From positions 1 to 64,000 of IMG/VR virus record IMGVR_UViG_3300021371_000009: DNA of 64,000 nt; one strand, written 5' to 3'. Below are positions 1 through 64,000 of this stretch, piece by piece (position 1 is the stretch's first letter; the number at the start of each line of letters is the position of its first letter). Source of the stretch: a virus. Below the pieces are notes generated by a model, which had not been told where the DNA came from, ran no database searches, and worked only from the letters and a program-made list of their open reading frames with translations. The translations under genes and the position numbers were made by a program.

Positions 1-1555
1 TGCTATACAGATTTGACAATGCTACACACAACTCGACTGCTTTGTTGAATTGAACAGTATTCATTTTGTCATTGAAAAGTTCTAACAATGAAACACCACT
101 AACATTCAGTTCATTCATATTAAGAGACTGAAGGTTCTCTAGATTTGTTTGTGTTCGCTTGTAGTACTCAGAAGAGAATGCATAAGCAGAGAAAGGAATC
201 TGTGCTTTTTTGCAGAACAATGCGAGACAAAGCAACTGCTCCATAGTACCTTTCATGTTATCTGACATTGAACCAGACCAGTCAAGGAAGAAAACCATAC
301 CGTGGTTCTTACCATTTGGAAGAACAGTCTTTTTCATAAAGATATCTTCATTGTACTTGTATGAGTAAAGCAGATTTGAATTGATAACACCAGTCTTGGT
401 AGTGTTTGCTCGGGCATACATATCTGCCGCTTTTTTCATTTCGAATTCTTTGTGCAGATAATTGATTACCTTTTCATTCTTCTTTTTGAATTCTTTTGCA
501 GTCTTGGTCAACAGATTTTTGACACGCTCGGTGTTACCCCAATGTTCTACAATTTCAGAATGAATTGTGGTGAATGGAACAACGACTTCATTGATATTGA
601 TAGTCTTAGGAATATCATAGTAACGAGGAATCGAATCCTCATCAGTCTCGACAAACTTTTTGGTATTCTTGTTAGATGCCATATCAGTAATTGATTTGAC
701 ACCAGGAGCAGAACCTTCAGTATCTTCTGCTTTACCATCCATATCATCTACTAAATTTGGTGCTTTAGTTTTTACTGTATCTTCGCCATCGGCATCTTCT
801 TCTGTATCAGCAGAGTTTGCTTGACCTTGCTCTTCTGCATCTTGGTCAGCATCACCTTGTACAGCATTCATACCTTGACCTTCGCCTTCATCAGCACCAT
901 CATTATCGGCGTTTTGCTCTTGCTCATCGCCTTGCTCAGATTGCATCATGTAAGGAGAAACATCAGGATTATCTTCTGAATTCTGTTGCTTTTCTTCTAA
1001 CTCTTGCTGACAATATTCGAACAACTCTTCTGATAGTTTGATAACTTCATCAAAAGTTTGAGTAGTCATAGAACGGTCAAAGAATTCTTTTTCTTTACCT
1101 GTCAACTCAATGTTGATTTGAGTACCGAGTTTTGCTTTTAGATTGATGCGGTCGATAAGAAGCAAATCAGAAATGTTCATTTCTTCTGTACCAAAGAAAT
1201 TATTCTCATGCAACTGTGTGTATGCTTGATAGAATGGTTTCTTTAGACCAGGATATTTCTTCTGAATTAGTCGCTCAATGCGGGCATCTTCTACGACATT
1301 CACAACTGAATGAAAATTCTTAGATTTGATAGGAAGGTTCTCCATGCCATCGCAAGGAGTCCATAGAGCATGGGCGACTTCATGACCAACAAACAGGTCT
1401 AGAGTTTTTGCATCTAAATCTTTCATTGTCGGAATACGCAATATGCGATTTTTAACATCGAAACTAGCAGTATCGACATTTGCATACTCGACAGTCAAGT
1501 TCTCAGTAGCAAGCAATTTTGCTAGAACAGATTTGACTTCAGTAATTTTTGTCAT
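1..1555 (-). CDS. HEXXH metallopeptidase-like / CobT-like VWA protein (partial, runs off left edge)
   Basis: Read manually: ATG at 1555 after GAAGG RBS, MTKITEVKSVLAKLLATENLTVEY..., HEVAHALWTP (HEXXH), NVVEDARIE, acidic linker, MIDAS-like FFLDWSGSM near 270-298. Absent from ORF track because it has no stop in the window. Confidence 0.8.
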   Translation of the reverse strand, partial: MTKITEVKSVLAKLLATENLTVEYANVDTASFDVKNRILRIPTMKDLDAKTLDLFVGHEVAHALWTPCDGMENLPIKSKNFHSVVNVVEDARIERLIQKKYPGLKKPFYQAYTQLHENNFFGTEEMNISDLLLIDRINLKAKLGTQINIELTGKEKEFFDRSMTTQTFDEVIKLSEELFEYCQQELEEKQQNSEDNPDVSPYMMQSEQGDEQEQNADNDGADEGEGQGMNAVQGDADQDAEEQGQANSADTEEDADGEDTVKTKAPNLVDDMDGKAEDTEGSAPGVKSITDMASNKNTKKFVETDEDSIPRYYDIPKTININEVVVPFTTIHSEIVEHWGNTERVKNLLTKTAKEFKKKNEKVINYLHKEFEMKKAADMYARANTTKTGVINSNLLYSYKYNEDIFMKKTVLPNGKNHGMVFFLDWSGSMSDNMKGTMEQLLCLALFCKKAQIPFSAYAFSSEYYKRTQTNLENLQSLNMNELNVSGVSLLELFNDKMNTVQFNKAVELCVALSNLYS

Positions 1556-1587
1556 GAACACACCTTCTTTTCTCATCATCTATATAC

Positions 1588-1617
1588 ATAATAACATACG
1601 TTATCATATTTTGTCAA
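1588..1617 (-). promoter_or_regulatory. sigma70-type early promoter
   Basis: TTGACA (1617-1612), 18 nt spacer, TGn-TATTAT (1593-1588), upstream of the HEXXH/VWA gene. Confidence 0.7.
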
Positions 1618-1751
1618 GCGAAAATCGCACTGATTATGGCAATAATGACAAAAAAACTAAAATAAAATGCCATTAGACCAATTCCAATCAGAACAATCCA
1701 CCAGATAATTCTAAAAGGAAGTGTCAAACCAAACCAAATCGCACTAAACAT
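1614..1751 (-). CDS. 45-aa hydrophobic membrane protein (not in ORF track)
   Basis: MFSAIWFGLTLPFRIIWWIVLIGIGLMAFYFSFFVIIAIISAIFA*, GAGAGG RBS and its own promoter upstream. Confidence 0.65.
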   Translation of the reverse strand: MFSAIWFGLTLPFRIIWWIVLIGIGLMAFYFSFFVIIAIISAIFA

Positions 1752-1776
1752 TTATACCTCTCTCATTTCTAGGTAT

Positions 1777-1805
1777 ACAATACCACAGGTAGATTAGTTT
1801 GTCAA
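1777..1805 (-). promoter_or_regulatory. sigma70-type early promoter
   Basis: TTGACA (1805-1800), 17 nt spacer, TGn-TATTGT (1782-1777); shares CGCTTGACAAA with the promoter at 1588-1617. Confidence 0.7.
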
Positions 1806-1828
1806 GCGTTTTTTCATGAATATTTGTA

Positions 1829-2500
1829 TCATCTCTTCATAATAGTTACATAGTATCTGAAATCATCATAACGAGATATTTTTGATGAAACTGTAGCGTA
1901 AGGTATTGATGATGAACCATCTGCAAAATTTTCAAACTTTCTAATACCACCTGCAACATGTGCAGTTATATCTGCATTATATAATTTCTTTAGACCATGT
2001 ACTCCCTGTAAAATTTCAATGTAATTATTATATTCATTTTCGTCTGTTGAGTTTTGAATTATACACAAGATACCATCATCTGCTAATGCTTGCGATAGTC
2101 TAAGCAACAAAGCACTCTTATTATCATACTGGTCAAATGCATCAATAGAGAAAATTAGATTTGCATCTCTCCGCTTAGACAATATAAAGTCTTTGTAAAA
2201 AGAGATACCAGAATGTCTAATCTTACATGCTTCAAGCATGTTTTGGTCATTATTATATCCAATACACTTTTTAAAATTATATTCGCCTTTCAGACATGCT
2301 AGACCGTATCCAAGACCACAGTTAATATCCATCGCTGTGATTTCAGTATGATTTTGCAGATAGTCTTTGATGAAGTAACGATATGTTTGATATGCATATT
2401 TTTCAATGCCACACAACTCATCATAATCTTTTTGACCCCAATCTTCGAATTCGACTGGTACGTTACTAAAGATGTTTTTTGAATACGAATATCGGTTCAT
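1829..2500 (-). CDS. class I SAM-dependent methyltransferase-like protein
   Basis: Motif I-like MDINCGLGYG, LIFSIDAF and LADDGILCI (L-x-P-G-G-like) segments. Confidence 0.7.
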   Translation of the reverse strand: MNRYSYSKNIFSNVPVEFEDWGQKDYDELCGIEKYAYQTYRYFIKDYLQNHTEITAMDINCGLGYGLACLKGEYNFKKCIGYNNDQNMLEACKIRHSGISFYKDFILSKRRDANLIFSIDAFDQYDNKSALLLRLSQALADDGILCIIQNSTDENEYNNYIEILQGVHGLKKLYNADITAHVAGGIRKFENFADGSSSIPYATVSSKISRYDDFRYYVTIMKR

Positions 2501-4025
2501 ACTTTAACCAGATGCCGTTGACTTTACAAAAGTTTTTCGCCCGCGGTTTACCTGTCTCCTCATCAACTCTATTACCACCTGGCATCTGTGCTAGTGCCAT
2601 CTTTAATGTGGTCACATACTCAAATCCAAGTTCTTCACAGATACGAATACTATCACCTTCTAAAGGTAGCATCTCATTACCGAACTTTGCATCTGCAATA
2701 TTCCAGAGTAAGTATCTGTCGTTCTTTAAGTATTTATATGCGTTAGTAAGTGTAGGTCTAAGAAACCCTTCTACCCACGCTTCATACTGGTCGAACTTCT
2801 TGTACGATTGTTCTTCGTCCTCGCTATACGCCTCTTTCGCAAAATAAGGCGGCGAGGTGAAGACCATATCGATACTCTCTTCTTCACATTCAAAGACTTC
2901 TGACCCACATTGGTGAATTTCGTATGTGTTTGTATGTGGGAATAGACCTGTTGCTCTGTAAGTTTTCTCATTGAAAAACCTTGCAAGTTCAGCATACTTT
3001 GTGCTTTTGGTACCGTCTTCTGTAATGACAGTATGGTCGGTATTAGGGTCAGTCCCAATATAGTGTATATTGCGGTCATCAGAGACAGACATAGCACCAA
3101 GAATACGACCGCCCCAACCAGCAGAGGGATCCCAAATACGAATAGTAGACTGGTCTTTAAAATGCTCAGTATATTTTTCATAGAGATATTTAGCAGTAAG
3201 AGGCGGAAAGTTTACTGCGTATTGACACCAAGAGATACGAAAAGGTTTGAACCCCAAAGGAAAGATTTTTTGACCTTTCTTGAACAGCATAATCTGATAA
3301 ACATCATATTCGTCTTTCATATTGACTTTGCATTTGTCAGGTATGTCTAGTTGTTCAATTTCTTCTCTAGTAACTTGCGCCCACGCGACATCTCTTAGTT
3401 TGTCATCATAACCCGTATAGTCTTGTTCTTTGTCTGGTTTCAACCAATAATCATGTGTGTCATATTGACGACCATTACGCTCAAACCAATCAATAAAAGA
3501 CCTGCCGCTAGAAACTGTGTGCCGTAAGGTCCCAAATTCAACCAACCCTTCTTGCTTAATAGGATTGCTATAATGATAGAAAGAATCCCGCTTAAAGTGA
3601 CGATGCCCATATGTATATACTTTCTGAAATAAATCTTCATCTACGAAATGGTCATAGATAGATTTTGCTTTGCTGATATCGTTGTAAACAATCTTTGTTT
3701 TCATCATTGTAGGAAACCACTGATTAGCGGCATTACCTATAACTGATGTATTACGAATAACATCTCGCTCACCTGTCTCTTCGTTAAAGCATTCAAACTC
3801 ATGAACAGGAAAACTAGACATCTTATTGAACTGGTCAATAATATCAGTTTCACTCCAACCAACTCTTGGAGGCAGACCTAGTTCATCCCATGAGTATACT
3901 ACTTCTTTTCGCATATCATGCAACCATTGACGAAATTCATCGTCTGTCATCCATAGAACTTCTTCGAATGTCTTGTTTACTTCATGTTCTAGTAGATAAC
4001 TATTTCTTTCATAAAAATGCTTCAT
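2466..4025 (-). CDS. DNA amino-methyltransferase (N4-C/N6-A type)
   Basis: WDPSAGWGGR (motif I), YIGTDPN, catalytic FTSPPYF (motif IV), long N-terminal region. Confidence 0.8.
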   Translation of the reverse strand: MKHFYERNSYLLEHEVNKTFEEVLWMTDDEFRQWLHDMRKEVVYSWDELGLPPRVGWSETDIIDQFNKMSSFPVHEFECFNEETGERDVIRNTSVIGNAANQWFPTMMKTKIVYNDISKAKSIYDHFVDEDLFQKVYTYGHRHFKRDSFYHYSNPIKQEGLVEFGTLRHTVSSGRSFIDWFERNGRQYDTHDYWLKPDKEQDYTGYDDKLRDVAWAQVTREEIEQLDIPDKCKVNMKDEYDVYQIMLFKKGQKIFPLGFKPFRISWCQYAVNFPPLTAKYLYEKYTEHFKDQSTIRIWDPSAGWGGRILGAMSVSDDRNIHYIGTDPNTDHTVITEDGTKSTKYAELARFFNEKTYRATGLFPHTNTYEIHQCGSEVFECEEESIDMVFTSPPYFAKEAYSEDEEQSYKKFDQYEAWVEGFLRPTLTNAYKYLKNDRYLLWNIADAKFGNEMLPLEGDSIRICEELGFEYVTTLKMALAQMPGGNRVDEETGKPRAKNFCKVNGIWLKYEPIFVFKKHL

Positions 4026-4249
4026 TCAATAATCTCAACATCACTTTCTGTTTCTATCACTACTCTTGCGCCGCAAGATAGAATAGGTTTTTCATTACCA
4101 CCATAACGAACTACACTGTCACCTAGTATCTTAACTGCATGACAATATGTATTTGAGCGACCTTTTTTAACAGTGATAACAGGTTCGTTTGTACCATGCT
4201 TTTTGTTCGCTCTAATCTTATGTTGGTTTACATGTATATAGGTTTTCAT
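4022..4249 (-). CDS. hypothetical phage protein
   Basis: 75-aa ORF with RBS, ATGA overlap with the downstream methyltransferase. Confidence 0.7.
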   Translation of the reverse strand: MKTYIHVNQHKIRANKKHGTNEPVITVKKGRSNTYCHAVKILGDSVVRYGGNEKPILSCGARVVIETESDVEIIE

Positions 4250-4259
4250 ATTACTCTCA

Positions 4260-4832
4260 TTATAGCATCATTGGACTGGTTTTGTCAAACACTAAATCAA
4301 AACTTTTCCATGTTAATGTCATTCGACAATTAGTTTTTACCGAGGTAGATAATCCTCGATGCGGCATTAAAGAACTAAATATCACAACTCTACCTGGAAC
4401 AAAATCAACTACACCCATTTGAGTTTCAAATCCTCTTATTCCTTCGTGTAAATAATTTACCATGTACAAAATGGTAAAGTTCTCTTGTAAATTTTTTGTT
4501 CGATGTAAACTATCAATGTGCATAGAACCGTCTAATTCATATGTTTGTCCATTGATATAAACATGTTGTTTATCTAAGTCCTTTTCTTTAACTTCAAACT
4601 TATAGTATTCTTTGATTTTATTAAAGATAAACTTTTGGTCAGGACAATCTAATATATGTGTATAATCATTCAGTCTTTTACTGCACCAAAATATTGCATC
4701 ATCTGGATTGTTTGATACATTACCATAATAAAATAAATTATCATGATATTTTGTTGCTACTCTTGCTACAAACTCATCATCAAACAAATTATCGACATAA
4801 TCTAATCTCTTTATCATGCCGCCACGTTCCAA
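4260..4832 (-). CDS. 2OG-Fe(II) oxygenase
   Basis: YINGQ...MHID (HxD), FVPGRVVIF...PHRG...R.TLTWK; true start may be MIKRLD at about 4814. Confidence 0.8.
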   Translation of the reverse strand: MERGGMIKRLDYVDNLFDDEFVARVATKYHDNLFYYGNVSNNPDDAIFWCSKRLNDYTHILDCPDQKFIFNKIKEYYKFEVKEKDLDKQHVYINGQTYELDGSMHIDSLHRTKNLQENFTILYMVNYLHEGIRGFETQMGVVDFVPGRVVIFSSLMPHRGLSTSVKTNCRMTLTWKSFDLVFDKTSPMML

Positions 4833-5581
4833 AACAAATTAAGTTTATTTCTATCCATATTTTCTTGTATCACTTTCCATGCTTTTGCATCATATTCAGG
4901 AGCAGACGGAAATGGTGGTGCTTCTGATTGCTTCACTGGTTTGTCATATTTATATGCAGTTTCATGTAAGATAGCACGACCAATCTGACGGTCATCCATC
5001 TTATGACCCGTCTGTATCACATGAACTTCGGACTCTGGGAATGCAAGTTGCAACCCTCGGTTTATCGTTCCTGATGACCCTACTGTCCAGATTACTTCTG
5101 GCGCTACATCTAGCGACTGCGCTACTTTCACTATACTTCCTAGCACCCAATCGTGTTCTAGTCCTAAGGGCAATGTCCTGCGGGTTTGAGGACTCTCTCT
5201 GCGGTATCGCTCTGCTCTTGACAGAGTGACATTTAGCATTCCCATCTTCACCCATTCAATACGACCTCCATACTCCATGTATTTCTGTTGATGCCATGTT
5301 GGTTCTTTTCTATCTGCCCAAAAGCAAGTTGCTTTTTTTCCATACTTCTGACAAACATATGCTAGTGAGATTGGACCCCAACCTACTTTGTTTGAACCAC
5401 CGAACACCCACTCTTCGCAATCGGTATCCCGTATGAGTTTGTCGATGAACCGCACTTTTGAACCTGCAGGTAGTAGGTCATCCCGAACCACGATAACATC
5501 ATCATGATTGCAAAGAACAGGCGCATCGTAAGGGTCTTCCCAATCACTCACTAACTCTAAATAATCTTCTGCATTTATCAT
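4814..5581 (-). CDS. fold-type II PLP-dependent enzyme (ACC deaminase / D-cysteine desulfhydrase-like)
   Basis: VRDDLLPAGSKVR with PLP lysine, GSSGT phosphate loop, YDAKAW. Confidence 0.8.
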   Translation of the reverse strand: MINAEDYLELVSDWEDPYDAPVLCNHDDVIVVRDDLLPAGSKVRFIDKLIRDTDCEEWVFGGSNKVGWGPISLAYVCQKYGKKATCFWADRKEPTWHQQKYMEYGGRIEWVKMGMLNVTLSRAERYRRESPQTRRTLPLGLEHDWVLGSIVKVAQSLDVAPEVIWTVGSSGTINRGLQLAFPESEVHVIQTGHKMDDRQIGRAILHETAYKYDKPVKQSEAPPFPSAPEYDAKAWKVIQENMDRNKLNLFWNVAA

Positions 5582-6686
5582 TTGCTTCTATATCCACCAC
5601 TAAATGTATTCTTGTTTCATCACCATTGTTAATCGCCATATGTGGTTTGCGAATATCTAGATACCACAACTCACCTTCTTTCATATTAACAACATGCTTC
5701 TGCCCATGCATATCCCATGAAGTAAATTCCATATTTGGATTTGTAATCACTGGAATATGTAGTCTCATAATCTTACCATCTGCAACACCAAGATAAGGGT
5801 CAACTTGGTCTGTGTGTCTTTGCAGTTCACCACCACCTGGAGCGAGTGACATAAATCTTATTCGCTCAATATTGTCAGTAGGTATCTTTGAGAGTATCTC
5901 ATTGACATACGGAAACTGCTCACGCAAAGGTGTGTCTTCACACTCCCACTCTTCCCATGTGTCGTTTTCTGCTTTCCATTTCTTGCTCATCTCAACAGGT
6001 TTTGCAATAAATGATGCATCTGGTCTATATCCTCTCAGCGATATTGCTGACCAAGCACCTTTTTTATTGTAATTTGAGTAATGATTAGTATACTCAAGTG
6101 TCAATTTTTCTAGTTCGGTGCGTATAATCGATGTTTCGATAGTGTCAAACATGCATTTACTTATAGAAACCGTCTCAGCGCCGTCTATAGGCGGATGAGA
6201 GCGATCCTCGAATGAAGTGCTAGAATTACGAAAGAATACGCTATATATCTCTGCAAACGTAGTTATTTTGCTACCAACATAGTCGAATCCTGCTTCTTTA
6301 GCAAACTCAACTGCTTTTGCATCTTCTGACCACACAAACAACCAACAGTTTCTATCTGAATAGTGATTGATGTAGTTCTTTACGTTTTCTGTATATGCAG
6401 ATATATTTTGAATTACAACATCACCTGGTTCTTTATAACCAATAATAGTCTCACCGTGCATTGTAATCTTTGACTTAACTTTTGCTTCCGTGATATTAAT
6501 CCATGCATCACCCGCTTTGCGTAGAGAACCTTTGTCTAAGAAGTCTGCTACATTATTCTTTTTAAACTGTGCAAAAGGACTATCAGTGTATGAATTATAA
6601 TGGTCATACTCTGCAGTAATTTCTTTTAGGTAATCTAACTGATAACCTTTCTGCCAATCTTTCATTTCTACTTCTGTTTGTGTCAT
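5544..6686 (-). CDS. GNAT-like domain fused to Asp/Asn beta-hydroxylase-like 2OG-Fe(II) cupin
   Basis: N-terminal WLFVWSEDAKAVEFAKEAGFDYVG (GNAT C-terminal motif); C-terminal RFMSLAPGGGELQRHTD, RLHIPVITNP, KPHMAINNGDETRIHLVVD. Confidence 0.75.
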   Translation of the reverse strand: MTQTEVEMKDWQKGYQLDYLKEITAEYDHYNSYTDSPFAQFKKNNVADFLDKGSLRKAGDAWINITEAKVKSKITMHGETIIGYKEPGDVVIQNISAYTENVKNYINHYSDRNCWLFVWSEDAKAVEFAKEAGFDYVGSKITTFAEIYSVFFRNSSTSFEDRSHPPIDGAETVSISKCMFDTIETSIIRTELEKLTLEYTNHYSNYNKKGAWSAISLRGYRPDASFIAKPVEMSKKWKAENDTWEEWECEDTPLREQFPYVNEILSKIPTDNIERIRFMSLAPGGGELQRHTDQVDPYLGVADGKIMRLHIPVITNPNMEFTSWDMHGQKHVVNMKEGELWYLDIRKPHMAINNGDETRIHLVVDIEANDKCRRLFRVSE

Positions 6687-7279
6687 ATGTCTGACCTTTC
6701 TTCTACACTATTAAATAAATTTTCTTCAATGGCAAAACTAACTGAACATCTTGGTCCAGAAATAATAGGGCAATGTCTCCACCCTTTTGGAATAAATATC
6801 ATGTCATTAGGTTCTAGTATAAACTCCTCTATTACATCATCTTCTTCAGGTCCTTGCTGAACCTTCCAAGGTGTATTACCTTGAATTTGCCATATGTATG
6901 TATTCATATCATCCATATGAAAATTAAGTCCATCACTTTCAGAAACAAAAGAAGCAAATAAGTGACAATTAACTCTACTAGTAGTTCTATTGATAATATG
7001 TTTCTCTTCAATAATTTTTCTTACATATGTAACCTGAGGTATCAACTCGGCGTTGTGAGTAGCAAAAGAAGGAAATATATTAGTATCATTATCAATTTCA
7101 ATTTGATTTTGAGATACTAATCTAATTGCTCTTCCAGACTTAGGAAAACCGGTGCGCCATTCTTCAGAGTTTCTATAATCAACTGATGCTTGAAAGTTAT
7201 GTACTATGTCAGACCATTCAAATCTTTCAAAAGGCATAACTCCTATTTCACCAGGTCTAGGTAAATCAACCCACCGCAT
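6683..7279 (-). CDS. JmjC/cupin-4 oxygenase (YcfD/RoxA-like)
   Basis: GLNFHMDDMNTYIWQIQGNTPWKV and LEPNDMIFIPKGWRH. Confidence 0.8.
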   Translation of the reverse strand: MRWVDLPRPGEIGVMPFERFEWSDIVHNFQASVDYRNSEEWRTGFPKSGRAIRLVSQNQIEIDNDTNIFPSFATHNAELIPQVTYVRKIIEEKHIINRTTSRVNCHLFASFVSESDGLNFHMDDMNTYIWQIQGNTPWKVQQGPEEDDVIEEFILEPNDMIFIPKGWRHCPIISGPRCSVSFAIEENLFNSVEERSDI

Positions 7280-7799
7280 CTAATTTTAACTTTCCATCTT
7301 TTACTAACTTTTTAATTTTCTTATCTCTTGCTTTGACACCTCTATCAAGCACCAACTTTGATGCTCTCTGTGTGAAATCGATGCCGAGCATATGATCCAT
7401 TTCATGTAAGAATATTCGTGCAGTCATACCTTCATATTTAAACTTCTGGTTATTACCTTTTTCATCATAATATGATACTACACAGAAAACAGGTCTACGA
7501 ATTGATAAAAACAATCCAGGCCATGTCAAACAACCTTCTTTCATTGCTTTCAGTTCAGATGACATTGTAAGTACTTGAGGGTTAAAAACATTCAAACGAA
7601 AATCATCTTGACCCATGACAAAAACTTTAGTGTTAAAACCCACTTGAGTTGCAGATAATCCTACGCCTTTATAGTGTAGCATATTATCCCACAACTGGTC
7701 AGCAAGTTCAATTGGATTCATAAATGGATTCTCAAAATCAAACTCTTCTGGTTTGTATCTTGCTTCACTTGGAGGCGTTAAATCTAAAATTTTACTCAT
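7266..7799 (-). CDS. def: peptide deformylase
   Basis: GVGLSATQVG, EGCLT and HEMDH motifs. Confidence 0.93.
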   Translation of the reverse strand: MSKILDLTPPSEARYKPEEFDFENPFMNPIELADQLWDNMLHYKGVGLSATQVGFNTKVFVMGQDDFRLNVFNPQVLTMSSELKAMKEGCLTWPGLFLSIRRPVFCVVSYYDEKGNNQKFKYEGMTARIFLHEMDHMLGIDFTQRASKLVLDRGVKARDKKIKKLVKDGKLKLDAVG

Positions 7800-8076
7800 C
7801 GTCTACCAACTCATAATCGATATCATAACCACCCTTACGGTCAGTCCACAAATCTTCTTGACTGTCAAGAACATCTGCCCACCCCATAAGAATTTCATTA
7901 TATTGGTCGCACTCTTCATCAGTATGGTCTTCACCATTCATAATTTCTTTAAAGCGTTCTACTGTCAAACCTTGTTCGATGATATGTTCTTCACTCACAC
8001 ACATGTCTTTAGTGATTGTCATCTGATGATATTCTGTTTGTGTAAATCTAACTTCACTCATTATCTTCTCCTTCAA
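7792..8076 (-). CDS. hypothetical acidic protein
   Basis: ORF overlapping both neighbours; start may be MSEVRF at about 8061. Confidence 0.65.
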   Translation of the reverse strand: MKEKIMSEVRFTQTEYHQMTITKDMCVSEEHIIEQGLTVERFKEIMNGEDHTDEECDQYNEILMGWADVLDSQEDLWTDRKGGYDIDYELVDDE

Positions 8077-8485
8077 TAATAATATTTAGGCCTGTGTTAA
8101 TAAAGGTTTCACAATCTTGTTCTTCCCAACCTAATTCAATGACAGCATCAAAACCGTCTTCGTCCCATGCTGTTTCGAACTCTTCAAGCATTTCTGCGGT
8201 AACATCTTTTGAACCTTCAAAGTCTAACCACACACCATCGTCAAGATAGTCCATCTCAAGACCTTCATAGATGTCAGGTTCACATACGCCATTATCGCTG
8301 TCTTCTCTAAGTTCTTGTAATTGTTCTTCAGTTACTTCACCTACCCATTTACCCCATCGCCAACCTTGGTCCATGGTGATCCAGTATTTGTGTTCACCCT
8401 CTTCTTTATAAAAAGTAGTCAATTCACTAATTGATTTTTTATGGTCCGGTTCTACGCTAATTTTATACTTCTTATCTTCGCTCAT
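8054..8485 (-). CDS. hypothetical acidic protein
   Basis: 143-aa ORF translationally coupled to gp46. Confidence 0.7.
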   Translation of the reverse strand: MSEDKKYKISVEPDHKKSISELTTFYKEEGEHKYWITMDQGWRWGKWVGEVTEEQLQELREDSDNGVCEPDIYEGLEMDYLDDGVWLDFEGSKDVTAEMLEEFETAWDEDGFDAVIELGWEEQDCETFINTGLNIIIEGEDNE

Positions 8486-10197
8486 TGTACAATCCTCGAA
8501 TAGTTATTAGGTTTATCAAATTTAAGAACATTAGTAAATTTGTCAAACAGTGTATCGCCTTTATGCGATATTACGAATGCATTAACACCATTGTCCATAG
8601 TATTTAAGATTTTCAGAAATTCTTCTGTTCCGTTTGCATCCAACGAACTATCAAACACCTCATCTAAAACAAGAAGGTTGGTGTTTGTAGAGTTTTTCAT
8701 CTTTGCAATAATACGCCATGTGAATAGCAAAGATAAGTCAATACGCAACTTCTCACCTTCAGAGAATGATGCATATGAAAAGTCATCTCTATGTCGAGAT
8801 TTAATTGTTTCTTTGAATGAACCATCTAAATTAAACTGAACAAAGAAGTCAAGTGCTTGTAGAAAATGGTTTACATAATGATTAATTACTGGTAGATACT
8901 GATTGATAATCTTAGTTTTGATACCAGTATCTTTGAGAAGATTTGCAGATATCTCTGAATAGTAACGCTGGTCATTCAACTCGTTTTTCAAGTCTGATAC
9001 CTTTCGTTCTTCATCACGCATATCTACAAGTTTTTGGGTGTGTTCACCCGCATCTTCTAATGTCGCACTAGCAGTTTCTATTTCTGCATTCCATTCATCA
9101 ATACTTCTGTTTGCAGTTTGAATGCGAATATTTCTTTCGTTAATTTCATCTTGCAGATTTTGTATTTTTGAATGCACTTCTGTAATTTCAGACATACGTT
9201 TGCGAACTGTTTCAAGTTCTGATTTCAACTGAACTTGTGCAGTGTCTAGTTCAACTAGTTTATCCCTACGCTCTTGTATAACACTATCTTTAAACTCTTC
9301 AGCAATAGTTTGCTTACAAGTATTACACTCATCATTATCTTTGTAGAATGCAATATCATTTGCTACTTTAGTTGCATTGCGCTTCATTTGGTCTTGAATG
9401 GATGTAAACTTTTGATAGCGTTTATCAGTTCTGCTTTCATCTTCAATAGTTCCTCGTAAGTCTCGTATCCCGTCCATTCGCTCTGTGATTTCTTCTTGCC
9501 ATTGTGAAATTGAGTTCTTCGCCTTGACAATTCTTGCATTGATTTCCTGTGTCGATTTCTTACGTTGCTCATCTAGTCGCTCCAAGTAGTCTTGTTGCAG
9601 GTCGATTTTCTGTCTAACAACAGACAGTGTGCTTTCTGCATCTTTATACTCTTGCCCAACTTGCAACAACTCACCTCGTAGAATATCATTCATTCTTGTG
9701 AATATTTGAATGTCAAGTAAATCTTCAATAATCTCTCTACGCTGTGGTGCAGGTAATTGCATGAAAGGAATAAAAGATGATGAACCAAGTACCACAATCT
9801 GTGTGAAAGATTTGTAGTTCAATTTCAAGATTTGCTTTTCTAAGAACTCTTGATAATCTTTTGTTGCGGCGTCTTGGTTCACCAATATGTTGTTCTGATA
9901 AATCTCAAAGATTGCAGGTTTCAATCCTCTTCGTACTTTATATTGTGATGCACCAATAGAAAATTCAACTTCAACTAATGCATCTTTTAGATTGATAGAG
10001 TTTACTAACTGTCCAATCTTAATCTTACGAAAAGGTTTACCAAACAATGCAAAACATAGAGCATCTATGAATGTAGATTTACCAGAACCATTCGAACCAA
10101 CAACAAGTGTCGTTGGTGATTTACAAATATCTATTTCAGTAAACGCATTACCTGTAGAAAGGAAATTACGCCATCTTACATATTCAAACTTAATCAT
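8482..10197 (-). CDS. gp46: recombination endonuclease ATPase subunit (SbcC/Rad50-like)
   Basis: Walker A GSNGSGKS, CxxC hook (CNTC), FSEGEK signature, LVLDEVFDSSLD. Confidence 0.97.
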   Translation of the reverse strand: MIKFEYVRWRNFLSTGNAFTEIDICKSPTTLVVGSNGSGKSTFIDALCFALFGKPFRKIKIGQLVNSINLKDALVEVEFSIGASQYKVRRGLKPAIFEIYQNNILVNQDAATKDYQEFLEKQILKLNYKSFTQIVVLGSSSFIPFMQLPAPQRREIIEDLLDIQIFTRMNDILRGELLQVGQEYKDAESTLSVVRQKIDLQQDYLERLDEQRKKSTQEINARIVKAKNSISQWQEEITERMDGIRDLRGTIEDESRTDKRYQKFTSIQDQMKRNATKVANDIAFYKDNDECNTCKQTIAEEFKDSVIQERRDKLVELDTAQVQLKSELETVRKRMSEITEVHSKIQNLQDEINERNIRIQTANRSIDEWNAEIETASATLEDAGEHTQKLVDMRDEERKVSDLKNELNDQRYYSEISANLLKDTGIKTKIINQYLPVINHYVNHFLQALDFFVQFNLDGSFKETIKSRHRDDFSYASFSEGEKLRIDLSLLFTWRIIAKMKNSTNTNLLVLDEVFDSSLDANGTEEFLKILNTMDNGVNAFVISHKGDTLFDKFTNVLKFDKPNNYSRIVQ

Positions 10198-11267
10198 ACT
10201 ACGTTATTACTCGCTTCAACATATAAACGCTTCATATCTGTCTTAATACGCTCTTTGTTTGCAGATGTATCTACTTCATCAACATATGTGTTTAGTAGTG
10301 ATAATGTATCATCTAACTGTAAGTTCTTATCATCGACAAATGTAGCATCAAAATCAGAAAAATCTTCTACTATTGTCAACTCATGAACCCCTACATTATA
10401 CAACATATCAATCACTTTGTCAAACTGTTTTGCATTGATTTTGTTGATTACTACCACCTTTACAAAATGGTCTTTATATTCACTCGCATCAAAGTTTTCA
10501 TATGACTTATCTCTATCATTATATTCTAACTTCTTAAAGATGCTGTATGGATTTTCAATGAACTCTAACTCTCTAGTCTCTGTATCAAAGATATGAAACC
10601 CACGCTTGTCACCATAGTCAGACCAAGTCATCTGATATGGATTACCTAGATATGTAATATTATCTTGAGTTGATTTGTGATGAAAGTGACCACTGAAAGC
10701 GCAATCGAATTTACCGAAAACTTTTCTATCTAATCCATGGTCAAAGTTTGTGAAACCTTTATACATTGTAAAACCTTTAACTTCTAAGTGACCCATAAGA
10801 ACTTGAGCATCAGTATTAGAAATCATCTGCATAGTTTCATCTCTATTCTCTGGACAAATCCACGGAACAAAAAGCATCTTACAACCATCAAATTCTACTT
10901 CAGTTGCTTTCTCGTAAATCCAGGGTTCGTTGTTACCATCAAATCCAGTAAACAGCGTATTCATACTATTCACTTCATTTGTGTTCTTGTAGTATGTGTC
11001 GTGATTACCAATAATTACATGAGTATCAATACCCATGCGTCCTAGTTTCCATATAAAGTCATGTCTAAACTTCTGTAGTGTTTTGAAGTTGATAAACTTA
11101 CGTCTATCTGTAATGTCACCTAGATGAATACATGTGGTAATATTGTTTTCTTCTAAGTATGGAAAAAATGTATTATCATAAAATTTAAAGAAGTAATCGT
11201 TAAATACTTCACTGTCATTTCTGGCACCAAAATGTGTGTCAGTTATTAATGCTATTTTCATATTCAT
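10194..11267 (-). CDS. gp47: recombination endonuclease nuclease subunit (SbcD/Mre11-like)
   Basis: DTHFG, HLGD, GNHD, GHFH metallophosphoesterase motifs. Confidence 0.97.
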   Translation of the reverse strand: MNMKIALITDTHFGARNDSEVFNDYFFKFYDNTFFPYLEENNITTCIHLGDITDRRKFINFKTLQKFRHDFIWKLGRMGIDTHVIIGNHDTYYKNTNEVNSMNTLFTGFDGNNEPWIYEKATEVEFDGCKMLFVPWICPENRDETMQMISNTDAQVLMGHLEVKGFTMYKGFTNFDHGLDRKVFGKFDCAFSGHFHHKSTQDNITYLGNPYQMTWSDYGDKRGFHIFDTETRELEFIENPYSIFKKLEYNDRDKSYENFDASEYKDHFVKVVVINKINAKQFDKVIDMLYNVGVHELTIVEDFSDFDATFVDDKNLQLDDTLSLLNTYVDEVDTSANKERIKTDMKRLYVEASNNVV

Positions 11268-12699
11268 TGTTCCATTTTGTAATCAAATCTTTGTGTAACA
11301 AAGTATCACTTCTATCGGTAAAATATTTACGTCTAGGTAGTTGTCCATGAGAGTGTATATGCTCTATCAATACTTTATTAGATAACAAACCCAAAGCATA
11401 TAATACTTGATTCCAGTTGTGTGAACCAAATATTCTATTTTGCGTTGCAACTGCTCCACTTACATTTCCAACATCTTCTAATAGTAACACACGTTCTTGT
11501 GCAATGTCAATATATTTTTTCACTTCTACCGGTAAATGTGAATTTTTAACATCTTTCCAAAAATCAGTATCAGCAATACAATTGACATAATGTAGTCTAA
11601 CGAATGCAAAAACTTGTTCAAACAAATCTTGTACGATAGTATTATAAGTTTCTTTAGACTTGGTACCTGAGTTAATGTATGTTGATAGTAATTTTGCTTG
11701 CTGTATACCAACACCTATTGCTGTTGCTTCTAAAGGTTCATAAAAGTGTGATGACAGACCAATTAGTACTGTATTTCCAACCCAAGTCTGACTATAATTA
11801 CCTGCCTCAAACTTAAATGTTTTTCCAACTTTAGGTTCGAACCCTAATTTTTCGGTAACTTCTTTTACTGCATCTTCATAAGATATGTGCTTGGAACTGT
11901 ATGCATATCCATTTCCCATACGTTCTGATGTAGGTATACGCCACATCCATCCAGAACTCATTTTATGTGCTTGTGTGTGAATTGGATAATTGTCAGGTTC
12001 TTCATGAGGACATTGAAAAGCAAATGCACTATCTACAAACATATCATTTTGTCTAGATTTAAATTTAAAACCATCAACTTCAGATGCGATAATTCTTCTA
12101 AAACCACTAGCATCTACAAAAATATCTGCTTCATAAATCGCTGTAGCACTCTCAATAGATTTACAATTATCAGTTTCATCAATATTGACTTTTACAATCT
12201 TATCATCATAAAAACCAACACCGACTTCTTTCATTAGTTTTTGTAAAAATTTATTTAATTTTTGAGTATCAAAGTGAAATTGATTTGGTAGTTCATCCAT
12301 TTCTCTAGCACAGTTTTCTAACTGCCATGGATTTATTAAATCTAATGGATCGCAATTACTACTCATATTTAAGTACATATGAAGTTCACTATCACCAGCA
12401 TCTTCATCTGTAGTTAATGAATGAATATATCTCTTGTCAGTCCATCCTCTAAAGTCAACACCGAACTTAAATGTACAACCGCTTTGCTGTACAAATTCCT
12501 TAACAGGTATCGCCATCAATTCTCTAAAGTAGTTCACATGTTCTGTACTACTTTCTCCAACGCCAACAATACCTATTTCAGAAGAACCTACGACATACAC
12601 ATCTAGTCCAGGTTTCTCTTTCTTTAATATCAACGCGGCCATTAGTCCAGCATTACCCGCACCTAATACACAAACACGTTTTCTATTCCATGAATTCAT
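11239..12699 (-). CDS. flavin-dependent (tryptophan) halogenase family protein
   Basis: GAGNAG, IGIVGVGES, TFKFG (catalytic Lys position), WMWRIP, FYEPLEAT. Confidence 0.88.
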   Translation of the reverse strand: MNSWNRKRVCVLGAGNAGLMAALILKKEKPGLDVYVVGSSEIGIVGVGESSTEHVNYFRELMAIPVKEFVQQSGCTFKFGVDFRGWTDKRYIHSLTTDEDAGDSELHMYLNMSSNCDPLDLINPWQLENCAREMDELPNQFHFDTQKLNKFLQKLMKEVGVGFYDDKIVKVNIDETDNCKSIESATAIYEADIFVDASGFRRIIASEVDGFKFKSRQNDMFVDSAFAFQCPHEEPDNYPIHTQAHKMSSGWMWRIPTSERMGNGYAYSSKHISYEDAVKEVTEKLGFEPKVGKTFKFEAGNYSQTWVGNTVLIGLSSHFYEPLEATAIGVGIQQAKLLSTYINSGTKSKETYNTIVQDLFEQVFAFVRLHYVNCIADTDFWKDVKNSHLPVEVKKYIDIAQERVLLLEDVGNVSGAVATQNRIFGSHNWNQVLYALGLLSNKVLIEHIHSHGQLPRRKYFTDRSDTLLHKDLITKWNNEYENSINN

Positions 12700-13231
12700 C
12701 TAAAGCACCTTTACGTTCTTTCTTCTCTTTCTGAATTTCTTTCATCTCTTCAACTTGCTTATCATCATACATGTTATCTTGAAGAAACTCTAGATACTGA
12801 TTTGTGTATTGACCGTCATCATGGTCATCAGTAAATAGACTATCATCAACAACCATATTCTGAATTAACTTTTGCTTCAGTTCAGTTTGCTTCTTTTCTT
12901 TTTGAATTCTACGCAAAAATGCATAGTAAATAATTTGTGTAAAATATGCAAATGGATTTTTTGACTTCTCAGGATTAAAATTATGCAAATACATTAAGCA
13001 GTTTTCAATACCATCTGATATCATATCGTGCTTATATGTATAATTAATAAAGTTTGGGCGGTATGATAAATGTTGTGCTATCTTGAGAAAACACTCACCA
13101 AGGTATCTTGTTACTGGTGGTGTTTCTTTACCTGCTGACTTTGCTTCATCAACTTTCACTCTGTATTCAATCAATGCTTCTAAGAACTCTTTGTTATTAA
13201 CGTAGTGTTCTCGTTTTTTCTTTTCTGCCAT
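12683..13231 (-). CDS. gp55: late-transcription sigma factor
   Basis: HYVNNKEF, RPNFINYTY, NPFAYFTQIIYYAFLRRIQKEKKQ. Confidence 0.96.
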   Translation of the reverse strand: MAEKKKREHYVNNKEFLEALIEYRVKVDEAKSAGKETPPVTRYLGECFLKIAQHLSYRPNFINYTYKHDMISDGIENCLMYLHNFNPEKSKNPFAYFTQIIYYAFLRRIQKEKKQTELKQKLIQNMVVDDSLFTDDHDDGQYTNQYLEFLQDNMYDDKQVEEMKEIQKEKKERKGALDEFME

Positions 13232-13250
13232 AATATCTCCATATTAACTG

Positions 13251-13279
13251 TTGACAACACCTACTTAGGTGTATATAAT
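13251..13279 (+). promoter_or_regulatory. consensus sigma70 promoter, antisense to the surrounding operon, with palindromic spacer
   Basis: TTGACA (13251-13256), 17 nt spacer, TATAAT (13274-13279); spacer holds ACACCTA-CT-TAGGTGT. Confidence 0.75.
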
Positions 13280-13306
13280 AGGGGTGTTCCCTTTTCAGAA
13301 ACAATG

Positions 13307-13753
13307 TTAGTGTTTCGTTATCTTATCCTTGTTGTACATATATTCCAGTATGTCTTCATCTTCACCTGTTATTCCTAGTTTCTCATTCATTTTATCCAAT
13401 GCTTCTTTTAGTTGCGTTACATTTTCGATAGGTTCATCATCAAAGGAATCGATGGGATTAGTCTTACACTTCTCAACAATTCTATGATAGTATCTTATAA
13501 CATCTTCTCTAGGGTTTGTCAAGGTTAAAATTGCATTCTTTGCAATGTAAAAAACTTGGTCATTTGAAAACGATTCCCAAGGTCCGAAAGTTGCATTCTC
13601 ATATGCACCATCCCCATCTTCATGCTGTTGCATCCACTTATGAATTCTCATAGGTTCTGTTAGAGTAGCATACTCTTCATTCTCATCTACTTTAATTCTA
13701 GTAATCAAACTATCGCCGGTGGTCAGTTTGACTAATTTTATAGGGTCTGTCAT
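13307..13753 (-). CDS. conserved hypothetical protein between uvsW and gp55 (Sm-like fold suspected)
   Basis: IKLVKLTTGDSLI N-terminus and position typical of marine T4-like phages. Confidence 0.7.
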   Translation of the reverse strand: MTDPIKLVKLTTGDSLITRIKVDENEEYATLTEPMRIHKWMQQHEDGDGAYENATFGPWESFSNDQVFYIAKNAILTLTNPREDVIRYYHRIVEKCKTNPIDSFDDEPIENVTQLKEALDKMNEKLGITGEDEDILEYMYNKDKITKH

Positions 13754-15201
13754 ATGCTTACCTTTATAGTTTTATATTTAAATTTTTCTTCATTGTAAGT
13801 TTTAATTCTTTCAACAGCATGTTCTAGTGTATAATTACGATGCTGTTTCCAACTCATATCATCTGATATATCAAACAACTGCGCTTCTTCTTTATTGTCA
13901 CCTAATCTAAGACCGCGCCCAATAGATTGAAGATTTCTGATTTTGGACTTACTAGGACTTGCAAAAATGATATTGTGAAGATTACGAATATTAATGCCAG
14001 TAGAAAAAGTACCGTAACTAGCAACAATAATCGCATCTGTTTCTTTCTCGGTAATAGCACGAATTTCCTCTCTTTCGTTTGCACCGACACCGCCAAACAC
14101 AAAGAATACTTTTCTATCTTTTGCTTTCTCTTTTATAATATCATATAATATTTTACCATGCTTCTCGACATATTGAAATAGTAATAGTGTGTTACCAGTC
14201 TGGTCAAGTGCTAAATTTCTAATGAAATTGTTTCTGGGTGTGTGAGACACTAAGAAATTCATCTCTTCTTGATATGTATATTTTTTGTTTTCTTGTCTTA
14301 TCTCATCAGAGTAATTCAGCATGATACATGATATTTTTAATTTAGCAAGTTGACCATCTTTCATCAACTGCTTAGATGTTGTAAATCTACGAACAGGTCC
14401 GAACAATCCTTCTAGCATGAGTTTGTGAGTTTTTGTATCGTCTAATGTACCTGTCGTACCAAAACGCATAACTGCATTCTCTGTCTTTTCCATCAATGTT
14501 TTAAGTGATGTTGCTTTGAACAGATGTGCTTCATCACCAATCACCATCTTATAATCGGCAAACCATTTCTTAGGTAGTTTATATACAGATTGCCAAGTCG
14601 TAATTACAATACGTTTGTCTGTATCTTTTTCGTGACCTGAATAAATCTTGTGACAATTCTCTTCAACATTGTATCCATAATCTTTGAAGTCTTTATACAT
14701 TTGTTCAACAAGTGATGTTGTAGGTACAATAATAAGAACTCTACCTGAAGTGCCTAATTGTGTTAGACCATAGATAATGAGAGACTTACCTGAACCAGTT
14801 GGTGAAAGCATAACAAGTCTCTTATCATTTAGTCCATCTCGTATTGCATCTACTTGATAGTTACGAGGCGTAAATGGTAAGTTTAAATCTAGTAATGCTT
14901 TAACTACTTCTTCAGTAGAAAATTTTTGTTTAGGTATAACACTATCTTGTCCAACTAAATGATAACCTCTAGTCTTACAGAATTCTTCTAAGTGTTCCAT
15001 TAAACCTATGTAGAGTTGACTAGTCCACATATTGAACAGACGTATTTTACCATCCCACATTTTATTACGAAATGTAGGCATGAACTCTGCTCCAGGTACT
15101 TTGAATGTGAAATACTCTGACAATTCATATTTAATGCCAGCATCATCACAGTCAATTGACATGAAGACTTCGTTAATTTTTGATACGATTATAGAATTCA
15201 T
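13750..15201 (-). CDS. uvsW: SF2 DNA helicase
   Basis: WDGKIRLF, SPTGSGKS, DEAH, QSIGRGLR. Confidence 0.97.
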   Translation of the reverse strand: MNSIIVSKINEVFMSIDCDDAGIKYELSEYFTFKVPGAEFMPTFRNKMWDGKIRLFNMWTSQLYIGLMEHLEEFCKTRGYHLVGQDSVIPKQKFSTEEVVKALLDLNLPFTPRNYQVDAIRDGLNDKRLVMLSPTGSGKSLIIYGLTQLGTSGRVLIIVPTTSLVEQMYKDFKDYGYNVEENCHKIYSGHEKDTDKRIVITTWQSVYKLPKKWFADYKMVIGDEAHLFKATSLKTLMEKTENAVMRFGTTGTLDDTKTHKLMLEGLFGPVRRFTTSKQLMKDGQLAKLKISCIMLNYSDEIRQENKKYTYQEEMNFLVSHTPRNNFIRNLALDQTGNTLLLFQYVEKHGKILYDIIKEKAKDRKVFFVFGGVGANEREEIRAITEKETDAIIVASYGTFSTGINIRNLHNIIFASPSKSKIRNLQSIGRGLRLGDNKEEAQLFDISDDMSWKQHRNYTLEHAVERIKTYNEEKFKYKTIKVSI

Positions 15202-15331
15202 CTGTTACATCAACAAAACTTTGATATGTAGCACCACAGTTAATGCATACATAATCCGGTGTCAATACTCCTTCTTCACTCTCAAAATAGTATTCACCAC
15301 ATACAGAACATTGAAATACTCTATGTGTCAT
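15173..15331 (-). CDS. 52-aa rubredoxin-like protein (not in ORF track)
   Basis: MTHRVFQCSVCGEYYFESEEGVLTPDYVCINCGATYQSFVDVTDEFYNRIKN*, two CxxCG knuckles, TAATG coupling to uvsY. Confidence 0.8.
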   Translation of the reverse strand: MTHRVFQCSVCGEYYFESEEGVLTPDYVCINCGATYQSFVDVTDEFYNRIKN

Positions 15332-15774
15332 TACATTACTCCATTCGTAAATTTATGCCATTCAATAGCATTCTTGATATCCCATCCTCTAGAATTAATT
15401 GAACGCAATACTCTTTCTACAAAATCTACAACTGTTTCCCAATATGCAATTTTGTCTTTCTTTTTTATTAAATCAAAGTCACCATCTAAATGTTCATCCA
15501 TCTCATTCTTTAGAGGTTTAGAACCTAGATATTGTTCCCAACCCAAATCATCAAGTTCTCGTTGAGACATTTCTCCTCGAAAGTATCTCCACTTATATCT
15601 ACGCAACTTGTAATAATCACTACGTTCTTTTTGTAGATTAAGTTTTGCTGTTGATAGAATGACAACATACTTTGCATGAAGATTAGGTGTCTGTAGACTT
15701 TCTTTTTCTAGATTAATATCATCAATCTTACAGTCTTGTTGCCACATTGTTTGAAGTTTATCTAAATCTACCAT
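15331..15774 (-). CDS. uvsY: recombination mediator
   Basis: TPNLHAKY, RGWDIKNAIEWHKF, position next to uvsW. Confidence 0.92.
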   Translation of the reverse strand: MVDLDKLQTMWQQDCKIDDINLEKESLQTPNLHAKYVVILSTAKLNLQKERSDYYKLRRYKWRYFRGEMSQRELDDLGWEQYLGSKPLKNEMDEHLDGDFDLIKKKDKIAYWETVVDFVERVLRSINSRGWDIKNAIEWHKFTNGVM

Positions 15775-15799
15775 ATATTCCTCATTTCAAATAGTACTC

Positions 15800-15828
15800 A
15801 TCATAACACAGATATAGCGTAATGTCAA
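15800..15828 (-). promoter_or_regulatory. sigma70-type promoter for uvsY-uvsW
   Basis: TTGACA (15828-15823), 17 nt spacer, TGn-TATGAT (15805-15800). Confidence 0.75.
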
Positions 15829-15829
15829 G

Positions 15830-16411
15830 TTATAATTTCACAATATCGTAGTAAGAGAAGGTAAAAGATGCTGATGCTGTTAAGTATGGCATAGAAGTGT
15901 CGGTAATGTCAAACTGAATTGCTTCTAATGATGTAGGAAATAAATCTTTGAAGCGTACTTCTACGTTAGCATTGTTGTTACTGTCTGTAATAGTCAATGT
16001 AGCATCAGTCATGGTTGGTGCAATAGGTTTAAGAGTTGAATTTCTTGCTGTAGGAAATTCAACCTGTCTATTAATATAGCGATTGTAGTCTTCTGTGTCA
16101 ATATCTGCAGTTACTTGTACCATCCAATCTTTTAATGCTATGAAGTTAGTACAGTTTTCATCTACAAGAAAAGTAACTAGTAAATCGCCAAAGTTGATGG
16201 TATCACCAGGAACAGGTGTATCTTTCATTCGTGTCATCTGCATTGATGACCCCATAGAGATATTAGGTAAATTTGCTGTTTGACATGTAAAGGATACACC
16301 CTCAAGTCTTTGCATTGTAAATACAAACTGAGCAGGTGTAAGAAAGTTTAAATTGGTAGCGGCAATGCTATCAGTCCAATTTGTATATGTAATATTTTCA
16401 TCGTATGCCAT
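15830..16411 (-). CDS. gp3: tail completion / tube terminator protein
   Basis: NFLTPAQFVF, FTCQTANLP, FLVDE, FKDLFPTSL; position after gp23. Confidence 0.88.
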   Translation of the reverse strand: MAYDENITYTNWTDSIAATNLNFLTPAQFVFTMQRLEGVSFTCQTANLPNISMGSSMQMTRMKDTPVPGDTINFGDLLVTFLVDENCTNFIALKDWMVQVTADIDTEDYNRYINRQVEFPTARNSTLKPIAPTMTDATLTITDSNNNANVEVRFKDLFPTSLEAIQFDITDTSMPYLTASASFTFSYYDIVKL

Positions 16412-16447
16412 AGTAGATTCCTTTATCTATACTACTATTTATCCATT

Positions 16448-16473
16448 AAAAAAGGGGAGCATTTCTGCTCCCC
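16448..16473 (-). terminator. Rho-independent terminator after gp23
   Basis: GGGGAGCA-GAAA-TGCTCCCC followed by six T on the minus strand. Confidence 0.9.
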
Positions 16474-16503
16474 CTTCTAAGGTTTCTCTCCCTTAATGCA
16501 ATC

Positions 16504-17784
16504 TTACATCAGGTTAGTAACAGTTACCAATCTGTAGTATGAGTTGCTATCTGCTGAGATAGAAGTGAATGGGTTAGATACTAGACCATAACGGGTCTTG
16601 AAACCAATCTTAGGTTGGAAAGTATTCTCGCCCACTGCACGAACCATCTGCAGAGGTACATAAGGACAGTAGAACAGACCAGCGTCATAAGCGTTTGAAC
16701 CCTTATAACCAACACAGTAGAACTGGTTGCTATCTGAACTGTTTGCTGAGTACGGATCGATGTACACTTTAATCTTACCGTTGATGGTACCAGCGAATGT
16801 GTTGCCAGTATCGTCTACATTCAGATTAGTCTGAAGTGCAGGTGCGTAATCAAGAACGCCTGCCATTGAGAGAGCAGATGCAACATCACTTGAAGTGATG
16901 ATGAAGTTACCCTTACCACGGCGAGTGTCTTGTGCGATTGTGTTAGCATCACGCTCAATCTGGAACAGAAGTCCCTTGAAACGCTCAACTGACCAACGAC
17001 CGTTACTATCAACGTCAAGGTCGAAAGTACCAGCACTTGCTACTGCGCCAGACTGTGCGCCTGCTTTAGCAGAAGTGTAGATAGTACGAACAACTTCGCG
17101 GTTGATTTCAGCAAGAATTTCTGCTGAAAGGATGTTAGCGAGTTCAGTTTCAGCATCAAGACCATGAACTGCTTTCAAGTCTTGTGCAAGTTCAAGAGTG
17201 TATTCTGCTTTCAACGCTCTTGTCTTTGCTGTTACTGAAGTCTTTTCGATGGTGAATGCCATCTCGTTGAACTGACCAGAGTTACCCATTGAGACTGCAC
17301 CATCTCCAAGTGCTTCACCAGTACCTGTACCAGCGCCTTGACCAGTTGTGAATGGTGATTCCACTGGGTTACCACCAGCATGTGCAGGTGTGACACCAGA
17401 GAAGTCTGTGTCTGCTTCGTTGAACAATGCTTCTGTACCACCCTGTGAAGAGTAGTTAGACTTCATTGCAAAAATCAGACCAGTTGGACCAGTCATTGGT
17501 TGCACACCACAGATGTCGTATGCGATAAGATTTGGCATTGCACGGCGTACAAGCGAAATCAGGATTGGGTCAAACTTTGCGATACCGCCAGTGTCTGGCA
17601 TAGTATCAGCATGGTTTGTTGGGATTGCTTCGTGAAGCATTCCGCGCTCTTCTTTCATTGCTTTTTCTTGGTTTTCCAAGATAACAGTTGTGACTGCCTT
17701 CTTGTACGAATCCTGAATTTGTGGCATATCAGGATGGTCAAGAACAGGACCCCACTTCTGCTGAAGGTTTTCTGTTAAAAACAT
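16504..17784 (-). CDS. gp23: major capsid protein
   Basis: LVRRAMPNLIAYDICGVQPMTGPTGLIFAM, ELAQDLKAVHGLDAETELANILS, FQPKIGFKTRYG. Confidence 0.99.
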   Translation of the reverse strand: MFLTENLQQKWGPVLDHPDMPQIQDSYKKAVTTVILENQEKAMKEERGMLHEAIPTNHADTMPDTGGIAKFDPILISLVRRAMPNLIAYDICGVQPMTGPTGLIFAMKSNYSSQGGTEALFNEADTDFSGVTPAHAGGNPVESPFTTGQGAGTGTGEALGDGAVSMGNSGQFNEMAFTIEKTSVTAKTRALKAEYTLELAQDLKAVHGLDAETELANILSAEILAEINREVVRTIYTSAKAGAQSGAVASAGTFDLDVDSNGRWSVERFKGLLFQIERDANTIAQDTRRGKGNFIITSSDVASALSMAGVLDYAPALQTNLNVDDTGNTFAGTINGKIKVYIDPYSANSSDSNQFYCVGYKGSNAYDAGLFYCPYVPLQMVRAVGENTFQPKIGFKTRYGLVSNPFTSISADSNSYYRLVTVTNLM

Positions 17785-17829
17785 TTTATTATCTCCTCGT
17801 TGTTTAACGTATGTTAAATATTACAATAT

Positions 17830-17837
17830 TATTTATA
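17830..17837 (-). promoter_or_regulatory. gp55-dependent late promoter (TATAAATA)
   Basis: Exact TATAAATA upstream of gp23; exact minus-strand copies also at 19160, 20203, 26090, 31327, 32675, 38234, 49537, 54877, 57057 and 60779, all in or at the edge of intergenic gaps. Confidence 0.85.
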
Positions 17838-17841
17838 ATAT

Positions 17842-19140
17842 TTATTTGCCCACTGTTCTGGAGATTGCAGAAACGTAGTCTTTCATCTCACTGGTTAAGT
17901 TGACTGCTTCTGTAAGTTCATCTACAGCAACCTCATCCTCTTCGATTGTTTTGGCAATCTTTGGAAAGTAACTCTCCTTGAGTGTTTCCAATTCTTTTGC
18001 AAATGATTCCTCATCTGAGAACTCAAGACCTTCTACAAGACCAGAGAACTTCTCTTTTTGAGTATCAGTCAAATCTTTTGCAGATTCCTCGATAGCAACT
18101 TGCTTCTTTGCTTCGTTTACCATCTTAGATGTTTCAGCATTTGCTTCGATTTGCTCATTGAGTTTTTGCTCAAGTTCTGCAATCTTGTCTTGCTGTTCTG
18201 CTACCACATCATACTTGTCTTCTGGAACATCAATGTAATGCTCTTCGAAAACTTTCTTCAGTGATACGATAAAGTCTTCTGTGATTTCAGACTTGAGACC
18301 ACGCTCAACAGCGAGTTCATTGTCTTTAGACCACTGCTCGACAACATATGAAAGATATGTGTCAACCTTATCTGTCAAATCTTCTGCAATCTTTGCAGTC
18401 TCTTCATCGATTTGTGTTTCGTAATGCTCTTCAAGTTCGACAATCTTATCAGCAACTTTAGAGTTTACTGCCGCTTCGAATACAGTCTTTGCTCTTGCTT
18501 TGAATTCGGCATCGAACTCACCGCCTTCAGTCAATGCATTTACGTCATCTGACATATCTACATCTTCTTTCTTCGCGGCGTATGATGACTTCATATAACC
18601 ATAAGATGCTTTCATATGCTTCATTTCTTTCATCTTATCGACTTGAGCATGAAGTTTTTTCTTCATCTCTTCCATTTCTTTGTCATCATCTTCGTCTTCA
18701 TCGTCATCGTCATCGGACTCGTCTTCGTCATCTTCCTCATCCATATCCTTTTCGCCATTTTTCTTTTTGGCGTCCATTGCTTTTTTGAGGGCAGGTGGCA
18801 TTTCGCCTTCCGCGACTTCTTCTTCAGAGACTACTTCTAGTTCTTCGTCTTCATCAGCATCTTCTTTAACTTTTGTAGCACCTGGTTTGATTTTCTGTTC
18901 GCCTTTGTTTGCTTCACCACCTGGAACTGCCGCTTTCTTGACTTTCTTAGTCATTTCAGCAGGACCATTCTTATCGTCTGGTGATACAACAGCGGCACCA
19001 GCATCTTCAACGCCATCAGCGTCTCCGTCGATTTTCTTCATTGGTTCAGCGGCAACACCCTTACCACCAGGAGCAGTTGCTTCGTGCATTGATGCTTCAA
19101 GCAATTCTTTAATTTTATCTTCTACAGACATGTTGGACAC
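17842..19140 (-). CDS. gp22: prohead core scaffold protein
   Basis: FKARAKTVFEAAV, VDTYLSYVVEQW, LKESYF; acidic low-complexity N-terminal half. Confidence 0.93.
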   Translation of the reverse strand: MSNMSVEDKIKELLEASMHEATAPGGKGVAAEPMKKIDGDADGVEDAGAAVVSPDDKNGPAEMTKKVKKAAVPGGEANKGEQKIKPGATKVKEDADEDEELEVVSEEEVAEGEMPPALKKAMDAKKKNGEKDMDEEDDEDESDDDDDEDEDDDKEMEEMKKKLHAQVDKMKEMKHMKASYGYMKSSYAAKKEDVDMSDDVNALTEGGEFDAEFKARAKTVFEAAVNSKVADKIVELEEHYETQIDEETAKIAEDLTDKVDTYLSYVVEQWSKDNELAVERGLKSEITEDFIVSLKKVFEEHYIDVPEDKYDVVAEQQDKIAELEQKLNEQIEANAETSKMVNEAKKQVAIEESAKDLTDTQKEKFSGLVEGLEFSDEESFAKELETLKESYFPKIAKTIEEDEVAVDELTEAVNLTSEMKDYVSAISRTVGK

Positions 19141-19171
19141 TCCTTATTTGTTTGTCTAATATTTATATGTT

Positions 19172-19834
19172 TTACAGTTTTGACAAGAAATTATTAAATG
19201 CATTTAACTTTGCTTCTTGTAAAGAATTAAGTTTTGCTTTAGCAATTTCTTGCTTATATCTTTCGATATTCACTTCTTTGATGATGCCATTATCCCAAAT
19301 CCATTCTGCGCCTTCCATGATGCCATTTACGAAAGCATCAGGAGCAGATGGGTCTGCAACAATGTCGGCGGCGGTTGCAAGATAAAAATCACCTTGCACT
19401 TCTTGGGCACCTGAACGACCCGCTTTAAGCGAACCCATTCCCCTAGAAGATACCCCCAATGTAGCGCCCTCATCCATCAAATTCTTAACAATCTTACCGT
19501 ATGGAGTATCCATAATTTTTGCTTTGCCCATGACATTAGAACCATCCATTGACAATTCTGTAATCATGTGCGATACTCTTTCAAGATTGATTGTCGGACC
19601 ATCAGGATGACCCAACTCACCAAACGCACGTTTGCGGTCGATATTTTCTTTTGTATATCTCTTAACTTCAGTTTCCATAACTGACTTCGGATATACTCGA
19701 CCGTTTCTATTCTTGAGGTCGGATTGCATAAACACGCCCTCAATGAAATATTGTTTTGCGCCACCCTTCTCTTCTACGAGAAAGTTAGCGTCTGAAATTT
19801 CTTCTCTAATCAGTTTCATGTTAGATACCTGCAT
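19172..19834 (-). CDS. gp21: prohead protease
   Basis: NRNGRVYP, GELGHP, GVSSRGMGS, DIVADPSAPDAFV. Confidence 0.97.
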   Translation of the reverse strand: MQVSNMKLIREEISDANFLVEEKGGAKQYFIEGVFMQSDLKNRNGRVYPKSVMETEVKRYTKENIDRKRAFGELGHPDGPTINLERVSHMITELSMDGSNVMGKAKIMDTPYGKIVKNLMDEGATLGVSSRGMGSLKAGRSGAQEVQGDFYLATAADIVADPSAPDAFVNGIMEGAEWIWDNGIIKEVNIERYKQEIAKAKLNSLQEAKLNAFNNFLSKL

Positions 19835-20177
19835 AACCTGTTAATTTTTTAAGCACTAGAACTGCGGTGCCGCCTGTTGTGATAGTCACTTTAATATCTT
19901 CATCACTATCTGTAACTTCTAGTGCAGGTAAAATCCAATGACCTGATGTACCAGTTGCACCGCTATCAAATTTTACAGTTCCGGTTGTAGCACTCTCAAT
20001 AACTACATCTCCTGACCAGTAGATTTCTTTAATACCAACTGTAGGTGATGAAGCAGTTTGGTTTGTCACAAGAAATGAAGCACCATCAATATCGATAGTA
20101 GTATTTCCCGCTCCTCCTGTCACACTGACTACATTAGTCGTTTTGGTGACCTTTAGAAATTGTTGACCTATTGCCAT
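19821..20177 (-). CDS. small beta-rich virion protein, paralog of 28405-28776
   Basis: Late promoter at 20203; C-terminal GTAVLVLKKLTGY matches GTVTITLKKVSGF. Confidence 0.65.
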   Translation of the reverse strand: MAIGQQFLKVTKTTNVVSVTGGAGNTTIDIDGASFLVTNQTASSPTVGIKEIYWSGDVVIESATTGTVKFDSGATGTSGHWILPALEVTDSDEDIKVTITTGGTAVLVLKKLTGYAGI

Positions 20178-20215
20178 TGCTTATACCCTTTTTACTTACT
20201 TATATTTATAAAAGT

Positions 20216-21778
20216 TTAATCTTCGTTTTTTGCCATCTTAGTAATAGTAGCATAAAAAACTGCTTTACCCTTTTCTTCACCATATCTATCGGTGAAGTCT
20301 TTCATAGGCACTTCTTTTTCCAACTTCTTCATCTTATCTTTTTCTGCAGTTGTTAGTTCTCTTTCAGAAAAATCTTTTAAACTTAAATCTTCATTTTGTC
20401 TGCGTAGAACAGCGGCAACTTGCTTGTCTTTTGAAAGACCTCTTGCAATCTTTTCAATTGCTTTTACTGCACCTGTCATGTTACCACCTTTGTAACGCTT
20501 GTCAGATGCTACACCAATCGCCATCTTTCTTTGCTTCGGTGTAAATCTTTCATCAAGTTCTTCTTCTTCTTTGAGTTGTGACTTATCTACTTTGTCACCA
20601 ATTGCTTGTGCAGTTTTTAATCTTGCCATTTTTAGTGGTGCAACATCTTTAAAACGCTTTTCAAGACTTCTGCGATCCAATCTCAAATCTCTCTCATCAC
20701 TACCCATTGAATAGATTTTCATATCTGTTCCAACAAGAGCATATCTCATCTTTGGTGCTTCATCAAGTTCAACTTCTTCTGGGATAACTCTCATGTTACC
20801 AGAAATGTAAGCAGGATGCATCTTCAATGCTCTCTGAGCATCTTTCTCATCGTTGCTGTCAACATAAACTTTAACTGTTTTCTTTGCGCTATCAGCATCT
20901 ACACGAAACTTAATACGACCCATCTTCTGAGCAATCTCTTTACCAATACCATCGCCCATCATTCTGTTGAAGATTTTTTGTTTCTTAGGGTCTTTGAAGT
21001 TACCATCTTTGTCGAATAGTTTTGCAAGATGTGGGGGTAGACCTGCTTCGATAAGTTCTACACTCTCTTTCATCAACTCTTTAACTGATTTCAAATCAAG
21101 TTTAAGTGCTTTAGCAATTTGTTCTGCAGTCTTTCCAGAATCCATCATCATATGAAACTGCTTCATTTTACCTTCGTTGATATCATCATCAAAGTACTCA
21201 TTGATTTTTAGTTGTTTAACTGCGTTATCGAAATCTCTTTTTGATTTAGCAAGTACTGTTTGTAATTGCATTTTTGATGCTGGTTTTAGACCTTGATACA
21301 TTGTAAGTAACTTATCAGCAACTTTAGGATCAACCTTTGCTTTTTTACCATCAGCAAACTCAATAGGTTTCATACCTCTAAGTGATACTGCTTTTCTTAA
21401 CTGCATCATAATATTTTTGTCTGCCGCTTTTCTATCATCGTCAGTGGCAGTGTTATCGATGTCTGCGGCGTCTTTACCTGTTCTTCGACCCATTGCTTTA
21501 AACGCATCACGCTTTGCACGATTTTCTTGCAACTCTTCACCCACAAGTTTCAAGTAATCATTAATAATTTTGTCTGTATCTTTTTCACTACGATATGAAC
21601 CGGCATACTTTTCTTTATCAAAGTATACAAAGTACTTACCACCTTTTGTAGTAACAGTAACTTCGATGTTCTTCTTACGACCTACTTTCTCGGTCTTTAC
21701 TATCTTTTCGCCACTGTCTACTTTGACTTTTTCAGCGAGGTTGATAGTCTGTTTTAATTGGGTGAATGTTACAGACAT
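20216..21778 (-). CDS. large basic protein in the prohead-core (gp68) slot, probable internal head protein
   Basis: Between gp20 and gp21; repeated (I/L)xE motifs resembling gp21 cleavage sites. Confidence 0.6.
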   Translation of the reverse strand: MSVTFTQLKQTINLAEKVKVDSGEKIVKTEKVGRKKNIEVTVTTKGGKYFVYFDKEKYAGSYRSEKDTDKIINDYLKLVGEELQENRAKRDAFKAMGRRTGKDAADIDNTATDDDRKAADKNIMMQLRKAVSLRGMKPIEFADGKKAKVDPKVADKLLTMYQGLKPASKMQLQTVLAKSKRDFDNAVKQLKINEYFDDDINEGKMKQFHMMMDSGKTAEQIAKALKLDLKSVKELMKESVELIEAGLPPHLAKLFDKDGNFKDPKKQKIFNRMMGDGIGKEIAQKMGRIKFRVDADSAKKTVKVYVDSNDEKDAQRALKMHPAYISGNMRVIPEEVELDEAPKMRYALVGTDMKIYSMGSDERDLRLDRRSLEKRFKDVAPLKMARLKTAQAIGDKVDKSQLKEEEELDERFTPKQRKMAIGVASDKRYKGGNMTGAVKAIEKIARGLSKDKQVAAVLRRQNEDLSLKDFSERELTTAEKDKMKKLEKEVPMKDFTDRYGEEKGKAVFYATITKMAKNED

Positions 21779-21784
21779 TTTTTA

Positions 21785-21964
21785 CTACTCCGTTGTTTCG
21801 ATTTCTAGTTCACCTTTATCGTTAAAAAGTGTTTTAGCAAATGTTTCTTTTGCTGTTGCTAATTCATGCGCTACTTTATCATTCATTACTGATTGAAATT
21901 TAACTTCAGCATTTACAAAATCTTTGTTGTTAATATCGTTAATCATTGCGTTAATTTTACTCAT
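21785..21964 (-). CDS. 59-aa prohead core protein, gp67-like (not in ORF track)
   Basis: MSKINAMINDINNKDFVNAEVKFQSVMNDKVAHELATAKETFAKTLF..., TAATG-coupled to gp20. Confidence 0.75.
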   Translation of the reverse strand: MSKINAMINDINNKDFVNAEVKFQSVMNDKVAHELATAKETFAKTLFNDKGELEIETTE

Positions 21965-23478
21965 TAGAATTGATCCTCTTCTTCACCGTCTTCTCCGCCA
22001 GATGCTTCCGCTTCTGCTTCTATTTCACTATTTATCTGCTCAATATCATCATCATTTTGCTTGAGAATATTCTTACGAATCCACAAGTTACTATAATATT
22101 GACCAGCATATTCAGCGGCATCTCGTACTAAAGCAAGACGTTCTCTTAATATTTCTTGGTCTTTCAGTTCTGTGAACTGATTATCTTTTACATAATCATA
22201 ACGAATATCTTCTTTCATAAGTTCCCAGTCTTCTTCAGTTATAACGCCTTTAAGCAATAACTGTGTGCGTAATAAGTCTTGAAATAGTTCATTGAACTTC
22301 TTACGCAATCTACCTACAAACTTAGTAAACTTCAATTCATCACGATTAATCTCTGTTGCTCGACCTAACTGAAAACCACTTTCAGGTTGCATACGAGACT
22401 GAGGTACATTGAGTGCTAAGAACATCTTCTTCTTAAAATACTCAATATCTTCAATCTCACCGAGGTTTTGACCACCACCTAGTGTAGTAATCTCTGTACC
22501 TCTACCACCTTCTCTGCGAGGCATCCAGAAGTCTTCTAGCATGTTCATAAACTTACGGTCGTCTTTTACTTCACCTGTATCACCATCATAAACTAACTTA
22601 TTCTTAAAGTTATTCATAATGTCTTTTAGATACTGTTCTGCTTTCTGCTTAGGTAAGTTACCAACATCTACATAAAATACTCTACGCTCAGGTGCCCTTG
22701 CAATACGATAGATAACAAGAGCATCTTCCATCATACGCAACTGATTGACTGGTTTGATTGCTTTGTGTAAATAACCCACAACCATATTGTTATTCATATC
22801 AGTCATACCAGAAGGCACATATGTTACGCTATCTTTAGTGAGAGCAATTGCATTTGCAGTTTTCATCTGCGTTACATTTGTCGCCACCGATCCTTCAGTG
22901 TATAGGAAGTATTCTTTAATCTTTTTAATACCACTGACGCCCTTTGTAATTTCTTGCTGTTCGTCTTTAATAACTTCACGAACAAATTTTATTGAACGAG
23001 GGTCGACAATTCTGAGTTTTTGTATGCCTTCTTTTGGATTACTGCTATCAACTACTTTATGAAAATATAGTCTTCCATCAATATACCAACGCTTAAATAG
23101 TTCATGAGACCTCTTATTGAAGTCAAGCATTCTTAGAACTTGTTTAAACTCTTCATTAATTTTCTTTTTAATAGATGATGAAACCTGCACATCGTCTAAA
23201 GTTATAGATACTTGCCTATCGCTGTCAGATACGATTGCTTCATTGATAATATCATCAATCGCCGCTTCGCATTCTGGGTGCATAGAAATTTCACGATACT
23301 TCTTAATTAAGTCGTATTCGTTCTTTGCTCTATAATCTTGATTAACAAATGTGCCATACGCGCCACCAGAAACAGTAGACACGCCATCGTCTGGAGAAGG
23401 AAGAATTATATCCTGCTTTGGTAAATTCTTCTCTCCTCCATTACGACTGATTTCAAATCCGAATAGTTTTACTGCCAT
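21964..23478 (-). CDS. gp20: portal vertex protein
   Basis: WYIDGRLY, YRIARAPERRVFYVDVGNLPK, EDFWMPRREGGRGTEITTL. Confidence 0.98.
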   Translation of the reverse strand: MAVKLFGFEISRNGGEKNLPKQDIILPSPDDGVSTVSGGAYGTFVNQDYRAKNEYDLIKKYREISMHPECEAAIDDIINEAIVSDSDRQVSITLDDVQVSSSIKKKINEEFKQVLRMLDFNKRSHELFKRWYIDGRLYFHKVVDSSNPKEGIQKLRIVDPRSIKFVREVIKDEQQEITKGVSGIKKIKEYFLYTEGSVATNVTQMKTANAIALTKDSVTYVPSGMTDMNNNMVVGYLHKAIKPVNQLRMMEDALVIYRIARAPERRVFYVDVGNLPKQKAEQYLKDIMNNFKNKLVYDGDTGEVKDDRKFMNMLEDFWMPRREGGRGTEITTLGGGQNLGEIEDIEYFKKKMFLALNVPQSRMQPESGFQLGRATEINRDELKFTKFVGRLRKKFNELFQDLLRTQLLLKGVITEEDWELMKEDIRYDYVKDNQFTELKDQEILRERLALVRDAAEYAGQYYSNLWIRKNILKQNDDDIEQINSEIEAEAEASGGEDGEEEDQF

Positions 23479-23519
23479 ATTTTCTCCACCTAAACATTAT
23501 ACCATTATCTTGAAAGTTA

Positions 23520-24089
23520 TTAAGCAGTTGTATCTGCGGTTGTTACACCACCGAAACGACCACCAAGACTTTCAAAGAACTGGTAAGTAAATTCACAAGT
23601 AAACTCTGCAATTGCATCGTTTGTTCCAAAGTCTAGAGCAATCTCACCAATGTTGGTTGGATATGCGTCTTTGATTATATATGACTTGAGAACATCATCA
23701 TTTCTGTCTAGATGGTCAACTCGTAAATCAACGAGATATTCACTAGGCAGGACTCTACCTCGATTAGTTACTACGTTGTTGATACCATTCTGCCAGATTT
23801 CAAAGGCATCGCGGATTGCGAATGATGTGTCATTGTACACTGTTACAGTCCATGGAGTGAAAGTTCTTTCACCACCAAAGTTTACAACACGACCCCTATA
23901 GTTGACTGGAGTGTTACCGATTGTTGAACCAGGAAGTGCGGCGCCTCGGCAGAGAAATTCTGCATCTCTGCCTGCTACGCCCGCTACTGCTCCAGAAACG
24001 TATTCTGGAAATGATAGCGTTACTCTGAACTGGTTTGCTCTCGCACCCCCACCAATCATACGGGATTTAAAGTCTGAAATTGTTGCCAT
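23520..24089 (-). CDS. gp19: tail tube protein
   Basis: GGGARANQF, GERTFTPWTVTVYND, AYPTNIGEIALD. Confidence 0.96.
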   Translation of the reverse strand: MATISDFKSRMIGGGARANQFRVTLSFPEYVSGAVAGVAGRDAEFLCRGAALPGSTIGNTPVNYRGRVVNFGGERTFTPWTVTVYNDTSFAIRDAFEIWQNGINNVVTNRGRVLPSEYLVDLRVDHLDRNDDVLKSYIIKDAYPTNIGEIALDFGTNDAIAEFTCEFTYQFFESLGGRFGGVTTADTTA

Positions 24090-24123
24090 TTTTATATGCT
24101 CCTATTATCTTACTATTTATCCC

Positions 24124-26040
24124 TTATACACCAGTCTCTTCAAAAGAGATACCAGTTCTTGTTGCTACGAATGTAAGCGTGATAAAGTTAATTGACCTTG
24201 CAGGTTTAATAAAGATATCTGCTCTAAACTCGTTTGCATCAATGACTGCAGGAGTATTATTAGTTTCGTCACAAACAACTTTAAAATCAAAGATGCCTCT
24301 GCGACCTTGAATATCTCTCAAGAACGGTTCGACTAGATTTCTAAAGTTTGCTCTAGTGAAAGTGTCGTTGAATTCAAACAACTGAAACTTCGCCGCTGTA
24401 GCAATTGCTTTTTCTAGAATGATGAACAATCTACGAACATTAATTCTATCAAATGCACTTGGTGCAGTCAGCATAGTTTTATCACCAAAGAGTGTGATGC
24501 CTTGTCCAGGGAATGCTACAACTGGATTAACTTGCTTTCTATAGAGGGAATCTCTATCTGCTTTATCTGGTGAGAATGCGACTTTTACTGCATTCTTAAT
24601 CTGCCCACGGTTAAAACCAGCAGGTGAGAAGAATGGATCAGCAACTAAGTCAGTTCTTACACAGCATCCAGCAACATCAGCATTCAAAGGAATCCAACGA
24701 TATACATCGTTGTATCTGTCGTACTGATATTTCCAACCACTATCCATTACTGCGAATGAAGAGTTGATATTTGCCGAATTATCTCTAAAGTCTACAATAT
24801 CTGTTGCGGCAGTTGTTGAAGTTGCATCAGCAAGTTCTGGTGATAAGAATACCATACAGTCTTTTCTGATTTCAGCAACATTGTCTACAACGTATTTTGC
24901 TGTCGCTCCGTTTGCAGGTCCCATGACAATAAGAGAGATATCGAATTGCTCATCGTTTGCAAATTTAGCATATGCAGTCTGTAGTTCTCCTGCACTAGGA
25001 GCGGCACCATTTGCGGCACCTGACAGAGAAACGTACTGTGGTTCTCTACTTGTGTGTGCAAAAGCATTACTCAAAATACCTGTCCCTGTACCTACGTCAC
25101 TATCAAAGTTTGAACCGTGGTCACCGAACCAGAGATAATTTGAATACTGATTAATATGCTCTACATAATAGTTTACTGTTCCATCTGACTTCTTTGCATC
25201 AGTTGCGACAGATAAATTTGAGAACTTTTCAAGTATTGTGTTTGCAGTTCCAGTAATATCTCCATCTTCATCGATGACGATTACATGAAGTTCATCATTA
25301 GAACCGCCTCTTGCTGTTGCTTGTGCAGATGTTCCTGGTGCATTATCGAATTCTGCATGATAGTACCACTTGACAGTTACATTAACAGGTGTAACTGTTC
25401 CATCAACTGCAGTAGTTAGACCAGTAGTCTTACCCTTTTCGTTGATAGTCAAGGTATTTGTTGATACTGCTGTTACTTCATATTCAGTATTGTGTCCAGC
25501 AAATACAATCAAGTCTCCTACAAAGATAGTTGCCGCAGATACAACTGTTACTGATGTTGCTCCTAACGCATTAGAGGTTACACATGTAGTAGTATTAGTA
25601 CTTGTGTAAGCACCTGCAGTGTGACATACTGATACTTTAAGTGAGTTACCCAAAGTACCTGGATACTTTGCCGCCCAATCGCCAACTCCTGTTGCGACTG
25701 CAGAAGCACCTAGATTATCGTATTGTGTTTCGTTTTTAATTAAGAATCCTGAACCGTCTTGTGTCGCGTTCAGCATACTTGCCTTTTCTGCTCTAATAAC
25801 TTGAAGATTAGAACCATAACTCAGAAAGTTTGCCGCAGAGAAGAAATATTCGTATGTATCAGCATTAGGTTCACCGAAAACGGAAACCAATTCATTTTCT
25901 GAAGATACATTGATTACATCGTCTACAGGTCCCCACTGAAAGTTGCCCGCATATGCTCCCGGTGAGGTTGCTACTGCTGGCACAACCTGTGTTAAGTCCA
26001 CTTCACGAACTAGAACGCCTGGTGAAATTTGAAATGCCAT
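24124..26040 (-). CDS. gp18: tail sheath protein
   Basis: SPGVLVREVD, FSPAGFNRG, FDRINVRRLF, IKPARSINFI; start set at MAFQ (26040) after GGAG RBS. Confidence 0.98.
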   Translation of the reverse strand: MAFQISPGVLVREVDLTQVVPAVATSPGAYAGNFQWGPVDDVINVSSENELVSVFGEPNADTYEYFFSAANFLSYGSNLQVIRAEKASMLNATQDGSGFLIKNETQYDNLGASAVATGVGDWAAKYPGTLGNSLKVSVCHTAGAYTSTNTTTCVTSNALGATSVTVVSAATIFVGDLIVFAGHNTEYEVTAVSTNTLTINEKGKTTGLTTAVDGTVTPVNVTVKWYYHAEFDNAPGTSAQATARGGSNDELHVIVIDEDGDITGTANTILEKFSNLSVATDAKKSDGTVNYYVEHINQYSNYLWFGDHGSNFDSDVGTGTGILSNAFAHTSREPQYVSLSGAANGAAPSAGELQTAYAKFANDEQFDISLIVMGPANGATAKYVVDNVAEIRKDCMVFLSPELADATSTTAATDIVDFRDNSANINSSFAVMDSGWKYQYDRYNDVYRWIPLNADVAGCCVRTDLVADPFFSPAGFNRGQIKNAVKVAFSPDKADRDSLYRKQVNPVVAFPGQGITLFGDKTMLTAPSAFDRINVRRLFIILEKAIATAAKFQLFEFNDTFTRANFRNLVEPFLRDIQGRRGIFDFKVVCDETNNTPAVIDANEFRADIFIKPARSINFITLTFVATRTGISFEETGV

Positions 26041-26100
26041 GTTATTTACTCCCGTATTTAAAATCAAAGGTTTTAGTCATTTACGATAATATTTATAAGT

Positions 26101-27726
26101 TTACCAATTTGTACTATCGACTACAACCCATCTGTCACCATCTGCATCGACAAAGGATTCGGCACCAGCGCCTTCTTCTTGACTTACAAAACCAAATGGT
26201 GTTAATTCATCTTCTATTGCTTGCATTTTCTCTTTATATAATTTTTGTCGTATATCATTCTCGGTTAATTCTTTGAAATACGGTTGTCCACTTAACCATG
26301 CAAACATCACCAAGCACATTGCTAAATCATCGTGACTACCTTCTTCTGCTTCGTAAGAACCTTTTCTTGCTACAAAAGTAGATAGTTCGTTGATAATATC
26401 GAAATCTTGAATTATCAACTTGTTTTCTTCTATTAGATTTTTGAGATTACTACAACCCAATCTTTTGAGTTGACCCGTAGTTCTAGCACCTAATGTGGTG
26501 CCTCCTCCAAAACCTCCTCCTAAAACTTGTCCTGCTCTACCTTTCCATGTGGTAGATAATAAGTTTTCGTATTCTATATCATTATTTAGAATATCCGCGA
26601 CTTGTTGACCTATATCATTTATCTCAACAAGTATATATGCATCGTTATAATGAGAACACATTCTATTAATAACAGTTGGATACATTAAAGGTGAAATTTC
26701 ATTTGAACGATACTTACATACAACTTTAAAAGGCATCTTTGTTACATCTAGTATCACAAACGCACTGTAGTCGATTCCTACGCCCCTTGAGACATCAACT
26801 GTGCAAATATATGTGTTACCTTCTTGTGCTTTTTCATATACTGTTACACCTTCTTTATCATATTCGGGTTGCTTGTATGCCATATTACGCAATGAATTAG
26901 GGTTGATAAGTGTATTACTTGACCCTAAGAACTGACATTCAAATTCTTGATCCCACTGTTCTTGAGAAGTATTTTTAATCGTTTCTTCTTTAAAGCGAAT
27001 ACCACGACCAGGAATATCATTCCACTCAACTTCAATAGTTGCATAATTACTACGTTTCTCTTCAGCATCAACCCACATCTTATAAAAATGGTTCATACCT
27101 TTAGGTGTAGAAACAACCATCACTTTTGTATTTTTACCAGAAGTAATTGTGGGATATACTGACCTAAAAAACTCTTCTGCTAGATTATTTGGAACGAATG
27201 CAAATTCGTCTAGAAATACTAGATTGAATGAACCACCACGAACCGCGCTAGATGATGTTGATGATGCAATAATTTTACTGTCATTCTCTAATACAATAGA
27301 ACCTTTGTTCCATTCCTTGATACCTTGCTGTAAGTAAGGCGGAAGTGCTTCATACGACATATGAATTTTTGCAAGCAAATCTCTTGCAAGGGAACCTTTG
27401 TTCGCAAGAATAGCACAGTTTACTGTTGGATTGAATAACGCAAACCACAGAATGTATGAACACACAGTAGTTGATTTACCTGACTGTCTAGGAATTTTAC
27501 ATATAGAAAATCTGTTCTTATGAAATGTTTTAATCATCTTCTTTTGAAACGAATACATTTCAAAAGGAATAAAACCTTCATCCAGATTAACAATCTTAAT
27601 ATACCTTTCGATAAAATATGATGGGTCCTTAGAACACTTTACATACTCTTCGATTTGTTCTGCAGTAAACTCTTGCTGAACATTAGTTTTTTTAAGATTA
27701 GGATTTCCTAAATAATTATCACTCAT
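26101..27726 (-). CDS. gp17: terminase large subunit
   Basis: YLGNPNLK, PRQSGKST, FLDEFAF, HDDLAM. Confidence 0.98.
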   Translation of the reverse strand: MSDNYLGNPNLKKTNVQQEFTAEQIEEYVKCSKDPSYFIERYIKIVNLDEGFIPFEMYSFQKKMIKTFHKNRFSICKIPRQSGKSTTVCSYILWFALFNPTVNCAILANKGSLARDLLAKIHMSYEALPPYLQQGIKEWNKGSIVLENDSKIIASSTSSSAVRGGSFNLVFLDEFAFVPNNLAEEFFRSVYPTITSGKNTKVMVVSTPKGMNHFYKMWVDAEEKRSNYATIEVEWNDIPGRGIRFKEETIKNTSQEQWDQEFECQFLGSSNTLINPNSLRNMAYKQPEYDKEGVTVYEKAQEGNTYICTVDVSRGVGIDYSAFVILDVTKMPFKVVCKYRSNEISPLMYPTVINRMCSHYNDAYILVEINDIGQQVADILNNDIEYENLLSTTWKGRAGQVLGGGFGGGTTLGARTTGQLKRLGCSNLKNLIEENKLIIQDFDIINELSTFVARKGSYEAEEGSHDDLAMCLVMFAWLSGQPYFKELTENDIRQKLYKEKMQAIEDELTPFGFVSQEEGAGAESFVDADGDRWVVVDSTNW

Positions 27727-27976
27727 TTACAATTTTCTGTAATACTACTTCAAACTGGTCAATCTTCAGTGTACGATTAGGCCAGTAGATATAATCTTTC
27801 TCTGGATTTGCTTTTAAATTATTTAACAAAGGAATAACTGCATCATGCAGTTTCTTTACTTTTCCTTGTAGTTTTTGAACCTCTTCTGATGAAGATGTAG
27901 CAGTTTGTGCAAGTTGCTGTACTGCTTCTAATTCATTTTCATCAACTGCGGTAAAACCAAAATCAAAATCACTCAT
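27719..27976 (-). CDS. conserved hypothetical protein
   Basis: FDFGFTAVDE...PLLNNLKANPEKDYIYWPNR; overlaps gp16 and gp17. Confidence 0.75.
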   Translation of the reverse strand: MSDFDFGFTAVDENELEAVQQLAQTATSSSEEVQKLQGKVKKLHDAVIPLLNNLKANPEKDYIYWPNRTLKIDQFEVVLQKIVNE

Positions 27977-28394
27977 GGTCGATTACCTTCTCTTCTTTCT
28001 CACCTTTAATCAACTTTTGCAATTCTGCAGTTGAACCAACGAACAATGCATTTGTTACGTTTTGTGGTGCTTTTTCATCTACTTTATTTAAGTCTTTCAT
28101 ATTTTTCTGTAGTCTCATCAAATCTTGAGTTACATCACTAACTGTTTTAATTAATTGACCTGCTACTTCATATGAACGAGGGTTTTCTGCTTCTCTTGCT
28201 AATTGAAGAATACCTTCGATTGCTGTATTACCCTTTTCGATGAGCATATGAAAGTTTTGTCGTGCAATTTCATAGTCTGCATCTGCATCTGCTTTATTGG
28301 GGTCAGGTGCTGGTAGATGGTCAGATGCTTGAACTTCTGTCGGCAACTGTTCTGCTATATCAAATACTCGATTTAATTTTTCATCAATACTCAT
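27969..28394 (-). CDS. gp16: terminase small subunit
   Basis: DYEIARQN, PRSYEVAGQLIK, NALFVGSTAELQK. Confidence 0.93.
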   Translation of the reverse strand: MSIDEKLNRVFDIAEQLPTEVQASDHLPAPDPNKADADADYEIARQNFHMLIEKGNTAIEGILQLAREAENPRSYEVAGQLIKTVSDVTQDLMRLQKNMKDLNKVDEKAPQNVTNALFVGSTAELQKLIKGEKEEKVIDHE

Positions 28395-28404
28395 ATCACA
28401 CTCC

Positions 28405-28776
28405 TTATAGTTGTGTGAATCCGCTTACCTTTTTCAAAGTAATCGTCACAGTTCCATCTTCAATAAAAACTCGTAAATCTTTACTTGGTTCTGCTGAAAG
28501 ACCAAGTTGTCCTGTATTTGTAATAGCACCTACTCCTGCTCCACTAAAAGTAAACACTGCTGTTAGATTTGGTTCAGTAACACGATAAATCTCAATGTCT
28601 CCCACATTATTGTCATAATCAATTTGTAGAATAATACACTCTGGATTTTCTGCAGTTTCATCCCTACCTAAAGTATCTACATCCATATCAAAATCAACTG
28701 AACCAGGAGTGAAGTCTCCCGATACTGCAAAAGTTGCTCTAGTTTCTGTAGTTGCTAATATTGTCTTAGTTGCCAT
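28405..28776 (-). CDS. small beta-rich virion protein, paralog of 19821-20177
   Basis: Similar length and C-terminal LKK..G[FY] motif. Confidence 0.65.
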   Translation of the reverse strand: MATKTILATTETRATFAVSGDFTPGSVDFDMDVDTLGRDETAENPECIILQIDYDNNVGDIEIYRVTEPNLTAVFTFSGAGVGAITNTGQLGLSAEPSKDLRVFIEDGTVTITLKKVSGFTQL

Positions 28777-28792
28777 TTTATAATCTCACTTA

Positions 28793-29569
28793 TTATGTTA
28801 CTGGATTATCAGTCCACGTTTCACTAAATCCAAAATCATCATCTGCATCTGCAGAAGTTGGGTCTGGAGTTGTCACCAATCTACTAGTAGGTGTAATTGA
28901 TGTTCCTATAGTAGGAGAGTTGTCTAAGAAAGCATCTGCTTGCACAGTCTTAATGATACCTTGCTCAGAAATAGGTCCATAGAAATTCATCTTTACAGTA
29001 AATGTCATAGTATATATGATACTTCTACGAGAAGCAAAATCACCTTCATAATCATCCTCATATGTTAGACTTTCTAGTATAAGAGGAAAGTCATCTTTAA
29101 TTCCCATCTCAGGAACAGCATTAATAGTTAAAGTATATGCTGGTGTGAAAAATGGTAATATTTGTTCAACAACTTGAAGTGCATCTTCTTGGTTTTTTGC
29201 CATAATAAACAGACTGAAATTCAAGTTGTAAGGTACAGATTGATATTGTCTTTTAATCTCTGTGCTAGTAGTACCAACTGTTTTACGAACATTCATTTTG
29301 TTTACTTTACGTTGACCATCATAATTAAATCCACTAATTTCAAAACCCATTCTTGGTAAAGTTAGTTGGTGAGTATTCGTTAGTTGAGGATTTTCATATA
29401 GTCTAGCAAGAAATTTTTGTTTTGGTCCATATGCAAGAGGCACTTTCAGTGATTGTATTGCATTACCGCTTGCATCTTTTCTACGAATGTCGATATCATT
29501 GAATACGCTACCAAATGCGATAACACTTCTGCGAATTGTTTCATGATAAAAATGATTTTGTCCTAACAT
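28793..29569 (-). CDS. gp15: tail sheath stabiliser / tail terminator
   Basis: FYHETIR, VPLAYGPKQKFLAR, LPRMGFE, EQILPFF. Confidence 0.95.
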   Translation of the reverse strand: MLGQNHFYHETIRRSVIAFGSVFNDIDIRRKDASGNAIQSLKVPLAYGPKQKFLARLYENPQLTNTHQLTLPRMGFEISGFNYDGQRKVNKMNVRKTVGTTSTEIKRQYQSVPYNLNFSLFIMAKNQEDALQVVEQILPFFTPAYTLTINAVPEMGIKDDFPLILESLTYEDDYEGDFASRRSIIYTMTFTVKMNFYGPISEQGIIKTVQADAFLDNSPTIGTSITPTSRLVTTPDPTSADADDDFGFSETWTDNPVT

Positions 29570-30351
29570 TATCTTTGTACCTCGCCAAATGGATTGCTTG
29601 TGCTAAAGTCTATGATATCTTCTGCATTCAAACTAAAGTCGTTGTTTCTTGAAAGAGGTTCAATACTTGCACCAATTGTTGTCGCATTAGTTGTTGTTGA
29701 AAGTGTATAATCTTCTTTGATAATCTTAAATCCATTTTCAAGCAACAATGAACCTGAACTATCTTCAAGTGATATTTCATAGTTAAACATGTCAGTTGAA
29801 CGTGCATCTTCAATAGCATCAATCGCTGATACACCAGTATCAATCTTCTCTGAACTGTATACAAATCTTTCAACATCTAATCTGTATGTGTAGATATTAT
29901 TTGCTTGATAGAAAATATTCTCATGCTCAACAAATGTGATTTCAAATAAACCTTTTGTCATAGGAAAGTATAGTAAGTCACCTTCGTTTGGTCTGCCTTC
30001 TACAATTAAAGATGCGTTATCATCAACTGCAGTAGACCAACGCGATTTAACAACAACAAAACTTGCCCTGTCTCGTATCTCAACACCAAATTTCGACAAG
30101 AAGTCACCTTCACCCTCAAATCCATCTACTGATTGTAGATACATCTCTATAGAGTGTGCAGACGTAAATTTAGATAACTCATCTTCATTGAAGATTGTGT
30201 CTACGTTTACTAATGTGCGAGGAATGTAATAGATGTCAAAACCATAAATCTTAATTGCTTCTGTATAAAGATTTTCAATTAGGGTTTGCTCTAAAGAATA
30301 ACCTGTACTATCTAATCCGCCGCCTTGGTCGAAATACGCATTAAGTGCCAT
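29569..30351 (-). CDS. gp14: neck protein
   Basis: YYIPRT, LSKFG, RPNEGDLLYFP, DFSTSNPFG. Confidence 0.94.
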   Translation of the reverse strand: MALNAYFDQGGGLDSTGYSLEQTLIENLYTEAIKIYGFDIYYIPRTLVNVDTIFNEDELSKFTSAHSIEMYLQSVDGFEGEGDFLSKFGVEIRDRASFVVVKSRWSTAVDDNASLIVEGRPNEGDLLYFPMTKGLFEITFVEHENIFYQANNIYTYRLDVERFVYSSEKIDTGVSAIDAIEDARSTDMFNYEISLEDSSGSLLLENGFKIIKEDYTLSTTTNATTIGASIEPLSRNNDFSLNAEDIIDFSTSNPFGEVQR

Positions 30352-30355
30352 GTAA

Positions 30356-31297
30356 TCATCCTACCATCATGTCAACTGGTAATTCATATCTGAGTGACAT
30401 TTCTTCTTCGATTTTTGCAATCTCTTCCATTGCTTCTTGCATAATACGAACACCATCAAGTGTTACACCACCTGGCATTTGTACTCCAGCAAATTTACTT
30501 AGATTGTTACCCCATTGCAATTTGATTAGTGCAGTAAGATATTTCTTTAAGAACATATCGTTATACACATCAGCATAAGTTGCAGGGTCTAGAATTCTAT
30601 ATGCTTCAAATACAAGATACTCATCTGCTTTAATATCATTGTTCCAGTCCATGTCTACAAAAATTCTATCAGAATGACGATTAAATCTAATTGGTTTTTC
30701 ACCAACTAAAAGTTCATCAATTAATGATAGATGTTGCTGTATCATATTATAGTATAGCACAGATGTACTTGCTAAGTCAAATAATTCATTTAATCTTAGT
30801 TGATAGCGAACATCAAACATATCTATCTGTGTGTTATTTGTGAAAGGAAATACTCGTTCTACTCCTGTGATAGCATCAGTTACAGGAACATAACCGTTCT
30901 TAATATCGCCTACTGTGATTGCTGTGATTGTATCTGTCGCTGATGATGATGCACCTGTAATTGCTTCAGTAGTCAAATCACCAACTTCTTTATAAAGTCT
31001 TAGTGTAGTTGATGTTGGAGCATCATATATGTAAGCGACTGCACTAGATGTGCCTCCAGTAATTTTCTCGCCAATAGTAAATTGCGAGGAATCTGAAACT
31101 GTTATTGTTGTTGCTGTTACTTTGTGCTTGAGATATGTTTTCTCTACACCGTCAAAGTGATATTCTTGAAAGAACTGAATTGCTTCATCTGTTCTATCAT
31201 CTATCTGGTCAGTTGACACGTTAATATCAATGACGCCTTTACCTAGACGGCGCAAGCAATATTCTTGTAACTCGCTTCTGCTTGTTGGGTTCGCCAT
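30356..31297 (-). CDS. gp13: neck protein
   Basis: YCLRRLG, EYHFDG, QWGNNLSKF, PGGVTLDG. Confidence 0.95.
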   Translation of the reverse strand: MANPTSRSELQEYCLRRLGKGVIDINVSTDQIDDRTDEAIQFFQEYHFDGVEKTYLKHKVTATTITVSDSSQFTIGEKITGGTSSAVAYIYDAPTSTTLRLYKEVGDLTTEAITGASSSATDTITAITVGDIKNGYVPVTDAITGVERVFPFTNNTQIDMFDVRYQLRLNELFDLASTSVLYYNMIQQHLSLIDELLVGEKPIRFNRHSDRIFVDMDWNNDIKADEYLVFEAYRILDPATYADVYNDMFLKKYLTALIKLQWGNNLSKFAGVQMPGGVTLDGVRIMQEAMEEIAKIEEEMSLRYELPVDMMVG

Positions 31298-31343
31298 AAA
31301 AAATCTCCAAGGTATGTTCTTATTAGTATTTATACCTTGGAGA
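31298..31343 (-). promoter_or_regulatory. hairpin plus U-tract covering the gp13 RBS, overlapping a late promoter
   Basis: 12-bp inverted repeat TCTCCAAGGTAT / ATACCTTGGAGA (31304-31315 and 31332-31343); TATAAATA at 31334-31327; six T before the ATG. Confidence 0.75.
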
Positions 31344-31376
31344 AAATAGAGTTTAAAATTTTGACTTTTTTTATTT

Positions 31377-31769
31377 TTATGCTAGAATTGCTTCGACCTG
31401 ACCATGTTGTAATGTATTATCTGTTAATGCAATTGCTTTCACGGCAGCAAAATCGGCGGCGTTATCAACTGTCAACATTCCTTTATAAGCAGATAATACT
31501 AGAGTATCACCCTTTGATACAGTACCTCGTACAGAAACGATGCAACGTCCAGTCAAAGCAACATATGGATTTGACGTTTTATCTAGGGAATAGATAACTC
31601 CAATTGCTTTGTTATCATCTGCACCCGTAGTCACTGCGATATCATAAGTTCCTGCCGCGGCGCGAACAAAGGTACCTACAGACAAAAGATTTGCCGGATC
31701 AATTGTAAATCTTTCAGCAAAGTCTGATACTTCTCTTTGTAGAATTAATCTTCCGTTTTTAATTGGCAT
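31377..31769 (-). CDS. stand-alone fibre C-terminal chaperone-like domain (peptidase G2/IMC-like)
   Basis: SDFAERF...AIGVI...VALTGRCIVSVRGTVSKGDTLV pattern seen at fibre C-termini. Confidence 0.55.
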   Translation of the reverse strand: MPIKNGRLILQREVSDFAERFTIDPANLLSVGTFVRAAAGTYDIAVTTGADDNKAIGVIYSLDKTSNPYVALTGRCIVSVRGTVSKGDTLVLSAYKGMLTVDNAADFAAVKAIALTDNTLQHGQVEAILA

Positions 31770-31780
31770 ATCTTATTCCC

Positions 31781-32638
31781 CTACTCTTCTGATGCATCTT
31801 CAGAGGATTCTGCGGCGTCTAATCTTTCTTGTGCCGCGTCAATATCCGCAAGAGTAACTATCGTACTCATTTTATCTTCATTGATATTACCTCTAACATC
31901 TCCAACTTTAGCAATTCTTTCTTCTAATGAAAGTTTAGTTGAGAGGGGTAATGCATCTGCCGCTTCAATATTAGGTTGAAATGCAATCTTTTTTGCAGTT
32001 TCTTCATCAATATCTCTAAGAATATCTTCAGGCGAATTAGGCATAATTCTAAGATAATCTTCAGATTGAACCATCCAGTGTTTATTCTCAGGTTTAGGAT
32101 AACGCTTTTTAACTGCAAGTCTTCTCGCCTGCAATGCATCAACTCCTTCTTTATTACCTTCTACGATATACTCCCACAATGCTCTAATCATTGCATCTTC
32201 TCTTGGATAGTTTGCCGCTCTCATATCTAAGTATGCTTGCTGGTCTAAAATATCTTGAACAAAAGGACGCATTCTCTTTAATTCGGAGATTGTTGGTTTT
32301 GGTAAATGATTGTCTTCATCCCAAACTACTGCCTCAAGTGCGCCCGCATCTAGACCACTGTCTGCAGAGTTCCATGATGCACCAGGTGGGGTGCTTAATG
32401 ACCATTCACAAGTTGGATATAATACTTGCAACATTACTGCAATGTTATCTGCTCTTCTAACTCTAGAATGATACTCTGTTAATATTGCCTGTTCTGCCTC
32501 AGAAATTGCAATTCCCATGGTTCCCTTTTCCATGATTGCTTCAACTTCATCTCTTGTAGGCGGACCTTTTCTAATCAATTCATCAACTGACTGAGGTCCT
32601 GCAGTTCTTTTAACTGCACTTCTTAAATCGTCTGCCAT
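31781..32638 (-). CDS. putative tail fibre assembly/chaperone protein
   Basis: LYPTCEW...PKPTISEL...YLDMRAANYP...LAVKKRYPKP resembles phage fibre-associated chaperones; last gene of the fibre block. Confidence 0.5.
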   Translation of the reverse strand: MADDLRSAVKRTAGPQSVDELIRKGPPTRDEVEAIMEKGTMGIAISEAEQAILTEYHSRVRRADNIAVMLQVLYPTCEWSLSTPPGASWNSADSGLDAGALEAVVWDEDNHLPKPTISELKRMRPFVQDILDQQAYLDMRAANYPREDAMIRALWEYIVEGNKEGVDALQARRLAVKKRYPKPENKHWMVQSEDYLRIMPNSPEDILRDIDEETAKKIAFQPNIEAADALPLSTKLSLEERIAKVGDVRGNINEDKMSTIVTLADIDAAQERLDAAESSEDASEE

Positions 32639-32686
32639 TTTTAAACTCCTAAAATTATAAATTATCTACATACTTATTTATATAAC

Positions 32687-33256
32687 TTAAACACCATCGT
32701 GTGTTACCGATCCAGATTTTACTCGATCCTCAGGTATTGCAATTTCTTTTGCAATCATATAGAAATCTCTAACTTCGACATCTCTATCAGTATTTTCGTT
32801 TCTAACTTTCACTTCAAAGGTAATCGCATTAGTTACTCTAGGTATATATGCATGTGTGAGAGCAACATTACTTCTAAAATTACTTGTTGATCCATAGCGA
32901 CTATGGGAAGTGTTCAATCTATCGTTTCTACCGCCATGATGACTAAATGTATTACCGTAAGGGGTTAACCCATGAAATCCATTTTGCTCATACTCATTAA
33001 TACCATTTGCAAATAATGCCGCCGCGTAAGTATCTAATGTGTTTGTTCCTCCGCCAACATCTCCCATTACAAAACTAGCACTTATTTCCATTATGCTTGT
33101 TGCATATAGTGGTGTAATTGTAAGTGGCGAATTATCAATTGTGGTAAATTGATTAGAATTTGTGCTATGAATCCAAGAACCAGAATTTTCTGAAAATTTA
33201 TATTGGATTAATAAAGAACCTTTCACTGCCCTTTTAGTTATCTTTTGTAAGGCCAT
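32687..33256 (-). CDS. fibre/receptor-binding module, paralog 5
   Basis: MALQKITK start, TITPLYATS and MIAKEIA shared with the four upstream paralogs. Confidence 0.7.
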   Translation of the reverse strand: MALQKITKRAVKGSLLIQYKFSENSGSWIHSTNSNQFTTIDNSPLTITPLYATSIMEISASFVMGDVGGGTNTLDTYAAALFANGINEYEQNGFHGLTPYGNTFSHHGGRNDRLNTSHSRYGSTSNFRSNVALTHAYIPRVTNAITFEVKVRNENTDRDVEVRDFYMIAKEIAIPEDRVKSGSVTHDGV

Positions 33257-33531
33257 ACATTAAAATTCCTTATTGATTAGTTCTGACTACCAGAACTTGC
33301 TAATCCTATTGAAATTTCCTTTGCAATTAAAAATAAATCTCTGACCATAAAGTTTCTGTCTGCCGTACATCTTGCACGAACATCAATATCTTGTTCATTA
33401 GTTGTTCCTGGAGTAAAAGCATGGTTCATATTAAGTGCATATGATTGTCCAGTTGCATGGCCATGTCTACTAGTGGAAGTGCGTAATCTATCGTTTCTAC
33501 CGCCATGATGACTAAATTGATTACCGTAAGG
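32916..33531. repeat. 47-nt direct repeat pair (32916-32962 and 33485-33531)
   Basis: 45/47 identical by manual alignment; encodes PYGNxFSHHGGRNDRL. Confidence 0.9.
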
Positions 33532-33825
33532 TCTAAGTCCACCAAGTGAAGTTACTAAATATTCTTGACTATCATTAACGTAAATTGCGCCTTGATATGT
33601 ATCAGTTACATTTGATGCGTTTTCCGTATCTCTCACGGACATATTTGATTGTGTTTCTAGTATTGAATCGGCATACTGTGGCGTCATTAATATATTTTTA
33701 CCGTTAATTTGAGTAAAGGTACTTGATGCGGTATTAATATCAAAGTCACCAGTATTCTCAACGTACTTAAATTGTACTAAGAGAGACCCATGTACAATAT
33801 GTTTTGTTACTCTTGTTAATGCCAT
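33277..33825 (-). CDS. fibre/receptor-binding module, paralog 4
   Basis: MALTRVTKHIVHGS, TPQYADSILE, LIAKEIS. Confidence 0.7.
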   Translation of the reverse strand: MALTRVTKHIVHGSLLVQFKYVENTGDFDINTASSTFTQINGKNILMTPQYADSILETQSNMSVRDTENASNVTDTYQGAIYVNDSQEYLVTSLGGLRPYGNQFSHHGGRNDRLRTSTSRHGHATGQSYALNMNHAFTPGTTNEQDIDVRARCTADRNFMVRDLFLIAKEISIGLASSGSQN

Positions 33826-33836
33826 TTTTTTCCCTC

Positions 33837-34370
33837 TTACGTTAAGTTATAATGTTCGCCAGCAATTTCTGAAATGGTTATAAAACCATCTTGAAAACTT
33901 ACCGTAGCACTTGTATTTTCCATTGCAACCCATGTTCCTACTTCTTGAGCGGCAGTTGATCCTGGAGCATGAATATGGTTCATGTAAATTGCTGTTCCCA
34001 TGCCATAATGTCTCCAGTTCTGTCTACCATTTCCTTCTCCAAACTGTTGGTTTTGATGGTTGTGATTGCCGCCGCGAGATTGATTGGTCCCAATAATTCC
34101 TTTTTGAATGTATTCATCACTGCCATTTACTACAAATTTTGCCATACCCGAATGATATCCGGCAACGCCTGCGCCAGACGAGGTTAATTGTGCAGAACCA
34201 GTGCAAACAAGTTCTAAGTGACTATCACTGTATTGCGGTGTAACAGTTGTGTTATCACCCCACTGAACAAAGGTGGAACTATTATTTGTCACATTAGAAA
34301 AATCTTTACCATAATGTGCAATTAACACCGATCCATATACAATGTGTTTAGTTACTTTTGTTAATGCCAT
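33837..34370 (-). CDS. fibre/receptor-binding module, paralog 3
   Basis: MALTKVTKHIVYGS, TPQYSDSHLE, ITISEIA. Confidence 0.7.
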   Translation of the reverse strand: MALTKVTKHIVYGSVLIAHYGKDFSNVTNNSSTFVQWGDNTTVTPQYSDSHLELVCTGSAQLTSSGAGVAGYHSGMAKFVVNGSDEYIQKGIIGTNQSRGGNHNHQNQQFGEGNGRQNWRHYGMGTAIYMNHIHAPGSTAAQEVGTWVAMENTSATVSFQDGFITISEIAGEHYNLT

Positions 34371-34614
34371 TTCCCATATTCCTTTTTATATATCTATTTA
34401 TGTAAGATTAAAACCTAAGTCAGATAACTCTGAAACGGTCATAAAACCACCTTGAAAAATAACTGGCGGAGATGTAGTAGCAATCTGACATTGTATTTCT
34501 TGTTTATTATTACTGACTAATTGATATAGATGGTTTAAATATACTGTTGATCCTGTTCCATAAACTCTAAAGTTCTGTCTACCATTTGCTTCGCCAAACT
34601 GTTGGTTTTGATGG
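34016..34614. repeat. 44-nt direct repeat pair (34016-34059 and 34571-34614)
   Basis: 42/44 identical by manual alignment; encodes HQNQQFGExNGRQN. Confidence 0.9.
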
Positions 34615-34919
34615 GAGTGGTCGCCGGATCTTTGTTGATTTAGTCCAACAATATCTCTTATCAAATGTTCTTCTTGACCATTAATCATCAATCTGAGTTT
34701 ACCTGCATAAAATCCAGCGGCCAGGTTACCGGTTAGTTGAGCAGAACCTGTTACTACTACTTCGATTATATTTTTTGGGTCATTTGGTGTGAAGTCTAAT
34801 TGGTCACCCCAATTGGTAAAAGTAGAACTAGAAGTTGAAGCATCAGTCATATCCATGCCATAATGCGAAACTAGAACTGATCCATAAACCGCTCTTTTAC
34901 TCACTTTCTTTAATGCCAT
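34398..34919 (-). CDS. fibre/receptor-binding module, paralog 2
   Basis: MALKKVSKRAVYGS, FTPNDP, MTVSELS. Confidence 0.7.
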   Translation of the reverse strand: MALKKVSKRAVYGSVLVSHYGMDMTDASTSSSTFTNWGDQLDFTPNDPKNIIEVVVTGSAQLTGNLAAGFYAGKLRLMINGQEEHLIRDIVGLNQQRSGDHSHQNQQFGEANGRQNFRVYGTGSTVYLNHLYQLVSNNKQEIQCQIATTSPPVIFQGGFMTVSELSDLGFNLT

Positions 34920-34939
34920 GTTATAAAGTTCCTATTATA

Positions 34940-35467
34940 TTAGTTTACATAGTTGTTACTTGGTGTTCCTGTTACGATACCTCCAGCAACTTCTTTTACC
35001 ATGATAAACCCATCTCTTCCTTGTAAGTTACCACCTCCATCATTATTACTTCTATTTGCTTGTATAGTACATGTTTGTAAGTTTGTAGTTCCCGGTAAAT
35101 GTCTATGATAAAGACTTACAGATTTACCTTCTCTACGACTGTTCGCTGAATTGTATGCCCTATCGAAAACAGAAACAGATGCGGCATCATTAATTGTATA
35201 TTCTGTTTGACCATTAACATCTAGATATAAATTTACCTCGGCGCTATCAAATGTTCCATCATTTGGTGCCCCACTATCTGCATTATTACTAAGTGTTCCA
35301 GTAAATCTACATTCCAAAATAGAGTCCGCATATTCTGGAGTTATTGTGATATTATCCCAATTTGCAATGGACGTTGCCGCGTGATCCAAGTTACCCATAT
35401 CTTTATAACGAACTTGAACGATAGTCGCTCCATACACAATGTGTTTAGTTAATTTTGTCAGTGCCAT
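34940..35467 (-). CDS. fibre/receptor-binding module, paralog 1
   Basis: MALTKLTKHIVYG, TPEYADSILE, IMVKEVA. Confidence 0.7.
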   Translation of the reverse strand: MALTKLTKHIVYGATIVQVRYKDMGNLDHAATSIANWDNITITPEYADSILECRFTGTLSNNADSGAPNDGTFDSAEVNLYLDVNGQTEYTINDAASVSVFDRAYNSANSRREGKSVSLYHRHLPGTTNLQTCTIQANRSNNDGGGNLQGRDGFIMVKEVAGGIVTGTPSNNYVN

Positions 35468-35479
35468 TTTTATTACCCT

Positions 35480-37858
35480 TTAAATAAATCTTACAACTTC
35501 AAGTTTTTGCTCATTGACAGGTATAGATGTCATATACAACTTATTACCCACAATTACATATTGAGTTGGGTCTTGTAACTCTCCCTCTAAGAACACTAGA
35601 AGTTTTTGTTCGTTATATGTATCTTGCACAGTTCCGAATGAATGCTTCTCAAATACAAGTTCTCCCATATCAAAAATCTGCTGTGAACCATTACACTTGA
35701 ATACTAGTTTCTTCGTTTCTAAGTCAGTCTCACTTGAAGTTCCTGAGTATGTTGTAATGTCGAAAATACCTTGCACTTCAATAAACGCATCTTGAGAAGG
35801 TGCAGTATTAAATGTCAATGTAGTTCCACTCAAAGCATATTCTTCATCTCTAAGTACTTTACCATTGATTACTACAAGAACACCAAAGTCGTTAGGTGTA
35901 GTTGTTGAGGTGAATGGAATTGTGAATTGAGTAGCAGAACCAGTTCCTCTCAATACTACTTTTCTTCTATTTGTTGCCGCGACTTCTGTACACTTCAATA
36001 CTTTACAATCAATAACAGAACCGAATGCTGGATGTTCATCAAAGAAACATAACTTATTTTTCTCTACAAAGTAGGAATCATCATTCTGATATACACCATC
36101 AATATGAACAATAACACTATCGTCAGATGATGGATGTAATTCGATAAGACCAGTTGCTTCATCTAAAAGTCTAACAAACATGTGGTCACCAGCACCAGTT
36201 GATGCAATACCAGTCATTGTTACTGTCTTCGCGTCTTGTGTATTATGTCCGGCGCCGGGAGTAAGTGTTTCAAACATAATCAATTCGACTTTTACTGATT
36301 GGTCAGATGAACCAGGATTTCCCCCTAGTGTCAAAGTTTGACCAGATATTGACCATGTGTCTCTTGCCTGAATAATACCATCAACAATAACTAAGAACAT
36401 TTCTTCATTTGCGGCATTAGCAGACTGAGTTGAGAATGTTCCATGTCTGCTTGTATAACCAGATGCGGTTGTAAATGTATTTGCTGAACCGTTCGATGTC
36501 CATGTTGCACGACTAATTGCTGTGTCTGCTAATAGTGAAACATCATCGTTACCTATCAGACTTTTCATGTCTCTGATTTCAATTTTAGGTGCTTGGTCAT
36601 CAACGCCAACTCTAGAACCAATATTTACTATTTGATTTGATGCTCCAGAACCTTCATTGAAGTCTGCAGAAACTACAGTGTACTCATCATAAGGTTGAAT
36701 AATACCATCAATAGCAACAATCAAATCTGCTTCATCAGTTGATAAGTCATAAGTTGTTTCTTTTTGATATACGTTATTTGTAGTATCCCAGTGATGATTG
36801 TTTACATCAAAGTATTGCTGACCTTCATTATCTGTGATTGCAGTGATAGTCAATGTCGCATCATTAGTTGAACCAGATTGAATGATTGTCAATACTTCGT
36901 TATTCTGATAGTTGTATGCAAATTCACCATTTGCTAAGTCGGTATTGATTGTAACACCAGTTACAATACCACCAGCGGCGGTGATGTTTACTCTGAATCC
37001 TTGACCAGAACCGCCTCTTGCTTCTAGATTGTTTGCTGATGTATATCCTGAAGTACCAGCGTTTGTTGGTCCACTAATAGTTGTTGGTTGACCATTAATG
37101 TTTTTACCCATCAGAACTCTTCGGTTAAGATTGGTATACATTGTGCTTTTAAGACCTCTAAATTCAATTGGTGTATTTTCAGTCAATACACTTTCATGAA
37201 CATACTTATATTCGTTTACAAGAGCATACTCATTATGATTAGACATTACAGATGCACTTGCGCCGCCTCTAAAGACAAGAAGATTGTGTTCAGCATCAGT
37301 CTTTTGATGCATAGGAACAATATTCTGCAATCCATCGGTGATTGCTCTTGTTCTTACAATTGCTAGACTGTTTGATGCTTGCACATTACCAGATGGATCA
37401 ATAACATCATAGATACCTCTGATTTCAAGTTCAGTATTAATTGAGGGAACTTGTGTCAAAACTACTTTATTTGCAAATAGAACATAATCTTTATCTTGAA
37501 GAATATCACCATTTTTAGTAACAATAATTGAATACTCATCAGGTGGTGTAAATCCACAATCGAATATTCTTTGTGTACCATCACACAAATATATTTTACT
37601 TCTTACAGATTGAAACTCGGATGCTTTCAGTGCTTGAATAATTACTTCTGCGCCGTCTGCCGGTGCATCTGAAAGAAGTACTTTATTAGGATGTTTGAAT
37701 ACAAAATCTTGGTCGTTTAGATACACACCATCAATATACACCGACATTTGATTGTCGCTGAGTGGTATGAATTCTGTTGTAAATATCTTACGAATCCCAT
37801 CGGCAATAAACCTTTGAGTTCTGATATTATTTCCTTTAGTTCTTCCGATGTAAGGCAT
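35480..37858 (-). CDS. virion structural protein with about 8 tandem beta-sandwich-like repeats
   Basis: Recurring [D/N]G...F...V.[I/V][D/N]G..Q...Y units of about 70-100 aa. Confidence 0.75.
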   Translation of the reverse strand: MPYIGRTKGNNIRTQRFIADGIRKIFTTEFIPLSDNQMSVYIDGVYLNDQDFVFKHPNKVLLSDAPADGAEVIIQALKASEFQSVRSKIYLCDGTQRIFDCGFTPPDEYSIIVTKNGDILQDKDYVLFANKVVLTQVPSINTELEIRGIYDVIDPSGNVQASNSLAIVRTRAITDGLQNIVPMHQKTDAEHNLLVFRGGASASVMSNHNEYALVNEYKYVHESVLTENTPIEFRGLKSTMYTNLNRRVLMGKNINGQPTTISGPTNAGTSGYTSANNLEARGGSGQGFRVNITAAGGIVTGVTINTDLANGEFAYNYQNNEVLTIIQSGSTNDATLTITAITDNEGQQYFDVNNHHWDTTNNVYQKETTYDLSTDEADLIVAIDGIIQPYDEYTVVSADFNEGSGASNQIVNIGSRVGVDDQAPKIEIRDMKSLIGNDDVSLLADTAISRATWTSNGSANTFTTASGYTSRHGTFSTQSANAANEEMFLVIVDGIIQARDTWSISGQTLTLGGNPGSSDQSVKVELIMFETLTPGAGHNTQDAKTVTMTGIASTGAGDHMFVRLLDEATGLIELHPSSDDSVIVHIDGVYQNDDSYFVEKNKLCFFDEHPAFGSVIDCKVLKCTEVAATNRRKVVLRGTGSATQFTIPFTSTTTPNDFGVLVVINGKVLRDEEYALSGTTLTFNTAPSQDAFIEVQGIFDITTYSGTSSETDLETKKLVFKCNGSQQIFDMGELVFEKHSFGTVQDTYNEQKLLVFLEGELQDPTQYVIVGNKLYMTSIPVNEQKLEVVRFI

Positions 37859-37875
37859 GTGTTACTTCTCTCTCT

Positions 37876-38211
37876 TTACGGTGTAAATTCTAGTGCATTG
37901 ACAACAACATCAAGAGAATTCGCTCTAGATGCTTTCACCTTTACAATCTCTCCATCGTTCAAGTTAATAGGTCGCTCCAAGGTTGCTCCTAAGTTTGCTT
38001 GAACTGGATAAAGATATGCTACATGAAACTCATTACCTGCTCCATCGTCAATAACAATATTAACGTACAAGTCTTCTAGGTTATATGTGTTTGTAATGTA
38101 GATTGAGTGAATGACCGCATACTTACCACTAGGTACCGTGTATAAAGTACTACCTGAACCTGTGGATGATGCTCCACTCACTTTTGTATTTTTAAATATA
38201 CCTGTTGCCAT
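37876..38211 (-). CDS. small virion connector protein, paralog of 40201-40536
   Basis: LYTVPS...I.N...A...LN..[E/D]...V...A...D/N...LE pattern. Confidence 0.7.
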   Translation of the reverse strand: MATGIFKNTKVSGASSTGSGSTLYTVPSGKYAVIHSIYITNTYNLEDLYVNIVIDDGAGNEFHVAYLYPVQANLGATLERPINLNDGEIVKVKASRANSLDVVVNALEFTP

Positions 38212-38245
38212 TTTTACTTCCTATCTATATTCATATTTATAATAC

Positions 38246-40198
38246 TTATGACATTGCAATTGCAAAGAAACCTAAGTCTTCGCCAAGTGCAGGTGGCGCA
38301 ACTAGACTTCTTGCTAGTTTCTTCAATGCTCCTCCATCAGAAGCATCAGCGATAATCAAGTCATCAGCATTCTGAACCGATGTTGCTCTTGGTAGACCAT
38401 TAACAATGTTTGTAACTGAACCAGTTGTGTCTAGTGAAGATGCCGCTACTGAACCTGCCGCAAGAGTGGTTGCAACTGACATTGTAGTATCTTGTAAATC
38501 TGTCATAGTTGATGATACTGTGCCAGTCACATCACCAGTCAAAGTAACTGTGAGTGATGGATCGTTCAATGCAACGTCAAGGTAAAATCTGTTATTAGCA
38601 TCATCATGATTTAGTGTAATGGTATTACCAGCACCCGGAAATGAACCACCCGTATTAGATGTATTTTCGAATGAACCAATATAGTCATACAATGCTTCAA
38701 CACCAGTTGCAGTAAGATTATCAAAGTCACGATTTGTCTTTGCATCAATCAGACCAGTAATTGTTGTGTAGAAGTTTGCATCATCGTTGATTGCCGCGGC
38801 GAGTTCGTTCAGTGTATCAAGTGCGCCTGGTGAACTATCAATGAGTTCTGAAATTGCTGTACGCACATAGCGCATTGTTGCAACTCTAGAGTTGTTCTGC
38901 GTTTGTGGATATGTTGCATATGTAAAGTTCACATATGGCGGAACGTGCATACAAGGACCACCACCTTCAGACAGTGTGATTGAACCACCACTCTCTGATA
39001 CAAATTGAGTTCTAAAACCATGTACTGTCAATGTGTCACCATTTATTTCCATAATTCTTGTCAATTGATTGTTTGCGGCATTTGTACAACCTTCAATCTT
39101 ACATACATCACCAACTGAGAATCCACTCATATCACCAGAATTTGATGATGCAATAGTACATGCAGTTTGCTCTGAGAAGTATTCTGGATCAGACAGAGGT
39201 GTAATTGTCAAGTTCGAACTTGCACTAAGTCTAACTGCTTCAGGTAGTCTCTTGTGTGCGTAGATAACTGTAGACTTCTGTTCACCATATGCGTTGTTGA
39301 TGTCTGTGCCAATAAGCAACTGGTCATCAGCACCCATAAACATGTCGCCATCAGTAAGACGCACAGTACCTAGAACATCACTATCGGAATCTGTTAAGTT
39401 CAATCTTGCTTGAGCGGCACTATCAGCATTGTTTTCATCTTGAATTGTAAATGTTGCGGCGCCAGACCCTGCCGCTTGGTCAGAGAATGTAATTGTTCCA
39501 TCAATCTTAACATCACCAACAATATGTAGAATTTCAGTAGGAGACGTTGTACCAATACCTACTTTTGAAGTTGCTGTGTTTACAAATAGCAGATTATCAT
39601 TGGCATTACCTTTAACATGAAAATCTAGTCCTACTTGTCCATCATTGATAGTTACTTCGTCAGGAGTGAGCATCATAATAGACTTGAGTGTTCCTCCCGC
39701 CATAACATTAAAGTCAAACTCACCTTCTTCTGCACCATCAGTAGGGTCTTTAATATGACCATACATTTCTGCATAAGTTACAGTTTCATCTGCAGAGTTC
39801 TTACCTTCTAACTTGAATTTACCTAATATATCATCAACGGCAGGAGTATTACTATCTCTTGTAAGAGTTATTGTAGGACTTGCTGTTGCACCATCGTCAG
39901 TGTGAAATATATTAATTCCCTCACCAACTATGTCAAGAGCAACAGTTGGAGATGCAACATTAATACCAATTCTGTCGTTTGTTGTATCGATTACAAGCGT
40001 ATCTGTGTCAAAGTTATGACTACCAGATGTTGCACTGTTTGTGATAACACCAGTCTGTGTCTGAGTTGTGTCAGTAATTGTCAGGTTAGTAGTAGTCGAT
40101 GCAGTATCATCAATACCTGTCGATTGAAAAGTGGTGATTGTACCACCATCAATTCTATTACCTGATACTCTTGGTTGCGCTCCTACATACTTCGCCAT
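38246..40198 (-). CDS. tail fibre protein
   Basis: RIGINVASPT and KVGIGTTSPT repeats, PGALDTLNELAAAINDD fibre motif. Confidence 0.8.
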   Translation of the reverse strand: MAKYVGAQPRVSGNRIDGGTITTFQSTGIDDTASTTTNLTITDTTQTQTGVITNSATSGSHNFDTDTLVIDTTNDRIGINVASPTVALDIVGEGINIFHTDDGATASPTITLTRDSNTPAVDDILGKFKLEGKNSADETVTYAEMYGHIKDPTDGAEEGEFDFNVMAGGTLKSIMMLTPDEVTINDGQVGLDFHVKGNANDNLLFVNTATSKVGIGTTSPTEILHIVGDVKIDGTITFSDQAAGSGAATFTIQDENNADSAAQARLNLTDSDSDVLGTVRLTDGDMFMGADDQLLIGTDINNAYGEQKSTVIYAHKRLPEAVRLSASSNLTITPLSDPEYFSEQTACTIASSNSGDMSGFSVGDVCKIEGCTNAANNQLTRIMEINGDTLTVHGFRTQFVSESGGSITLSEGGGPCMHVPPYVNFTYATYPQTQNNSRVATMRYVRTAISELIDSSPGALDTLNELAAAINDDANFYTTITGLIDAKTNRDFDNLTATGVEALYDYIGSFENTSNTGGSFPGAGNTITLNHDDANNRFYLDVALNDPSLTVTLTGDVTGTVSSTMTDLQDTTMSVATTLAAGSVAASSLDTTGSVTNIVNGLPRATSVQNADDLIIADASDGGALKKLARSLVAPPALGEDLGFFAIAMS

Positions 40199-40200
40199 GA

Positions 40201-40536
40201 TTAGATATCCTCTAGAATACTTGCAATAGCATTCAATGATGCTGATGCACTACTTGTCACTGCTAATTTATCACTTTCATTCAGTACAATCTTTTGTCCA
40301 CTAATAAATGATAGTGTTGAGTTTGCTGGAATGTTTATGTTGTTTCCTATTACTACATATGATGACGCGGAATCATCGTATATTTCAACATCTACAGTAA
40401 TAGCAGAAACAGTAACATTTGCCAGTTCTAGACCAATAATCATACTACGCTTACCTATTGCGGAAGGTGTAGTATACATATCAGTTCTAGCAGTTCCTAC
40501 TCCACTAGCAATTCTATTTTCGAAATCATTTGCCAT
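40201..40536 (-). CDS. small virion connector protein
   Basis: MANDFEN...MYTTPS...IPANSTL...KIVLN...SILE. Confidence 0.7.
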   Translation of the reverse strand: MANDFENRIASGVGTARTDMYTTPSAIGKRSMIIGLELANVTVSAITVDVEIYDDSASSYVVIGNNINIPANSTLSFISGQKIVLNESDKLAVTSSASASLNAIASILEDI

Positions 40537-40559
40537 TTTTTTCCTCTATTTTCTACTAT

Positions 40560-40904
40560 TTATTCAACAAATCCATGAGCATCTAAATCACTATCTGAAC
40601 CAAATACTGCGATAGGATGCATATCGTATGCTTGTGGTTCTGCTTCTGAAATACGAAATCTACCAATTTCATTCGCTAATTCATTATGTGCTTCTACAAA
40701 ACTTTCATTTGCATTTGGTCTAAGTGACGCATCAATACTTGTTATATCACCCAAATCTGATTGTATAACATTAGCGGCATTTACTAAGTTACTACCTAAG
40801 TCTGCGTTGATTCCATCTGGATCACCAACTGCATTACCTAAAGTATTAGTATTATTAAACCAATCTTTAAAACTAATCAGTCTTGTAAAATCAATAAGTG
40901 CCAT
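40560..40904 (-). CDS. short fibre/coiled-coil protein
   Basis: F.DW...TN, GD...L...NLV.A.N repeats; similar to 40907-41188. Confidence 0.65.
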   Translation of the reverse strand: MALIDFTRLISFKDWFNNTNTLGNAVGDPDGINADLGSNLVNAANVIQSDLGDITSIDASLRPNANESFVEAHNELANEIGRFRISEAEPQAYDMHPIAVFGSDSDLDAHGFVE

Positions 40905-40906
40905 AG

Positions 40907-41188
40907 TTATGCAAACGCAATCAATACAGGTCTAGACAATGCATTAGCAGATGATAAGTTGTCTAAGTCTGTCTTCAACTCATTTAGTGAACCTACTAAA
41001 TTTGATTTCTGAGCAGTAGACAATGTAGTCAAATCTCCCTGTTCATTATCAAGTTCATTCACTGCGCCCACAACATCTGTAGCAGTTGTTGTCAATGATG
41101 CAGGATCACCTAAATTAGTAGAGATAATATTAGTCTTCTGTCTCCACTGTTCTAAACTGTCCGTTGTGTTTACTACTACTACTGCCAT
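40907..41188 (-). CDS. short fibre/coiled-coil protein
   Basis: DSLEQWRQKTN, GD...LTT...VVGAVNEL repeats. Confidence 0.65.
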   Translation of the reverse strand: MAVVVVNTTDSLEQWRQKTNIISTNLGDPASLTTTATDVVGAVNELDNEQGDLTTLSTAQKSNLVGSLNELKTDLDNLSSANALSRPVLIAFA

Positions 41189-41189
41189 A

Positions 41190-41414
41190 TTACTTCTCCA
41201 ATACTTGAATGAGCATACGTTTTATATCTCGCATTTCATCTTTAAGAGTATTTATCTCATCACACATATTCTGCACTTTCATCTTTTCAGACTTTTTAGC
41301 GAGTTGAACTGTCATGTATTTCTGATATTCAACAGAATTAGTGTTAATAACACCTTTGCTATTTTTCTCTCTAACTAGGTCAGGATGACCTTCTATTTGT
41401 ATAAAGTTTTTCAT
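41190..41414 (-). CDS. conserved small coiled-coil protein
   Basis: IEGHPDLVRE...INT...EINTLKDEMRDIK; follows the DUF4815 gene. Confidence 0.7.
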   Translation of the reverse strand: MKNFIQIEGHPDLVREKNSKGVINTNSVEYQKYMTVQLAKKSEKMKVQNMCDEINTLKDEMRDIKRMLIQVLEK

Positions 41415-41415
41415 A

Positions 41416-44400
41416 TTACAGTGCCAATGCTATAACTCTAAGGTTCTTAATTTTAGGTACAAACGATGTATTTGTTGACTTCATAACAATCTTAATTGCA
41501 ACAGCAGAAAACTCTGCTAATCCTTCTACTAGATGTGTTCTCTCTCGGAAAACTGTAGGATCACCATCTGCGCTATCTGATATTTCAGTATCAACTTTTG
41601 CCCAAGGAATAGTTTCAAACTTTTGTTCAGTACCATCAGTAATTCTCTTATAGTATACATCAACAGTACAAGAAGCAGGTCTATTCATTTCATACAATAT
41701 CTTAATTGCTGTAGAAGGATTTTGAAGAGTAAATCTTCTAGTCACATAGTTTGCTAGATTACTTGCTCCCGCTGGAGCAATATCATGTAAATACTTTTCA
41801 TGCTGTACAATAGTGACTGCATTAGATGCCGCTTCATCAGTAGCAGGTACTGGTGTTGTTGTGATAGTTGCAGTTGTACCATCATTCTTATAATTACTAA
41901 TCAAGTACTTTTGATTGTTGCCAGAGTTTGCGGCACCCGATATTGTAATATACTTACCAATATCTAAAGTATCAAACAAATCTCTTGTTGCACTATTTGT
42001 TGTAGTAATATTACCATTTGTATTTGAGAATGCAACATTAGTATCTGCACTTACTGCAGTTCTATCATCATGTGTGCTTAGATTAACATCTGTTTCAACT
42101 CTATTATCAATTCTGTTTTGAATACAGCATAGAGATATACGCTGGGAATCAATCATTGGTGATACAAAATCATTCAGTGTATTGAATGTTGCTCTAATTC
42201 TAGCAGAGTAACCAACAGTTCCACTTTCATTTTCTTTGGATTCAATAATCATAGGTTCATCATATATTTGATTTTGATTTTCTTGTACTGGTTTAAATCC
42301 AGTGAAAATGTTTCCTGCTTTTTTCTGAACATTCATATCATATGTCAAAGATGATTGTGCAAAACGAATGTTTGTCAGAGTAGGTTGAATAATATCAGCA
42401 ATAAAGTTTCTAGTTGCTTGAACATTACCTCCCCCCACAGTATCACTAGATAATCCAGCAATACCATTTACAACATTTCCTGCAGTAACTTCGATAACAT
42501 AAGTGTCATTTGTTACAGGTCCCACAACAGTATGTTGCTTATTAAACTCTGTATGAGGTATACCGTTTGTGGTAGAGTTTGCGCCATAGAATCCAGGAGC
42601 AACATTAGCAATTGTCACTTTATCTCCAACTGAGAGACCATGATTTCTTTGCGTTACGCGAACTTTATTAGTGTTCGGTGCTGTTTCAAATGGGTTGTTA
42701 TTCAGAACAGTAAATCCATTTCTTACGTTCTTAAAGTCCATTACTGCAACATTACCCGTAAACAATGCACGATACATTGTCATTTTGATATCTCTAGTCT
42801 GATGAGGTGTCCATGTATTACCATTCTGAGACAAGAACATAGTACCAGTCAATGGGTTTCTAGAAATTGTTCTGTTGTCTCCGAGATTACTCTCGCCAAT
42901 ATCAGAGAAGAATACTTTACATCCAGGTTGGTCAACTTTAATCAAGATTGCATATGTTACATCGCCCGCTAAGAAGATTGGACTATCAAACACAACAGTT
43001 GTTGGAACAGTTGCATCAGTAGATACTTTCACATCTGCAACGTCAATTACTTTTTGTTGAATAATTTTTTCTGATGGGAACCCGTCTTTTGTGTTAACCA
43101 TCTGAATAATGATAGGTCTTGTACCTGCTTCATTGAAATACAAGTCAACTTTAGTAATCATAACACCATCTTTTGCTTCGTTAATCACAAAAGTTTGTGC
43201 TAGTGGATCGTGCTGACCGCAACCGCCGCCTGCACCAGAACCACCGCCGTCACCGCCGTCACCACCATCTGCAGATGGAGGCGGTTGAACTCTAGAAGTT
43301 CTTTGAAAGCGAGTTGAACCAGTAATGTTTCTTGAAATTTCGCGCTCTTCTTGTAATCGGTCACGAACAAATTCTGCTTGTCTAAGAGACAAGATAGTTT
43401 CTTCTCTTGTTTCGTTTATACCTGTTGCATGAAATATCTTTTCTGCTTTTGTAGTGTGAATACCAATTTCAATATTATTTGTATTATTATCAATAAATCT
43501 TAATGTTCTGTCACCAGTTCTAAATTTCACGGTATCAGTATTTGGAACTACAAATACACCAGTATAAGTACCTTCATTATCAGTGATATTATCATCACCA
43601 AACTGTTTTAAGTTTTTGTATATGTCTGTAGATGTACCATCTGATACACTATTAATTGCTGTGATTTCACACAAATTCTTTGCGCCTAAAGCATTGTCGA
43701 TTGTACCTGTAAGGTCATCTCCGATTGCAAAACCATTCTTGATATTTGAAACATGAAATGTATGAGGAAGTGTATCTGCTGTTTCTGTGTTTAGATGTCC
43801 AGCATAACTAACAACACCAGATGCTTGAAGTCTCGTTACAGTTCCTCCAGAAGTGTATGCAGTTACAGTGCCGATTGGTGTACCGGTTGCATCAAAATTT
43901 ACAATAGTAAATGTACTTGTGCCTGTATCTACACTTTCAACTCTATATTTGCCTTCATTTAGTTCTGTTGAACCTACAATATTTGCAAATTCAACTACAT
44001 GACCAACTGAAATACCTGATACACTAGATGCTGTAATAGTTACAGTATTACCAACTTTCGCTACATTTGATATTGAAGTTGCTGTGTGAACAGAGTTTCT
44101 TACAACATCTCCAAGAGCAAATGCAAGTGCAGGATATGCGATATCGGAATCTGGGTCTGCGAAAGTACCAAAGTAACGAGCATTGTCTGTGTCGAATTCA
44201 ACTCCAGGGTCTTGTAGTGGATCAAACTGAAAGTCTGTTCTGTTTGGAGCAGTCACAGTAAATTTATCGTCAGGTTTAACATATGCGTTCACACTAACAT
44301 TATCAAAGAATGCATTTACTTTAGTTCTAGGTTTCATGTTATCAATCTGAACATGAATTGGTATTTCACGCATATACGGAATCATAGACATATCTACAAT

Positions 44401-47400
44401 TCTATCACCCATTGGTTTATCAACTGTTGAATTTAAAAGTTTAGTTTCTACACCTTCACGGACTTGTCCTACTTGTTGAGTACCTACTTGCTGTAGAATG
44501 TTACCATTCCATCCTCCTGATACCCCACTACCAATATTTCGTTCGCCAGTGAAGATTTGTTCACCAAACCAGTTGTCTTGCCATGATTCCCAAACTGTAC
44601 CTTCAACGCCAATCTCATCTGCTAAGAATTGAATTGCATCAAAGTTGTTGTCATCAACAACCACAAGGTCAGGTCTGCGAGTTGTATCTTTCCAATCATC
44701 AGAAGCAGGTGTAAGTATCATCTCTCCAGTATATGGAGAAACTTTATACGCATTGACTTCCATGCTGTCTGAAGCATATGGGTTTTCAATAAATGGTATT
44801 TCACTATAATCTAAAGTAATAACACCATCTTTATGTTTTCTATAGTTTGCGGCAGTTCTTTGTGCATCTGTAGAGTTCTCTTCGACCATCTTCACAATTT
44901 CAGTATGTGCCATTGGTCGCGCTTGCTTTCTTTTCATATCAATAGCAACACGATAATCAGGAGAACCTACATTACCGATTCCGTGACCTTTGAAATTATC
45001 TACAATGAAACCATTCTTCAGTCTTGGATTACCGTCAGCATCTAATATTAGCAAATCGGTTGTTGCTTTCTCAAGCAAGTTGAGTGAACTGACTTCTTCA
45101 AGATTAGAAATTCTAGTTTCAAGTCTGCCAATATCTTTCATAGTGTAGCGTTTATTTTTAATCTTTCTCGCAACAACTTCTGAAATATTGATAACATAAG
45201 GTTTGTACGTCACTTCAAAAAGTGTCATCGCCTTACCAAGGTCAAGAGGTGGTCTAGGAGTAATATCAGGAACTCCAGGTATTCTAATAAACTTACCATC
45301 AAAGTTCATTGCAATCTTATCGATACGTCCTAAGAAGTATGAAAAGTCTGCATTGAAGTTTGTACCAATCATAGGAATTTCAGTGACAGAACCACCACTA
45401 CCTGTGAATGATCCTCCACTATCTTGAATTCTTGGTCTAAAGTCTAAACAGTCACGCAAGTCATATGTATTACCATCTCCATCAGGTGATGAATATATCG
45501 GAATATCTTCGTAATCTACAACACCGTCATAACTGTCTACTGAGAAGTAGTCTCCACCAGAGTGAGTAAAGTAATCAAATGTTACTAGTAGACGCCCTGT
45601 AGGCGCAGGACGACCCGGTTTAAGTATAATTCGTGCTAAGTCATAAAACGCATCTCTTTGACCGTTATCAAATGTAAATCTATCAGTGATATCTTGGTCA
45701 GATGAAGTAGCATTAGTGCTAAAGTCCGCCGCCATTTTGACAGACTTGAGAGCATACCCATCTGCTTTACCAAGAGTAATCTCTGTATTTTGCGCGGCAC
45801 CTTGAGTTGTAATCTGAACTGTGGAATTTGGTTGTAGTGCTTTAGTTTTTTCAGCGCCAGCGGCACCTGAAATTTCAACAGAAGCAATAATTTCAACTGA
45901 GTTACCGTTTGTTGGATTTGCACCAGATGGTAGAGTTTTTGATAATAGATTACTAATTGTTAATGTTCTACCACCATTACTAAGTGCTAAGTCTCCAGAT
46001 GCGATAGGTAAGATTGCACCAACATCTTGTGATGCTAGTGTAGTACCAGTTCCAGTAGCAGTAACAATTGCAATAAAGTTTTGTAAGTTTGATACAGATG
46101 CAAAGGATTCATTATCCGGTACAGTAAACTGTGCGGCACCTGCGGCAATGTTATATGCAACATCAAAGTGTCTTCGTACAGTGTAAGTAGATGATAATAC
46201 GTTGTCTGGATTCTGTGCATCCGAACCACGAATTTTTCTCATTCTAAAGTATCCAGTTGGAAACACTAGAATTTTTTGGTCTGGTCTTAAAAGTTCTGCA
46301 GAAAAACGCTTGAGAATACCACCACTAACAACATTACCTGCGGCGGTTGTTGTGTTAGCAGTTAGTTCTAATGCTAAGTTATTAGTAACAGTATCTACTT
46401 CTCCAATTCTAACATCACCTGTTGTGGTTGTCAAGAATAATACATCACCAGCGCGAACTTGAGAGTTGAATGCAGTACCAACACCAGTTACAGTAGCATC
46501 TGCATCTGCAGTTGAAGCAGTACCAGATAGTGTTACTAGTTTAGGTTCAATCTGGCATGAGAATGTTGCACTCGCCGGTGTTGAACTATCACCGAATGCT
46601 CTAGCATCTCTAGCAAAATCTTTACCATCATTCATTTGAATGTCAAAAATACTGAGTTTATATGTTACTTCATCAATGGCGCCAGTGAAGTCTCCATCAT
46701 GTAACTGAATACCTCTTAGGTTTGCGTTACCAATTACTGCAGGTGAACCATCTATAAAATCATCATAGATGAATACTTCCGCGAAATCATTAATATCAGC
46801 GGCACCAGTTAGTGTGTTTACTAGAACAAAGTTACCAACATCAGTCTGAATTGGTGTATCTACAACAGAGTTGAATGTTCTTGGTTTAGGAACATTAACA
46901 AACTTTGTAATTTTACTTTCGACTTCGTAACCTTGAACATATGCTTTACCAGGTTCAATACCAAGAGCAAGTTTTGCTCTATCACCTGGTGTGTCTGCGT
47001 TTGCATCCCACACACCTCTGTTGGTGCCGTCATTAAAGTGTTCACGAATATCAAGTCTAAAAGGTTTAACTTCATAGTCACCACTTTCATCATATGTTCT
47101 TCTTGCAAATTCTTCTTGTAAGAAGTTATAGTTTGCTTTTTCAACAAGTTTAGAAATCTGTCCTTGCTCACATCTTGCGAGTTCAATAAAGTTTACATCA
47201 TCTGTCGCTGTAAGTGATTTTTTTGTTAGTGTAAGATTAATTTTGTATCTATGTGCGCCAGGAGCGGCAAAGTTAGATGCTCCTTGTGCATTATCTTTAA
47301 GTGTAGCATCTTCTTCAGGTGTTACTGTAGTTTGTGATACTTGAAATCCTACACGAAAAGATGGATAGTTATGATATGGTTCAAGCAGAATTCTTTGCGC

Positions 47401-48105
47401 TTCGTTTGCAACAAAGAATCCATTGATGAAATAAACACCTGCTTGAATTTGAATTGCAGAACCTCTACCAACAGTATCACTATTACCCGCGGCAGTCATT
47501 ACCGCAGGGTCAAAGAAGTCGATATCAGGTGTGCCTTCAGGTTGTGTAGACATAACAGTACCAGTTGTTAATAGTGATGCTGTTAGTTCTGTAGTTTGGT
47601 CAGCAGTCATATCTGGATTTTTTGCAACAGTATTATCTGCATTCAAAGATGTAACATTTTCACCAATAGCGTATCTTTTGGTTGCACCATCAGTACCACT
47701 ATCTTCATATTTAATATACAGGGTTAAAGGTGTAGTAGAGGTGGCCGCTAAAGTTCCAATAACTTTCGCTTTAACGCCTGTCTCTGAACCCGTAATAATC
47801 TTGTTTAAAAAATCTGTTCTATAACTTTCTACGTTCTGAGCATTAAATGTTGATTGTATCTTAATGAAATCATATTCAAAGTCGAAAGCGATGTCGCCAG
47901 GAATAACCATCGAACCTTCTTTAAAGACATGTCGTCCATGTCTCTCAATCTGATTTTGTAAAATCGATTGTAGTTGGGTTAACTCTCTCGCCTGAACTGG
48001 AAATCCAGGACGAAAGAGTACACGATGAAAATTCTTCGCTTTAGCACCACCCGCGCCTTCAAAATCATCATAATAAGGGTCTACATTAAAATCTATAACT
48101 GCCAT
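41416..48105 (-). CDS. very large virion structural protein (DUF4815 / VrlC-like)
   Basis: NVDPYYDDF, VLFRPGFPVQARELTQLQSILQNQ, APGAHR, NGFIVDNF, DPLAQTF, LRVIAL. Confidence 0.9.
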   Translation of the reverse strand: MAVIDFNVDPYYDDFEGAGGAKAKNFHRVLFRPGFPVQARELTQLQSILQNQIERHGRHVFKEGSMVIPGDIAFDFEYDFIKIQSTFNAQNVESYRTDFLNKIITGSETGVKAKVIGTLAATSTTPLTLYIKYEDSGTDGATKRYAIGENVTSLNADNTVAKNPDMTADQTTELTASLLTTGTVMSTQPEGTPDIDFFDPAVMTAAGNSDTVGRGSAIQIQAGVYFINGFFVANEAQRILLEPYHNYPSFRVGFQVSQTTVTPEEDATLKDNAQGASNFAAPGAHRYKINLTLTKKSLTATDDVNFIELARCEQGQISKLVEKANYNFLQEEFARRTYDESGDYEVKPFRLDIREHFNDGTNRGVWDANADTPGDRAKLALGIEPGKAYVQGYEVESKITKFVNVPKPRTFNSVVDTPIQTDVGNFVLVNTLTGAADINDFAEVFIYDDFIDGSPAVIGNANLRGIQLHDGDFTGAIDEVTYKLSIFDIQMNDGKDFARDARAFGDSSTPASATFSCQIEPKLVTLSGTASTADADATVTGVGTAFNSQVRAGDVLFLTTTTGDVRIGEVDTVTNNLALELTANTTTAAGNVVSGGILKRFSAELLRPDQKILVFPTGYFRMRKIRGSDAQNPDNVLSSTYTVRRHFDVAYNIAAGAAQFTVPDNESFASVSNLQNFIAIVTATGTGTTLASQDVGAILPIASGDLALSNGGRTLTISNLLSKTLPSGANPTNGNSVEIIASVEISGAAGAEKTKALQPNSTVQITTQGAAQNTEITLGKADGYALKSVKMAADFSTNATSSDQDITDRFTFDNGQRDAFYDLARIILKPGRPAPTGRLLVTFDYFTHSGGDYFSVDSYDGVVDYEDIPIYSSPDGDGNTYDLRDCLDFRPRIQDSGGSFTGSGGSVTEIPMIGTNFNADFSYFLGRIDKIAMNFDGKFIRIPGVPDITPRPPLDLGKAMTLFEVTYKPYVINISEVVARKIKNKRYTMKDIGRLETRISNLEEVSSLNLLEKATTDLLILDADGNPRLKNGFIVDNFKGHGIGNVGSPDYRVAIDMKRKQARPMAHTEIVKMVEENSTDAQRTAANYRKHKDGVITLDYSEIPFIENPYASDSMEVNAYKVSPYTGEMILTPASDDWKDTTRRPDLVVVDDNNFDAIQFLADEIGVEGTVWESWQDNWFGEQIFTGERNIGSGVSGGWNGNILQQVGTQQVGQVREGVETKLLNSTVDKPMGDRIVDMSMIPYMREIPIHVQIDNMKPRTKVNAFFDNVSVNAYVKPDDKFTVTAPNRTDFQFDPLQDPGVEFDTDNARYFGTFADPDSDIAYPALAFALGDVVRNSVHTATSISNVAKVGNTVTITASSVSGISVGHVVEFANIVGSTELNEGKYRVESVDTGTSTFTIVNFDATGTPIGTVTAYTSGGTVTRLQASGVVSYAGHLNTETADTLPHTFHVSNIKNGFAIGDDLTGTIDNALGAKNLCEITAINSVSDGTSTDIYKNLKQFGDDNITDNEGTYTGVFVVPNTDTVKFRTGDRTLRFIDNNTNNIEIGIHTTKAEKIFHATGINETREETILSLRQAEFVRDRLQEEREISRNITGSTRFQRTSRVQPPPSADGGDGGDGGGSGAGGGCGQHDPLAQTFVINEAKDGVMITKVDLYFNEAGTRPIIIQMVNTKDGFPSEKIIQQKVIDVADVKVSTDATVPTTVVFDSPIFLAGDVTYAILIKVDQPGCKVFFSDIGESNLGDNRTISRNPLTGTMFLSQNGNTWTPHQTRDIKMTMYRALFTGNVAVMDFKNVRNGFTVLNNNPFETAPNTNKVRVTQRNHGLSVGDKVTIANVAPGFYGANSTTNGIPHTEFNKQHTVVGPVTNDTYVIEVTAGNVVNGIAGLSSDTVGGGNVQATRNFIADIIQPTLTNIRFAQSSLTYDMNVQKKAGNIFTGFKPVQENQNQIYDEPMIIESKENESGTVGYSARIRATFNTLNDFVSPMIDSQRISLCCIQNRIDNRVETDVNLSTHDDRTAVSADTNVAFSNTNGNITTTNSATRDLFDTLDIGKYITISGAANSGNNQKYLISNYKNDGTTATITTTPVPATDEAASNAVTIVQHEKYLHDIAPAGASNLANYVTRRFTLQNPSTAIKILYEMNRPASCTVDVYYKRITDGTEQKFETIPWAKVDTEISDSADGDPTVFRERTHLVEGLAEFSAVAIKIVMKSTNTSFVPKIKNLRVIALAL

Positions 48106-48141
48106 TTATTGCTCCGGTATCTTTCTATTCTACTATTTAGA

Positions 48142-49500
48142 CTAGAATTCAATGACTAGTTTGATATCTTCAATCTGGTCAGATGCACGATTAATCGGGC
48201 GTCTATGTTCTAGATACATGATATCACCACTGTCAGGTTCTACTTCAGGATTGTTTAGTGCATTGATAGTACCTGCGGCAGAAGAAGTTCCACCTGTTAC
48301 TGTCTCAGCACCAGTGAATGAAGTAAATCCAGTATTCACATCTTGATAGTAGCGTAGAATTCTGTTACTAGAATCCCAATCAATTACTCTCGCAGATGCA
48401 GATGAAGAACCACCTGTGATTGTTTCATCAACTACAAATGTTCCAGTAAGACCCGCACTCTCAAAAGTGATAGACTTAGTTGCTGTTCTTGTAGTATCTG
48501 TAGCAACAGTAGTAGTACCATAGTTAAATGGATCACGAACAAGACCAATTCTACGATAGTCATTAGAAACTGGGAAGTCACCAGAACCATCATTGTACTC
48601 AAGTCTTACATTGTTCATTACATAGAATCCACCAAGTTCATGAATAGCATTCGATGAATGTCCACCTTCTGGTGAAATGATTGCTTTCAATGCTCCAGCA
48701 GAACCTCCACCACCGGACACAGTGATAGTTGCTTGAGTATAACCAGAACCTGCGTTGGTAATATTTACTGCATTAATAGAACCAGCAGAAACGGTTACTG
48801 TTGCAGTTGCGCCTGTACCATCACCAGTAATAGTGACTGTAGGTGCTGACGTATAACCAGAACCTGCGGCAGTGATATTAATTTTCTTAATTTCACCATC
48901 TGTTGCCGCTTGCTGTGTATCATACTGTTCTTTGTATGGTTGTCCGGCGCCTGGATCAGAAGCAATGAATTTCACTGGCATGAAGTCCGTTGACAAGAAC
49001 TTCAGAGCATCAGCGGCAGAAATTGTGTACATGTATTTCCATACATAACTATCTGCAGTTGTGATATAACCAGTGTCAGTACCAGTTGGTTTTGTAGTTG
49101 ATGCGCCACCATTGTTATTATTAATAACTTTGTAGACGTTGTAATCATCTGTCAGAACATAGTATGTTGCGGCAGAAAGTGATGTTGCACCACTGGCGGC
49201 AGCATTTGTTGATGAATAGTCATGCGCGTACTCATCGTATACTGTACCAGAAGTCCAGTCTCTTCTTACTACTGCGTGAACAACGTCTGATGCAGTCACA
49301 CGCTTCATGGCGACCATATCGTCATAAGCATTAAATGCTGTATCGTTGTTATCAACAGGAGTAGGAGGAGATGTATCATCGGACCACGCTTGTGGACGAC
49401 CGATGAACAAATAAATGTTTGTTCCTGATGCTTCACTGAATGCTTCGATATATTGCTCTGCATTGTGAATACGGAACTTATTAGTAATGATTGCGGCCAT
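48142..49500 (-). CDS. gp8: baseplate wedge subunit
   Basis: YLFIGRPQAW, YNVYK, YVWKYMYTI, QIEDIKLVIEF. Confidence 0.92.
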   Translation of the reverse strand: MAAIITNKFRIHNAEQYIEAFSEASGTNIYLFIGRPQAWSDDTSPPTPVDNNDTAFNAYDDMVAMKRVTASDVVHAVVRRDWTSGTVYDEYAHDYSSTNAAASGATSLSAATYYVLTDDYNVYKVINNNNGGASTTKPTGTDTGYITTADSYVWKYMYTISAADALKFLSTDFMPVKFIASDPGAGQPYKEQYDTQQAATDGEIKKINITAAGSGYTSAPTVTITGDGTGATATVTVSAGSINAVNITNAGSGYTQATITVSGGGGSAGALKAIISPEGGHSSNAIHELGGFYVMNNVRLEYNDGSGDFPVSNDYRRIGLVRDPFNYGTTTVATDTTRTATKSITFESAGLTGTFVVDETITGGSSSASARVIDWDSSNRILRYYQDVNTGFTSFTGAETVTGGTSSAAGTINALNNPEVEPDSGDIMYLEHRRPINRASDQIEDIKLVIEF

Positions 49501-49551
49501 TTTTTCCTCTCTTTAAACTAATTAAGTGTGTTACATTATTTATAAGACTTT

Positions 49552-52506
49552 TTAACTGCTTCGTAGGAAGATTTCGGAATCAAATGTGAAATCTAGTTTT
49601 CTACCAGGAAAGTTTACTAAGTCATCTACATTATTGACAATCTCATTCAAATGTACGATTTGCGTATTTGCATAAGTATCCCAATAATCATCATTGCTGG
49701 TGTTACTACCAGAATAATTACTTGTCAATTTAGAACTATCATATGTTCCTCTATATATACGACCACCGCGGTCGATTTCTCTAGTTCCTGCGCTGTATGG
49801 CGGGAACAAGAACTTGAAGCGGTCTAGTGAATACCCTGTAGGTCCGAGTTTTGCTGACCCATAGGACTCATGTAAGTGTGCATCTTCTAGACCAAGAGAT
49901 GCAATTAAGTGTAGTTTCGATGATGAAGTTGCTGTTAGTACATCTGTAGATGTGATAGTTGGTAATAGAAGTGTGACTACATTCTGTACGCTCTGTGCAA
50001 CTCTAGCAATTTGGTTATAAATCTCTATTGTGTGTTTAACTGAAGTTCCTGCAGTCAATGTCTCTGCCCACGTTTCAAATGTTTGCAGTATAATAGTAAT
50101 ATCAGGAGTTTGGTCAGTCTTACCATGTTGGTTACCATCTGCAGTTTCATTGTTTGGTGATGCAGGTATTCTTGCACTCTCATCAAATGAAGCACCTGCG
50201 TCACGCAAGAACAATGTAATGTCTTTTAAGAATTGAGCAGTAGCATCAATGTTGGCAATAGGTGTAGCATGTGATGGGAATTGTAGAATAGGCATTACAC
50301 CACCTGCTTCTGTTCCGATAACCAACTCTTCACCTCTCAAATAATTCTTGCCTTTATTGGTGTTGACTTCTTCACTGTCTTCCATCAGAATGAAATTACC
50401 ATCTTCAGTAACTATTCTAGTTTCAAACATATTTGCATGAACAACTTCTGTAAAAATCTCTAATTCTATTTTTTGCAATCTCGCAACAGGAGTTGCAGAC
50501 TTTAGAATTTCTAGTAATATTTGAAGTTCTTTAAATCTAGGTTGATTACCATTCAGTCTAAATTCAGAACCGCCCCATGCTCTGGCAGAAACAGATGTTG
50601 AAACCGAAACCTCACCAAACAGTGCAAGACCAACTGGATGAAGAATTCTCTTAACTGCATCTCTCCATACGTTGATTGAGTTACCTACTTTGATAACATA
50701 TGAAAAATCTTGATAATAAAAACTGTCTTGAATACTCTTAGAACTTTCAGATAAACGACCATCTGCACCAAAGAGAACACCTTCACTAGAAGATACTGTT
50801 CCATTCTGAGGATTAATTACAGCAGAACCAACTTGACAAACTGTTGCTGTTGCACCAGAAATTACGCCCGTTATTCTAGACCTTCTAAGACATATATCAT
50901 CTTTCTCATATAAACTAGAATTTAATCTAAATGTGTCTTCAAATGTATCTAGTTTAATCTTATACAAGTTTCTATCGGTATCTATTGATTGAATAGTCCC
51001 ATTTTCAACAGTTGTGATTTCACTTAATAGTGCATCTCCAGTCTCTAGCAATATACTATCTTCATCTTGCTTTAGAAGTTTATATGGTTGACTAGTTATT
51101 GCTTCACCTGCAATAAAAGTACCTTCAATATTCTCTAATATTAAATTCTCTTGTACAATAACATCAGGAGGTGAAGTATATCCACTACCCAAGTTTGTTC
51201 TAATAACTCCAGTAATTCGACCTAGATTATTAGATAATGATTTAATTACTGCGCCAGTTCCATTTGTTGATGTCACACCAACAAGAGGAAGTCTATCATA
51301 ATTCACACCTTCATTTACAATAGTTAAATCATGAATAATTCCTACATGGTCAGCATCATCTGGAATAATACGACCACCATCTTCTAATAGAAGTAAATCA
51401 CCATCTTCTTTAGCAATTTCTCTCAAATCACCTGCTAAAATACTGTGTCCGCTTTCTAGAAGAATGCCTGAACCATCTGCTTCAGATATTAATCTACCTT
51501 CGTTACGCTTTACAATTGCACTAGCATTTGCTCCCAACCCTCCATCTGTGTAAGAGAGAGGATCACCTAAAGCATAATCACGACCTCCATTTTCAATCAA
51601 ATAATCTTGAATTGAACCTTTACCTACTGTGCTAATATCAAATTGAGAAGAATTACCAATCTCTTCAGATACTACTATATCTCCGCTTTCTGTAGTAATA
51701 TATCCACTATCATCTTCTTTTTCTAATCTAGGTGTTTTATTAGAAGTTACAAGAGGGTCACCAGTATTATAATAAGCACCTGAAGTAGGAATACTAATGC
51801 CTGTGATAATATTATCAACTTCACCTTCGACTATGCCTGTATCTGTAGGTACTGAGATAATTTGTCCTGCAACAAAAATACCTGCAACTGAGTTTTGAGT
51901 GAGTGTAAGTTGATATATTGTACTAGTTCCAGATTGAAACGCAATAAAGTTTTCAATAAGACCTGTTGCTTGGTTAATGTCTGGTTGTAAAGGTACATTT
52001 TTCTGTAATATTTGTTTACCTACAATCTCACCAATGTTTGCAGTATCTCCAGTAAAGTCTTTAATATTGATAATAATATCAGAAGTAAACTGTCCATCGG
52101 ATACACGCAACATATCTCGTTTTGGATAGTAAACAGAAACATCTTCATTAAACAACATTCTAAACAAAAGAATAATAGATTTGTCTGTTCCTTTTGCTTG
52201 ATAGAATTCTTTAATATTTTTTAGAAGAGTTCTCTTATCATTAAGAATGGAATCAGGAATATCTACAAGATAATTTTCTTTAAAATATGTTACAAAAGCA
52301 TCTACTGTATTATCAATGTCATTATACAACTTAGCATTACGAGTTGTTTCGATGGCATTGCCATTTAATTCTAACCACTCATAGTATGCTTCAATAAAAG
52401 TGACAAATGTTGTATGGTCACTTCTGACAAATTCAGGCAATTGGTCTCCTATTATAGAAGATACCGCGCCTTTTATGTTATCAATATTTGCTTTAAGTAA
52501 AGACAT
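49552..52506 (-). CDS. gp7: baseplate wedge protein, gp7-like
   Basis: QLPEFV, FIEAYYEWLE, YQAKGT, QDSFYYQDFSYVIK, HPVG. Confidence 0.8.
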   Translation of the reverse strand: MSLLKANIDNIKGAVSSIIGDQLPEFVRSDHTTFVTFIEAYYEWLELNGNAIETTRNAKLYNDIDNTVDAFVTYFKENYLVDIPDSILNDKRTLLKNIKEFYQAKGTDKSIILLFRMLFNEDVSVYYPKRDMLRVSDGQFTSDIIINIKDFTGDTANIGEIVGKQILQKNVPLQPDINQATGLIENFIAFQSGTSTIYQLTLTQNSVAGIFVAGQIISVPTDTGIVEGEVDNIITGISIPTSGAYYNTGDPLVTSNKTPRLEKEDDSGYITTESGDIVVSEEIGNSSQFDISTVGKGSIQDYLIENGGRDYALGDPLSYTDGGLGANASAIVKRNEGRLISEADGSGILLESGHSILAGDLREIAKEDGDLLLLEDGGRIIPDDADHVGIIHDLTIVNEGVNYDRLPLVGVTSTNGTGAVIKSLSNNLGRITGVIRTNLGSGYTSPPDVIVQENLILENIEGTFIAGEAITSQPYKLLKQDEDSILLETGDALLSEITTVENGTIQSIDTDRNLYKIKLDTFEDTFRLNSSLYEKDDICLRRSRITGVISGATATVCQVGSAVINPQNGTVSSSEGVLFGADGRLSESSKSIQDSFYYQDFSYVIKVGNSINVWRDAVKRILHPVGLALFGEVSVSTSVSARAWGGSEFRLNGNQPRFKELQILLEILKSATPVARLQKIELEIFTEVVHANMFETRIVTEDGNFILMEDSEEVNTNKGKNYLRGEELVIGTEAGGVMPILQFPSHATPIANIDATAQFLKDITLFLRDAGASFDESARIPASPNNETADGNQHGKTDQTPDITIILQTFETWAETLTAGTSVKHTIEIYNQIARVAQSVQNVVTLLLPTITSTDVLTATSSSKLHLIASLGLEDAHLHESYGSAKLGPTGYSLDRFKFLFPPYSAGTREIDRGGRIYRGTYDSSKLTSNYSGSNTSNDDYWDTYANTQIVHLNEIVNNVDDLVNFPGRKLDFTFDSEIFLRSS

Positions 52507-54467
52507 TAATATCCGCTTCCACTGCCGCTACCTGATGATCCGCTACTACCACCACTGCTTTGTACTTGAATACTTGATGCGGCACCTGCTACACCTGTAC
52601 CTCCAGTTCTACTTAATTCACTAGAACTAGTAGTCTGATAATCAACACCCGCTGAGGATTCTCCAGTTGCAATCTTATCAACGATTGTATTAACTGTGAT
52701 ATCTTCAGTATTGATAGTTAATAGTACATTACGAACACTTACAATATCGTTAGAATTCAATGTCACAAAAACCTCAACTGAGTTATTATCTAAGACTGTT
52801 CCTGTAATATTCAACTGGTCAACGATTAGTTTACCTGTGCCATAATCAATAGCACCTTGCGTATTATTAACATAAACTTTAGTTGATGAACCTTCTTCAA
52901 GATAATATGAACGAATGTTTCCATTACCATCATCATCTAAGTACAATGTTTGAAGTCTTCCTGAAATATTAAATCCCGTTGAAGATAAGTTTGATGGTGA
53001 TCCAGGTCCTTGAGTAAATATTGGATTATAGAAGTTAATAGTATATTTACTTTCTTGATTTAAAATAGCATCAAAATTTCTCTCGCATCTAATTGTTGAA
53101 ATGTTAGATATAACACCTTTATCTGCTTGGTCAATAATAGATACAAATTTAGAATATCTAAAAACACTATCAAAGTCTTTTAATTCTGTAGAATTGAAAG
53201 TTGTGACTGCATCACGAATAGCAGAAGAAATATCAGTCATCGTTGATGTTGTAATATTCGGATTCCAATACGCTGTGATTGTAGGAATAATATTAATATA
53301 AACAGGGTCTACAATTTCAGGTGTGATAGAAACCATAGTCTTTCCAGATAAGACAGTATTTTTAATAGCATCTTTAGTTGATGTGGTCAATGTTCTTCCT
53401 GTTTTCGGTTTGATTGACAAAAATACTTTTCCGTAAATAGGAGGGTCATTATCTTCACCACCCCAAACTTGCATAGCATCAACATTATTATATAACTTAG
53501 GAAGAATAACTTTATAGTCTTCTGCGGTCACTGCTCTTTTTTGTGCAGAGTATGATTTAGGAGCATTAAATTTTATACTCTCTATAGTTTCTCTAGGTGC
53601 ACCGTTTTCAGAGTTGATGACAGTAGTAATTGTTGCGTTAGTAGAACCACCGACAGAACTTTGCAGTGTAAATGAATTTGCTCCATTAGCATCTTCTTCA
53701 TTACATACAATATATTCAATAATTATGATATTACCATCTGATAGTGATTTACCCAAAACATCATCACCAAAAGACAACTCATAGAAACCATTTTCAACAG
53801 CATCTAGAAAAAATACTTCCGAGTCGGATTTGACTTCTAAGAAGTCATCTGCTTCAACATAAGTTGATGTTGTTAAATCAGCAACAGATTCCTGAACTTT
53901 TACTTTTAGTGTAGACACATCTATGTTTCTATCATTCAATAAAAATCTTTGTGCAGGATCGGCACTATTTTTAGTATATTGAAGTGTCAGTAGTGTTCCT
54001 TCTTTCACATCGATATTGGTAAATGTATAGACACCTTCTGTAGGAATAATAGTTACATCAGAAGTTGTAACAAATTGATAGTTAGCATCATTCACACGAC
54101 TTCTAAATACGGTTCCTTTAGTCATCGTCAAAGAAGATGGATTTCCAGTAGGACTATTAATAGTTACGTTAATTCTAGCAGTTGCCGCTGTTGAAGAGCG
54201 AGGACGATATCCAAGATGTTTTGCAAGAGATATTACACTATCTCTTTTCACCGCACTGTCTAAGAACATTTCGTTTGCTACCATGTTTGCGTAAATAGCA
54301 TTGTAGTGTGTATTATAAGATAGTACATCAAGCAACGTATTCATTGCTGACCCCTCAAAATTATAATCTTTAAATTCTTCTTGAGATGATAAGTAAGATT
54401 TTAGATTAGTTTTAATATTGTTAAAATCTAACTCGGTAACTCTTAATCTGCTAGTTGTCTGTGCCAT
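52506..54467 (-). CDS. gp6: baseplate wedge subunit
   Basis: LDFNNIK, DYNFEGS, YNTHYNA, RAVTAEDY, WGGEDNDPP.YGKVF. Confidence 0.96.
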   Translation of the reverse strand: MAQTTSRLRVTELDFNNIKTNLKSYLSSQEEFKDYNFEGSAMNTLLDVLSYNTHYNAIYANMVANEMFLDSAVKRDSVISLAKHLGYRPRSSTAATARINVTINSPTGNPSSLTMTKGTVFRSRVNDANYQFVTTSDVTIIPTEGVYTFTNIDVKEGTLLTLQYTKNSADPAQRFLLNDRNIDVSTLKVKVQESVADLTTSTYVEADDFLEVKSDSEVFFLDAVENGFYELSFGDDVLGKSLSDGNIIIIEYIVCNEEDANGANSFTLQSSVGGSTNATITTVINSENGAPRETIESIKFNAPKSYSAQKRAVTAEDYKVILPKLYNNVDAMQVWGGEDNDPPIYGKVFLSIKPKTGRTLTTSTKDAIKNTVLSGKTMVSITPEIVDPVYINIIPTITAYWNPNITTSTMTDISSAIRDAVTTFNSTELKDFDSVFRYSKFVSIIDQADKGVISNISTIRCERNFDAILNQESKYTINFYNPIFTQGPGSPSNLSSTGFNISGRLQTLYLDDDGNGNIRSYYLEEGSSTKVYVNNTQGAIDYGTGKLIVDQLNITGTVLDNNSVEVFVTLNSNDIVSVRNVLLTINTEDITVNTIVDKIATGESSAGVDYQTTSSSELSRTGGTGVAGAASSIQVQSSGGSSGSSGSGSGSGY

Positions 54468-54871
54468 TATCGTGTCCTTGTCAAGTAGGTTTCAAATACC
54501 TCTGACCCTGTAAAGTTTACAACATGAAAAAATATTCTCACTCTATATGAATTTGTATCTGCTTCATCAAATACTTGTACTTCATCAAGTCTTGCTCTTG
54601 GTTCGTGATTGTCAATAACTTCACGAATAGATTTCTCAATAAGTCTTCTAGTCATAGGTGTGTTATTTTCAAATAACAAATCAGCGATTGATGTTCCTAG
54701 ATAAGGTTGAAATGGTCTTTCAAAGTATCTGGTTCGCAAAAGAGATTTCATAGATTGTTTCACTGCTTCAACGTCTGTCTTTCTCGCTACATCTGTTGTT
54801 GTAGAAAGTTTAGTGAAGTTAAAGTCTAAATCTTTAAAATCTGCTGTTTTTCTTGTTACTGTTGTTGCCAT
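54467..54871 (-). CDS. gp25: baseplate wedge subunit
   Basis: FKDLDFNF, ERPFQPYLG, HEPRA. Confidence 0.93.
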   Translation of the reverse strand: MATTVTRKTADFKDLDFNFTKLSTTTDVARKTDVEAVKQSMKSLLRTRYFERPFQPYLGTSIADLLFENNTPMTRRLIEKSIREVIDNHEPRARLDEVQVFDEADTNSYRVRIFFHVVNFTGSEVFETYLTRTR

Positions 54872-54889
54872 ATGACTATTTATACCTGT

Positions 54890-55186
54890 TTACCCACCAG
54901 CAAATACATTCTTTGAACCAGTTGCAACTGATGTGCAAGAAGTTACACCATCTCCAACTCTACCACAACCTTTATTGTTCACAAATACTGTTGACGAACC
55001 TTTACTTATAGGTTTCGCATGAGAAGGACATGGTGCACCAGGTAGTTTATGAGTTGTATTCTTATCACCTTGTCTACTAATACCAGTACCATTACAAAAC
55101 ACATTGCCACTTCTTTGGTCTCTCTTAGGAATTGAACAATGTATCACATCTTTATCAACGCTATCACCTCTACAAACTGCTGGCAT
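54890..55186 (-). CDS. PAAR spike-tip protein (gp5.4-like)
   Basis: PAVCRGD, GSSTVFVN, RVGD, GSKNVFAG with Cys/His ligands. Confidence 0.92.
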   Translation of the reverse strand: MPAVCRGDSVDKDVIHCSIPKRDQRSGNVFCNGTGISRQGDKNTTHKLPGAPCPSHAKPISKGSSTVFVNNKGCGRVGDGVTSCTSVATGSKNVFAGG

Positions 55187-55383
55187 TATAATCTCTCTCT
55201 AGAAAATATCTCTTTGAACTTTGTGTGAAAAGTATCAATCAAATCATGTTCTTCTTGCGTATGCGGTTCCGGCGGAAAGTCAGGTTCAAATCCTATCAGA
55301 TTGTCAAATGACATAGGTATATCATCGATATGACGATATGTGTGAACTACACCACCAATCAGAACTTGAAACTTACCTGTCAT
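55186..55383 (-). CDS. conserved hypothetical protein between gp5 and PAAR
   Basis: DDIPMSFDNLIGFEPDFPPEPHTQEEH. Confidence 0.75.
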   Translation of the reverse strand: MTGKFQVLIGGVVHTYRHIDDIPMSFDNLIGFEPDFPPEPHTQEEHDLIDTFHTKFKEIFSRERL

Positions 55384-55395
55384 CTATTTTACCCC

Positions 55396-56298
55396 CTAGT
55401 TCAAATCAATTCTAGGTGCATCAGCATCAATATGCTTACCACCATTCAAGTCAATTGTATCAGACGCATCAACTCTAAAGTTGACACACTTAACACGAAC
55501 ATCTTTAGTTGATTGTATATCAATGTCATCTTCTGCTTTAATAGTTGCTTTACCGCCTACATATATGTTATATTGACCCTTCACATGTTCGTTATGGTCT
55601 TTTTCTATTAGAACTTCTTGCACACCCTCATTCAATATTCGTATAGAACCATCAGGATGCATCTCAATGAAACTACCTGACATATGTTGTATGTTAATTC
55701 TTTCTCCATCTGGCGTATCATCCAGTTCAATGACATGTCCACTCTCTGTTTGATTTACTTTATTAAATGGGTATCTTGCATTATAAGGAATTGGCATAGT
55801 GTTCCAAGTACCACCATCCCATGCAATAGGATGAGCAGGATGCTTTTCAGCATCTAGAACTTCTTGCTTCTTCTTATAAAGTTTAGACCTTTTGTCGCCT
55901 CTTGCTAAACGAGAAGTATCAGGTTCATTAATCTCTACAGGATGTGTTCCTGAAGGGTCACAGAATCCTAAATCAGTGTTTGGTCTTTCTATAGGATAAC
56001 CATGAAATGAACCCATAACAACAGGTTCTTGACATTCATTACCATCTCTAAAGAAACCTAAAACCCAAGAACCCTTTAAGAGTCCTGATGGAGAGTGACC
56101 TATTTGTGAAATAGATGCACCGGTTGTTGGCATCATTACCATCGCCCATGGTAAATCATCTGTAGATAATGTTTCTTTATCTTCGGTATGAATACCCAAA
56201 CATCTGACTTTAACTCTACCTAATTGTTCAGGATCATTGTGGTCTTCAACTACACCTTGAAACCAAGTAAATCCATCAAATCCCATAAATTTTCTCAT
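55396..56298 (-). CDS. gp5: baseplate central spike without lysozyme domain
   Basis: WFQGVVED..DP..LGRVKVR (OB fold), YPFNKV..TESGH..E.DDTP, short beta-helix. Confidence 0.92.
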   Translation of the reverse strand: MRKFMGFDGFTWFQGVVEDHNDPEQLGRVKVRCLGIHTEDKETLSTDDLPWAMVMMPTTGASISQIGHSPSGLLKGSWVLGFFRDGNECQEPVVMGSFHGYPIERPNTDLGFCDPSGTHPVEINEPDTSRLARGDKRSKLYKKKQEVLDAEKHPAHPIAWDGGTWNTMPIPYNARYPFNKVNQTESGHVIELDDTPDGERINIQHMSGSFIEMHPDGSIRILNEGVQEVLIEKDHNEHVKGQYNIYVGGKATIKAEDDIDIQSTKDVRVKCVNFRVDASDTIDLNGGKHIDADAPRIDLN

Positions 56299-56307
56299 AA
56301 TCTACCT

Positions 56308-57030
56308 CTAGTTTTGTTTGAGTATAATATCAAATGCCGCTGTTACTCTTGCATTGTTTGACCGAACTGATGCACGAACATCAATATCAGACTTCTCTGG
56401 AATTACTCTAGGAACTGAAAACTCGTATAAGTATTGTCCACCTGCACCAGATACTTCAAATGAGTGACCAATTCTGAATGCATCTTGTCCAAAATAACGA
56501 ACAAACATATTACCTGTTGCATCTGCGCCAGACTGAACTGTTGCAGTTCCTTTCATTAGATAACCTGTGTAACCTGCAGGAATTGTATAAATCGCCATCA
56601 GAGTTTGACCAATACCAGCAGTAATTCTTGCAACAACTGTAGATGATACTTTAATATCGATATTCCCTACATTATCTGCACCTGAAGAAACATATGCTCT
56701 AAAGACACGAATGAATGTTACTGAATCCGTAGTTGCGTTTGCTGATGCATTTGTGAGTGTGCAAGTTGTAGAAACACTCTCGTAATTTTCGTCAAGTCCT
56801 TCGATAGTTATTACTTTGTTAGCATCACTAGCATTTGCTCTATCTACTGTGACTGCAGATGCAGATGAGAATGATGACCATGGATACGGTGTGTCATCAA
56901 TATCCCAAACTGTACCAGTTGTGTTCTGAGACATTGCAGGAACAGCACCGAACTTGTGTATATCAGATACACCTTTGAGTAAACCTCTTGCTAGATTTAT
57001 GCGCTCATCATTGAAAAAGTAGTTGCCCAT
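56308..57030 (-). CDS. hypothetical virion-associated protein
   Basis: 240-aa Ser/Thr/Ala-rich ORF behind a late promoter at 57057. Confidence 0.65.
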   Translation of the reverse strand: MGNYFFNDERINLARGLLKGVSDIHKFGAVPAMSQNTTGTVWDIDDTPYPWSSFSSASAVTVDRANASDANKVITIEGLDENYESVSTTCTLTNASANATTDSVTFIRVFRAYVSSGADNVGNIDIKVSSTVVARITAGIGQTLMAIYTIPAGYTGYLMKGTATVQSGADATGNMFVRYFGQDAFRIGHSFEVSGAGGQYLYEFSVPRVIPEKSDIDVRASVRSNNARVTAAFDIILKQN

Positions 57031-57059
57031 AAGATGCTATTCTCTCCCTTTAGTCTTAT

Positions 57060-57446
57060 TTATACTGACAGTGTTTGGTTACTCGTTTTGAATCCTTTTT
57101 TACGCATGACAGTCTTCGCTACAAGGTCAAACTCCTGAGAGTTTCTATCATACTTTAGAACAAATGGCATATTTATATCAGTTTGCATATCTTTCAAAAC
57201 TGCTTCAGCATCAGGTCCTAATTGCGGAATCTTTTTACCATGTTTGTTATAAGTTTGCTTAAACAGTCTCGTAAGTTCTGCAGTAGTAATCTGTTTCTTG
57301 TTACGTTCATCGTTTACCCTATCTAAAAAATGTCGAGTGAATTCAACATCGATGCCGACCTTTGCAAACAACCTATCTGCAAACTTTTCTACGCCATCTA
57401 AATCACTCTTTGAAACTTGCTCTCTTAGTTCAGAAAATTTACGCAT
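57060..57446 (-). CDS. hypothetical protein, candidate internal head protein
   Basis: N-terminal MRKFSELRE leader; FTRHFLDR...KTVMRK core. Confidence 0.65.
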   Translation of the reverse strand: MRKFSELREQVSKSDLDGVEKFADRLFAKVGIDVEFTRHFLDRVNDERNKKQITTAELTRLFKQTYNKHGKKIPQLGPDAEAVLKDMQTDINMPFVLKYDRNSQEFDLVAKTVMRKKGFKTSNQTLSV

Positions 57447-58827
57447 TCCATCCGTCCTTTACGATATTCATGTCTACTTTATATGTTGCAGTTTGATTTG
57501 ATATAGGAGTAAACATATGTACACAGTCTCTAATCAAGTAATGACCAGAATACTTTTTATTATAAACATCTTCAACACCTTCGACTTTTCTAATCGCAGG
57601 ATAATTAAATTCTAGCAAACGTCCACACTCAATAATTGGATTACCAGGTGCTTCGAAATTTTCTACAACTTCATCATCTAATTGTTTAACAATTTGCTTT
57701 CTCTTTAAAACGGTTCCATCAGCATATATTGTTCTAAATCCAACTTCATCTTTTTTCATAGAATGTATTCTACTTTGTTTAGGACTTAGCATAATATTAA
57801 TATCACTAGATACTGACTTATAAGGTTTATCAAAATGTGCTTGTTTTGATAATCTAACATAATCACTAAAATCATCCCAATAGTTATAAGTCTCTACTGT
57901 ATAATTTTTATGAAATATATCATGTGTTATGTGCTTTGATACAATATGTCCTGATATCAAATCTTTAGCAAGTTTTTGTCTTTCTAATATTCTAAAGTCA
58001 TCTACGTTTTGTGTAGTTTCTGAACCAACCATTCCTGACTGAGGTTTGCCGTCTGACCCAACAACAGGGACTCCAGGTATCTTATATAAATAACCTTTTT
58101 TGACTTTACCACTTTTGTCTCTTTCATTTTCAACGTCTGCCATCAAATCTGTAATAACTAAGTTTTTCTCTTTATCAAGTAATGTTGATGTAGAAACAAA
58201 ATAAAACCCCCCAATACTCTCATAAAAGAAATAACCAGGAGTATCTTTTGTCATAGATACTGCTCTATTAGTAACCCACTTAATTGCTTGACTTGGTTTC
58301 CACATAGGACAAACAAACTTTAATCCTCCAATAGAAGGTCCTGTTGCTAATCTTTTATGAGTACTTCTCAAACTACGATTGAATATATTACCTATGATAA
58401 CATGTGGTTCTCCCACAAATGAAGAAGATAATACAGTATTCATATTTCTATATCCTTCTTCACTTATGAGTTTTAATGTGAATAATTGTTTTCTTTCTTG
58501 AATGATTACATTTTCAATACCAATAACACGCATCCATATTTCACGTTCAGTACTGCTTTCACCATCTTTTACATTATATTTAAAATGAAATATGTTTGCG
58601 CCAAGAATAGGATAATCAGGAATCATATCATTGCTGTCATTAATCATAAGAGTTCCTGTTATGAAAGGCGTTAATACACTTTCACTCATAGAAAAACTCA
58701 CATATATGCTAAGTAAATCTAAAAATTTATCAGAACCTCTAGCATCTTCAATTGTTTTTGCAGTATTAGGAAATAACTGCATTGCTTCGACTTGTACTTC
58801 ACCGCCGCCTTTAACTCCGCCTGCCAT
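57439..58827 (-). CDS. baseplate hub protein, gp27-like
   Basis: ES...P.ITG.L...D, FFYES..GF.F.S, SGHYLI; position between gp53 and gp5. Confidence 0.7.
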   Translation of the reverse strand: MAGGVKGGGEVQVEAMQLFPNTAKTIEDARGSDKFLDLLSIYVSFSMSESVLTPFITGTLMINDSNDMIPDYPILGANIFHFKYNVKDGESSTEREIWMRVIGIENVIIQERKQLFTLKLISEEGYRNMNTVLSSSFVGEPHVIIGNIFNRSLRSTHKRLATGPSIGGLKFVCPMWKPSQAIKWVTNRAVSMTKDTPGYFFYESIGGFYFVSTSTLLDKEKNLVITDLMADVENERDKSGKVKKGYLYKIPGVPVVGSDGKPQSGMVGSETTQNVDDFRILERQKLAKDLISGHIVSKHITHDIFHKNYTVETYNYWDDFSDYVRLSKQAHFDKPYKSVSSDINIMLSPKQSRIHSMKKDEVGFRTIYADGTVLKRKQIVKQLDDEVVENFEAPGNPIIECGRLLEFNYPAIRKVEGVEDVYNKKYSGHYLIRDCVHMFTPISNQTATYKVDMNIVKDGWNA

Positions 58828-58829
58828 AA

Positions 58830-59648
58830 TTAATTTCCTATAATTTGTTTGAATTCTTCAACAAACTCTTGTAAAAGATTTGGTCTTAAAATTTTAATTT
58901 GTCGCTTTTCTTCGTTAAGTTTTTCTTCATATAATCTGTTGGTGATAACATCACTATTGAATGTTTGTTCAGTTCCAGGACTGGTGAAGAGTTTATATGT
59001 ACTTTCTGTAGTTCTAATCTTTCGATTTGTATCTCCAGATGCGGCAGGTCTTTCATAATGATGAATACCATCAGGTCCAGAATTCACAGTCCACAGTTTA
59101 TATATGTTACTGTCATATGTACTCTTCGCGTGACCTTGACCATAATTACCTGGCATATGAAAAACTGTACTACCAAATTCACTAAATGTGTGAGTGTGTG
59201 ATATTCCAGTTCCATTTTGTTTATATCTATTATATTCTTTTGCTTCTTTTTCAGATAAAAATATAGGATACCAATACCCAGAACCAGTATGCATACCAGA
59301 AGTACCAGTTCCAAATAAAGCATAAGGACCATTACCTCCATACTTTTTATTAATCATATTTTTTAATTCGCGTTCAGTTCTCGGCCAGTCTTCATAAATA
59401 TCATGTATTTCATTAGTTACGAGAAAAACCCAAGCAAACTTACTTGAGTTATAAAATTGATGTGCTAATATATCAGGTCTTTCACCCTCTTGTATATCAT
59501 ACAAGTCATATGAGAATGCGCTATTAGCAATTCTGCTATTTACTTTAACTCTACGAATAATATCTTTTGTTATAATCGCTCTAGTTTGTAATTCACCTTG
59601 TTTAGTGATATCGTAGAATGTTGTTGGAAAATATTCAAAATAACTCAT
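58830..59648 (-). CDS. gp53: baseplate wedge subunit with an internal insertion
   Basis: YFEYFP, GERPDILAHQFY, IHHYE, NEEKRQIKILRP. Confidence 0.9.
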   Translation of the reverse strand: MSYFEYFPTTFYDITKQGELQTRAIITKDIIRRVKVNSRIANSAFSYDLYDIQEGERPDILAHQFYNSSKFAWVFLVTNEIHDIYEDWPRTERELKNMINKKYGGNGPYALFGTGTSGMHTGSGYWYPIFLSEKEAKEYNRYKQNGTGISHTHTFSEFGSTVFHMPGNYGQGHAKSTYDSNIYKLWTVNSGPDGIHHYERPAASGDTNRKIRTTESTYKLFTSPGTEQTFNSDVITNRLYEEKLNEEKRQIKILRPNLLQEFVEEFKQIIGN

Positions 59649-60745
59649 TAGTAACCCTCTTCAATTCTCTTCTTATGCAATGGTTCAATTTCTCTGAAGT
59701 TCATAGTTACTTGAATTTCTGTAGGTTGACCATCTCTATTAGTAGAAAAAACTCCAGTTGAAGTGTAGTTAGTATTGAATGAAGTTAAATAGCAAGTTGA
59801 TATTTTGTGCATGAATTGATTATGTCTATTTTGATGCATGATAGAAATATCAAATAGTGAAGGATAATCAAAGAACAACCCACTAGGTATCAACTCAGGA
59901 TGCATATGAAATCTAAATGTTTTAATAATCTCATCAATAGCAACTGCTTCTTGTTCAGACCTTGCGGCAAACTCATATGTAAAAGTAAATTCTCTAAAAG
60001 ACATGCTTTCAAATCTTTGTTCGATATGTGGATTTGAAACTCTTCTTGTAGAGACTTCCATAACATTCTGCAGGTTCATACCAAACATATCTGGTATTTG
60101 AAACAATACTTCTGATGCAAGTCTCGCCGCTTGACCACCCAAGTTTGCTAAATCAGCATTAGCATTATCACCTGCTCCTGCTCTTGCTAATAGTCCAACA
60201 AGAGGACCCATTTTTGCTTCTGTATAATTAGCAGTTGAGTTCATCGTCATTGTATTTGGTACTGCAAGTGCAATTGAAGAGTTTAACTTCTTTAAATTTT
60301 GTGCGCCGCCAAACGCGCCATCTGTAAACTTACCTAGACTGTCAGTCACCGCTGATCCAGTTTCACTACTTAGCGCATCATCTACAAGTCCGCCTTCACC
60401 TCCAGTAATTGCTTTACCCAATTCGGCGGCATATTCTCCACCCTTTTCTACAACTCCTCTTACATCAAGTTTGTTTCCTAATATTGCAGATTCCCCTTTC
60501 CATGCTCTAGGTTCTCCCGGAGTTCCTTGTAAAGAGGTAAAGGATGTTGTTTCATCAAAGTATATGTCAAAGATAACATGATTATCAAATTCAGCAGGTG
60601 CGTCAATACCCAAATCAATGGGATATGTCAATCCCATTGTACCATACTGTCTACCAGTCTTCGCTGGTTCACCTAATCTAGACGAATTTCTGGCAAATCG
60701 ACCTAGTGCCGAACTGCCAGTAAAATGTGGGTTTAATATCGCCAT
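59648..60745 (-). CDS. gp48: baseplate tail-tube cap
   Basis: LTYPIDL, NPHIEQRF..MSFREFTF, YPSLFDI, NFREIE. Confidence 0.88.
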   Translation of the reverse strand: MAILNPHFTGSSALGRFARNSSRLGEPAKTGRQYGTMGLTYPIDLGIDAPAEFDNHVIFDIYFDETTSFTSLQGTPGEPRAWKGESAILGNKLDVRGVVEKGGEYAAELGKAITGGEGGLVDDALSSETGSAVTDSLGKFTDGAFGGAQNLKKLNSSIALAVPNTMTMNSTANYTEAKMGPLVGLLARAGAGDNANADLANLGGQAARLASEVLFQIPDMFGMNLQNVMEVSTRRVSNPHIEQRFESMSFREFTFTYEFAARSEQEAVAIDEIIKTFRFHMHPELIPSGLFFDYPSLFDISIMHQNRHNQFMHKISTCYLTSFNTNYTSTGVFSTNRDGQPTEIQVTMNFREIEPLHKKRIEEGY

Positions 60746-60757
60746 ATGGTTTCTTCC

Positions 60758-60786
60758 TATAAATAGTAATTACGATATTATTTATA
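60758..60786. promoter_or_regulatory. pair of face-to-face late promoters at the strand switch
   Basis: TATAAATA on + at 60758-60765 and on - at 60786-60779. Confidence 0.8.
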
Positions 60787-60799
60787 AGAGTTTTTCGAT

Positions 60800-61234
60800 A
60801 TGGCATATAAAGGTAGATACACTCCACAAAATAAAGACAAATACGCAGGTAATCCATCGAATGTGATATATCGCTCTCTTTGGGAACGTAAACTTATGAA
60901 ATGGTGTGACCTAAATCCTGACGTTATCAAATGGGGAAGTGAAGAAACTGTGATTCCTTATGTGTCACCTCTTGATAATAAAATACATCGATATTTCGTA
61001 GACTTCTATATACAAGTCAGAACAAAAGATGGACTGATTAAATCTTATCTAGTAGAAGTAAAACCCAAAAAATACACTAAACCTCCCGAAACTAATCCTA
61101 AGAAGAAGTCAAAGTCTTGGTTTTCTGAAGTTAAGAATTGGGGAGTTAATTCTGCGAAATGGAAAGCGGCAAGTGAATATGCTAAAGATAAGAAATGGGA
61201 TTTCATAATTCTCACAGAAGACCATTTAAAGTAG
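60800..61234 (+). CDS. gp4: head completion nuclease
   Basis: YRSLWE, WGSEE..IPY, HRYFVDF, VEVKP, LTE. Confidence 0.95.
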   Translation: MAYKGRYTPQNKDKYAGNPSNVIYRSLWERKLMKWCDLNPDVIKWGSEETVIPYVSPLDNKIHRYFVDFYIQVRTKDGLIKSYLVEVKPKKYTKPPETNPKKKSKSWFSEVKNWGVNSAKWKAASEYAKDKKWDFIILTEDHLK

Positions 61235-61247
61235 CATAAATACTATT

Positions 61248-61841
61248 ATGGCAGAGATTAAAGTACTAGAAGAAATAAGGAATGCGTCTGGAGACCAAAG
61301 ACGTTCTGCACAATGGTATCAAGACCAAGTAAAAAGTCTTGTCGGTACTCGCTATGAACCTACGCAGTTTCAAAGAGAGTATGCAGAAAATATGACAGGC
61401 AGAATGTTACCTGGACGTATGTATTTGATAAACTATTCAAACCCTATTGGAAAAGGAACTCCAGCATTACCTTACTATGATATGTTTCCTCTTATACTTC
61501 CATTTAATGTCGAAAGTAGTTACATTACCGCACTAAACTTTCACTATCTACATCCAGTCAATAGAGTTATACTATTAGAGAAACTAAGTAGATTTAAAAT
61601 AGGTGATACAGATATTCAAACGAGAATTCGTGCAGATTGGGGTATACTAAGTAACTTTGCTAGATTTAGAGAAGTAAGACCTTCTGTGAAGAGATATAAG
61701 AAAAGTCAAATAAAAGGTAGATACTTGTTTATACAACCTGATGACTGGACAACAGCGGCAATGTTACCGACAGAGAGTTTTAGGGGTGCAAGTAAGCAAC
61801 AAGTCTATTTAGACAGTAACAGAAAAATGAGGGCAAGATGA
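61248..61841 (+). CDS. gp2: DNA end protector protein
   Basis: LPYYDMFPL, LNFHYL, LPTESF. Confidence 0.92.
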   Translation: MAEIKVLEEIRNASGDQRRSAQWYQDQVKSLVGTRYEPTQFQREYAENMTGRMLPGRMYLINYSNPIGKGTPALPYYDMFPLILPFNVESSYITALNFHYLHPVNRVILLEKLSRFKIGDTDIQTRIRADWGILSNFARFREVRPSVKRYKKSQIKGRYLFIQPDDWTTAAMLPTESFRGASKQQVYLDSNRKMRAR

Positions 61842-62596
61842 GTATAGATAATTTTATTGCAGAAGTGCATGGAAGAGACGGAGCAGGACTTGCAAAGTCT
61901 AATAGGTATATGGTAGTTATTGATGTGCCTAGAGGTCCATCTGCTAATAATTTAGGTCGCTCTTCTAGATTTTCAGATATTAGTGCGGGTCAAAATCAAT
62001 ACGGAAGATACTCGCAACTAATAAATGGTCAAAGACTAGTAAATCTTTACTGTGAAGCAACATCACTACCATCAATGAACATAGATACTAAATTAAATAA
62101 ACAGTATGGACCAGGAAGAGAAATTCCTTATGGTCATAGTTATACGCCTGTCAACTTTACATTTTATATGGACAGAGAGTATACTGTAAAGAAATTTTTT
62201 GATGCGTGGCAGAGAACAATTATTGACCCAGACACATCAAAAACTAATTACTACAATGAATATGTGACTTCTGTTCATATTCTAGCACTAGATAATAAAG
62301 ACAGCATAGATGCAAATGGAACACTAAGAGCAAAATATCAATGCACACTGATAGAAGCATATCCAAAAACTGTTGCTGAAATTGCATACAGCGCAAGTAA
62401 CTCTGAAGTAGCAAGACTTCAAGTATCAATGCAATTCAGAAAATGGAAAGAAACTACTGCGGCGACTGGTATTGGTTCACTTGGTTCTAATATTGTCATG
62501 AATGATTATGTAACATATAATCCTGTGCAGTCAGTACAAGCACGTTCTGATGCGAATTTCGCAAGAATGGAAGCAGACGTTGAAGATTTATGGTAA
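61838..62596 (+). CDS. tail tube initiator (gp54 / gp19 family)
   Basis: GLAKSNRY, CEATSLP, FFDAWQ, EAYPKTV. Confidence 0.82.
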   Translation: MSIDNFIAEVHGRDGAGLAKSNRYMVVIDVPRGPSANNLGRSSRFSDISAGQNQYGRYSQLINGQRLVNLYCEATSLPSMNIDTKLNKQYGPGREIPYGHSYTPVNFTFYMDREYTVKKFFDAWQRTIIDPDTSKTNYYNEYVTSVHILALDNKDSIDANGTLRAKYQCTLIEAYPKTVAEIAYSASNSEVARLQVSMQFRKWKETTAATGIGSLGSNIVMNDYVTYNPVQSVQARSDANFARMEADVEDLW

Positions 62597-62635
62597 TTAA
62601 ATATTAACTAACGATTAAACTATGGAGAAAACAAT

Positions 62636-63340
62636 ATGGCACTACCAAGACTTGATGCACCACAATATGACTTGACATTATATAATGGTGAGAATATTAA
62701 GTTCAGACCTTTTCTGGTCAAAGAACAAAAACTTCTTCTATTGGCAGTAGAAGAGCAAGAACAAAAACATGTTATGAATGCTATGAAGCAAATCATTTCA
62801 AATTGCATCTTCGACCAAGTAGATGTAAATACATTACCTATATTCGAAATCGAGAATATATTCTTACGATTGAGAGAAAAATCTGTAGGTGAGCAAATTG
62901 ATTTGAGATTAGTATGTACTGATGAAGAGTGTAAAGGACAAACACCCTATACATTGGACTTGACACAAATTAAATATGATATGGATAGTATTCCTAGTAG
63001 AACAATTAAGATTAGTGAAAATGTTAATCTTAATATGAGATTTCCAACAATGTCAAATTTAGAAGATGTAACTAATTTAGAAAATGTAGAAGATAACTTC
63101 AAATTTCTTGCGAGTTGTATTGAAAGCATTGAAGCAGATGGAAATATCTATGATGTAGATACAACACCGAAAGAAGAAATTCAAGCATTCATCGAAAGTA
63201 TGACAACATCACAATTTAATATGCTAAAGAATTTCTTTACAACTTTACCAAGATTATCGAAAGACCTTGATTATACATGCAGTAAGTGTGGAAAGGAACA
63301 AAAAAGAGTAATTAGTGGAATACAAAGTTTTTTAGCGTAG
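62636..63340 (+). CDS. gp26: baseplate hub assembly chaperone
   Basis: MALPRL, FRPFLVKEQKLLL, LREKSVGE, CxxC pairs, GIQSF. Confidence 0.93.
   Translation: MALPRLDAPQYDLTLYNGENIKFRPFLVKEQKLLLLAVEEQEQKHVMNAMKQIISNCIFDQVDVNTLPIFEIENIFLRLREKSVGEQIDLRLVCTDEECKGQTPYTLDLTQIKYDMDSIPSRTIKISENVNLNMRFPTMSNLEDVTNLENVEDNFKFLASCIESIEADGNIYDVDTTPKEEIQAFIESMTTSQFNMLKNFFTTLPRLSKDLDYTCSKCGKEQKRVISGIQSFLA
63328..63334 (+). other. candidate -1 ribosomal frameshift heptamer T TTT TTA
   Basis: X XXY YYZ phased on the gp26 frame; the -1 frame stays open to the end of gp51. Confidence 0.7.
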
Positions 63341-63369
63341 GCCTCTCGCATGATGATTTAGTAAATCAC

Positions 63370-63516
63370 ATGAGAACTAATTTTGCACTAATGCAACATC
63401 ATAAATACTCATTAACAGAACTTGAAAATATGATGCCATGGGAGAGGGAAATTTATATAACTCTGTTGACCCAATTTATTGAAGAAGAAAATGAAAAAGC
63501 AAAACAACGGAGATAA
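63370..63516 (+). CDS. gp51: baseplate hub assembly catalyst (not in ORF track); probably also or only made as a gp26 fusion
   Basis: MRTNFALMQHHKYSLTELENMMPWEREIYITLL... Confidence 0.88.
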   Translation: MRTNFALMQHHKYSLTELENMMPWEREIYITLLTQFIEEENEKAKQRR

Positions 63517-63519
63517 TAA

Positions 63520-63852
63520 ATGGGAGAAGATATTAAAGAAGCAGGTTACCATCCAGCAGATGTAAATGGTGATGGTAAAGTCACACCTGATGAAAAGCAA
63601 ATGTATCTAGAGTTCAAAAGAAAAGAACTGGAGGATGCTGACGCAAGAAGAGATGCAATGAGACAGATGACATGGTTTGCGTTGTTGGGTATGTTATTCT
63701 ATCCAGCAGGCATTTTGATTACATCATTACTAGGACAAGATAAAGCGGCGACACTAATTGCAGATATCGCACCGACTTATTTTGTCGCAATCTCAGCATT
63801 GGTTGCCGCCTACTTTGGAGCAAATGCATATGCTGATAAGAAAAGCAAATAG
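63520..63852 (+). CDS. small membrane protein with an EF-hand-like loop (holin-like)
   Basis: DVNGDGKVT loop followed by two hydrophobic helices ending AYFGANA. Confidence 0.6.
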   Translation: MGEDIKEAGYHPADVNGDGKVTPDEKQMYLEFKRKELEDADARRDAMRQMTWFALLGMLFYPAGILITSLLGQDKAATLIADIAPTYFVAISALVAAYFGANAYADKKSK

Positions 63853-63860
63853 GTAATTAA

Positions 63861-64000
63861 ATGGCAGACAAAAAAGACACCATTGGCGGATTGAGTGATG
63901 CGGTAGAAACTCTGAATAAAGATAATGCCACATCTGGTATAGAAAGTAATCAAATACTAGGTAATATCGAAAGTGGTATTCAAGATTTATATGCCGTCAA
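63861..64000 (+). CDS. start of probable tape measure / gp29-like protein (partial)
   Basis: ATG at 63861 after AGGT, MADKKDTIGGLSDAVETLNK..., open to the window edge; identity inferred from position only. Confidence 0.45.
   Translation, partial: MADKKDTIGGLSDAVETLNKDNATSGIESNQILGNIESGIQDLYAV

Follow-up and report, generated by a model that had tools for sequence, protein, structure and literature searches.

Features of the locus

The window analyzed here comprises positions 1 to 64,000 of IMG/VR record IMGVR_UViG_3300021371_000009, from a marine T4-like phage. The contig to which it belongs (74,442 bp) represents approximately half a phage genome and, being incomplete, leaves room for a further modifying gene in the unseen part. 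Two overlapping genes encode P0001, a candidate modifying enzyme with an SPPY motif (hereafter the SPPY enzyme), and a smaller methyltransferase-fold protein; the other features are the genome-wide site footprint and individual surviving restriction sites (Table 1).

Table 1. Methyltransferase-fold genes and surviving restriction sites in the window
Feature	Position	Strand	Remarks
Genome-wide footprint	1..64000	.	GATC, GANTC, GTTAAC and GWGCWC persist only with 5' G or 3' C (making GGW/WCC)
Small class I SAM-methyltransferase-fold gene, 223 aa	1829..2500	-	First 35 nt shared with the end of the SPPY gene
P0001, DNA amino-methyltransferase, 519 aa (candidate modifying enzyme)	2466..4025	-	PF01555; motifs I and IV
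GATC survivor GGGATCCC	3128..3131	+	Only doubly flanked copy among 39 GATC
GCWGC survivor (GGCAGC, 5' G)	31444..31448	+	One of two in the window
GTTAAC survivor, flanked G...C	32964..32969	+	One of three, all flanked
Unflanked GANTC, TGAATCG then G, TGAATCGG	33664..33670	+	One of only two in the window
GTTAAC survivor, 3' C	43093		Flanked like the copy at 32964
GTTAAC survivor, 5' G	47978		Flanked like the copy at 32964
GCWGC survivor (GGCAGC)	49199..49203		Other of two in the window
GTGCAC survivor GGTGCACC	53597..53602	+	One of three
Unflanked GANTC, CGAGTCG then G, CGAGTCGG	53820..53826	+	Other of only two in the window
GTGCAC survivor	55033		Third copy lies beyond the window

Restriction sites survive in a flank-dependent manner

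Type II sites are depleted beyond codon and composition effects, as judged by both Markov models and codon-preserving shuffles; whole-contig counts below are observed versus expected from 200 such shuffles. All 39 GATC sites in the window are GGATC (20) or GATCC (20), with one being both, and HGATCD is absent, as an earlier note on this DNA had reported for about 40 sites. Across the contig, HGATCD occurs 0 times versus 147.6 expected, and GGATC plus GATCC 46 versus 94. GANTC is more frequent in the window than the roughly 50 copies of the earlier note (68), but the two exceptions named there are indeed the only HGANTCD; contig-wide, HGANTCD stands at 2 versus 143 and GGANTC plus GANTCC at 77 versus 61. 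None of the 200 shuffles approached the observed counts, so that the bias survives the null comparison the note had suggested, and both HGATCD and HGANTCD emerge unprompted as forbidden words in an unbiased greedy IUPAC search. Metagenome assemblies made independently for close relatives (L002-L009, L063) show the same footprint, which rules out an assembly artefact. An origin in codon usage, amino-acid content, chance or assembly is refuted by these shuffles together with the recurrence in assemblies from different samples, and its probability is vanishingly small. The flank-dependent purge of GATC and GANTC is thus confirmed as real and very strong.

Two longer sites behave likewise across the contig: HGTTAACD is found 0 times versus 13 expected (flanked copies, 3 versus 4) and HGWGCWCD 0 versus 10 (flanked, 3 versus 13). 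The flank bias is absent at the non-avoided control cores GTAC, GATATC, GTATAC and GGWCC.

Other sites are purged outright, comprising AGCY, GCWGC, YACGTR, AACGTT, CGWCG, CTTAAG, CWCGWG, CCYRGG and GGSCC. The largest purge, which the earlier note had missed, is that of AGCT (0 versus 166). The note had also described sites containing CC as present; this is correct for some, but not for AGCC/GGCT (0 versus 154), GGSCC (0 versus 11) or CCYRGG (0 versus 22, counted on both strands). GGCC retains 12 copies, and GGWCC is at expectation (43/43), unlike GGSCC.

GCWGC requires separate consideration. Exactly two copies occur in the window, both in the GGCAGC form already noted, and contig-wide there are 2 versus 88 expected, whereas GCSGC is in excess (118 versus 32). 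Because G/C-flanked copies are depleted as well (2 versus 21 here; 0/19 and 0/31 in relatives, about 50 expected in total), GCWGC is poor evidence for rescue, contrary to its earlier reading. The claimed Ala-Ala codon choice is borne out, the first codon being GCG 44, GCC 58, GCT 2 and GCA 0 times, although GCA and GCT account for 82% of the Ala codons overall. Plain GCWGC-specific (TseI-type) pressure and this codon shift explain the GCSGC excess, with no need for modification.

A WCC/GGW rule describes the rescued sites

The sole rescuing flank is a G, equivalent to a 3' C on the other strand. Every rescued site thereby makes WCC/GGW (GATC|C, GANTC|C, GTTAAC|C, GWGCWC|C and, in relatives, GTAC|C), whereas flanks that make SCC give no rescue (AGC|C, GCWGC|C, GGCC|C). 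CCWGG is graded by its W flanks (40/40.7, 14/24.4 and 0/4.1), with WCCWGGW at expectation. Two observations do not fit: CCGG departs from the W-flank gradient, which counts against the WCC reading, and GGAATTC/GAATTCC is absent (0 versus 10.3) even though it would be markable under this rule and GAATTC itself is unavoided, which the WCC reading leaves unexplained.

Judging from these patterns, the best explanation is a short-context base modification that shields overlapping restriction sites, the rest having been purged. The earlier proposal that C in CC (or G in GG) is modified is thereby upheld in its central idea of shielding, but its context is too broad, as rescue is confined to WCC/GGW. 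Modification of every CC/GG could still be argued from the presence of CC/GG in all rescued sites, with AGCC, flanked GCWGC and GGSCC being purged because the strand or position of the mark fails against those nucleases; a one-strand versus two-strand mark could then explain the loss of AGCC and the 12 remaining GGCC. This is very improbable: each SCC case (AGCC 0/154; flanked GCWGC 2/21 and 0/50; GGSCC 0/11) needs a separate excuse, and GGCC within GGSCC would bear the mark on both strands. The single WCC rule, in contrast, accounts for the SCC cases, for the graded CCWGG counts and for the loss of GGSCC beside the retention of GGWCC. A CCD rule of the M.CviPII kind was also considered and is unsupported, with GANTCCC at 10 versus 9 and GATCCC no more depleted than GATCCD.

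An orphan SPPY amino-methyltransferase

P0001 matches PF01555 (N6_N4_Mtase) at residues 385-517 with 32 bits (cut-off 26.7), as well as PHROG DNA-methyltransferase families. Its motif I reads DPSAGWGGR and its motif IV FTSPPYF, which is of the N4-cytosine type; a serine in motif IV (SPPY/SPPF) marks the N4-cytosine form, as in known m4C enzymes. Motif IV with SPPY is identical in 81 of 81 homologs; in motif I, a single position is variable. The gene has no stop codons and occupies the same syntenic slot in every relative. The N-terminal ~270 residues form a conserved domain, for which no family match was found. No nuclease partner adjoins the gene, and we hence describe P0001 as an orphan. The family has more than 2,400 environmental homologs and is a core gene of a large marine T4-like phage clade.

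The AF2 model (pLDDT 81.5) displays a class I SAM-methyltransferase fold, with VIA Z scores of 13-15.5 to Rossmann-fold amino-methyltransferases over ~180 aligned residues, a similarity that is silent on specificity. The core is structurally nearest to the N2-guanine tRNA methyltransferases Trm11/TrmN/Trm14 (Z ~15), and the nearest annotated phage homologs (27.5% identity) carry the label N-4 cytosine methylase. Among PF00145, PF01555 and PF02086, P0001 represents the sole family above threshold in five contigs, 80-126 kb long, from carriers; neither P0001 nor these contigs match PF00145, the C5-methyltransferase family with the catalytic Pro-Cys.

The overlapping small gene is confined to the closest clade. 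Its product matches generic methyltransferases only (trans-aconitate methyltransferase, BioC), and no match to a CmoA model or structure was found. Besides a SAM-methyltransferase gene, the surroundings of the SPPY gene include PLP, AspH and JmjC genes.

Footprints in carriers and in a sister clade

The footprint recurs in several enzyme-bearing lineages. Across nine carrier loci, which represent four or more lineages, HGTACD is found at 1/202 and GGTAC/GTACC at 2.1 times expectation. GATC, too, is rescued in four or more of the carrier lineages. GGWCC is retained in carriers (515/656) and purged in 0/37 carrier loci, versus 23/23 non-carrier loci. The latter belong to a Melnitz-like sister clade (80 loci plus Melnitz, all without the SPPY enzyme), in which GGWCC stands at 9/575 and G-flank rescue is absent overall. 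By gp46, carriers fall into one clade and non-carriers into another, and the contrast therefore amounts to approximately one evolutionary event, confounded with host and clade.

Rescue is not uniform among carriers. GATC is fully purged, with no rescue, in L072 (0/59 and 0/28), L012 (0/41 and 0/18), L060 and L078 despite an intact enzyme, and in L059, where the enzyme is likewise intact, the GATC pattern is even reversed. The WCC reading hence needs the extra assumption that the GATC enzymes of these hosts ignore the mark. In L012, GTAC is rescued whereas GATC is not, as would be expected if restriction enzymes differ in their sensitivity to a single shared mark.

These data also bear on a simpler proposal, in which the SPPY enzyme is a conventional m4C methyltransferase, specific for GGWCC and protecting this site alone, and the flanked survivors of GATC, GANTC and GTAC reflect intrinsic flank preferences of host nucleases. 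Methyltransferases of the AvaII/SinI type protect GGWCC, usually alongside a cognate nuclease; this site is kept in 37 of 37 carrier loci, and P0001 has no adjacent nuclease. The split between carrier and non-carrier loci needs GGWCC specificity alone, some carriers lack GATC rescue, and a weak flanked bias exists without the enzyme in Melnitz (10/109 versus 6/208) and in loci L136, L133, L111 and L138. However, one absolute flank exclusion, applying only where the flank makes GGW, would have to be common to five or more unrelated recognition sequences, and no restriction enzyme is known to us to behave in this way. Moreover, non-carriers that purge GATC and GTAC purge the flanked copies too (flanked GATC at 0.09 versus 0.34-0.45 in carriers; flanked GTAC 0/14), the GTAC-only rescue in L012 speaks against it, and the flank rule of the sister clade follows its own modifying enzyme. 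We consider this proposal improbable. The flank rescue instead implies that the SPPY specificity would be broader than GGWCC, corresponding to its half-site.

The sister clade displays a reciprocal footprint. Melnitz encodes a gene resembling CmoX (E 6e-76 to 8YF3), the GC-specific DNA cytosine C5-carboxymethyltransferase of Synechococcus phage S-B43 (PDB 8YF3; PMC12783734). Its sites follow a GC rule: HCCWGGD is found at 0/55 versus 47/27 for G-flanked copies, so that CCWGG persists only as GCCWGG; HCCGGD is at 0/41, GGSCC is kept and GGWCC is at 0/68. This footprint serves as a positive control for reading modification from flanks.

Discussion

We suggest that a base within the 3-bp context 5'-WCC-3'/5'-GGW-3' is modified in the DNA of this phage. 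The mark would most likely be an N4-methyl group on the first C (W-C*-C), added post-replicatively by the SPPY enzyme, a conserved orphan. GGWCC and WCCWGGW would then be marked on both strands and fully protected. Sites that end in WC and have a C as the next base (GATC|C, GANTC|C, GTAC|C, GTTAAC|C, GWGCWC|C) would carry a mark on a single strand within the site, which may be enough to blunt cleavage. Sites that the mark could not cover, namely copies lacking the flank as well as those with GC or CC at their end (RGCY, GCWGC and GGSCC, for example), would be lost under selection from host restriction. That the SPPY enzyme places its mark on the first C in WCC, and that one marked strand suffices to shield overlapping sites, seems to us probable; that the family as a whole consists of N4-cytosine DNA methyltransferases with the 3-bp target W-C*-C has about an even chance. 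A bolder variant is unlikely, in which the G of GGW is N2-methylated or a larger adduct is assembled via the neighboring SAM-methyltransferase, PLP, AspH and JmjC genes.

The modification could alternatively be real but have another maker or lie on another base, with the SPPY enzyme doing something else. The mark might come from a gene in that half of the genome which the contig lacks or from a host enzyme, or be a guanine mark in GGW (deazaguanine exchange or N2-methylation). The incompleteness of the contig, the carrier lineages without GATC rescue, the structural proximity to Trm11/TrmN/Trm14 and a footprint compatible with a marked base on either strand are all in keeping with this. Against it, searches of the five carrier contigs found no second DNA methyltransferase family, the SPPY motif is of the N4-cytosine form, and no transglycosylase is seen among the genes annotated in this DNA. 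Field SMRT data from marine myoviruses, too, give m4C and no other mark at GGWCC/CCWGG (PMC8919816). Overall, we regard another maker or base as fairly unlikely.

The same study (Hiraoka et al. 2022, PMC8919816) reported m4C at GGWCC, CCWGG, CCNGG, GGHCC and RGCY in marine Myoviridae-like viral genomes, as the dominant viral modification, with motifs unmatched to an enzyme and GGWCC m4C reported absent from REBASE. These genomes come from the same kind of phage and environment, and their motifs contain the WCC/GGW half-site proposed here, but they are described as 4-5-bp palindromes, with neither a 3-bp half-site specificity nor an avoidance footprint.

Comparable short-context enzymes are found in other viruses. 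CmoX, like P0001, is an orphan, and its T4-like marine host phage also belongs to the Kyanoviridae. P0001 would share with it a very short context and global DNA modification against restriction, properties that for P0001 are read from the footprint; in Melnitz, a CmoX-like gene accompanies an analogous flank-dependent footprint. The two differ in superfamily (a C5-methyltransferase with a PC motif versus an amino-methyltransferase with SPPY), in target (C5 in GC versus, as predicted, N4 in WCC) and in cofactor, as CmoX uses carboxy-SAM supplied by CmoA, a protein for which no similar gene was found in the present case. The Chlorella-virus enzymes M.CviPI (GC) and M.CviPII (CCD, first C) are virus-encoded C5 enzymes paired with viral nucleases. 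They share 2-3-bp targets with the proposed activity, and M.CviPII marks the first C of a CC triplet, as suggested for P0001, which is however an orphan amino-methyltransferase. P0001 may therefore work like these enzymes without being a homolog, the 3-bp context being deduced from the WCC footprint.

The strong purge of 4-6-bp type II palindromes (RGCY, GATC, GANTC, GCWGC and YACGTR, among others) is the same as in classical phage restriction-site avoidance. Classical avoidance, as usually described, is flank-independent, whereas survival here depends absolutely on one flanking base; in our searches of the literature, we came across no previous account of flank-dependent avoidance.

If the proposed mechanism is true, WCC would be an unusually short target and the shortest m4C specificity known, as we are aware of none shorter. 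Flank-dependent gaps in site avoidance could then reveal the specificity of short-context phage modifying enzymes from genome sequence alone, a reading that gives WCC for the SPPY family and GC for the CmoX-like family of the sister clade.

Results

Site avoidance in a T4-like marine myovirus

The viral contig is 74,442 bp long, has 36% GC, and carries almost all of its genes on the minus strand; the window is its first 64 kb. The contig encodes the T4-like proteins gp32 and gp59, a gp33-like coactivator, and a T4 baseplate protein, as well as several 2OG-Fe(II) oxygenases, PhoH, and a peptide deformylase. The major capsid protein shares 67% identity with that of Methylophilales phage Melnitz and ~60% with those of cyanomyophages, and the closest nucleotide match is again Melnitz, at 77% across the sheath and tube genes. 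These features place the phage among T4-like marine myoviruses of the Kyanoviridae type; the genome is incomplete.

Expected counts come from 200 gene-by-gene shuffles of synonymous codons over 84 called ORFs, with words counted over the whole contig. As the earlier note had claimed, every GATC in the window (n = 39) is preceded by G or followed by C, with no copy of HGATCD (H, not G on the 5′ side; D, not C on the 3′ side), and only two of the 68 GANTC are unflanked, at the two positions already singled out (33665 and 53821). The bias persists against the codon-shuffled null: HGATCD occurs 0 times against 148 expected and HGANTCD 2 times against 143, while G/C-flanked copies number 46 against 94 for GATC and 77 against 61 for GANTC. 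A greedy search through the full set of IUPAC 7-mers, which made no prior assumption, likewise returned both unflanked words as forbidden, and the same footprint is present in independent assemblies of close relatives. The footprint far exceeds chance or codon effects.

GCWGC is purged as well (2 against 88), and both copies, which lie in the window, read GGCAGC, as previously noted, whereas GCSGC is in excess (118 against 32). The earlier note was also right that Ala-Ala codon choice is shifted, with GCA or GCT standing first in 2 of 104 pairs (these codons make up 82% of all Ala codons), but it misattributed the GCWGC/GCSGC contrast to modification. Because GCSGC words are not GCWGC sites, their excess requires no modification; plain avoidance of GCWGC together with the codon shift suffices, and we rejected the excess as evidence of protection.

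Many further words are forbidden on the contig. AGCT (0 against 166) and AGCC/GGCT (0 against 154) are absent, leaving GGCC as the sole RGCY survivor (12 against 41, every copy HGGCCD), and GGSCC is absent too. Counted on both strands, YACGTR (0 against 85), AACGTT (0 against 40), CGWCG (2 against 77), CTTAAG (0 against 25), CWCGWG (0 against 28), and CCYRGG (0 against 22) are likewise purged. The host or hosts appear to possess an unusually rich restriction repertoire, predicted to include nucleases of the RGCY, GATC, GANTC, GCWGC, and GGNCC types. Melnitz and two cyanomyophages, S-CAM1 and Syn19, also have RGCY words depleted 3- to 30-fold; taken with the contig, this suggests RGCY-type pressure across the phage family.

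Survival follows a WCC/GGW flank

In a scan of 30 cores with all four flank letters, rescue was conferred by a G flank only, equivalent to C on the opposite strand, and no flank bias was found in the non-avoided G...C control cores GTAC, GATATC, GTATAC, and GGWCC. Every rescued core ends in WC, such that the flank yields TCC or ACC, and cores ending in GC or CC show no rescue. Two rarer sites obey the same rule: GTTAAC (unflanked 0 against 13, flanked 3 against 4) and GWGCWC (unflanked 0 against 10, with three survivors, each GGTGCACC).

The earlier note had proposed that modification of CC or GG shields overlapping sites while the rest are purged. The principle holds up, but its literal CC/GG context was rejected in favor of WCC, given the lack of rescue in AGC|C (0 against 154 on the contig), in flanked GCWGC (2 against 21 on the contig, 0 against 19 and 0 against 31 in relatives), and in GGCC|C (0 against 11). 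GGWCC, which consists of two overlapping WCC half-sites, is at expectation (43 against 42.7), and CCWGG shows the predicted gradient, from 40 against 40.7 with W on both sides through 14 against 24.4 with W on one side to 0 against 4.1 with W on neither. A rule of the CviPII-like CCD kind, in which the base after CC would matter, was rejected because GANTCCC occurs 10 times against 9 expected; nor is GATCCC more depleted than other GATCCN. Within WCC, the second C as the protective base is disfavored by WC|CGCG, at 0 against 36 in CGCG-purging carriers of the candidate enzyme described below, a count that fits a mark on the first C, with the caveat that the CGCG nuclease may simply ignore the mark.

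Two observations do not fit this rule. CCGG shows no W-flank gradient, and GGAATTC/GAATTCC is absent (0 against 10.3) although GAATTC is at expectation (38 against 39), the opposite of rescue.

A candidate methyltransferase in a conserved gene slot

The candidate, here called the SPPY enzyme after its motif IV (FTSPPYF; motif I is DPSAGWGGR), is a predicted amino-methyltransferase. N4-cytosine enzymes typically have this serine form of the motif. No other above-threshold match to the three main DNA-methyltransferase families was found in five carrier contigs of 80-126 kb.

Features of the window discussed in the text
Feature	Position	Strand	Remarks
Class I SAM-MTase-fold gene, 223 aa	1829-2500	-	overlaps SPPY gene by 35 nt
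Candidate SPPY DNA methyltransferase, 519 aa	2466-4025	-	PF01555 above threshold
Variable slot between gp46 and methyltransferase	4260-7799	-	DenV-like protein (PHROG 274), PLP-fold protein, AspH-type hydroxylase fusion, JmjC protein, peptide deformylase
TnsA-like endonuclease N-terminal domain protein	60800-61234	+	PF08722, E 9e-23; at gene-orientation switch

In 80 IMG/VR relatives, the gene occupies a constant slot downstream of gp46, between a peptidase gene and PLP/AspH/deformylase genes, and all 81 copies are intact with identical motif IV. Many relatives have PLP and AspH homologues alongside the methyltransferase. Environmental homologues of the enzyme number >2,400, and many of them lie on 135-160-kb contigs. 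No close homologue was found in cultured phages, the best match reaching 28% identity over half of the protein; hence, no isolate is available for this enzyme.

An AF2 model built from a 19-sequence alignment (pLDDT 81.5) displays a class I SAM-methyltransferase core nearest to exocyclic-amine nucleic-acid methyltransferases and is silent on specificity. Searches with Foldseek and VIA against the PDB returned generic Rossmann amino-methyltransferases, with no DNA methyltransferase prominent and the N-terminal domain barely covered. The overlapping 223-aa gene is confined to the closest clade, which is also the sole clade that purges and rescues GANTC. No support was found for this neighbor being a CmoA-like carboxy-SAM synthase.

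The flank rule in carriers of the SPPY gene

Carriers differ in the set of sites that they purge. Where GATC is purged, flanked copies persist in most lineages, at 0.45 of expectation in the close clade and 0.34 in distant carriers, with unflanked copies at ≤0.01. GTAC, a different motif, repeats the rule in other lineages: nine loci representing at least four of them (L012; L015/18/19/20; L038; L043/46/48) have HGTACD at 1/202 (observed/expected, as are the ratios below) and GGTAC/GTACC at 2.1 times expectation. No flank rescue was found in carriers for GGCC, CGCG, ACGT, AGCT, or GCWGC; CGCG avoidance extends to 33 carrier loci (1 against 358, within L004-L081).

Several carriers purge GATC completely despite an intact enzyme (L072, L012/13, and L060/78), and in L059 the bias is reversed. 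Yet GTAC is rescued in L012 (4/9), and GGWCC is retained in both L072 and L012, which would fit the assumption of GATC nucleases that ignore the mark.

A sister clade with a different footprint and a different enzyme

Using Melnitz gp46 as an anchor, we fetched 80 Melnitz-like loci, and the SPPY gene was found neither in these nor in Melnitz itself. All 23 testable non-carrier loci purge GGWCC (9/575), as against none of 37 carrier loci (515/656). In non-carriers, flanked GATC stands at 0.09 and flanked GTAC at 0/14; total GATC in Melnitz is 14/306. In a gp46 tree (mafft --retree 1 alignment, FastTree), carriers and non-carriers form two separate clades, so that this contrast represents roughly a single independent event, with host as a confounder.

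Out of line with the proposed role of the enzyme, a weak bias toward flanked GATC occurs in Melnitz (10/109 flanked versus 6/208 unflanked). In four loci in which the SPPY gene was not seen (L136, L133, L111, and L138), G/C-flanked copies are moderately over-represented among the surviving GATC, with L136 at 7/32 unflanked versus 11/15 flanked; unlike Melnitz, these contigs are too short to rule out the gene elsewhere.

The Melnitz-like clade follows a flank rule of its own. Its CCWGG survivors are only GCCWGG or CCWGGC, with all nine HCCWGGD classes at ≤0.04 and GCCWGGC enriched 6.5-fold. CCGG likewise persists in the clade only behind a G, and GGSCC is retained where GGWCC is lost. In Melnitz, HCCWGGD stands at 0/55 and G-flanked CCWGG at 47/27, HCCGGD at 0/41, and GGWCC is at 0/68 with GGSCC at 37/32. 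This is the footprint expected of a putative cytosine modification in the GC dinucleotide. Melnitz gene 5 (L082:4010-5227) is a full-length match to PDB 8YF3 (E = 6e-76), with M.HhaI at E = 4e-18. The 8YF3 protein is SpCmoX, whose modification of the C in GC has been demonstrated experimentally for a related cyanophage (PMC12783734). A GC-specific C5 modification is therefore predicted in Melnitz, a cultured OM43 phage. GCWGC, which contains GC, is purged in 0 of 18 loci of the CmoX-type clade versus 24 of 52 carrier loci. CGCG is purged in nine non-carrier loci (1 against 89, within L086-L165) without flank rescue, although it too contains GC.

Discussion

The two sister clades, with two short-context enzymes, display two flank rules that each fit the clade's own enzyme, and their survival of GGWCC and GGSCC is reciprocal. 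Two enzymes with two matching rules, together with the GCWGC contrast, provide the strongest argument that the footprint reflects modification rather than a nuclease quirk. On the carrier side, we consider it reasonably probable that the conserved SPPY enzyme is an N4-methyltransferase acting on the first C of WCC. Such a mark would protect GGWCC and WCCWGGW, and when present on one strand only, it would still shield any site that ends in WC with C next. On the 74-kb contig, about 3,050 of some 27,100 C stand in WCC, so that N4-methyl-dC would account for about 11% of dC.

SMRT sequencing of ocean viral genomes has identified m4C as the chief viral modification, with RGCY the commonest m4C motif; in Myoviridae-like genomes, RGCY, CCWGG, GGWCC, CCNGG, and GGHCC were found with no enzyme matched to them (PMC8919816). 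The paper describing Melnitz touches on that phage's methylase only in passing, and our literature search turned up no account of site avoidance that depends on flanks. Short-context anti-restriction modification by phages is known; the specificity predicted here is unusual, and the footprint is without earlier description.

If this reading is true, the enzyme would be a new, frequently marking m4C methyltransferase with a predicted 3-bp target, of use as a reagent for footprinting or chromatin-accessibility assays beside the GC and CG enzymes in current use. The reading would also mean that the specificity of short-context modification enzymes can be deduced purely by computation for uncultured viruses. 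A gene family of marine myoviruses, very abundant and unnamed, would gain a function, and the unmatched m4C motifs of ocean viral methylomes could be explained. These phages would combine partial modification with site purging, leaving complementary, readable footprints, and sister clades that apparently face similar pressure of the GGNCC and CCWGG types would retain opposite subsets of sites according to the enzyme that they carry.

Follow-up and report, generated by a model that had tools for sequence, protein, structure and literature searches.

A candidate base-tailoring module built from a methyltransferase-fold enzyme, a PLP enzyme and a GNAT-fold/AspH fusion in an ocean T4-like phage

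Enzymes that place or elaborate amine-bearing groups on nucleic acid bases are known from several pathways. In phage Mu, the Mom protein (PF25680) modifies adenine by means of a GNAT fold, and puts an amine-containing group on the exocyclic amine of the DNA base. In the wybutosine pathway of tRNA, TYW2, which has a class I fold, transfers the aminocarboxypropyl group of SAM, the JmjC enzyme TYW5 hydroxylates this side chain, and TYW4 methylates its carboxylate. Thymidine hypermodification has been described in phages M6, ViI and PaMx11 (Lee et al., PMC8989533, PMC5889632). For M6 gp52, PLP-dependent decarboxylation of DNA-bound amino acids is proven, with glycinyl-thymine as the substrate; both this enzyme and ViI gp226 remove the carboxyl group from amino acid-base conjugates in DNA, for which a free alpha-amine is required (PMC8989533). 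PaMx11 additionally provides a precedent for an acetyltransferase as a tailoring step (PMC8989533, PMC5889632).

Gene layout and comparison with described systems

We analyzed a gene cluster from an uncultured ocean T4-like phage (IMG/VR record IMGVR_UViG_3300021371_000009). The window, i.e. the whole stretch of DNA that was analyzed, comprises positions 1 to 64,000 of that record. The features discussed below are as follows.

g1: 6683-7279, minus strand; 198-aa JmjC-type cupin oxygenase (JmjC_2, E 4.7e-11); variable neighbour
g2: 5544-6686, minus strand; 380-aa fusion of a GNAT-fold domain and an AspH-type 2OG/Fe(II) hydroxylase; module core
g3: 4814-5581, minus strand; 255-aa fold-type-II PLP enzyme; module core
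g4: 4260-4832, minus strand; 190-aa 2OG/Fe(II) oxygenase; variable neighbour
g5: 4022-4249, minus strand; 75-aa conserved protein with no function assigned (phrog_8676, E 5.6e-21)
g6: 2466-4025, minus strand; 519-aa SPPY methyltransferase-fold enzyme; module core
g7: 1829-2500, minus strand; 223-aa class I SAM methyltransferase; variable neighbour
Predicted sigma-70 consensus promoter: 4259-4288, minus strand; TTGACA, 18 nt, TG-TATAAT; 12/12 matches; ends 10 nt ahead of the start codon of g5
Peptide deformylase: 7266-7799, minus strand; Pep_deformylase, E 1.2e-31; conserved upstream neighbour, outside the module count

The seven ORFs g1 to g7 are tightly packed on the minus strand between 1829 and 7279, and from g1 to g7 their junctions comprise overlaps of 4, 38, 19, 4 and 35 nt and one 10-nt gap. 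An earlier sequence-only reading had described seven packed, mostly overlapping genes of these families, and both the ORF coordinates and the family matches agree with that description. The same reading had called the cluster an operon, but a perfect sigma-70 consensus, predicted to be a promoter, lies within the cluster just upstream of g5, and the seven genes may therefore belong to more than one transcription unit. The number of promoter-like sites in the region equals the chance level, and hence only the perfect match was singled out.

Comparison with the M6, ViI and PaMx11 systems revealed both a shared element and clear differences. The shared element is g3, which is homologous to gp52 with the catalytic lysine aligned, and the common logic would be that a base in polymeric DNA carries a group with an amine and a carboxylate, which is then decarboxylated. 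In contrast, we found here no dUMP hydroxymethylase, 5-hmdU DNA kinase, amino acid:DNA transferase or radical SAM isomerase. In tblastn searches of the phage contig and four relatives (contigs 25-70% complete), the kinase (M6 gp54 type) gave nothing below E 0.5 and the transferase (M6 gp51, aGPT-Pplase2) gave no match at E <= 1, in keeping with the earlier remark that neither a hydroxymethyl-pyrimidine kinase nor an amino acid:DNA transferase was in view; an M6-type radical SAM enzyme was likewise not found in these contigs. Attachment is instead proposed to be carried out by a methyltransferase fold at an exocyclic amine, not at thymine C5, and 2OG hydroxylases are added.

The enzyme classes of the wybutosine pathway parallel g6 (TYW2), g1/g2 (TYW5) and g7 (TYW4), but the wybutosine substrate is RNA and there is no PLP step; the likeness is an analogy of mechanism only, with no sequence relationship between g6 and TYW2 shown. 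The GNAT fold is common to g2 and Mom, although the g2 domain is without the cofactor loop, and the Mom family (PF25680) had no match in the phage contig, three relatives or the cultured pelagiphage HTVC008M.

Fusions, co-occurrence and the GG/CC footprint

Gene fusions identified the proteins that belong together. There are 57 longer proteins that contain the g3 domain, at least 50 of which are fused to methylases. One group of fusions (family 1, ~680-1191 aa) combines PF01555, with or without PF05118, and PF00291. Its triple fusions, of 1084-1191 aa, have the order g6-g2-g3, and P0011 and P0014 (WP_281721641.1, Nitrosomonas nitrosa) carry full-length homologues of all three proteins in one chain. 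Because of these triple fusions we consider g6, g2 and g3 to be functionally coupled, as had been suggested for the methyltransferase, PLP and GNAT-AspH genes from the cluster itself. A second group (family 2, ~810 aa), unrelated to the first and represented by ZS04 gp7 and R6L ORF1 of cultured Erythrobacter phages, has the PLP domain inserted inside an N6_N4 methylase, with motif I on one side and a CPPY motif IV on the other, and one member additionally carries ParB. In Microcystis phage Mae-JY30 the methylase and PLP genes overlap.

We also surveyed 61 related loci, of which 35 have a PLP gene and 30 have the GNAT-AspH fusion: both in 28, PLP only in 7, the fusion only in 2, and neither in 24 (Fisher p 1e-8 for the association, with kinship among the loci ignored). 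The co-occurrence anticipated for these genes was found for the PLP and GNAT-AspH pair. An intact small GNAT (family f13) lies upstream of the methylase in 24 of the 61 loci and replaces the PLP gene there; f13 and PLP occur together in none. Orthologous methylases with 60% identity are paired with the GNAT in place of PLP, and the methylase tree calls for at least 4-6 switches of the PLP/GNAT state. One amine-acting partner (PLP or f13) is kept in 59 of the loci, and 2 have neither. A second T4-like lineage has, in the same place, a peptide deformylase, a g5-like gene, a PLP gene and a short SPPY methylase.

The notion of a seven-gene unit had to be given up, as g1, g4, g5 and g7 are each found in only 6-9 of the 61 loci. 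g1 is present in 8 and g4 in 9, g7 is confined to the nearest relatives, and g5, found in 6 loci of its own lineage, recurs in the second T4-like lineage (68-81% identity) directly upstream of the PLP gene. A Pfam search with g4 gave no match, and the protein has an invariant HxD...H...R 2OG-oxygenase signature (H105-x-D107, H158, R170); it belongs to phrog_274 (E 1.5e-16), whose label of "DNA endonuclease V" is a mislabel taken from the HTVC008M annotation. g7 matches Methyltransf_23/31/11 weakly, and its best NCBIfam matches, weak and far under cut-off, are carboxyl O-methyltransferases (Tam, E 7e-7, and BioC). These four genes are lineage-specific extras that may contribute further tailoring or may be unrelated. 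Only g6, g2 and g3 form a demonstrable unit.

All 45 of the 45 GATC sites in this phage read GGATC or GATCC, and the CC/GG footprint noted earlier is therefore real. The same footprint is perfect (83/83) in the complete genome of HTVC008M, from which g6, g2, g3 and any N6_N4 methylase are all missing. It therefore supplies no target for the module, contrary to the use that had been made of it, and is a separate trait, not the module's doing. Its proposed alternative source, a 7-deazaguanine/DpdA pathway, fared no better: no member of the DpdA/TGT family (PF01702) was found in the phage contig, nine related contigs or complete HTVC008M, with positive controls. The footprint was the sole independent sign of DNA modification in this phage, and its equal strength in a phage that lacks the module is an observation that counts against DNA hypermodification.

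The three core proteins

g6 matches Pfam N6_N4_Mtase (PF01555; 32 bits, E 1.6e-7, cut-off 26.7) over profile positions 1-106 of 221, approximately half of the model. Its motif I, DPSAGWGGR (299-307), is N-terminal to motif IV, SPPY (391-394), and upstream of the Pfam-matched part, which points to a permuted topology. The SPPY motif is unchanged in 81/81 relatives and throughout the family-1 fusions, D299, G303 and G306 are invariant in the alignment of relatives, and residues 1-265 form an N-terminal domain without a recognised relative. With the orphan phage N4-cytosine/N6-adenine DNA methyltransferases (PF01555) g6 shares motif I and the SPPY motif IV, and its Pfam score exceeds the cut-off, over half of the model; it differs in the 265-residue N-terminal domain, the position of motif I before motif IV, the half-model Pfam match, and its obligatory PLP or GNAT company and fusions with them. 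Across five related contigs g6 is the sole N6_N4/C5/Dam-type match. Its methyltransferase fold, already singled out as the DNA-acting enzyme, is the only candidate for attaching a group to the base.

g3 belongs to phrog_7093 (labeled "threonine dehydratase", E 2e-35), which is the family of M6 gp52, and aligns with gp52 from end to end (BLASTP, 24% identity, full length, E 3e-13), with gp52 K36 opposite K42 of g3. The Schiff-base lysine is predicted to be K42 and the phosphate loop to be GSSGT (169-173); K42, S170 and G171 are invariant across 29 g3-family sequences. With the PALP profile (PF00291; cut-off 35 bits) g3 reaches 19.4 bits, and its homologues ZS04 gp7 (40.1) and Mae-JY30 (46.3) pass. 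From this alignment we regard g3 as genuinely homologous to a decarboxylase that tailors DNA, and the earlier assignment of the PLP enzyme to the base-tailoring type is borne out by the matched catalytic lysines.

g2 consists of a GNAT-fold domain (~16-157) and an AspH-type 2OG/Fe(II) hydroxylase (~166-376). The hydroxylase matches Asp_Arg_Hydrox (PF05118; E 1.4e-16, 61.2 bits, cut-off 22.6), and its iron ligands H291, D293 and H349 and its 2OG-binding R359 are invariant in 28 sequences. In the AF2 model (pLDDT 92.5) the closest hydroxylase folds are AspH (Z 16.2) and the proline/pipecolate hydroxylases (Z 15.8-15.9), and include free amino-acid hydroxylases, and residues 16-157 resemble 2pc1 (Z 11.1, 138 residues aligned) and 2fia (Z 10.3). 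The N-terminal domain aligns with the stand-alone f13 family (hhalign, prob 89%, E 2e-6), which itself passes Acetyltransf_1 (21.4 bits, cut-off 20.7). Relative to f13, however, g2 has a 7-residue deletion at the QGxGNA (QGSGNA) acetyl-CoA loop, and the acetyl-CoA pyrophosphate loop (Q/R-x-x-G-x-G/A) is missing from its GNAT domain in this alignment. The domain is degenerate, a GNAT fold without the cofactor loop.

Proposed activity and alternative readings

Starting from the observed gene content, homologies, fusions and co-occurrence, we infer the DNA substrate, the transferred group and the order of steps. The module probably builds an undescribed base mark that is larger than a methyl group, and we see an even chance that g6, g3 and g2 constitute one system that places and tailors an amine-bearing, SAM-derived group on a DNA base. 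Such a group would be the simplest substrate for both the PLP and the GNAT enzymes. g6 would bind SAM and, post-replication, attach a SAM-derived group carrying a primary amine to the exocyclic amine of a base; most simply, this would be the 3-amino-3-carboxypropyl part of SAM. g3 would then join the attached amine in a Schiff base and decarboxylate the group, as gp52 does with glycinyl-thymine, and the AspH domain of g2 would hydroxylate the side chain. In sister phages, the intact small GNAT that stands in the PLP enzyme's stead would acetylate the amine. Several observations weigh against this proposal: the SPPY motif and the nearest folds of g6, both taken up below, the pairing of 60%-identical methylases with a GNAT in place of PLP, the steady presence of peptide deformylase next door, the lost acetyl-CoA loop of g2, and the GG/CC footprint of HTVC008M. 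In its most specific form, this proposal would make g6 the first DNA aminocarboxypropyl transferase (at N4-cytosine or N6-adenine), followed by PLP conversion to aminopropyl or GNAT acetylation, and by AspH hydroxylation; that version is tentative, and we think it more probably wrong than right.

Plain N4-cytosine methylation has SPPY as its classical motif, and together with the N6_N4_Mtase signature this favors a simpler view, in which g6 is an ordinary m4C/m6A DNA amino-methyltransferase with an anti-restriction role, and the PLP, GNAT and AspH proteins help indirectly via SAM, SAH or another small molecule. The fusions would then reflect metabolic channelling, not tailoring of a DNA adduct. 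The constancy of the methylase while its partners change fits this view, as do catalytic-domain homologues that stand alone in Vibrio, Bacteroides and Staphylococcus phages and are annotated as N4-cytosine or DNA methylases. Nevertheless we judge it unlikely. A plain N-methyl group is no substrate for a PLP enzyme or a GNAT, and neither a fold-II PLP enzyme nor a GNAT is known to us to assist methyl transfer. Moreover, the family-2 PLP domain sits within the methylase fold, the amine-acting partner is kept in nearly every locus (59/61), and DNA itself is the substrate of the nearest g3 homologue that has been tested (PMC8989533).

Structure comparison raises the question of whether the module acts not on DNA but on a component of the translation machinery, be it RNA (tRNA, rRNA) or protein (ribosomal protein, release factor). 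The closest folds to the AF2 model of g6 (pLDDT 93.2) are the tRNA m2G methyltransferases Trm11 (Z 16.9) and Trm14/TrmN (Z 15.4-15.7), with PrmC and METTL5 at most 3 Z units behind the best match, and these neighbours leave room for an RNA or protein substrate. In the same direction point the weak resemblance of f13 to RimI and the membership of g1 in JmjC_2, a family of ribosomal oxygenases; to our knowledge, acp groups and their hydroxylation are so far known on RNA only. However, the class I methyltransferase scores are near-tied, neither a THUMP nor another RNA-binding domain could be recognised in g6, the family-2 fusions are ParB-linked, DNA-type N6_N4 methylases, and those g3 relatives that have been tested use DNA as substrate (PMC8989533). 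The peptide deformylase gene lies beside the module in 54 of the 61 loci, which would fit such a target, but pelagimyophages that have no module also carry it as a core gene (PMC7029224), and the adjacency may therefore be merely positional. Taken with its evidence on both sides, a translation target seems to us distinctly unlikely.

A reading in which the PLP, AspH and GNAT-like parts act on SAM first, turning it for example into a decarboxylated or hydroxylated donor from which g6 then transfers, in the manner of CmoA and CmoB, is improbable. The fusions fit that order of steps equally, and the relatives of the g2 hydroxylase work on free amino acids. Class I methyltransferase folds do accept SAM analogues or decarboxylated SAM: CmoA supplies CmoB with carboxy-SAM, and CmoB and spermidine synthase are class I folds that use such donors. 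Yet PLP-less loci retain the same methylase, and the tested homologues of g3 act on a DNA-bound group, not on a free donor (PMC8989533).

If g6 were indeed a DNA aminocarboxypropyl transferase whose product the PLP enzyme or a GNAT, and the AspH domain, go on to tailor, these phages would possess a family of cationic, interchangeable DNA hypermodifications that are made without a modified nucleotide precursor.

The gene cluster and its phage

The seven ORFs proposed at 1829-7279 from the sequence alone were all found at exactly those positions. They are tightly packed, with overlaps of 4, 38, 19, 4 and 35 nt and a single gap of 10 nt, and they lie in a 74.4-kb fragment of a T4-like phage, approximately 41% complete, of which the window is the first 64 kb. 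The gene order on the minus strand is the gp55 late sigma factor, a tryptophan-halogenase-like flavoprotein, gp47, gp46, two small ORFs, peptide deformylase, the seven genes (g1 to g7), and a CobT-like "peptidase"; genes for the major capsid, portal and UvsW proteins lie further along. Among cultured phages, the closest are those of the pelagimyophage type, for example HTVC008M (44% identity in gp46), together with Methylophilales phage Melnitz.

Features of the region
1829-7279, minus strand: the seven genes g1 to g7
4259-4288, minus strand: predicted promoter, a perfect TTGACA/TATAAT sigma-70 consensus, ending 10 nt upstream of the g5 start codon, within the end of g4
10395-10423, minus strand: second predicted promoter, also a perfect TTGACA/TATAAT match, inside gp47 and ahead of gp46
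11239-12699, minus strand: tryptophan-halogenase-family flavoprotein (E 2.5e-86), between gp55 and gp47

The late-promoter motif TATAAATA is present in two copies in the region, both intragenic, and is not informative. A halogenase-family flavoprotein gene is also found in HTVC008M, where it adjoins the terminase. The phage was detected in metagenomes from marine, marsh and freshwater sites in at least 12 studies. Short contigs from RNA libraries match parts of all of g1 to g7 without differences; DNA carry-over is possible, and these matches are only a weak hint of expression.

Gene families and the g6-g3-g2 unit

We assigned g1 to the JmjC_2 cupins and g7, with weak scores, to the class I SAM methyltransferases. 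Within g7, a stretch of 195 nt (2218-2412) has 78.5% DNA identity to an 82-aa hypothetical gene of phage Melnitz, which adjoins a gene for a PKHD-type hydroxylase; no other part of the cluster matches a cultured phage at the nucleotide level. The g4 product has no Pfam match and carries the invariant HxD...H...R signature of a 2OG/Fe(II) oxygenase. We rejected its assignment through phrog_274 as a denV-like endonuclease, because the label was inherited from the annotation of HTVC008M and the 2OG triad is present in g4.

The g2 protein contains an Asp_Arg_Hydrox (AspH) domain in which the iron ligands and the 2OG arginine are invariant across 28 sequences. Its N-terminal 160 residues are GNAT-fold and align with f13, a stand-alone small GNAT family encoded beside the methylase in sister phages (hhalign probability 89%, E 2e-6). 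In the AF2 model (pLDDT 92.5) this domain matched GNAT structures at Z 10-11, and the C-terminal domain matched AspH and the free proline/pipecolate hydroxylases at Z of approximately 16. The acetyl-CoA loop is kept in f13 and lost from the GNAT domain of g2.

The fold-II PLP enzyme g3 matches phrog_7093 (E 2e-35). Its alignment with M6 gp52, a DNA-acting PLP decarboxylase, spans the whole of g3 and places gp52 K36, the predicted aldimine lysine, opposite the invariant K42. A profile of the PLP family had no match among PDB sequences at E <= 0.01. The 519-aa methylase g6 carries motif I at 299-307 and SPPY at 391-394, the latter invariant in 81/81 relatives. Its 265-residue N-terminal domain has no recognisable relative, and the ESM Atlas matches were only to unnamed viral clusters (<=0.82). 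The sole phmmer match of g6 in the PDB was 2zie (E 0.064), and Foldseek returned generic class I methyltransferases (TM 0.25). A complex prediction for g6 with g3 scored 0.00, which speaks neither for nor against binding.

Relatives of g6 are encoded on 250 IMG/VR stretches, the methylase family comprises 3797 representative clusters at E <= 1e-3, and the module of g6, g3 and g2 is widespread. To compare gene content we used 61 loci (60 from IMG/VR and the window's own) that span the complete interval from gp46 to the methylase. PLP genes are present in 35/61 loci and the GNAT-AspH fusion in 30/61, with both in 28, PLP alone in 7 and the fusion alone in 2. The intact small GNAT f13 is encoded in 24/61, frequently accompanied by a short AspH, and no locus combines it with PLP. 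Just 2/61 loci lack both PLP and f13. On a quick tree of the methylase, the PLP/GNAT state changes at least 4-6 times.

Longer proteins that carry the g3 domain were also found, with 57 fusions returned by our search, and two fusion types join the PLP domain to the methylase. The domain order of the first is methylase, GNAT-AspH, PLP: P0011 (1191 aa) and P0014 (WP_281721641.1 of Nitrosomonas nitrosa, 1148 aa) each contain full-length homologues of g6, g2 and g3 consecutively in one chain, and the remaining members are methylase-PLP fusions of approximately 680 aa. Scans for relatives of P0014 in genome contigs and of P0011 in viral contigs found none. In the second type, exemplified by Erythrobacter phage ZS04 gp7 and vB_EliS-R6L ORF1, the PLP domain sits between motif I and motif IV of an N6_N4 methylase, in some cases with ParB, and motif IV is CPPY (FSCPPY) rather than D/N/SPPY (L082:2326-4764; proteins P0020-P0055). 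In the R6L paper (PMC5463345), ORF1 was taken for a simple methylase of the CcrM type. The PLP and methylase genes of Microcystis phage Mae-JY30 overlap.

Because of these fusions and the pattern of co-occurrence, the unit is g6, g3 and g2, and the other four genes are interchangeable neighbours. The proposed seven-gene unit therefore stands for its three coupled members but not for JmjC, g4 and g5, present in 8, 9 and 6 of the 61 loci, nor for g7, which is restricted to the closest relatives. In a near-identical contig (methylase 99-100% identical), 468 extra bases directly after the g7 stop (L002:10200-10667) encode most of a 169-aa 2OG-Fe(II) oxygenase that is missing from the window (junction at 1827-1829). 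In a second T4-like lineage (L104-L146), the same place holds peptide deformylase, a g5-like gene, PLP, a protein of approximately 340 aa and a shorter SPPY methylase. The g5-like gene, also 75 aa and directly upstream of the PLP gene, is 68-81% identical to g5, compared with approximately 45% for PLP and 33% for the methylase. The protein of approximately 340 aa has a weak glycosyltransferase-like match (E 0.009).

The GG/CC footprint

The proposed CC/GG footprint exists in this genome: G precedes or C follows in 45/45 GATC, 73/75 GANTC and 2/2 GCWGC sites, against approximately 30% of control palindromes in the same contig. Across the 74.4 kb, AGCT occurs 0 times against approximately 250 expected, and AGCC/GGCT 0 times against approximately 140. 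GGCC remains at 12 sites, none as GGGCC or GGCCC, and the six-letter palindromes AACGTT, CTTAAG, GCATGC, TACGTA and TGCGCA are missing from the whole contig.

Relatives show the same flank rule at other motifs: GTAC in 111/111 sites of a contig with only the short AspH, GNAT and methylase, and GATC in 13/13 sites of a relative with only GNAT and methylase. The purged sets differ among relatives (CGCG, ACGT, GCGC, TCGA). In the L044 contig (L085-L087), depletion of GTAC is slight (111 sites, 166 expected), all 111 sites are GGTAC or GTACC, and GGWCC has a 5.3-fold excess; sites there appear to have been turned into the protected form rather than removed.

The footprint had been taken to supply the target of the module, and the complete genome of HTVC008M (NC_020484; L101-L103) leads us to reject it as a readout of the g6 target. 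The flank rule applies there to 83/83 GATC, 43/43 GANTC, 41/51 CCGG and 47/59 GCGC sites, and tblastn found no homologues of g6, g2, g3, g1 or g7, our own HMMs of four families had no match at E <= 1, and the N6_N4 methylase domain PF01555, Mom and TGT are all absent. Therefore the module is not needed for the footprint, and a GG/CC-directed protection independent of it exists in this cultivable phage. The alternative that a DpdA/7-deazaguanine pathway caused the footprint is not supported either, as no TGT-family gene was found in this contig, in nine related contigs or in HTVC008M. Once module and footprint are separated, pelagimyophage-like phages are left with a second DNA-protection trait that the module does not account for, and HTVC008M suits its study.

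Proposed chemistry and its implications

On RNA, transfer of the aminocarboxypropyl group of SAM by class I methyltransferase folds is an established reaction (TYW2), whose pathway continues with tailoring of the side chain by a JmjC oxygenase and a carboxyl methyltransferase. A methyl group leaves a PLP enzyme or a GNAT with nothing to work on, whereas the aminocarboxypropyl part of SAM would offer a substrate to either. M6 gp52 and ViI gp226 remove the carboxyl group from amino acids conjugated to bases in DNA, and both need a free alpha-amine to form the Schiff base (PMC8989533). We propose that g6 would attach an amine-bearing, SAM-derived group to an exocyclic amine, that g3 would decarboxylate and g2 hydroxylate the attached group, and that in sister phages a GNAT would act instead of g3 and acetylate the amine. 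We give this four-step reading as a whole about an even chance of being correct. Against it, SPPY is the classical N4-methylation motif, and the solved folds closest to g6 belong to tRNA m2G enzymes, followed narrowly by PrmC and METTL5, so that RNA or protein may be the substrate rather than DNA.

New here are the mutual exclusion of PLP and GNAT, their recurrent exchange along the methylase tree, a second lineage in which g5 is conserved, and the separation of module from footprint in this genome, as well as the confirmation, by predicted structure, of the GNAT-AspH fusion. Our search of the literature on aminocarboxypropyl DNA, or on hypermodification by a PLP enzyme and a methyltransferase, returned nothing relevant, and we found no paper describing the module. 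To our knowledge, characterised phage hypermodifications all begin from a modified nucleotide precursor (5-hmdU, 5-hmdC or preQ0), from C5-methylation with TET, or from Mom. The sister fusion is present in cultured Erythrobacter and Microcystis phages, and a bench test is therefore possible now. If the proposal is true, a pathway with an amino-methyltransferase fold at its head and PLP, GNAT and 2OG tailoring would be a new post-replicative route, and the resulting DNA base would probably also belong to a new chemical class.
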